Shown in pieces: positions 1-29,156 of a stretch of 29,156 nucleotides of DNA. A program made the position numbers and the translations under genes. Each line of letters begins with the position of its first letter. The stretch's first letter is position 1. The notes below the pieces were generated by a model. That model had not been told where the DNA came from. It searched no databases and saw only the letters and a program-made list of their open reading frames with translations. The DNA is from a virus. The stretch is taken from the IMG/VR virus record IMGVR_UViG_3300045988_111919, positions 1-29,156 of that record; one strand, written 5' to 3'.

Positions 1-46
1 TACACGCGTAAGATCGTCGGCAGCGTCAGATGTGTATAAGAGACAG
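1..46. other. Illumina Nextera adapter read-through (i5 side), a library artefact and not phage DNA
   Basis: Positions 14-46 are exactly TCGTCGGCAGCGTCAGATGTGTATAAGAGACAG. They are preceded by ...TACAC plus an 8-nt index-like GCGTAAGA. Confidence 0.97.
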
Positions 47-194
47 ACATAAAACATTTGAATTAAGATTAGAAAGAGCAGAATTAAAACATAAATTAGA
101 TTCAGTAATGTGGGTTAATCCAGCAAGTGAAGAAGTATCTAATTTATATGAAGAATATTGTGATTTAACACTTAAAATTAATAATATAAAATAA
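47..194 (+). CDS. C-terminal fragment of a hypothetical protein, truncated by the contig start
   Basis: The frame is open from the first non-adapter base (...ELRLERAELKHKLDSVMWVNPASEEVSNLYEEYCDLTLKINNIK). It ends at TAA 192-194, which overlaps the next ATG (TAATG). Confidence 0.4.
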
Positions 195-631
195 TGAAAA
201 CAGATATAAGAAGTTTAGTCTTTACAAAGAATCTATTTAAAGAGAAATTTAATATAGATATAGAATGATGTAAAGACGATTACTCCAGATATGATGGAAC
301 ATTTAATTGGAATGGAATTGATTATATAATTGAAGTTAAAAGGAGAAGATTTAATTCTAATAAATATCCAACCACTATTATTAATAGGGATAAATTTGAT
401 ATGCTATCAAGAAATAATTCTATATTAGTAATAATATTTGATGATGGAGTATATATATTTAAAGATATAAAACAAGCCTTTATAAAGGATTCTATGAAAT
501 ATGGTTGTTCTACAACAGATTTTGGAGGAACTTATGGCTATTCATTAAAAACAGAGTTGTCTTTAAAGAAAGCCATTAAGATAGATGTAAATACAGAATT
601 TAGTAATTATATAGCAAATGATAGCCTATAA
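194..631 (+). CDS. Hypothetical protein, possibly a PD-(D/E)xK-type nuclease (145 aa)
   Basis: ATG at 194. The track ORF 401-631 extends upstream in frame through TGA 266-268 (..DIEWCKDDY..). A D...E-x-K-like motif is present (RYDGTFNWNGIDYIIEVKRRR). Stop is TAA. Confidence 0.55.
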
Positions 632-1112
632 AAGAATACTTAATTTTGAAAACTACCAAATTGGAACTGATGGCTCAATATGAAGTTTAAGAGCATCAGT
701 TCCAAAGAGGTTAAAACCTCAAGTAAAAACTAATGGGTACTTTACAGTAACATTATATAATAAAAATTTGAAAAAGAAGTGTTATATACATAGATTAGTA
801 GCTGAAACTTTTATATCTAATCCGAATAACTATCCTTGTATAAATCATAAGGATGAAAATAAATCAAATAATAATGTAAGTAATTTAGAATGGTGTACTT
901 ATAATTATAATAATAATTATGGAACTCATAATCTGCGAGCTGGATATAGTCATAAGAAACCAATACTGCAATTACTAAATGGAATAGTTATTAAAAGATG
1001 GGATTCAACAATAGATGCTGAGAGAGAACTAAATATACAATCTAGAAATATTGTAAAGGTTCTTAAAGGGCAGCGAAAAACAGCAGGAGGATATATGTGA
1101 ACATATGAGTAA
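618..1112 (+). CDS. Free-standing HNH homing endonuclease (NUMOD4-like N-terminus, HNH core, C-terminal DNA-binding tail; 164 aa)
   Basis: ATG at 618, with in-frame TGAs at 681 (GTDGSIWSL) and 1098 (KTAGGYMWTYE*). Contains HRLVAETFISNPNNYPCINHKDENKSNNNVSNLEWC, typical of phage HNH_3 endonucleases. Stop is TAA 1110-1112. Confidence 0.85.
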
Positions 1113-1413
1113 TAACGAAATTGTAGAAAAGTACTATCCATTTATTATGGAACTTAAGCAAAAATTTGGTGCAGATGATGACTGTGTTCAAATGATTTTT
1201 GTAGAAATACTAGAGTATTCAAATCCAAAATTAAATCAGCTTGATAGCAAAAATGAATTGAAATTTTGGATTACAAGATTATTTAAGAATTATTGATTTA
1301 GTAAAACAAGTAGATATTACTATACCTATAAGAAATATTATGAGATTGTTAAAGAACCACTTGAACAACAAAATGACGAATTGGAGGATTGATTAAATGA
1401 AACGGAAGATTAA
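1105..1413 (+). CDS. Sigma-70/ECF region-2-like protein (102 aa)
   Basis: Track ORF 1105-1296 continues through TGA 1294 and TGA 1390 to TAA 1411-1413. The pattern ADDDCVQMIFVEILEY...ELKFWITRLFKNYWFSKTSRYY resembles sigma region 2 (D-x-x-Q..F ... W..I..N....R). Confidence 0.5.
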
Positions 1414-1642
1414 TATTGACGATTTACTTACTGAGTATGAAATAGACTATAGTATGTTTACAAATATGGATGATAGACTATTAAGTATATATCCAAAATG
1501 ACTTGAGCTTAATAAGGCAGATAAGACAGTAATCATATTATATGCTGAATATCACAGTTATAGAGAAGTGGGAAGAATATTAGGAATTAGTCATACTACA
1601 ATTCAAAGATTTATTAAACAAATAAGAGAGAGATTATGTTAG
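1397..1642 (+). CDS. Sigma-70 region-4-like HTH protein (81 aa)
   Basis: ATG at 1397, overlapping the previous ORF by 17 nt in the +1 frame, with a GGAGG 9 nt upstream. TGA 1499 reads as W (YPKWLEL). DKTVIILYAEYHSYREVGRILGISHTTIQRFIKQIRERL is a classic region-4/LuxR-type HTH. Stop is TAG. Confidence 0.55.
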
Positions 1643-1965
1643 AATTATTTATAATAGCAGTAATAATAGTCTTTATAATTGATTTATCTGGGGCTTTGGA
1701 TAGTTTTAAACACAGTATTTGAAAAAGACTATTTAAAGGTATACCTTATAAAGAAGATTGAAGACTAAAACCTTTAGATTGCAGTTTATGTATGACTTGG
1801 TGAATTGGATTAATATATATTCTTATTACAAGTCAATTTTCAATTTTAATGGTTGGGTATATTGCACTATTAGCATTTATGACTCCAATTATTAAAGATA
1901 TTATGATATTATTAAAAGATGCATCTACTAAGCTGATAGATGTTATATACAAACTTATTAATTAA
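1636..1965 (+). CDS. Small multi-pass membrane protein (109 aa)
   Basis: ATG at 1636. Three in-frame TGAs, including a TGG-TGA pair encoding WW (CMTWWIGL). Hydrophobic segments at the N-terminus and in the middle. No standard-code ORF covers this region, but it is continuous under TGA=Trp. Confidence 0.6.
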
Positions 1966-2054
1966 AAATTATATTTTATGGAAACAGAAGTTATTTATCA
2001 CTACAAGAATGGAAAGTTAATTTCTATATTTACTTATACTAAAAAGCGCTAATT

Positions 2055-2390
2055 ATGAAACAATTAACAGAAGAGCAGTTTAAATATTTAAGAGGATTTG
2101 AAGATAGATTTGTAACGGCAACTAAGTCTAATTATTGCAGAAATGTACAAAAGCAGGATGTAATTAAGCTTAAAGAGATTTATGAATATTTAATTGAACA
2201 AGAATATAGAATGAGCGTAGCTTGTGCTACTTGTATACTTAATCTTATAAAGAGGATTGCCCCAATCTATTTTGAATATCAAGAAAAACTAAAGGAAAAT
2301 GAAAGTAAAGAATCAGGAACTGCCGAAGAAAATAGGGAGACCGAAAAAGGAAGAAGTAAAAGAGGATCAAATAGACGAACAAAAAACTAA
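2055..2390 (+). CDS. Hypothetical protein (111 aa)
   Basis: Track ORF with no in-frame TGA. Its low-complexity basic/acidic tail overlaps the next gene by 92 nt. Confidence 0.5.
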   Translation: MKQLTEEQFKYLRGFEDRFVTATKSNYCRNVQKQDVIKLKEIYEYLIEQEYRMSVACATCILNLIKRIAPIYFEYQEKLKENESKESGTAEENRETEKGRSKRGSNRRTKN

Positions 2391-2751
2391 ATATCTTTAT
2401 GCAGCAAGATTATTTAATAAAGGGTGGTCCAGAAATAAAGTAAGTGAGGAACTTCAAACTAAATATGGAGTTGGGCAAACTACTGCTGCTAAATATATTA
2501 GAGAAGCTTATAAGATTATTGCAGATAAAAACGATAATCTTATAAAGAATTTAAGACATATACAATTAACAAGATTGGAAACATTGTTGGATATTGCTAT
2601 TAGTAAAAATGATGTAAGATCTGCTACTGAGGTTATTAAAACAATAAATTCTATGTTTGGATTAAATCAACCAGAAATTCAAGTTAATATTCAAAATAAT
2701 GAATGCCAATTTAAATTTGGAGATCCTATTATAAATGACAAGGATATATAA
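2299..2751 (+). CDS. Putative terminase small subunit / DNA-binding HTH protein (150 aa)
   Basis: Lies immediately upstream of, and overlapping, TerL. Has an AT-hook-like GRPKK followed by an HTH-like segment (GWSRNKVSEELQTKYGVGQTTAAKYIREAY) and a helical C-terminus. Confidence 0.5.
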   Translation: MKVKNQELPKKIGRPKKEEVKEDQIDEQKTKYLYAARLFNKGWSRNKVSEELQTKYGVGQTTAAKYIREAYKIIADKNDNLIKNLRHIQLTRLETLLDIAISKNDVRSATEVIKTINSMFGLNQPEIQVNIQNNECQFKFGDPIINDKDI

Positions 2752-3982
2752 AGGATATAGGCCATTTATGTACCAATATAAGGTTCATATAGCTATGGCA
2801 GATGCTTATAGATCTGGAAGGATATTTACAATTAAAGCTAAACGACAAGTAGGTAAATCTTTCTTAGCTGAAAATGAATTATTACGATTTGCAATTAACT
2901 ATCCAAAAACAGTCAATTGTATAGTAGAACCTACTCTTGGGCAATCAAGAAAAGTGTTTAAAGAAATAGTTAATGCTATAGCTGAAGCAGATATTCTTAA
3001 ACGTAAGAATGAAACTTTGCTTGAATTAGAGTTTAATAATGGCAGTTCTATATTATTTAGATCTGGAGAACAAATGGATTCGTTACGAGGATTCTCTGTA
3101 AGTGGATTACTTGTATTAGATGAGGCTGCTTACTTAAAAGATGAAGTATTTGAAATTATTAAACCTACTACTGATGTGTGGTCTGCTCCAATATTAATTA
3201 TTAGTACTCCAAGGTTTCGAGAGGGTTTCTTTTATGACTGCTTTACTAAAGGGTTAGATCCAAAATACGACAAGTTCTATAAATCATTTGATTGAGCTTT
3301 AGAAGATACATCTATGCTTTTAGATAAAGAGAAGTTAGAGATGTATCGACTTACAACCTCAAAAAATAAATTTAGAACCGAATATTTAGGGGAATTTGCA
3401 GATGATGATGGATGTTTATTTAATAATATAGCTAATTGCATAATTGAGAAAAAACCAGATTATCAGAGTCTTTATATAGGAATAGACTGGGCTACTGGGA
3501 GTGGTAAAGACTATACTTGTGTTACTGCTTTAAATGAATCTGGGCAAATGGTCTTTATAAAGTATTTTAACGATAAAACTCCAACAGAGCAAGTTGATTT
3601 ATTAACAAATATACTAACTGAGTATCAAGGATTTATAAAGATTGTACAAGTTGAACAAAACTCAATTGGTAGTGTATTCTATGATATGTTAGTTCAGAAG
3701 AATCCGAAAATCAGGATTATACGATTCTTAACTACTAATAAGAGTAAGGCAGATATAGTTAATAAGCTTCAAGCTGCTTTGGAGAATGAAAAGATAGGAT
3801 TATTAAAAGATGATAAACTTTTAAATGAGTTAAGACTATATGAAGCTTCATATAATCCAAAAACTGGAAATGTTAGTTATAATGCTCCATCTGGATTTAA
3901 TGATGATACAGTAATTTCATTAATGCTAGCCTATGACTCATTAAATACAACTAAAGGACATTATAATATTAAAATTAAATAG
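2735..3982 (+). CDS. terL: Terminase large subunit (415 aa)
   Basis: Track ORFs 2735-3295 and 3314-3982 share a frame and join through TGA 3293-3295 (KSFDWALEDT). Walker A is KAKRQVGKSF and Walker B is GLLVLDEAAY. The C-terminal nuclease half has IDWATGSGKDYT and NDDTV acidic motifs. Stop is TAG. Confidence 0.9.
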
Positions 3983-3983
3983 T

Positions 3984-4786
3984 ATGAATATAGCAACTAA
4001 ATGGGAAGACGTAAGTCTTAAACAATATGAAGCTCTAATGGAGTTTATAAACAGTAATGCAAAGATGACTGATTTAGATAGAAGTATTGAGATATGTGCA
4101 TTACTTTCAGATGATCCAGATAAAACAAGAGATACTCTTTTGAGTATGGGGTTAGATGAACTAGCTGTAGAACTTAATAAAGTTCAATTTATAATCAATA
4201 AATACAAAGCTAAGGCTCCAGAAACTGAATATACTATTGCTGGAGATAAATATACTGTACAATTAAATATTAGGCAGATGACTGCTGCTCAATATATAGA
4301 TTTTCAGAACTTTTATAAAGACTACCAAAAGAATTTTAAATATATCTTTTTATGCTTCTTAATTCCAAAAGGTAAGAAATATAATGAAGGCTATGATTTA
4401 ATTGAACTGGCAGATAAGTTATATGATAAAATTCCAATTACTGTCATAAATGACATTATGGTTTTTTTTTGCAATCTATTAGCCGCATTAACGGTCAGTA
4501 CCCTAATCTCTTCAATAAGGGAGATGAAGAAGATGCTGAAGAAGGAGAAAGATCCAGTGAAGAAGTATCGATTAAGGAAGATGATCGTTCAGTCTCGGAA
4601 AACAGTGAGTTTGGTGCAAAATGGAACTGGGTTTGTTGAATAGACAGAGTTAGTGAAGTTACAAGATTAAATTGGCATCAAGTCTATGATATGTATATTC
4701 AAGAGTTTCTTAATATTATATGTTATCTAATAGATAAAGGAAATGAAGAAAAAAGACAAATAGAAGAGTGAAAGAGGAGACACTAA
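3984..4786 (+). CDS. Hypothetical protein needing a -1 shift at a T9 run. Short form is 3984-4643 (219 aa) and long form is 3984-4469 joined to 4469-4786 (about 267 aa). The architecture is G/GT-like (tail assembly chaperone-like).
   Basis: The -1 frame downstream of the T run is open to TAA 4784-4786. It encodes an acidic linker plus a Trp-rich domain (..FGAKWNWVCWIDRVSEVTRLNWHQVYDMYIQEFLN..EEWKRRH) containing 2 TGA codons (4637, 4769). A terminator follows. Confidence 0.5.
4463..4469 (+). promoter_or_regulatory. Candidate -1 ribosomal frameshift heptamer T TTT TTT, or alternatively a homopolymer length error
   Basis: The 9-T run spans 4462-4470. The heptamer is in X XXY YYZ phase with the zero frame (GTT TTT TTT TGC). 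A -1 slip would read TTG CAA..., continuing the long open frame. Confidence 0.4.
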
Positions 4787-4792
4787 CTGTAA

Positions 4793-4818
4793 CCTTTTTA
4801 CTCATATTTGGTACTAAG
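4793..4818 (-). repeat. Inverted copy of the conserved intergenic element (CTTAG..AAAT.TGAGTAAAAA)
   Basis: The reverse complement is CTTAGTACCAAATATGAGTAAAAAGG. By hand alignment 20 of 26 positions match the copy at 13446-13471. Confidence 0.55.
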
Positions 4819-4835
4819 ATAATATAAAAAAGTTA

Positions 4836-4866
4836 CAAGGGAGTAAAAATCTCCCTTGCTTTTTTG
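4836..4866 (+). terminator. Rho-independent terminator
   Basis: Perfect 8-bp stem CAAGGGAG/CTCCCTTG with a 7-nt loop, followed by CTTTTTTGT. Confidence 0.8.
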
Positions 4867-4890
4867 TATAGCTACTAATATTCAGAACAA

Positions 4891-4901
4891 TATATTTTAT
4901 A
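4891..4901 (+). promoter_or_regulatory. TATATTTTATA box (promoter-like, resembling a Bacteroidota -7 TAnnTTTG element)
   Basis: Sits between the terminator and ATG 4906. The same 11-mer recurs at 16319-16329, with near copies at 22148-22156 and 13541-13551. Confidence 0.3.
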
Positions 4902-4905
4902 AAAA

Positions 4906-5385
4906 ATGACAAGTCAAGATTTAAAATTCCCTAATCTTGAAGAAGTACTAAGACAATATGGAAGCCAATTGATTTCAATATATAGACAGAAGTTATTACA
5001 GAATAATGCTGATGATACAGGTACATTAGGTAATACTTTAAACTACATTGTTGAGGATCAAGATGGAATTTATGAAGTCAGCTTACAAATTCAAGATTAC
5101 TGAAAGTATTTGGAAGAAGGTAGATCTCCAGGTAAATTTCCACCTATTAGGGAAATAAAGAATTGGATAAGAACTAAACCTGTATTACCAAGACCTTATG
5201 GAGGTAAACTTCCATCTACAGATCAACTTGCATACTTAGTTGCAAGAAAGATTCATTTACAAGGAACACAAGGAAAGCGTATATTAGAAGAATCTTTAGA
5301 TGAGCTTTCGGCTGTTGCATTGTTAGATGATGCAATTACAAAAGATTTAGAAACGCAAGTTAATAATGTATTTAAAGACTTTTAA
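4906..5385 (+). CDS. Virion morphogenesis protein, possibly an HK97 gp10-like neck protein (159 aa)
   Basis: Track ORFs 4906-5103 and 5110-5385 share a frame and join through TGA 5101 (IQDYWKYLEEGRSPG). The pattern TGTLGNTL...YEVSLQIQDYWKYLEEG resembles the gp10-family motif. Confidence 0.45.
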
Positions 5386-5387
5386 AA

Positions 5388-7592
5388 ATGACATTTATAC
5401 CAAGTAAATTAGGAATACCAAGAAGTACAGGAACATATCCTGTTAAATGGGAAAATCCAGGATGAGGTCTTACAGGAGTATATGATTATTGGCTATGAGG
5501 AGATGACTATTCAGAAGAGGGTCCATTAGATGTTACTATTTCTAATGCAAGTACAAGTGGTTGTACTATTAACTTTACAAATCCCTCAACTATTACAACA
5601 GACTCTTCTACAATATTTAGATTATACCCAAAAGGACTGACTACTGCTCTATTAGAAGATACTATGCCAGTTTATCTTCATAGTCAAGCTCCTGGATATT
5701 ATCCTGCAAATAGCAGTATAACAGTACCCAATACTGGAGGTACTTATACTGTTGAATATATATTAGGTAGAGCAGATATTATTAAATGAACTTGTGATGT
5801 AGTAAATGCTACTGCTTTAGTAAGTGTTGAGGTATTAGAATGGGATTCCTGCTCTATTAAGTTTAAGATTACAGTAAATGCTAATACTCAATGGAATACT
5901 AATCTTACTGGAACTATTCAATTAGGAGCTTATTATGAAACTAATAAGTTTATTTCTTATAGTTATGGCTTTACTATTGAAAAGAGTGGAGTTCCAGAAG
6001 ATTTGAAGTTAATAGTTAATCCATCATCTGGAACTTATGGAGCTGGCCCAGGTGTTACTGATAGATTTATGTGCACTCTAACAAGTACTGAGGAAGAGAT
6101 AACAGAATTATCTGTAACTTGTCCAGGATCTTCAAATATTATGGTTGATAAAGTTAATAAATACTTTGTTATTACTTTTCCTGATAATGCTACAACTAGT
6201 ATTAAAAACTATGCTGCATTAGTTACTGCAATAACCTCTGGTGGATATACATTAAATGCTACAGTTCCAATTACTAAGTTAGCTACTTCTTTATCTTTAA
6301 AGTCCAGTGTTAGTATTGGATATACAGCAGGAAGATATAAGATAGACGGTACAGGTTCTGATAATTTAGATGATGTAGTATTTGCAATTCCAGCAGATGC
6401 TCAGACTTGGTTAAGTAAAATGGAGTTAGTAATAGAAAGAGGAACTCCAGGAGGTATGAATATTGTAAGTATTAATTTTGATGCTACAGAAAATACAGGT
6501 AATGCTTCAAGAAAAGCAACAGTTGGAGTTACAGTAGTAAAAAATGGTTCTAGTGTTATAAATACTTCATTTAATATTGTACAAGAGGTTAAAGCAGATA
6601 TATCTCCAATATGGAAAGATTATATATGAGAAGAGGAAACTTTAAATGATTTTATAGAATATCATCTTGATTATGCAGGAGATACTATTTATGCTGGTAA
6701 AGCTTATAAATATCCTGATACTACAGGAGTACAATTTTTACTTAATGATGTATCTGAAGACTTTTTAGATAACGGCATTATATTTCCATCTTTTGGAAAG
6801 ACAGAAATTATACCTAACTATTTAAAAACCTTTACATTAATAACTTCAAGCGGTAGTGAAAAGCCTGTAACATTCTTTAATGATTGGTCTTATAAAGATA
6901 CAGATTTAACTAAGCCTTATTTCTTAAGTGATCCTATTGACACTTTAGTTGATTCAAGACAGTATGTATTATGTAGTTGGATATTCCCAACTGGTGAAGG
7001 TGTGCTTAATAGACGTTATACTACACCTGAAGGAGTAGCAACTACTGTAGATATTACATTAAGACAAGGAATTAATGGTTATACTTATGCAGAACCTTTA
7101 GGTAATTTACTTTTGGAATGCAAGAGTAAATATGAAATAGGATTTGTTGAATCTGGCTCTTTTACTACAACTATTAATTATCAGATTGATACTACTAATA
7201 AGAATTATGTATTATATTATACTAATGCTTATGGAGGATGGGATAGTTTATTAGTACAAGGTAATGTTAAACAAACGGATCAAATTGAATCTCAGACTTA
7301 TGTAAGAAAGGTATTAAATACCACTTCTCAGTTTAGTAAAAATAAGTATTTAAACACTATAGTTCCAGAATGGACTTTATATACTAATTATCTTACAGAT
7401 ACTCAAGCATCAAAGATGCACCATCTATTAGAATCTACTATGGTATATTTACATAACCTGGAAGATAATAAGATTATTCCTGTAATAATTACTAATAATA
7501 GTTGTGAGTATAAGACGTATAGTAATCAGGGTAAAAATATGTTTTATTATACTATAGAAGTGCAAAGTTCTCAAGATAAATATAGAAAATAA
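5388..7592 (+). CDS. Large virion/tail protein (734 aa) with Ig/BACON-like repeats in the N-terminal half and a distal-tail-like C-terminal domain
   Basis: ATG at 5388. One continuous frame with no TAA or TAG, running through TGAs 5463, 5496, 5787 and 6627. It links the otherwise ORF-less 5388-6002 region with track ORFs 6003-6629 and 7002-7592. BACON-like strings are present (..TENTGNASRKATVGVTV.., ..ITVNANTQWNTNLTGTIQL..). Confidence 0.65.
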
Positions 7593-7593
7593 A

Positions 7594-10500
7594 ATGAGAA
7601 AGAATATTAAATTATTTATTGCAAATAAAGAGGTTGACTGTAGTGAGGGAATTAGTCTTCCTATAACTTATACAGTTGAGGATTTCCAAAACCCCACTAT
7701 AGTCAAGAACTCGTTTAGTAAGACGATTTCTATACCTGGTACCAAAAATAATAATAAGATATTTGGAGAAATCTATAAATTAGATAGATTACAACATATT
7801 GAAGACGGTCAGTTTAGCGGTATTAATTTCAATCCTTCAAAACGAGTTGATTTTGGAATCTATGATAATGGAGATTTAATAGAATCTGGTTATATGCAAT
7901 TAAATACCATACAAATTAAACAGAAGGTCATTACATATAACATTACTTTATATGGAGGCTTAGGAGATTTCTTCTATGGGCTTAAATATAAAGAAGATGG
8001 ATCATTAAGAACTCTTGCTGATTTACAATACTTTATTACAGATGAGGAAGGTAATGTTTTACCTGCTGATACTGAAATGGATTTTTATATTAATAAAGAT
8101 TTTGTAAATAAATCATTTAATAATTATTGGAATAGCGACTTTACTACATTAGATAGCTTTGTTGGATTTATTCCTGCATATAATGGTTTATATGAGAATT
8201 TTGACAATGAAACTTGTTTAATAAATACAGCAGGAGACACTCTATTTCCCAAATCTGCAAGTGATGGAGGAACAACATATACTCCATATAATGGTTATGC
8301 TTTAGCACAATTAAATAGAGCTTATACAGAATGGGAAATAAGAGACTTACGCAGTTATATGCAAAGACCAGTGTTAAAACTTTCTAAGCTTATAGAAACT
8401 ATTTGTAGAAAAGAGAATTCTGGATATGATGTAATATTTGATGATTACTTCTTTAATTATGCAAATCCTTATTGGAGTAAATCATTTGTAGCTCTTCCCT
8501 TGCTTGGAAGTAGTGAAGATGAAGAATCAGATTCTATTAAAGAGAACGCAAAGCTTATTAAATATGGAGCAGATAACTGGTGGGTAGGATTAAAACCTGG
8601 AGGAACAACAACTTCATATAATTGAGGATATACTTCTGTTGATGGCAGCGAGGTAATAGTTCCTGGAGAAGGAAATATTATTGATTTATCTGCAACACCT
8701 GCTAATACTTTAGTAAATATCTCAATGGATTTTCAGGTGTTCTTCAATGCTAATGCTAGTTCCTCTGCAAATAATCTTTATTTATCCTATGTACGCAATG
8801 GAAAAATGGGAAATACTGAGTATCATAATGATCCGTATAGAACATCTTTAACTGTTCAGATACTTGTATATAATGCCGATGATGAATCTGTTCCATCTAA
8901 ACCTATAGCATATTCTCCATTGTATAATTTTACAAATAAGATTAATACTCAAGTTCAAGCTGGACCATCTACTTGGTTTAATTATTATCCTCTTACTGAT
9001 GCTCCTGTTGAGGCTATTTATGGTCATTTTGTTAAAGATAGTGGACAGAGGTATTATTTTAAAAGCGATACTGGAAGTAATACCTTTAGATTTGTAGTTA
9101 AAGATATGCCAAAAGTAAATAAGATAAAGGTGTCAATTCAATTTGCCAGAAGAACAGAAAGCTTATATAATCAAGATGCTTTATGGACTTCAGATAATAT
9201 GAATCCAAATAATGTTACTGCATCAAGAGTAGCAGGATGGTCTGAATTTTTATATGATTCAGATCAATATACATTAATTGCAAGTTGGCCATCGGCTGTA
9301 ACATCTGATGCTCTTATTACTAAGCAGAAGCTTTTAAAGACAGAATCTACACCTGCGGATTATTTACTTAGCTATGCTAAAATGTTTGGATTATATTTTA
9401 TTAAAGATATAGATTCCAAAACTATTAGAATATTTACTAGAAACAACTTCTTTAAAAATAAGATAACAGATTGGTCTAAACGAATTGATTATTCAAAAGA
9501 TTTTTCAGTTAATCCATTATTATTTGATAAGAAGTGATATACTATGAAGCAGGAAGCTCCTGAGACATATTATGCAAAGAAATATAATAAACAGTATGAT
9601 ATAACTTATGGACAACAGAGATTAGATACAGGATATCACTTTAATAGTGATAATACAGATTTATACTCAGATAACTTATATGAAAATGTAATATCTGCAA
9701 GAGATGTAGATAAGTATTATAGAAACTATTTTAATAGTTCAAGTTCACCTGTTCCTTGCTTCTTAAATGATAATATTACTTATCAATTATTCCATTCTAC
9801 ATCTACTGAAAGAAAAACAAACGATCAGGATCTTTATGGAGTAAATTTCATTGATTCATCTAAGACTACAGAGTGGTGGGATGTTCCTGGTAATGATATA
9901 TTTGCAAAGACTTGTTTCTATTCATTAGATAATGATGAGCAAAGTTTAGAAGAAATTAAATCGACATTACTGTTCTATAATGGCAATGTAGAGATGAAAG
10001 ATATTGATGGAAATCCTATTACATATTGGATTACCGACGATGTTACAGAAATGTCTGTATTAAATGATTCTGAACCTTGCTATTTATATACTACTAGAGA
10101 AACTAATGAAGCTGGTGCTAAGATTGCAATTAAAAGAACCTCTTTACCACAATTCATAAGATATAATATATCAAGTAATTATGTAATATCTAGTTGGGAT
10201 TTTGGATTACCAAGAGAAATTTATATAGATAAAATTGCATATCCAGAACAAAGTGTTATTTATTCTCAATTCTGGAAAGAGTTCTATACTGATCAATTTG
10301 ATGTTAATACTAAGAAAGTTACTTGTTTTGTAAAATTAAATGATTTACAAGTAAATTTTGATATGTTAAGACAGTTTTACTATTTTGAAGATAGTTATTG
10401 GGTATTAAATAAAATAGATGCTTATGATGTTAATTCTGATTCAACTACCAGATGTGAATTTATAAGAGTTCAAGACATCAATAATTATATAGGAGGAGTA

Positions 10501-11043
10501 TCTACTTTAGGTAAATACATAGAAGTAAGTGACCCAGAAGTTACTGTAGGGTATGAAGCTGGAAGTAAAATTGTAACTATAGAATCTAATGTTCCTTGGA
10601 AAGTTAGTTGGTATAATAATTTGAAGATTACAAATATTTCACCAATAGAAGGATTACCTGGAATTAGTACTATGACTATTGAATATAATGAAAATCCTAA
10701 ATATATTGAAGATAACTTCTATTTAAGTTTAGTAGCTCAATCTGATATTTATGAAAGATTAGGACAAGTATATTTTTATCAAACTCCTGATCCATCTAAA
10801 TCAGTAAAGCTTTCTGGAAAAGTAACAGATGCAGATGGTAAAGTATTAGATGTACAACCTTATATCTATGTAGATAATGACAACTTTGTAGATAGTACAT
10901 ATTGTGATGCAACAACTGGAGAGTACTATTTATATGTTCAAAAAGGAGTTCCATTCCATTTTGAAGTACAATTATCAAGTGTTGTTAAATATGAGGAAGA
11001 ACTTACTTTAAATGCAGATACTATTAAAAATATTACTATTTAA
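7594..11043 (+). CDS. Very large tail/baseplate-type structural protein (1149 aa) with a C-terminal BACON-like domain and a CarboxypepD_reg-like domain
   Basis: Track ORFs 7594-8625, 8725-9537 and 9544-11043 share a frame and join through TGA 8623 and TGA 9535. C-terminal strings are VTVGYEAGSKIVTIESNVPWKVSWYNNLKITNISPIEGLPGISTMTIEYNENP and KLSGKVTDADGKVLD. Confidence 0.65.
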
Positions 11044-11045
11044 AT

Positions 11046-13361
11046 ATGGCTGAAGAAATTAAAAAGGTAATAGATATAGATACTACTAAAAGTACAAAGT
11101 CAATCAAGCAGCTACGAGAACAAGTAGCTGGCTTGACTGACGAACTTGAATCATTGGAAATTGGTAGTTCTGACTATTCCAAAAAACTTGAAGAGCTTGT
11201 AAGTGCACAAAACAAGCTTAATGTAGCTACTGAATCTATGCAAGGTAAGACTGTAAATGCAGTTAAAGCTTTTGATAGTATTAACCAAGTAGCTGGCGGT
11301 CTTGCAGGTGGAGTTTCGGCTGTAAGTGCTGCATTTACTTTATTTGGAAGAGATACAGAGAATCTCCAGAAAACTATGGTTAAGCTTCAAGCAGCTATTG
11401 CTATAGTTCAAGGAATTGGAGGATTAAAGGGTTTAGGTGAAGGTATTCTTAATGGAGTAAAATCATTTAAGGCTTTATCTGTTGCGATGGCTGGTGCTAC
11501 GACTACTACTGGAGGTTTATCTGTTGCGATGGGTGCGCTACGAACTGCTATTATATCAACAGGTATTGGAGCATTAGTAGTAGCATTAGGAATGTTAGTA
11601 GACTTTGCAATCAAAGCAGCATCTGGAATTGATGATTTAAAGATTAGTATTTCAGGGTTAAAAGACATAACAGACCAATGAGGAACTAGCTATGCACAAG
11701 CTAATACAGAAATTGCTTGATTAGAAATACAGAGAGAAAGAGATTTAGCTGAAGGTAAAAAGAATGAAATACAAATCTGAAAGGATTATGCTCAAGAATT
11801 AGGTAAATTAAATGCTAAAATATCCCAGGAATTTGGAAGTGTAACTAAAGCTTATAATGATTCATTTACAGATATACTTAAGAGTAATAAATACTTCAGA
11901 AAAGAGTTTAAGAAATCTGGATATGACACTTGGGAAGATTATTCTAAGTCGATTCAATGAGGATTAAAAACTAGTTCTAATGAAGTTGATTTCTTTTTAA
12001 GTAAGTTAAATGATGATCAAAGAGCTGCTTACGACGAAGCTTCTGGTATCTACAATGCATATATAGAGAAGAGAAATAGTTTAATGCAGAAAACTTCAGA
12101 AACTTATGAAAAGGTTAAATTGATGGAAATATCTGCAGAGCGTAAAGCCAGAGAAGAGGCTAAGGCTAACTATCTAAAGAATATTGAAGATGCAAAGAAA
12201 CGTAACGCTGATTTACTGAAGGTTATCAATGATTTCTATGAAGAGAATAGAAAACTGCTATTAGATGATGAAGCTAGAGAGTTAGATGAATTAAATACCA
12301 AATATCAAAATCAATTAGATGCTCTTAAAACAGCTAAAGATAAAGAGCTTATAACAGTTGAGGAATATAGAAAGAGATTAAAGCAAATAAATGATGCTTA
12401 TGATAAAGAGTATCTAGACAATCAGAACGAGCGGTATCGTAAAGAAATTAATAATAGAATTAATTCTTTAGAACAACTTAGAGAACGAGAGAATAGATTT
12501 TTTGATCAAAGGCAATCTGAGTTAGATACTAAATATAATAAGACATATACACATAATGCAGGTCTTGGAAACGAATACAAGACTGCGGGAGATATAAAGA
12601 GTGAAAAGAACGATAGAATAACACAATCTAATGAGCTACTTGAAATACAGTTAGGATTCTACGAAAGAGATAATAAAAGAATTGGAGAATTACAAACCAC
12701 TTTAAAAGAATCGTTTGATAATGGCTTAATAACTCAAGAAGAGTATAATAATGAGTATGCAAGATTAAATGCAGAAAGAGAAGCAAATGATACTGCTGCT
12801 GCAAATGCTATTGTAGCTAATGGAGAAAAAATAAAGGCTGCTAAAAAAGATGAAATTAAAGACATTGTAGCTGCTGTTCAAGGAAGTTTTGCTGCATTAG
12901 GAAGTTTAGGTGATGCTGTAGCTCAAAACTATAAATTTGAGGCAAATAATTCCAAGAAGTCATTAAAGGAGAGAGAAAAAGCTATGGAAAATTATAAGTC
13001 TATAGCTAAAATATCTACCGTATTTAATACCGCTTCTGCAGCAATGAATGCTTATAACTCTATGGCAGGAATTCCAGTAGTAGGTCCTGTATTAGGTGGT
13101 ATTGCTGCTGCTGCAGCTATTGCTATGGGATTACTTCAAATTAAAAATATTGAAAATGAAGAAATATCTGGTAGTGATGTATCATCTTCAGTATCCGCTC
13201 CATCTGCACTTACACAAGCTCCTGTAGAATATACTCGAAACTTACTTGGCAATAAAGAGACTGATGAATTGAATCAACCAGTTAAATGTTATGTAGTTGA
13301 GAGTGATATTACTACTGCTCAAACTAAAGTTGCAGTTACAGAATCAAATGCAAGTTTCTAA
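11046..13361 (+). CDS. Tape-measure-like or internal virion protein (771 aa)
   Basis: Track ORFs 11046-11681 and 12084-13361 share a frame and join through TGAs 11679, 11718, 11778 and 11958. It has long coiled-coil regions plus two Gly/Ala-rich hydrophobic segments (..GGLAGGVSAVSAAFTLFG.., ..GIPVVGPVLGGIAAAAAIAMGLL..). Confidence 0.55.
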
Positions 13362-13377
13362 AGTGAGTAAAATTTAT

Positions 13378-13432
13378 GACACACTACTATGTAAGTTGCT
13401 GATTATCAGTGCTTATATAGTAGTGCTATGTC
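13378..13432 (+). terminator. Long imperfect hairpin after the tape-measure-like gene (a terminator or structured RNA)
   Basis: CACTACTAT (13382-13390) pairs perfectly with ATAGTAGTG (13417-13425). GACA/TGTC pair outside this stem, and there is an inner imperfect stem around CTGAT/ATCAG. The downstream T tract is weak. Confidence 0.45.
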
Positions 13433-13445
13433 AAAATTTATTTAT

Positions 13446-13479
13446 CTTAGATACAAATTTGAGTAAAAAACTTGACATT
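13446..13479 (+). repeat. Conserved intergenic element copy A (CTTAG..TTTGAGTAAAAAACTTGACATT), containing a TTGACA -35-like hexamer
   Basis: The 19-mer GAGTAAAAAACTTGACATT (13461-13479) is identical to 22078-22096. TTGACA (13472-13477) is followed at 16-18 nt by TATATA/TATAAA. Confidence 0.6.
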
Positions 13480-13556
13480 TGATAGTATATAAATATATAA
13501 AAATAAAAGATTGTAACAATATTACATTTTTAAAATAGCTTATATATTAATAAAAA

Positions 13557-14150
13557 ATGGAAAAAATGTATAATGATCTTCCATTATATCAAGCAATTAT
13601 TGCCGATGATTGTGATGGAATAGAGTTCGTAGCATTGACCAGTAAACCTGCAACCCAAGTTAATTGGCTTGCTTTTGGGGAATCTCAGAAGTTCTCGATG
13701 GATGAAGAAAAACATATAGTTACTTCTTGTTTAATGGTATGTGATATACCTATATTTAGACGGGATAGTAAAAACGGAGAATATTATATTCAATATGATA
13801 AAGAAACTCTCCGTTTAATGGCTGAAAAAATGATGTATGATAAGAGAACTACTGATGTAAATATTGAACATTTGGAAGATTCAGTAATTCCTGGAATAAT
13901 TCTTCAAGAACTATATATTAAAGATATAGATAGAGGAATTAATCCAGTTGAATTTGCTGATTGTCCAGATGGTTCATTATTTGCTACTTATAAAGTAAAT
14001 AATCCTGTTATATGGGATGCAATTAAAGCTGGCAAGTTTAAAGGGTTCTCTATTGAGGGATTGTTTACTTTAGAAAGACAATCTGATGAATATGAGGAAC
14101 TTAAAGAGATTCAAAAAATGTTGAGAAAAATAAAAAGAGTTAAACATTAA
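13557..14150 (+). CDS. XkdF-like putative prohead serine protease (197 aa)
   Basis: Lies upstream of scaffold and capsid. The pattern ..LMAEKMMYDKRTTDVNIEHLEDSV.. and the overall layout resemble Peptidase_S78_2/XkdF. No TGA; both Trp codons are TGG. Confidence 0.55.
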   Translation: MEKMYNDLPLYQAIIADDCDGIEFVALTSKPATQVNWLAFGESQKFSMDEEKHIVTSCLMVCDIPIFRRDSKNGEYYIQYDKETLRLMAEKMMYDKRTTDVNIEHLEDSVIPGIILQELYIKDIDRGINPVEFADCPDGSLFATYKVNNPVIWDAIKAGKFKGFSIEGLFTLERQSDEYEELKEIQKMLRKIKRVKH

Positions 14151-14156
14151 TTAATT

Positions 14157-14756
14157 ATGAGTAAATTCACAAAAATTAAACTTGAGTTAGCTAAGATGCT
14201 TGCAAAGTTCAGTGATGTTAAAACTGACAAGGCTGTGCTTACTTGGGATTCAGATGAGGATCTGAGAGAAGGTATGGATGTTTATGTAGCTGATGAAAAT
14301 GGCGAATATGCACCTGCTGCTGATGGTGAGTATGTTACCGAAGATGGCAAAACGATTGTTGTTAAAGACGGTAAAGTAGAGTCCATTACTGATCCTAAAG
14401 CTGAGGTTGATCCTGAAGAGGGTATGAGAACTGTTGAGGTTGATGCTGCTTGTGGAACTAAGAAAGTAAAAGCTGAGGAAGTTACTGATCCTGCTGTTGA
14501 AACAGACGGTGTTAAAGAAACTGATGCAATCGACGCTATTCATCGCGAAATTAATGAGCTTTACGATATTGTAGATAAGCTTGTTAAGAAAGTAGCAGAA
14601 CTTGAAGGAAAATCAGAAGCTACTGAAAAGACTGTAGAAAAAATGAGTAAGATGAGTGCTGCTTTTTCAGCAGAGGAAACACTTGAAAATAAAACAACTG
14701 CTCCTATAAGTGGGATAGCAGAAATAGATAGAAAGCTTAAAAACTTTATTGGTTAA
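14157..14756 (+). CDS. Scaffolding protein (199 aa)
   Basis: Acidic, Ala/Glu/Lys-rich protein with a helical C-terminus, positioned between the protease and the major capsid gene. Confidence 0.5.
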   Translation: MSKFTKIKLELAKMLAKFSDVKTDKAVLTWDSDEDLREGMDVYVADENGEYAPAADGEYVTEDGKTIVVKDGKVESITDPKAEVDPEEGMRTVEVDAACGTKKVKAEEVTDPAVETDGVKETDAIDAIHREINELYDIVDKLVKKVAELEGKSEATEKTVEKMSKMSAAFSAEETLENKTTAPISGIAEIDRKLKNFIG

Positions 14757-14777
14757 TTTATAAAATTTTAAATAATT

Positions 14778-15683
14778 ATGGCAAATAGTCCTGTAATGAC
14801 AACTCTTCCTGCTTATGTGGAGCAAAGACGTCTCCCTCTTATTAAGGAAGCGGTTTTAAAAGCTAAGAGTGCAAGTTTATTTAATCTTCAGACAGATATT
14901 AAAACTGATGCTGCTCTTAACCTGTTATCTACCGATGTTCAGTTCGGTGATGGTCTTACTTGTGGTTGGGATGAGTCTGGAACTCAGACTCTTTCTCAGA
15001 GAATTCTTAAGACTGGTAATATTAAGATTAATATGGCATATTGCGATAAGGCTATGCTGAAATACTGGACTCAGTATGCAGTTAAGGTAGCCGCTGGTCA
15101 GAAGACTCTTCCTTTTGAAGAGGATTTCGTAAATGCTGTTGTAGAGAACGTAAAAGAGGCTATTGAGGTAGCTATCTGGCAGGGTGATACGGCTTCAGAA
15201 ACTAATAACTTGAAGTATTTTGATGGTCTGCTTAAGATTCTTGCTGATGATGCTGGTACTGTAGATGTAACAATTGCTGGAACATCTGCCTATACTGACA
15301 TTATGGCAGTTTATAATGCAATTCCTGAGAAGGTTCTTGATGGTGCTTCGATTCTTGTTGGTGCCGATATGTTCCGTAAGTTCGTAAATGAACTTGTTGA
15401 GAAGAACTATTTCCACTATAGCGGAGAGAGCCTTGATGGTGAGATTTATCTTCCTGGTTCACAGGTTAAGGTTATTGCTGTTAATGGTCTTAATGGAACT
15501 GATAAGATTGTTGCTGGTCAGTTAGACAAGAATTTCTTCTATGGTGTAGATATGATGAACGATGAAGAGAAATTCGAATTGTGGTATTCACAGGATTTCC
15601 GCGAGTTCAGATTAGCTATTGAATTTAACGCTGGTGTACAAGTTGCTTTCCCTGACGAAGTAGTATTAGGCGCCAAGGCTTAA
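14778..15683 (+). CDS. Major capsid protein (301 aa)
   Basis: Position after protease and scaffold, appropriate size, strongly biased GC-richer codon usage, and an N-terminal pattern typical of HK97-fold/E-like capsid proteins (..LPAYVEQRRLPLIKEAV..CGWDESG..LPFEEDF..AIWQGD..). Four Trp, all TGG. Confidence 0.75.
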   Translation: MANSPVMTTLPAYVEQRRLPLIKEAVLKAKSASLFNLQTDIKTDAALNLLSTDVQFGDGLTCGWDESGTQTLSQRILKTGNIKINMAYCDKAMLKYWTQYAVKVAAGQKTLPFEEDFVNAVVENVKEAIEVAIWQGDTASETNNLKYFDGLLKILADDAGTVDVTIAGTSAYTDIMAVYNAIPEKVLDGASILVGADMFRKFVNELVEKNYFHYSGESLDGEIYLPGSQVKVIAVNGLNGTDKIVAGQLDKNFFYGVDMMNDEEKFELWYSQDFREFRLAIEFNAGVQVAFPDEVVLGAKA

Positions 15684-15723
15684 TTTCAATAGATTTTATT
15701 AACTTATAAATGATATTGAAATT

Positions 15724-16248
15724 ATGGCTTGTTTAATAACTATCGCAGGAATCACACTTGATTGCCAACCTTCATTGGGTGGAATCAAACAGGTATGGAT
15801 TACCCAGTATGCAGATGTTAAGAGTGTAACGGTTGATCCTGAGAGCAATATGATTTCAGCTATTACTCTTGAGTCTTCAGCTAAATGGTATAACTACCAA
15901 TTTAGAAAGGCTACTGGTTCTCTAACCTCAACTTTAAATGTAGATGAAAGTGCTGGTGTTAATTATGTAAGTAATGAGCTTGCTCTTGTATTTACAAAGA
16001 TGGAAACCGCAAAACGAGTAGAGATTGCAGCTTTATCAATTGGTCAGCTTGCAGTTGTTGTTGAAGATAGCAATGGTAAGTATTGGTTCTTAGGTAAAGA
16101 TGATTATGTAAGCGCTTCCGCTGGTACGGGTGTTACTGGTACTGCTAAAGGTGATCAGAATGCTTATACTCTGACACTTTCAACAGATTCAGATTCTTAT
16201 CCTTATGAGTTATCTGCAGAAGCTATCCAAAGCGTTGTAGGTGCTTAA
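15724..16248 (+). CDS. Putative major tail (tube) protein, or alternatively a head decoration protein (174 aa)
   Basis: Highly expressed-type codon usage, located directly after the capsid gene. The pattern GGIKQVWITQY...LAVVVEDSNGKYWFLGKDD...TGTAKGDQNAYTLTL resembles phage tube proteins. A strong terminator follows. Confidence 0.4.
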   Translation: MACLITIAGITLDCQPSLGGIKQVWITQYADVKSVTVDPESNMISAITLESSAKWYNYQFRKATGSLTSTLNVDESAGVNYVSNELALVFTKMETAKRVEIAALSIGQLAVVVEDSNGKYWFLGKDDYVSASAGTGVTGTAKGDQNAYTLTLSTDSDSYPYELSAEAIQSVVGA

Positions 16249-16259
16249 TAACAGAAAGA

Positions 16260-16295
16260 GGGGCGAGTATTAATTTACTTGCCCCTTATTTTGTT
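16260..16295 (+). terminator. Rho-independent terminator
   Basis: 10-bp stem GGGGCGAGTA/TACTTGCCCC (one G-U pair), loop TTAATT, then TTATTTTGTT. Confidence 0.85.
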
Positions 16296-16318
16296 TATAT
16301 ACCACATAATGAATAATT

Positions 16319-16329
16319 TATATTTTATA
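16319..16329 (+). promoter_or_regulatory. TATATTTTATA box (promoter-like)
   Basis: Identical 11-mer to 4891-4901. It lies about 24 nt after the terminator T tract and 21 nt before ATG 16340. Confidence 0.3.
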
Positions 16330-16339
16330 GAAAAATAAT

Positions 16340-18535
16340 ATGGCAAACGAAACTGAAAAGACAATTCTTCCCTATCTTAATGTCCTTGAAGTCGAAACAA
16401 TAGATAAGTCAAATGTGACTAAGGTTATTGTTATTGACAAGGATGATGAAGTTAAGGTTATGGATGGTTCTCAGTTAGGATCAAGTAACTATCAAGATCT
16501 TCAATTTAAGCCTGAAATCAATGGGGTTGAATTAAATGGAAATATTCCTTCTAAAGAATTAGGAATTCCTTCTATTGAAGATGTTGATAATCAGATTACT
16601 GAGAAACTAGCTGACTATCCAACTAAAGAAGAGGTAACTACAAAGATTACTGAAGCCACTGCTGGAAAGCAAAATACACTCGTTCAAGGTGACGGTATAG
16701 TAATTGAAGAGAATACTATTTCTGCAGATTATAATACTATTCGTAACAAACCATCTTTAAATGGAACTGAATTATCTGGAGCAGCTTCAATCGTACCTGC
16801 CATTAATATTCAATCAGTCCCATCTAAAGTTACTTTAGCTCCTGTATTTGGTAATCAAACTGGAGAAGCAGTTGAACTTCCAATATATAATACAGAGACT
16901 AACCAAGCTGGTATTGTTAATGGCCCTCTATACGCACAATTAGCAGATAAATATACCAAAGCTGAAATTGATGCTTTAAATACAGCTATTAATAAAGAGA
17001 TAGCTTCAAAACAGGGAACGCTTACAGCAGGAAAGAATATATCTATTATAGATAATGTAATCTCTGCTTTTGAGAATCATTTCTTACTTAATTTAGATGA
17101 GAATGATCCTGTAAGACAGAAACATATCTATGACTTTATTAGAACTAATCTGGACTTCTATTTATTCTGCCAGATTACATATAAAGGTGATATTATAGTT
17201 ATTCCTGTTGCAACTATTGAACATCCTGAAACTATTGATTTATATGGCTATTATTTCCAAGATAATGGTGTATTAGTAGTTATTAATGCAATCTTAGTAA
17301 ATAATGGTAATATGACTGTTAAAGTTACTGAGATTGATCTTATTAATAAAGGATATACTAAAGAAGAAGTAGATGCCAAACTTGAGGAAAAACAAGGAGT
17401 ATTTGCTCCTCAAGCTCCATTAGCTTTTAATGAAGATAAGACTCAATTATCTGTAGATTTATCTACTTATGCAACTAATGATAAGGTTAATACATTAGAA
17501 ACTTCTTTAGAAGGAAAAATAGATCTAAAACAAGATAAAGGAGATTATGCTTTAAAGAGTGATATTCCAACTAAAGTTAGTGAGCTTACTAATGATTCTA
17601 ACTTTGTAACTGAAGCAGAGGTTTCTGGAGATTTAGCAGGTAAAGCAGATAAGACTTATGTTGATGAGCAGCTTGCTACTAAACAGCCTGTAGGAGATTA
17701 TGCAACAAAAACAGAACTTGCTGGTAAAGCTGATTCTTCTGTAGTAGAATCTTTATCTACTCAAGTAGCAACTAATACTTCAGACATATCAATTATTAAA
17801 ACAAAGCAAGAAGAAGATGGAAACAAGATTGATGCTCTTGATAAAGAGATGGCTACTAAGCAAGACTTACTTGTAAGTGGAACTAATATCAAAACAATCA
17901 ATAGTCAGTCTTTACTTGGAGAAGGCAATATAGAAATTGAAAGTGGCTATAATATTCCATTTCTATTTATAAATTCCACTGCTCATCTTTCTGGAGATTT
18001 TGCTGCGGTTAAGAATGCTATAGCTAATAAAACACCATTTGAGCTTTATTATGTAAATATTCTAGGTTATGGTGATATAGCAGCTCCAGAAGTATGTTTT
18101 GTTTCAGGAGAAAATATTCAAGCTACTTTCCATTTTGAAAGTACTACAGCTAATCATACTGTAGTTCAAACTACTATTACTCCAACTGGAGTATCAGCAG
18201 ATACTAGTTATCATAGTTATCAGGAGCAATTAGTCTCTGGGACTAATATAAAGACTATTAATGGTGAAAGTATTTTAGGAGAAGGTAATCTTGAAATATC
18301 TGGTAGTGGAGGGACTACCGATTATACTCAGTTAACAAATAAACCTCAGATTAATTCTGTTGAGTTATCTGGCAATAAGAGTTTATCAGATTTAGGTATT
18401 CAGCCTGCTGGAAACTATATTGAAGCTGGAACTGGAACCCAACCTCAAATAAATACTATTACTGTTCTTACTCAATCAGAGTATGATGATTTAGCAGATA
18501 AAGATCCTAATACACAATATTTAATTGTAGAATAA
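16340..18535 (+). CDS. Tail fibre protein (731 aa)
   Basis: Repeated fibre motifs: LVSGTNIKTINSQSLLGEGNIEI and LVSGTNIKTINGESILGEGNLEI, plus several xYATKxE / LSVDLSTYAT collar-like repeats. No Trp codons at all. Confidence 0.75.
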   Translation: MANETEKTILPYLNVLEVETIDKSNVTKVIVIDKDDEVKVMDGSQLGSSNYQDLQFKPEINGVELNGNIPSKELGIPSIEDVDNQITEKLADYPTKEEVTTKITEATAGKQNTLVQGDGIVIEENTISADYNTIRNKPSLNGTELSGAASIVPAINIQSVPSKVTLAPVFGNQTGEAVELPIYNTETNQAGIVNGPLYAQLADKYTKAEIDALNTAINKEIASKQGTLTAGKNISIIDNVISAFENHFLLNLDENDPVRQKHIYDFIRTNLDFYLFCQITYKGDIIVIPVATIEHPETIDLYGYYFQDNGVLVVINAILVNNGNMTVKVTEIDLINKGYTKEEVDAKLEEKQGVFAPQAPLAFNEDKTQLSVDLSTYATNDKVNTLETSLEGKIDLKQDKGDYALKSDIPTKVSELTNDSNFVTEAEVSGDLAGKADKTYVDEQLATKQPVGDYATKTELAGKADSSVVESLSTQVATNTSDISIIKTKQEEDGNKIDALDKEMATKQDLLVSGTNIKTINSQSLLGEGNIEIESGYNIPFLFINSTAHLSGDFAAVKNAIANKTPFELYYVNILGYGDIAAPEVCFVSGENIQATFHFESTTANHTVVQTTITPTGVSADTSYHSYQEQLVSGTNIKTINGESILGEGNLEISGSGGTTDYTQLTNKPQINSVELSGNKSLSDLGIQPAGNYIEAGTGTQPQINTITVLTQSEYDDLADKDPNTQYLIVE

Positions 18536-18536
18536 T

Positions 18537-19658
18537 ATGAATATTAGAGATGATTTAAAGACATTTTATGTAGGTGACAGACAAGGTACTGCTATTTATA
18601 TTGGCAGTACCAAAGTCTGGCCTATCAATCCTTGTAATCCACAAATAGTTACAGTTGCTAATCCAGTTCCTCAAGGCACTACAATAGTTGATCCTTGTAG
18701 TTATGTATTTAGCAGTTATGATGGAACTATAAATGGTATACAAAGGGATTGAATGGGTAGAGGATCTGGCCTTACTTCTACAGTAATTAGTTTTACTGCT
18801 GATTTAAGTGAATTAGCCCTTAATATAGATGGTGTACCTCTTTGTATTATTTTAGGTTCTGCTCAAACATATGCAGATGTAAAGTTAAATAGTGGAGATT
18901 TAAGTAGAAAAGGAGGGTTTTTTGAAACATCTCATTTTGATCTAAATAACCAGGAGATTACTAATCTTAATGAAGCATATGGAATATGGTCTAGTGAATC
19001 TCAATTTTGGGGTCAAACAATACATAGTGCTACTTTATCTAATGTTAAAATACCTACAACTACTAAAGAAGTAAGTGCAAATTATTTATTTATAGGAGTA
19101 AAAATAGATAATAATGATTTCTCTGTAATGAATAATTTTCAAAATCTTGTATTAGTAGATCCAAAATGGGCATTTGCAGAAACAGATGATGGAGCTACTA
19201 ATATAGATAATATAACGATTAATATTCCATTTAAAGGAGATTGTAATCATATGTTTCATAGAGCATTATATCTAACAACTATTCCAAGTAATTTTACCTT
19301 TACTGGAATTACAGATATAAGCTATATGTTTAGTACTTGTAGAAGATTAACAGCTACACCAGAAATAGATTGCCATCTTGTTACAGATTGTACTAGTTTT
19401 GCTGCAAATTGTCCAGAATTAGTAACTGTAGGAGCTTTAAATGGATTAGGAGAGAGTTTAACTAAAGGAGGAATTCTTTATTTTGCACAATCTCCAAATT
19501 TATCTACAGATTCATTACAAAATATAGCAGAATCTATTGGCACAGCAGTAGCCTCTTATACAAGTATATCATTCAAATCTACTGCATATGATAAATTAAC
19601 AAGTGAACAGAAATCATTAATAGCTTCAAAGAATTGAAGTATAAATCGAATTGCATAA
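18537..19658 (+). CDS. Receptor-binding-type protein 1 with a BspA/DUF285-like leucine-rich repeat domain (373 aa)
   Basis: Track ORFs 18537-18752 and 18753-19637 join through TGA 18750, and the frame continues through TGA 19635 to TAA 19656-19658. Contains MFHRALYLTTIPSNFTFTGITDISYMFSTCRRLTATP. The C-terminus LTSEQKSLIASKNWSINRIA is shared with the gene at 21075. Confidence 0.6.
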
Positions 19659-19660
19659 TT

Positions 19661-19897
19661 ATGAAAATTGAAATTAAAGAAAAATACAAAGTAGTTAGTC
19701 CAGAAGAAGGTTATGTACTTACTAACTATAAAGAAGGAATGGATATTAAATTATACAGTTCATTTACTGAATGTATCTGTCCTTTAAGTTGCGATTTAGA
19801 GCATCTATCAGAAGTCTCTTTAGATAAGGATGCTGAATATAAAGAATTAGCTATTAAAGCTTCTAAAGAGTATGAGGAATCAATAAAAGTTAGATAA
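19661..19897 (+). CDS. Hypothetical small protein (78 aa)
   Basis: ATG at 19661, within track ORF 19634-19897 and directly after the upstream stop. No homology recognised. Confidence 0.45.
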   Translation: MKIEIKEKYKVVSPEEGYVLTNYKEGMDIKLYSSFTECICPLSCDLEHLSEVSLDKDAEYKELAIKASKEYEESIKVR

Positions 19898-19899
19898 TT

Positions 19900-20559
19900 A
19901 TGATTATACTTAAGAATACTAAAAATACACAAACTTTTTATGTAAGTAAGAAATGTGGTATTGAATCTGGACAACTTCCTGTTGGTTCTTATACTAAGAT
20001 TGAAGCAGATGAAAGATTCCAACCTAAAGGTAATTACATTTCTGAAGAGAAAGCAGAAGAGTTAATTAATACTAAAGTAACAGAAAGTATTGAAGAGCAA
20101 GTTCCCCCTTTAGTAGATCAATCTATAGATGCTAAACTTGTTCCAATTAATACTGAGATTACTAATCTTAAAGGGGAAGTTGAGGAGTTAGAAACTTCTA
20201 AGATGGAAGTATTCCAAGCTAATCAACCTCTATCTTTACATAGAAATGGAGAAGGTTTGCAACTATCTGTAGATTTAAGTAATTATGCAACTAAAGCAGA
20301 AATTCCTGATACTAGTGATTTTGCTACTAAAGAAGAGCTTACAGCTGTAGAGAATAAGATTCCTGATGTATCTGGATTAGCTACTAAAGATGAAGTTGCA
20401 CTTAAAGCAGATAAAAGTGAATTATCAAACTATGTAACTACAGATGCATATAATACAAAGATGACAGAGTTAGATGGAGAAATCTCAGCAATTCAAGCTC
20501 AGATTGGTAATATTTCAACTACTCTTGATACAATTAATGGTGAAATTCCAAATGAATAG
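19900..20559 (+). CDS. Short tail fibre / fibre-connector protein (219 aa)
   Basis: [61 protein letters not shown] repeats, as in the 16340 fibre, followed by a coiled coil at the C-terminus. Confidence 0.6.
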
Positions 20560-21073
20560 AGTATTAACAAATTATCCTAACTATAGTGTATCTTCTACAG
20601 GAGATGTATATAGTAACCCATTGACTTTTAAAGATTCTATTGGAAGAACCAGAAAACAAATACATAAAAAGCTAAAACAGCATATAGATAAATATGGCTA
20701 TAATTATGTAATTCTAGTATCTGGCTTAGATAAACCTAAAGCTATTAAAGTTCACAGACTAGTAGCAGAAGCATTTATTCCAAATCCTGACAATCTACCA
20801 TATGTTAACCATATAAATGAAAATAAGACAGATAATAGGGTAGAAAATTTAGAATGATGTGATGCAAAGTATAATAATACATATGGAACTAGAATAAATA
20901 GATGTATTGATAAAATTAGTAAACCTGTAGGGCTATTTATTAATGATTTACTAGTTAAAACATATAAAAATGCAATTGAAACATCAATAGATGGGTATAC
21001 TCATAGTAGAGTTATAGATTGTCTTAAAGGAAGAACAGACACTTATAAAGGGGTAAAATTTAAATATATCTAA
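20552..21073 (+). CDS. Free-standing HNH homing endonuclease, paralog of 618-1112 (173 aa)
   Basis: ATG at 20552 overlaps the fibre stop. [37 protein letters not shown] has its Trp encoded by TGA 20855. The frame continues to TAA 21071-21073 (..GVKFKYI*). Confidence 0.8.
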
Positions 21074-21074
21074 T

Positions 21075-22043
21075 ATGGCAAATACAATTTCTGATAAATT
21101 AACGTATCTTGAAGGTACTAAGAGTGCCATTAAAGATGCTATTGTAGCTAAAGGTGTTGCTGTATCAGATTCCGATACCTTTAGAAGCTATGCAGATAAG
21201 ATAGGACAGATTTCTGGAGGTGGTGGAGGAAAGATTAATTTAAATGATTATGGATTAACATTTGCATATTCTAGTATGACACAAGAGCAATATAATAATA
21301 TAGAATATTCTCTTCCAGATAATATAAATCATTGATTTTATGGGACTAATTTCATATCTACAATAGATATATCAAGTCATATTGATCTGTCTAAAGTATA
21401 TGACGCATCATATGCCTTTCAAAACACATATAATATATATATTGATAATATAAGAACTAATGTTGGGGGTAGTGACGTATTTTATGGATTTCAAGGCACA
21501 CTAAATAATTTAGAATTAATTAATATATCCTCTAGTTGAACTTATGCAACAAGAACATTCTTTAATGCTTCTAATTTACCAACTACTTTAAAAGTGATAA
21601 ATGAAGTTGATACTGGTGTATCATCTTTACAATATTTCTTTTATTCTGTTAGCAGTAATGTTCCTGAAATTGAAGTTATTAATGGACAACTGTCTTTATA
21701 TAATTACTTTGGTTCATATAATGAGGGTGTTACAACAGTAGGAAAAATTAAATTAAATAATTGCACATTAACAGCAGATCTACATAGAACTTCAATATGT
21801 GCAGCTTCTAATACTATTGTTACTTATTTTGGGGGTGTTGAAGGAGCCGATAAAAATATGAATTTAGCAAATTTTAGAGCACTAAATAGTCAATCAGTAA
21901 CTGATATTATTACAAATGTTAGTGATTTAACTGGAAAGGATACTAAAACTTTAACTTTTTATACTAACGTTTATAATGCACTTACTGAGGAACAGAAATC
22001 ATTAGCTGCATCTAAAAACTGAACTTTAGCAAGTTCAGACTAA
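21075..22043 (+). CDS. Receptor-binding-type protein 2 (322 aa), paralogous at its C-terminus to 18537-19658
   Basis: Track ORFs 21075-21335 and 21594-22022 share a frame and join through TGAs 21333 and 21537. The frame continues through TGA 22020 to TAA 22041-22043. The N-terminus LTYLEGTKSAIKDAIVAKGVAVSDSDTFRSYADKI is fibre-adaptor-like. The C-terminus is LTEEQKSLAASKNWTLASSD. Confidence 0.6.
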
Positions 22044-22062
22044 TTGTCAGTTTTTATTTTTT

Positions 22063-22096
22063 CTTAGTACTTTGAGTGAGTAAAAAACTTGACATT
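22063..22096 (+). repeat. Conserved intergenic element copy B
   Basis: CTTAGTACTTTGAGTGAGTAAAAAACTTGACATT. It shares an exact 19-mer with 13461-13479 and carries a 4-nt GAGT duplication relative to copy A. Confidence 0.6.
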
Positions 22097-22127
22097 AAAG
22101 GAGGCTTAGGTCTCCTTTAATTATTTT
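22095..22127 (+). terminator. Rho-independent terminator
   Basis: 11-bp stem TTAAAGGAGGC/GTCTCCTTTAA (one G-U pair), tetraloop TTAG, then TTATTTT. Confidence 0.8.
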
Positions 22128-22166
22128 AATACATTAGTAAATTAGTTTATATTTTAAGAAAAAGAT

Positions 22167-22195
22167 ATGTAAAACTAATGTAAAATTATGTAAAA
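22167..22195 (+). repeat. Three tandem ATGTAAAA units (start-stop minimal ORFs / phased A-tracts) immediately before ATG 22197
   Basis: ATGTAAAA occurs at 22167, 22178 and 22188, spaced 11 and 10 nt apart. The next ATG is the start of gene 22197. Confidence 0.6.
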
Positions 22196-22196
22196 T

Positions 22197-22589
22197 ATGA
22201 ACTACAGTTTAATTCTTCAAAATACAACTACTAAAGAAGTTTATACATTTGATCTTGAAAATCAGAATTATTCTGAGAATATCTACTATAAGTTTGATAT
22301 TACACTTCAAGAAGGAATGAGAGACGGTGAATATCAATATATTTTATTTACTAATCCAAATAAATTTCAAGTTATAGTTGATGTAAACAATCCATTTAGA
22401 TCAGAGTTATATGGCAATCCAGTTATTCTGGTTACATATAATAATACTCTTACTAATGGTACTCAGATATTAGTTGCTGGTAAACCAATACCTATATTGG
22501 GAACAGGATTAATAAGAATTGGAGATTATGAGAATAATAATTATCAATACGACAAACCTAATACATACGTAAGTTATGAGCGAAAATAA
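22197..22589 (+). CDS. Hypothetical protein (130 aa)
   Basis: Track ORF with no TGA. It overlaps the portal start by 14 nt. Confidence 0.5.
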   Translation: MNYSLILQNTTTKEVYTFDLENQNYSENIYYKFDITLQEGMRDGEYQYILFTNPNKFQVIVDVNNPFRSELYGNPVILVTYNNTLTNGTQILVAGKPIPILGTGLIRIGDYENNNYQYDKPNTYVSYERK

Positions 22590-23667
22590 AACAAAAGTTC
22601 AGTTAAGTGCTATTGATCCGTTTATTGCAAGTAATATCGTATTACCTACAGAAACTAAAGTGAGAGGAAAAGATTATGTAATGTGAGGAGAAGATAATAA
22701 ATATCCATTATATCTATGGGATTTATATTTAAATGTTGCCACTCTCCAATCCATTATTAATGGTTCTGCTGACTTTATTGTTGGTAACGATGTTAAATGT
22801 AATGCTCCAGGATTTGAGGTAGTTGTAAACAAGAAAGGTGAAACAATAGTTGATATAATGAGAAAAATCACTATTGATAAGATGATATTCGGAGGTTATG
22901 CTATCCAAGTAATTAGAGATATGCTTGGAAGAGTTGCAGAGATCTATCATATTGATTTTATGAATGTAAGGTCAAGCGAAAAGAATGATATATTATATTA
23001 TGCAACTGATTGGACAGCTTGGTCTGTAAAAGCTATAAAATATCCAAAATTTGGAGCTGGGGATGAAAATCCAGCTAGTATATTTTATAATAAAGGTTAT
23101 ATAACAAGAGGAGTATATCCTATTCCTGTTTATGGAGCTGCTATTTTATCTTGCGAAACTGAGAAAAATATTAATGAATTCCATTTAAATAACATCAATA
23201 ATGGATTTATGGGTAATCTTATTATTAACTTTAATAATGGGGAACCTACAGATGAAATTAGAGAGGAGATTGAGAGGAATATTAATGAGAAGTTCTCTGG
23301 TTATCAGAATGCTGGCAGAATATTGATTTCATATAATGCAGATGAGGCAAATAAGACTACTATTGAAAGATTAGATTCTGATGATTTTGATGAGAAATAT
23401 CAATCATTATCTGAGAGAACCAGAGATCAAATATTCTGTGCCTTCAGAGCTAATCCTTCGTTGTTCGGTTTAAACTATAGCTCAGGATTTAATGAAAATG
23501 AGTTTAATGAAGCATTTAAGCTATATAATCGTACTTTTGTACGCCCAATACAATCAGAAATTTGTGACTCATTTGATAAAATCTTCGGCATTAAGAATAG
23601 TATTACTATTGAACCATTTAGTTTAACTCCAAAAGGAATGTCAGACAATGCAGAAAATGTTGAATAA
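22576..23667 (+). CDS. Portal protein (363 aa)
   Basis: ATG at 22576. The frame runs through TGA 22684 (DYVMWGEDNKYPLYLWDLY) into track ORF 22858-23667. The patterns GEDNKYP..L..LY..V..LQSIINGSADFIVG and ..IFCAFRANPSLFGL.. are typical of Phage_portal family proteins. Confidence 0.7.
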
Positions 23668-24310
23668 TTATACAGTGTACTGCCATAAGAATATAGCTGA
23701 TAATAAATTATATTTTGGAATAACATCACTTACTTTAAATAATAGATGGGGAACTAAAGGTCAAGGTTACAAGAATAATCTTTATTTTAGCAGAGCAATT
23801 AAAAAATATGGTTGAGATAATTTTGAGCATATTATAATTAGAGATAATCTTCCAGAAGCTTGTGCTAAGACTTTAGAAAAGATTCTGATTTATAAGTATA
23901 ATACTAGAAATCCAAAATATGGGTATAATTTAACTGATGGAGGAGACGGTACTTGTGGATATTCTTTTTCACAAGATTATAAAGATAGTCTTAGAATTAT
24001 AAGATCAGGAGAAAATAACTCATTTTATGGTAAACAGCATTCAGATGAAAGCAAGCGTAAAATGAGGGAGGCAAGATTAGGCAAAACTCCTTGAAATAAA
24101 GGTATGAAACTCTCAGATAAAGAAAAACAACTAATTTCAGAACGTCAGTGCAAAAAAGTATATAAGTATGATTTAGATGGTAATTTTATTTGTGAGTATA
24201 AATCAGCTAAGGAAGCTGGAGAGAAGAATAATGTAGATTCTTCTAGTATATCTAGATCTTGTAGAAAAAATAAACCCTGCAAAAATTATAAATATTATTA
24301 TGGAATATAG
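23657..24310 (+). CDS. GIY-YIG homing endonuclease, I-TevI/Seg-like (217 aa)
   Basis: ATG at 23657 overlaps the portal stop. Contains YTVYCHKNIADNKLYFGITS...AIKKYGWDNFEH...GYNLTDGGDG...NSFYGKQHSDESKRKMREARLGKTPWNKG, with TGAs at 23813 and 24092. The C-terminus is track ORF 24104-24310. Stop is TAG. Confidence 0.85.
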
Positions 24311-24977
24311 AAATGTACTATTAATATCTGAAGATTATATAAAATCAGAATCTAATCTAGACAATAATGTTTCTGGTAAATATCTTCAGTCAGCAATTAA
24401 ACTTGCACAAGATATTGAGCTTCAGTCATTAATTGGAACTAAGCTCTTAGAAAAGATTCAGAAATTAGTAATTGATTGGAAAGATCCAAATAAACCAGTT
24501 CATCCAATAGAACCTCCTATTTATGATCCTACTTCAATAGATGACCCAGAAAATCATAGATATAAAGAATTGCTAGATTACTATATTCAGCCTTATTTAC
24601 TTTATCAAGTATTAAGTGAGATTACTATACCCATCTCATTTAAGCTGAGTAATTTTGGGGTTATGAGGACTGATGATGAGAAAGATTTAACTTCTGATAT
24701 TAGCCAAGTTAATCTTATTAAGAAATATTATAGAGATAAAGCAGATTTCTTTAAAACGAGATTACAAAATTGGGTAATTACATATTATAATGATTTTCCT
24801 GAATTGTATTCTTATAAACCTCTTAAAGATATGTATCCAAATATGTATTCAAGTTCATCTTGTACTATTTGGTTAGGTGGAGCTAGAGGTAAAGGTTGGA
24901 GATATAATTCTTGTGAAGGTCCTCTGCAAAGAGCTTATGATTTCCCTTCAAGTGATAACAATAAAAAGAGTAAGTAA
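24300..24977 (+). CDS. Putative head-tail connector/adaptor protein (225 aa)
   Basis: Located after the portal. The N-terminal pattern (ISEDYIKSES..L.SAIKLAQDIELQSLIGTKLLEKI) resembles gp6-like head-tail connector families. Trp is encoded only by TGG. Confidence 0.35.
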   Translation: MEYRNVLLISEDYIKSESNLDNNVSGKYLQSAIKLAQDIELQSLIGTKLLEKIQKLVIDWKDPNKPVHPIEPPIYDPTSIDDPENHRYKELLDYYIQPYLLYQVLSEITIPISFKLSNFGVMRTDDEKDLTSDISQVNLIKKYYRDKADFFKTRLQNWVITYYNDFPELYSYKPLKDMYPNMYSSSSCTIWLGGARGKGWRYNSCEGPLQRAYDFPSSDNNKKSK

Positions 24978-24978
24978 A

Positions 24979-25404
24979 ATGACGTATTTTGAATTAATAA
25001 ACAATTTAAAAGCTTGTGCTCTTGAAGAACCCAATATTAATTTTGTAGGAAGTAAGGATATATATGAACTTAATAGTATCCCAACTATTGAATATAATGT
25101 ATTTTATATAACTCCAAATACATTTAATATGGATGAGGATACTATTACTTACTCTTTAAATCTCTATTTTATAGCAAGATGGGATGAAACTGATAATAAT
25201 CAGCTTGAAGAGCAATCAGCTGGAATATTAGCATTAACTAATATAATTAACCGATTTAATAACCAATATCCAGAAGTTGATATTTCTTATCCTTTAATTT
25301 TTACTCCATTTTATCAGAAGTTCAAAGATATTTGCACTGGAGTATTTGTTAGAGTTGATTTAGCTGTAGACAATACTCTTGGTACTTGTTCTGATAATAT
25401 GTAA
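24979..25404 (+). CDS. Hypothetical neck/structural protein (141 aa)
   Basis: ATG at 24979, right after the upstream stop and within track ORF 24877-25404. Confidence 0.45.
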   Translation: MTYFELINNLKACALEEPNINFVGSKDIYELNSIPTIEYNVFYITPNTFNMDEDTITYSLNLYFIARWDETDNNQLEEQSAGILALTNIINRFNNQYPEVDISYPLIFTPFYQKFKDICTGVFVRVDLAVDNTLGTCSDNM

Positions 25405-26057
25405 TGGAAAATAAATTAAACTGGTTTGGAAAGGTATTAGAATGAGTAGATAAATATGGACTGTGGAAAATAATTAAAGGTGGATTTGGATTTATATTTA
25501 TTTCTTATGTAATAATTATAAGTACTAATCCAGGAATAATATATGATAAAGTTGTAAGTTATATAGAAACAGTTCATAATACTAATCAAGTAATACGACA
25601 AGAAGCGGATCTTAAGGTTAGATATATCCTTAAAGACCTTTTAAATGATACGAATGCAGATAGAGCTTGAGTTATTGAGTATCATAATGGCACTTCAGGA
25701 TTAGGAGGATTACCATTCACTTATGGAATTATGAATAGTGAAGAAACAGAACCTGGAGTTGCTCCAGTTTCAAGTCACTATAAAGACTTCCTATTATCTG
25801 ATTATTTATTTATATTGGAAACATCTAAAAAAGGAGGATGATTTGGAGATGTTGAAGATATAAAGGAATTAGATAGAAGAATGTATTATGCATTTAAATC
25901 TAATGATGTTAATAAGATTGCAATATTCTATTTAAAATCAGAAGATAGAGATATTGGAATTTTAGGCTTATCTTATTGTGATAATGAGATGCCAGTTGAT
26001 ACTTGAGTAAAACTAAGAGATGCAGGAATTAAAGTAAGTATAATTTTAAATAAATAA
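25404..26057 (+). CDS. Membrane-anchored lysis-cassette protein with the same architecture as the T4 T holin: one N-terminal TM segment plus a large C-terminal domain (217 aa)
   Basis: ATG at 25404 (TAATG overlap). Continuous only if TGA=Trp, with four TGAs (LEWVD, RAWVI, GGWFG, DTWVK). TM segment is IIKGGFGFIFISYVIIIS. Lies immediately upstream of the small TM protein and the endolysin. Confidence 0.45.
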
Positions 26058-26060
26058 GTT

Positions 26061-26222
26061 ATGAAATATTGGATGAAATATTTAATAGCAATAGTAATTA
26101 TAATCTTAGTCTTTTTAATGGTAAAAGTAATTCCATTTTGGATTATATTAGTACTCATAGCACTTGGTGCAGGATGTCATTTATTTTACCGTTATACTAT
26201 GCTTAAAGATATTATTAAATAA
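26061..26222 (+). CDS. Small two-TM membrane protein, a holin/antiholin candidate (53 aa)
   Basis: MKYWMKYLIAIVIIILVFLMVKVIPFWIILVLIALGAGCHLFYRYTMLKDIIK. It has two hydrophobic helices and a charged C-terminus, and its stop overlaps the endolysin ATG (TAATG). Confidence 0.55.
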   Translation: MKYWMKYLIAIVIIILVFLMVKVIPFWIILVLIALGAGCHLFYRYTMLKDIIK

Positions 26223-26674
26223 TGAAATATTTTACTATTAGTGAATTAACAAGATCTGATACAGCTTCTATTAAGAAGATAGATAATACTCCAAATAAAG
26301 AGATTACTGAACACCTTATAGAGTTAGTCGAGAAACTTTTAGACCCATTAAGAAGTGCTTGGGCAGAGTATTGTGATGTTAATCGGTTGGGGAATCCAGC
26401 AATAAGTGTGAATTCAGGTTATAGATGTAATGAGCTTAATAAAGCTGTAGGAGGATCTTTGACATCTGCCCATCTAACAGGATATGCAGCAGATATAATT
26501 CCAAGTAACGGCCAAATGAAAGAATTTCAGGTTTGGATTACTGAAGCTATTGAAAAGTATGATTTTGATCAACTTATTTATGAGAAACCTAGAAATGGAA
26601 TAGCTAGTTGAATTCATTTAGGACTGAAGAATAAAGAGGGTTTGCAGAGAAGACAGAAATTTACAATTATATAA
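26222..26674 (+). CDS. Endolysin, Peptidase_M15 family (zinc D-Ala-D-Ala / L-Ala-D-Glu peptidase type; 150 aa)
   Basis: SGYRCNELNKAVGGSLTSAHLTGYAADI carries the H-x6-D zinc motif. The third-ligand region ASWIHLG is reached only by reading TGA 26609 as Trp. Stop is TAA 26672-26674. Confidence 0.85.
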
Positions 26675-26676
26675 TT

Positions 26677-27060
26677 ATGGACTCCAAATCAAGTAAACTG
26701 CTTCATAAGACAAAGAAGAAAGTAAGAAGTGAAGAATATTTAAAGTACCAAAGATATATAAGATCAAAGGATTTTAAGGCCATTAGAGAGCAAATATTAT
26801 TGCGGGATAACTACCACTGCCAAACTTGTAACTGATGTGTTCAGGAAGGCGGAAATAGGTCTTTATCGGTACATCATAAGACGTATGAGAATTTATATAA
26901 TGAGCAGGAACATTTGGAAGATTTAATAACATTATGTTCAGTTTGTCATAAAGCTATTCATCGGTTAGTAATTATCAAAGATTTAAACAGAAATAGGAGG
27001 GTTTATGCCCTCCTATTTTCATTTATTCCATCATTTCAAATAATTTATCATCTTCTTTAG
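26677..27060 (+). CDS. Small HNH endonuclease (127 aa), of the type often associated with terminase
   Basis: CQTCNWC...LSVHHKTYENLYNEQEHLEDLITLCSVCHKAIH forms a Cys4 + HNH core, with TGA 26833 read as Trp. The C-terminal ~20 codons run through the bidirectional terminator, so the real C-terminus is uncertain. Confidence 0.65.
26993..27020. terminator. Bidirectional terminator between the convergent arms
   Basis: 9-bp stem ATAGGAGGG/CCCTCCTAT with loop TTTATG. It is A-rich upstream and T-rich downstream, so it could act on both strands. Confidence 0.7.
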
Positions 27061-27166
27061 GTATTAAATCTCCTGTTTGTAAGTCTACTAAAAACTTACT
27101 ATTTTCTGGTATTACATATACATAATACACTCCATTTATACATACTTTATAGGTTTGGTATTTCAT
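27023..27166 (-). CDS. Hypothetical small protein (47 aa)
   Basis: Reverse strand reads MKYQTYKVCINGVYYVYVIPENSKFLVDLQTGDLIPKEDDKLFEMME*. It is tightly packed after the upstream minus-strand ORF. Confidence 0.35.
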   Translation of the reverse strand: MKYQTYKVCINGVYYVYVIPENSKFLVDLQTGDLIPKEDDKLFEMME

Positions 27167-27167
27167 A

Positions 27168-27308
27168 TTAATCAGTATATGTTGCATTAGTAATTTCTGG
27201 TTTTGGCATTTCTTCTACTTCTTCCCAAACTAAACCTCTATTCTGGTTTTCTAGTTGAACTATTCTGTATTCTAGTTCTTCAAGCTTTTTAAATAAATGA
27301 TCATCCAT
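27168..27308 (-). CDS. Hypothetical small coiled-coil protein (46 aa)
   Basis: Reverse strand reads MDDHLFKKLEELEYRIVQLENQNRGLVWEEVEEMPKPEITNATYTD*. Confidence 0.35.
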   Translation of the reverse strand: MDDHLFKKLEELEYRIVQLENQNRGLVWEEVEEMPKPEITNATYTD

Positions 27309-27310
27309 AA

Positions 27311-27472
27311 TTAATCAAATTTAGAAATAAACATATAATCTTTATTTTTTAATACTTTGTCTATAATATCACCAAATCTTTTAGTAGCCTCTTTACATTC
27401 GAGCATTCATTTATCCAATTCTTTAATATACTCTTCTGTTTGTTTAATTGTTTCTTTAATATCACTTTCCAT
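27311..27472 (-). CDS. Hypothetical small protein (53 aa)
   Basis: Reverse strand reads MESDIKETIKQTEEYIKELDKWMLECKEATKRFGDIIDKVLKNKDYMFISKFD*. The Trp is a TGA (plus-strand TCA at 27407-27409). Confidence 0.35.
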
Positions 27473-27490
27473 ATCACAAATATAATATTT

Positions 27491-29112
27491 TTATTTATTA
27501 AATACAAATTTTTTATTAATAATTACATAACCTTCAGTTTGTTTACCATTTACTCTTTTCTGGCATTTTTTAACTTCATAATATTTATCAATTTCTGTTG
27601 CTTTTGGAGTAATAGTAATATCACTAATTTCATAAGCTTCTTTAACAAACTTTTTAATATCAGCGTTAGAATACCACATTCCAAGAGTAATTGATTGATT
27701 TAACTTCTTAGCTGCTTTATTATCTGCACTTTTATTTGATTTCTTTAATAGAGCATCTTTAATATCCGAAATGCAATATTTCAAGCTTGCCATCTTTTCG
27801 AATCCTAATTTACTAATAGCTTCTGGTAACCAAGGATATTTAATAATAGCATCATTTAAGAGTGGAGTATTCAGTTTAAATTTATTTTCCCATTCTGTTC
27901 TAACTTCTTTAATTAGTTCTTTAAATGGTTTATTATCAGATTCAAAATCAATCTTAATAGAGTTGTCTTCACATTCTATTACTTTTTTAAATCCATTCTT
28001 TATATATTCTTTATTAAGATTCGTTCTAATAGAATATAAACCTCTTGTCACTTTAAAGTTAAAAATATCTACCTTAGCCATATTTGGATCAAATGTAAAT
28101 GTAAAATCATCATTTACTTGGATATAAGTATCAGATGTAAATTCTTTAAGTTTCTTTCTTGCAACTTCAGGCATTGCATTGTAAGCATCTACAGCAATCT
28201 TAGTTTCCTCAATATTCTGGATATTCTTCTTTTTAAAGTCTTCATAACTAATATCTGCATATCTTGTTGCTGAGTAAAGATGAGTTATCCAGTTTAAATA
28301 TTTACTATTTCTAATTCTGCCAGCAATCTGTTGGATTGAAGTTGAGATGTCAAGAAGAGTTTGTGCTTTTTGAGCATCACTTACTACTACAATTCTTCCA
28401 TTTTCATCATAAATATCAGAACCTTCAAATACTGTAGAAGTTAATAAATTTATTTTCTTAGGTTCATCTAATACTGTAGAATTATGAATTGATAATTTGG
28501 TTTTATTGTTTTTGGAATATATAACTCTGGTATTCTCTTCTGTAAGTTTAGCTTTCTGAATAAGATTCTTTATAAAGTCCACAGAATTTACAAATATATA
28601 AACATTACCTTCAACTTGATTATTAAGAACAGCATTAATTAATTTAATAGTTGAAGCTTCAACATTCTTACATTTAACGGCTTGTACCTTAGTTTCAATA
28701 ACATCATCCCATTCTTGTTTTACTAATTCTAAATCTTTTAATTCATCTAATACGAATTCTTCTTCAAGAGGAGTTGCAGTCATAAATGTAAAATCTTTAA
28801 ATAATTTATAGTTCTCTAAAACAGGTTTAATAGCATCCTTTCTAAAGCTATACTGATTAAATAGTATATGATATTCATCTACTAATAAACTGTATTCTTT
28901 AGTATTAACTGCAGAAATAACCTTCGGAAGTGAGTTATATGTAACAATAATTTTAGGACATTTAACACTATCTACGTAATCTTTAATCTCTTTAATAGTA
29001 ACTCCAGCATAAACTCCAAATATCTTCTCAGTACGTCTTTCATTTGGATATTGTTGAAGTTTATTTTCAACTAAGCTAGTAAATGGAACACAAATAACAT
29101 AAGGCTTATTAC
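27491..29112 (-). CDS. SF2 (DExH-type) helicase, 5'-truncated at the contig end
   Basis: Motif II is LLVDEYH, motif III is MTATP, motif V-like is LTSTVFEGSD and motif VI is QQIAGRIRN. Motif I is missing because it lies off the contig. The first 10 residues of the track ORF (MGSEMCIRDS) are translated adapter. All five Trp are TGG and there is no TGA. Confidence 0.75.
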
Positions 29113-29156
29113 TGTCTCTTATACACATCTCCGAGCCCACGAGACCTCTCTACATC
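29113..29156. other. Illumina Nextera adapter read-through (i7 side), a library artefact
   Basis: CTGTCTCTTATACACATCTCCGAGCCCACGAGAC plus the 8-nt index-like CTCTCTAC plus ATC. Confidence 0.97.

Follow-up and report, generated by a model that had tools for sequence, protein, structure and literature searches.

Gene content of a nearly complete phage genome

The window, meaning the whole analysed stretch of 29,156 nucleotides, is a nearly complete phage genome of ~30 kb, with about 0.8-1.1 kb missing from the circle. It represents an uncultivated clade of human-gut tailed phages that is small, abundant, heavily sampled, prevalent in the gut and already held in IMG/VR, ENA and GenBank. Our 36-gene model includes a Caudoviricetes gene set (TerL, portal, protease, scaffold-like, putative capsid protein and tail genes), while an integrase was not found in the phage. 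Judged from their letters, 46 bases at the left end and 44 at the right are non-phage and are what we take to be Nextera adapters; unrelated phage records share bases 1-50 at their ends, and the left adapter gives an ORF at 30-194 a false start. The features are as follows.

1..46, no strand: library adapter with P5 end, i5 index GCGTAAGA and, presumably, Nextera read-1/mosaic-end sequence
194..1965, +: first rightward block, every gene with TGA; clade columns show TGA/TGG exchange
within 194..1965, +: g02, TGA at 266
within 194..1965, +: g03, HNH_3/NUMOD, TGA at 681 and 1098, aligned to I-HmuI
within 194..1965, +: g04, sigma region-2-like, TGA at 1294 and 1390
within 194..1965, +: g05, sigma region-4 HTH, TGA at 1499
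within 194..1965, +: g06, membrane protein, TGA at 1720, 1759 and 1801
2735..3982, +: TerL, 415 aa, Pfam Terminase_6N/6C, TGA at 3293
3984-4643, +: g10, overlapped by g11 in the -1 frame
4469-4786, +: g11, ORF in the -1 frame, TGA at 4637 and 4769
4906..13361, +: tail and baseplate block g12-g15, from clade columns and family matches
within 4906..13361, +: g12, TGA at 5101
within 4906..13361, +: g13, 734 aa, TGA at 5463, 5496, 5787 and 6627
within 4906..13361, +: g14, 1149 aa, TGA at 8623 and 9535
within 4906..13361, +: g15, tape-measure-like, 771 aa, TGA at 11679, 11718, 11778 and 11958
13461..13477, +: 17-nt motif GAGTAAAAAACTTGACA heading the capsid operon, conserved in the clade
13557..16248, +: capsid operon g16-g19, 10 TGG and 0 TGA
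in the capsid operon, +: g16, prohead protease-like, PHROG match to head maturation protease
in the capsid operon, +: g17, scaffold-like
in the capsid operon, +: g18, putative major capsid protein, conserved in 57 viral contigs
in the capsid operon, +: g19
16258-16287: terminator-like hairpin 3' of the capsid operon
16340..22043, +: tail-fibre region g20-g25
within 16340..22043, +: g20, 731 aa, Phage_tail_C domain, without any Trp codon in the window
within 16340..22043, +: g21, TGA at 18750 and 19635
within 16340..22043, +: g22 and g23
within 16340..22043, +: g24, HNH_3, TGA at 20855
within 16340..22043, +: g25, TGA at 21333, 21537 and 22020
within 22576..24310, +: portal, 363 aa, Pfam match, TGA at 22684
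within 22576..24310, +: GIY-YIG/NUMOD3 endonuclease, Pfam match, TGA at 23813 and 24092
25404..27060, +: lysis region g31-g34
within 25404..27060, +: g31, TGA at 25443, 25668, 25839 and 26004
within 25404..27060, +: g32, holin-like, 53 aa, two TM, TGA-free
within 25404..27060, +: g33, Peptidase_M15_3 endolysin, Pfam match, TGA at 26609
within 25404..27060, +: g34, HNH, TGA at 26833
27311..27472, -: g35, 53 aa, TGA at 27409-27407
27491..29112, -: g36, SF2 DExH helicase, TGA-free, 5 TGG, N-terminus lost at the contig end
29113..29156, no strand: library adapter with, presumably, Nextera mosaic end and read-2 adapter, and i7 index CTCTCTAC

The g18 product matched no capsid family in Pfam or PHROGs and is designated a putative capsid protein because its gene adjoins the protease- and scaffold-like genes. 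The motif GAGTAAAAAACTTGACA has a second exact copy at 22078-22094 (2 exact copies vs. 0.41 expected), and genomes of the clade retain it at as many as four intergenic sites each. Helicase motifs of g36 (GCGGTT, DEYH, TAT and QxxGRxR) are conserved in a 51-sequence alignment, as are the zinc ligands of g33. A run of nine T (4462-4470) opens the g10/g11 overlap and may give rise to a protein by -1 frameshifting; conservation of the g11 frame extends to high-GC relatives, where the 4769 column is TGG, and the TGAs at 4637 and 4769 count as sense only if this frame is translated.

TGA as a sense codon for tryptophan

The original prediction held that TGA is read as Trp throughout the contig, at about 39 in-frame sites. 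The gene model contains exactly 39 TGA vs. 77 TGG codons, so TGG remains in use for Trp, as had also been stated. All 33 plus-strand positions originally listed, and the minus-strand codon at 27407-27409, are TGA and in frame within a table-4 ORF; five further in-frame TGAs lie at 1759, 1801, 25668, 25839 and 26004, and frame is kept across all 39. The gaps said to lack ORFs under the standard code are real, with table-11 ORFs of at least 60 aa covering 0% of five and 14-23% of two. Reading TGA as sense instead of using table 11 raised ORF coverage from 0.80 to 0.96 on a single coherent strand, compared to only 0.82 when TAG was read as sense (shuffled-sequence control, 0.09 and 0.24), and increased the plus-strand bases within ORFs of at least 100 aa from 19.8 to 26.4 kb. 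Pfam matches confirmed the proteins expected to be restored, namely TerL (415 aa), portal (363 aa), Peptidase_M15_3, two HNH_3/NUMOD proteins, one HNH and one GIY-YIG/NUMOD3 protein. Under table 11, about one-sixth of the coding sequence is lost, and the genes for terminase, portal, tail and lysis are broken into pieces.

Genes in the model end in TAA (30) or TAG (6), in line with the prediction; this count is circular under table 4, and the test on orthologous stop positions across the clade agrees with it (n = 873; TAA 742, TAG 85, TGA 0), with TAA and TAG exchanging at these positions. These results show that termination is by TAA and TAG only. If the TGAs were instead true stops in a degraded or mis-assembled genome, or sites of rare readthrough or selenocysteine insertion at a few positions, genes would appear broken up under table 11, as they do, and truncated proteins would be annotated, as they are in public records: UVM99281.1 (129 aa) and DAZ42929.1 (127 aa) are cut exactly at TGA, the endolysin being the protein shortened in this way in GenBank. 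Against this, frame is maintained at 39 sites, dozens of assemblies made independently from different samples conserve the sequence beyond each TGA, TGA and TGG swap in the same columns, catalytic residues lie beyond TGA, and proteins with four TGAs could not arise by rare readthrough. In the endolysin, TGA 26609 directly precedes the third zinc-ligand His, and the truncated public proteins break off right before this TGA. The clade comparison rules against real stops, and we regard this explanation as effectively refuted, with a negligible residual probability. The suggestion that the genome is an unannotated instance of recoding holds insofar as GenBank and JGI proteins end at TGA, but full-length, code-4-aware gene calls for the clade are already present in public catalogues.

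Four independent lines of sequence comparison, one of them the absence of TGA at the orthologous stops, support Trp well as the amino acid encoded by TGA, and we consider this reading shown. Across ~80 related loci, the 1106 codons aligned to TGA columns of the window were mostly TGA (615) and TGG (298), followed by TTT, TAT and TTC, and TGA reciprocally occupied 438 of 2890 clade codons at window TGG columns. Individual columns varied: TerL 3293 was TGA in 17 and TGG in 4 members of the clade, and TGG in relatives L058 and L059, portal 22684 was TGG in 42, TGA in 15 and Tyr in 7, and the g35 column was TGA in 20/20 relatives. Distant standard-code relatives (46-62% GC), compared using standard translation with TGA masked as X, mostly carried TGG at window TGA columns and Tyr codons next; at portal 22684, standard-code relatives had TGG or Tyr codons. 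The M15 column was Trp in all full-length homologues, down to 50% identity, and the HNH core TGA at 20855 aligned with a Trp of I-HmuI. The claim that TGA falls at Trp positions of known families thus stood for M15 and the HNH core, but not for the HNH N- and C-terminal TGAs, which align to Tyr and Phe of I-HmuI and are aromatic rather than strictly Trp positions.

Glycine (code 25), used by Absconditabacteria and Gracilibacteria phages, was also considered, as human microbiomes contain such phages (PMC10746230) and GGA occurs in 6 relatives at one variable tape-measure column (11718). Yet GGA accounted for 7/1106 codons at window TGA columns, far behind TGG and then Phe and Tyr codons, and the invariant Trp in M15, the I-HmuI Trp in the HNH core and TGG in standard-code relatives all argue against it. 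With columns dominated by Trp and aromatic residues, glycine is effectively refuted and has scarcely any probability left.

Uneven TGA use among genes

TGA comprised 39/116 Trp codons (34%), while A-ending codons of Lys, Glu, Leu and Arg made up 66-100% in the window. A set of genes comprising g01, g16-19, g32 and g36 had 0 TGA and 18 TGG, even though their A-ending Lys, Glu, Leu and Arg use equals that of other genes (Gln was lower, 0.52 vs. 0.73). Clade Trp columns ever showing TGA numbered 3/18 in this set vs. 82/98 elsewhere (Fisher P = 5 × 10−8, with the grouping chosen post hoc). Clade counts of TGA per Trp codon were 0/148 in g18, 0/23 in g17, 1/97 in g19, 4/57 in g16 and 1/91 in the helicase. 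In Mycoplasma phages of equal GC content, almost every gene contains TGA, which accounts for 95% (P1) and 77% (MAV1) of Trp codons. TGA is left out of the capsid operon, helicase and holin-like gene specifically, and its decoding appears to be costly, such that selection against a recoded codon becomes visible gene by gene in this clade.

Source of TGA decoding, host and known recoded phages

ARAGORN detected no tRNA in the window, nor in 81 related loci, some of which jointly span the whole of a 30.9-kb relative, and no tRNA-like Rfam match was obtained even at E ≤ 10. Large unassigned proteins had no match to release-factor or TrpRS families, and most smaller proteins had no family match at all. 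With no recognisable tRNA, release factor or TrpRS encoded, the decoding source must be the host or an unrecognised small phage factor, and the clade presents a code change without visible machinery. Suppressor tRNAs were reported in 35% (Borges et al., 10.1101/2021.08.26.457843) and 15% (Cook et al., PMC11210395) of code-4 genomes.

A host that itself uses code 4 would spare the phage any machinery of its own, and the phage would merely follow its host's code. The lack of suppressor tRNA, release factor and TrpRS in the clade's complete genomes is consistent with this, as are the uniform recoding of the close clade, the fact that TGA never terminates, and the predominance of Mycoplasma and Spiroplasma as hosts of cultured code-4 phages (Cook et al., PMC11210395). 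TGA also occurs in the first rightward genes, the two putative sigma halves (g04 and g05) among them. This points in the same direction: TGA would have to be decoded early, and a host that itself reads TGA as Trp accounts for that more simply. Known code-4 bacteria are, however, wall-less Mollicutes, insect or protist endosymbionts and one Patescibacteria family, while this phage carries a peptidoglycan peptidase endolysin, whose gene adjoins the holin-like gene, a sign of a walled host. TGA is a minority Trp codon missing from abundant proteins, unlike in P1 and MAV1, and the Shine-Dalgarno signal is absent (mean duplex energy −0.99 vs. −1.96 for random 20-mers), compared to −3.7 and −4.6 in those two phages. 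Related lineages are moreover TAG-recoded (L059) or have TGA as neither sense nor stop (L038 and L044), a variation in code that matches recoded phages of standard-code hosts as described by Borges et al. (10.1101/2021.08.26.457843). We therefore regard an inherited code-4 host code as possible but rather unlikely.

The most likely explanation is phage-type recoding in a walled, standard-code host, and we hold with reasonable though far from full confidence the combined picture of a nearly complete recoded gut phage in such a host, with costly TGA and an outside source of decoding. Under phage-type recoding, a Trp-tRNA would decode TGA in competition with release factor 2, while the phage terminators TAA and TAG require RF1 only. 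The under-use of TGA everywhere, and its exclusion from the proteins that the phage needs most of (protease, scaffold, capsid protein and g19), from the helicase and from the holin-like gene, fit this competition.

The host is probably a member of Bacteroidota. Each hint is weak alone: a sub-threshold BACON match in g13 (E 0.0018, 18.6 bits vs. a cut-off of 25); a helicase homologue (46% identity) in integrated elements that also carry an Arm-DNA-bind_5/Phage_int_SAM_5 integrase and DUF3871 and BACON-domain neighbours; a related contig binned with Bacteroidaceae, MAG binning being a poor guide for phage contigs; and the missing Shine-Dalgarno signal. No enrichment of the Bacteroidetes -7 promoter motif was seen, and the conserved phage motif includes TTGACA, unlike the Bacteroidetes consensus. 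If the host is walled and uses the standard code, we tentatively propose that it provides substantial UGA-to-Trp decoding, perhaps because its tRNA-Trp is unusual or its RF2 weak, or that a small phage protein, such as an RF2 inhibitor or tRNA-Trp modifier, is a new code-switch factor. Were this the case, the lack of TGA in the capsid operon would directly reflect incomplete suppression.

The nearest known systems, compared by description, are the gut phages of Borges et al. (10.1101/2021.08.26.457843), with code 4 and code 15 clades that include the small Garnet, Amethyst and Topaz (22-34 kb). Like the phage studied here, they come from the gut, have small genomes, read in-frame TGA as Trp and have close relatives with differing codes (code 4, code 15 and standard-compatible); most of their code-4 genomes likewise lack a detectable suppressor tRNA. 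Those phages carry most of their recoding in structural and lysis genes, whereas here the capsid operon is TGA-free, the first rightward genes including the putative sigma factor are recoded, and no integrase was found. Mycoplasma phages P1 and MAV1 likewise combine TGA as Trp with TAA and TAG stops, no suppressor tRNA and ~27-30% GC, but TGA makes up 77-95% of their Trp codons, spread over almost every gene, against 34% here; they also show moderate Shine-Dalgarno use where this phage has none, and infect wall-less hosts. crAss-like and Jade phages, whose hosts are standard-code Bacteroidota or Firmicutes, also read TGA as Trp, but at 100-200 kb they carry suppressor tRNA(UCA), sometimes RF1 and TrpRS, and block-wise coding, machinery that this 30-kb phage lacks. 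L038 and L044 resemble the TGA-avoiding Gracilibacteria and Absconditabacteria phages 'compatible with both codes' (Liu et al., mBio 2023), although the window phage, with 39 in-frame TGAs for Trp rather than Gly, is not code-agnostic. It is thus a stop-codon-recoded gut phage of the kind known from Borges et al., unusual in having no code-change machinery and in keeping TGA out of its most abundant proteins. How recoded phages without a suppressor tRNA decode their stop codon was raised by the same authors, and this clade, being compact, offers a test case.

TGA codons and their alignment with tryptophan

With TGA read as sense (translation table 4), the 30% GC window resolves into 36 tightly packed genes; g35 and g36, at its right end, lie on the minus strand and the other 34 on the plus strand. 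Every codon listed in the original prediction as an in-frame TGA was TGA and in frame, and five further ones brought the total to 39 TGA, against 77 TGG, in line with the predicted count of about 39. The gaps devoid of ORFs under the standard code (table 11) were likewise present as predicted. ORFs of at least 60 aa covered 0.80 of the window under table 11 and 0.96, nearly all of it on the plus strand, with TGA as sense, while reading TAG as sense barely changed coverage. The predicted lack of TGA terminators is circular for genes called under table 4, but it was borne out by orthologues in the clade, in which the codon after the last aligned residue was TAA in 742 cases, TAG in 85 and TGA in none (n = 873). 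TAA and TAG were exchanged at orthologous stops in several genes.

The clade was sampled from 57 IMG/VR loci retrieved via the capsid protein, 22 more via the helicase, and ENA/Logan human-gut contigs. Relatives most often carried TGA (615) or TGG (298) at the window's TGA columns, followed by TTT, TAT and TTC, with GGA at only 7 of 1106, and TGA occupied 438 of 2890 positions at its TGG columns. The comparison was then repeated under the standard code, each TGA being masked as X, against distant relatives (46-62% GC) for which code 4 can be excluded; TGG predominated in these at TGA columns, followed by Tyr codons. The endolysin TGA directly precedes the third zinc-ligand His, and its column is Trp in all full-length homologues, down to 50% identity. 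TGAs in the HNH endonucleases had been expected at Trp positions, which holds for the core TGA at 20855, aligned with Trp of I-HmuI, and fails for the other HNH enzyme, whose two TGAs fall at Tyr and Phe. Together, these results show that the assignment of TGA to Trp is correct and therefore exclude Gly (code 25), given the scarcity of GGA and the Trp columns in homologues, as well as selenocysteine and true stops.

The suggestion that this was an unannotated instance was only partly right. Some public records of the clade are shredded, such as JGI/GenBank endolysins cut off right at the TGA after 127-129 aa (UVM99281.1, DAZ42929.1, DAH83113.1), but code-4-aware pipelines called others correctly, and the same protein clusters hold full-length calls of 149-150 aa with TGA in their DNA. 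Phage recoding of TGA to Trp is already known, and the clade is already in public catalogues.

Gene content and contig ends

Pfam matches comprised the large terminase, the portal, Peptidase_M15_3, a sigma-70 region-4 HTH protein and four endonucleases, PHROGs added a prohead protease, and g36 carries SF2 helicase motifs. PHROGs and NCBIfam searches returned almost no matches for most window proteins, the capsid protein had no match among cultured phages, and at the DNA level the window matched cultured phages through adapter at the contig end only. The two terminal sequences, which we take to be Nextera adapters, are:

1-46, left contig end: untrimmed adapter with i5 index (GCGTAAGA)
29113-29156, right contig end: untrimmed adapter with i7 index (CTCTCTAC)

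Translated adapter supplies the first residues of ORFs at 30-194 and 27491-29140. The adapter accounts for matches between bases 1-50 and the ends of several unrelated deposited phage records, which thus appear to be contaminated in the same way. Set against a relative of 30,921 bp, the window's ends adjoin on a circle, and ~0.8-1.1 kb is absent, holding the N-terminal part of the helicase, a control region plus one or two small ORFs. In the related locus L060, in window orientation, a 161-aa gene is inserted in this absent control region, between the helicase and g01, and its N-terminus (IYVIKL...KVGYT) is read as putatively T5orf172/MUG113-like; L084 has a MUG113 gene at this position, and other relatives are without an insert.

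The four homing-endonuclease genes of this 30-kb genome (618-1112, 20474-21073, 23648-24310 and 26677-27060; HNH_3/NUMOD twice, GIY-YIG/NUMOD3 and HNH once each) all contain TGA, and their presence and position vary among close relatives (L082-L087), which points to active mobile insertions. Outside the gene list, a 46-aa minus-strand ORF (MDDHLFKKLEELEYRIVQLENQNRGLVWEEVEEMPKPEITNATYTD; 27168-27308), starting 3 nt beyond the g35 stop, occupies most of an apparent 250-nt intergenic gap. A nine-T run at 4462-4470 lies where a conserved −1 frame ORF (4469-4786) starts inside g10 (3984-4643), so a −1 programmed frameshift product akin to the tail chaperone G/GT is possible; the surrounding nucleotide sequence is poorly conserved across the related loci compared.

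Uneven use of TGA among genes

Per-gene TGA shares of Trp codons, counted in close relatives, differed widely.

TGA share of Trp codons by gene in close relatives
Capsid protein (g18): 0/148
Scaffold-like (g17): 0/23
g19: 1/97
Protease-like (g16): 4/57
Holin-like (g32): 0/39
Helicase (g36): 1/91
Most other genes: 30-100%

TGA ever appeared at only 3 of 18 Trp columns in the low-TGA genes, compared to 82 of 98 in the remaining genes (p = 5e-8; post hoc grouping). General codon bias was ruled out as the source of the TGA-free capsid operon, since A-ending codons for Lys, Glu, Leu and Arg had equal shares in TGA-free and other gene sets, with Gln somewhat lower in the TGA-free set (0.52 vs. 0.73). 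TGA made up 34-40% of Trp codons overall, compared to A-ending shares of 66-100% for Lys, Glu, Leu and Arg, and compared to TGA shares of 95% and 77%, spread over nearly every gene, in P1 and MAV1, Mycoplasma phages of code-4 hosts with 27-29% GC. Across the clade, in sequences that are not independent, A followed TGA more often than TGG (0.42 vs. 0.33), with fewer T and C; the depletion of C is inconsistent with E. coli rules for RF2 competition.

The TGA-free capsid genes form a unit of their own, with a conserved 17-nt motif upstream and a terminator hairpin downstream. The exact 17-mer (GAGTAAAAAACTTGACA) occurs in two intergenic regions (13461-13477 and 22078-22094). Genomes of the clade (L060, L017, L020 and others) keep it at as many as four boundaries between gene blocks, mostly with a GC-rich hairpin 5-20 nt further on, and it probably acts as a phage promoter or regulatory site. 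The tail-fibre protein g20 (731 aa; 16340-18535) has no Trp codons in the window, and its Trp codons in relatives are TGA in 28 cases and TGG in one.

In our reading, decoding TGA would carry a cost per codon, such that proteins needed in the largest amounts would avoid it, and the uneven use fits better with suppression competing with a release factor than with a native code-4 cell. That avoidance stands against the rival explanation, in which UGA is already Trp in the host, either natively or via an unusual tRNA-Trp (e.g., a 4-bp anticodon-stem form), and which we regard as less likely. Its strength lies in the first rightward genes, among them both parts of a putative split sigma factor (g04 and g05): these contain TGA and decoding is therefore needed from the start of infection, the weak point of phage-type recoding in a walled standard-code host. 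In 1105-1642, g04 is weakly similar to the N-terminal half of ECF sigma factors, and g05 has a match to sigma-70 region 4; the two are separate ORFs with a 17-nt overlap, g05 lying in the +1 frame. Relatives have the same pair called, at 102 aa and 81 aa, and the two may form a two-piece phage sigma factor.

Decoding machinery, host and other recoded phages

ARAGORN detected no tRNA in any of 82 sources, the window and 81 related loci, some of which together span one whole relative, and Rfam gave no tRNA-like match at the gathering threshold or at E<=10, which speaks against a hidden suppressor tRNA. Release-factor and TrpRS families had no match among the proteins searched, of which most smaller ones match no family, and no large protein was left without an assignment. 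g36 was rejected as a code-switch protein on its helicase motifs, and its sequence had no match in the PDB.

A peptidoglycan peptidase gene adjoins the holin-like gene, which argues for a walled host and against Mollicutes. Start codons lack a Shine-Dalgarno signal, unlike in P1 and MAV1. A missing Shine-Dalgarno signal is typical of Bacteroidota. Bacteroidota as host is weakly hinted at by a BACON match below threshold in g13 (E 0.0018, 18.6 bits vs. a cut-off of 25), by a 46% identical helicase homologue within integrated elements that also carry an IntDOT-type integrase, DUF3871 and BACON-domain neighbours, and by one related contig binned with Bacteroidaceae. The Bacteroidetes −7 promoter motif TAnnTTTG was neither enriched nor intergenic, which counts against these hints. 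GTDB bin contigs were all phage, with no prophage context. Two very long contigs carry this phage. The IMG/VR contig 3300045988_175865 (148,631 bp; L022 and L079) looks like a concatemer rather than a prophage, as the 33.5 kb compared exceeds one phage genome length, and ENA scaffold L082 (193,455 bp), with phage genes only in the 20 kb compared, may be another.

With no machinery found and TGA kept out of particular genes, the clade is a useful small model of decoding in such phages. Detectable suppressors occur in only 35% (Borges et al., 10.1101/2021.08.26.457843) or 15% (Cook et al., PMC11210395) of code-4 phage genomes, and the window's clade agrees with this majority. Among its more distant relatives, L059 (capsid protein 49% identical) has TAG recoded, and L038 (66% identical) and L044 have genes intact under table 11, in which TGA is neither sense nor stop (0 of 31 plus-strand genes end in TGA). 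The same mixture of codes among relatives characterizes the recoded clades of Borges et al., and the TGA-free L038 and L044 resemble the code-agnostic phages of Liu et al. (PMC10746230).
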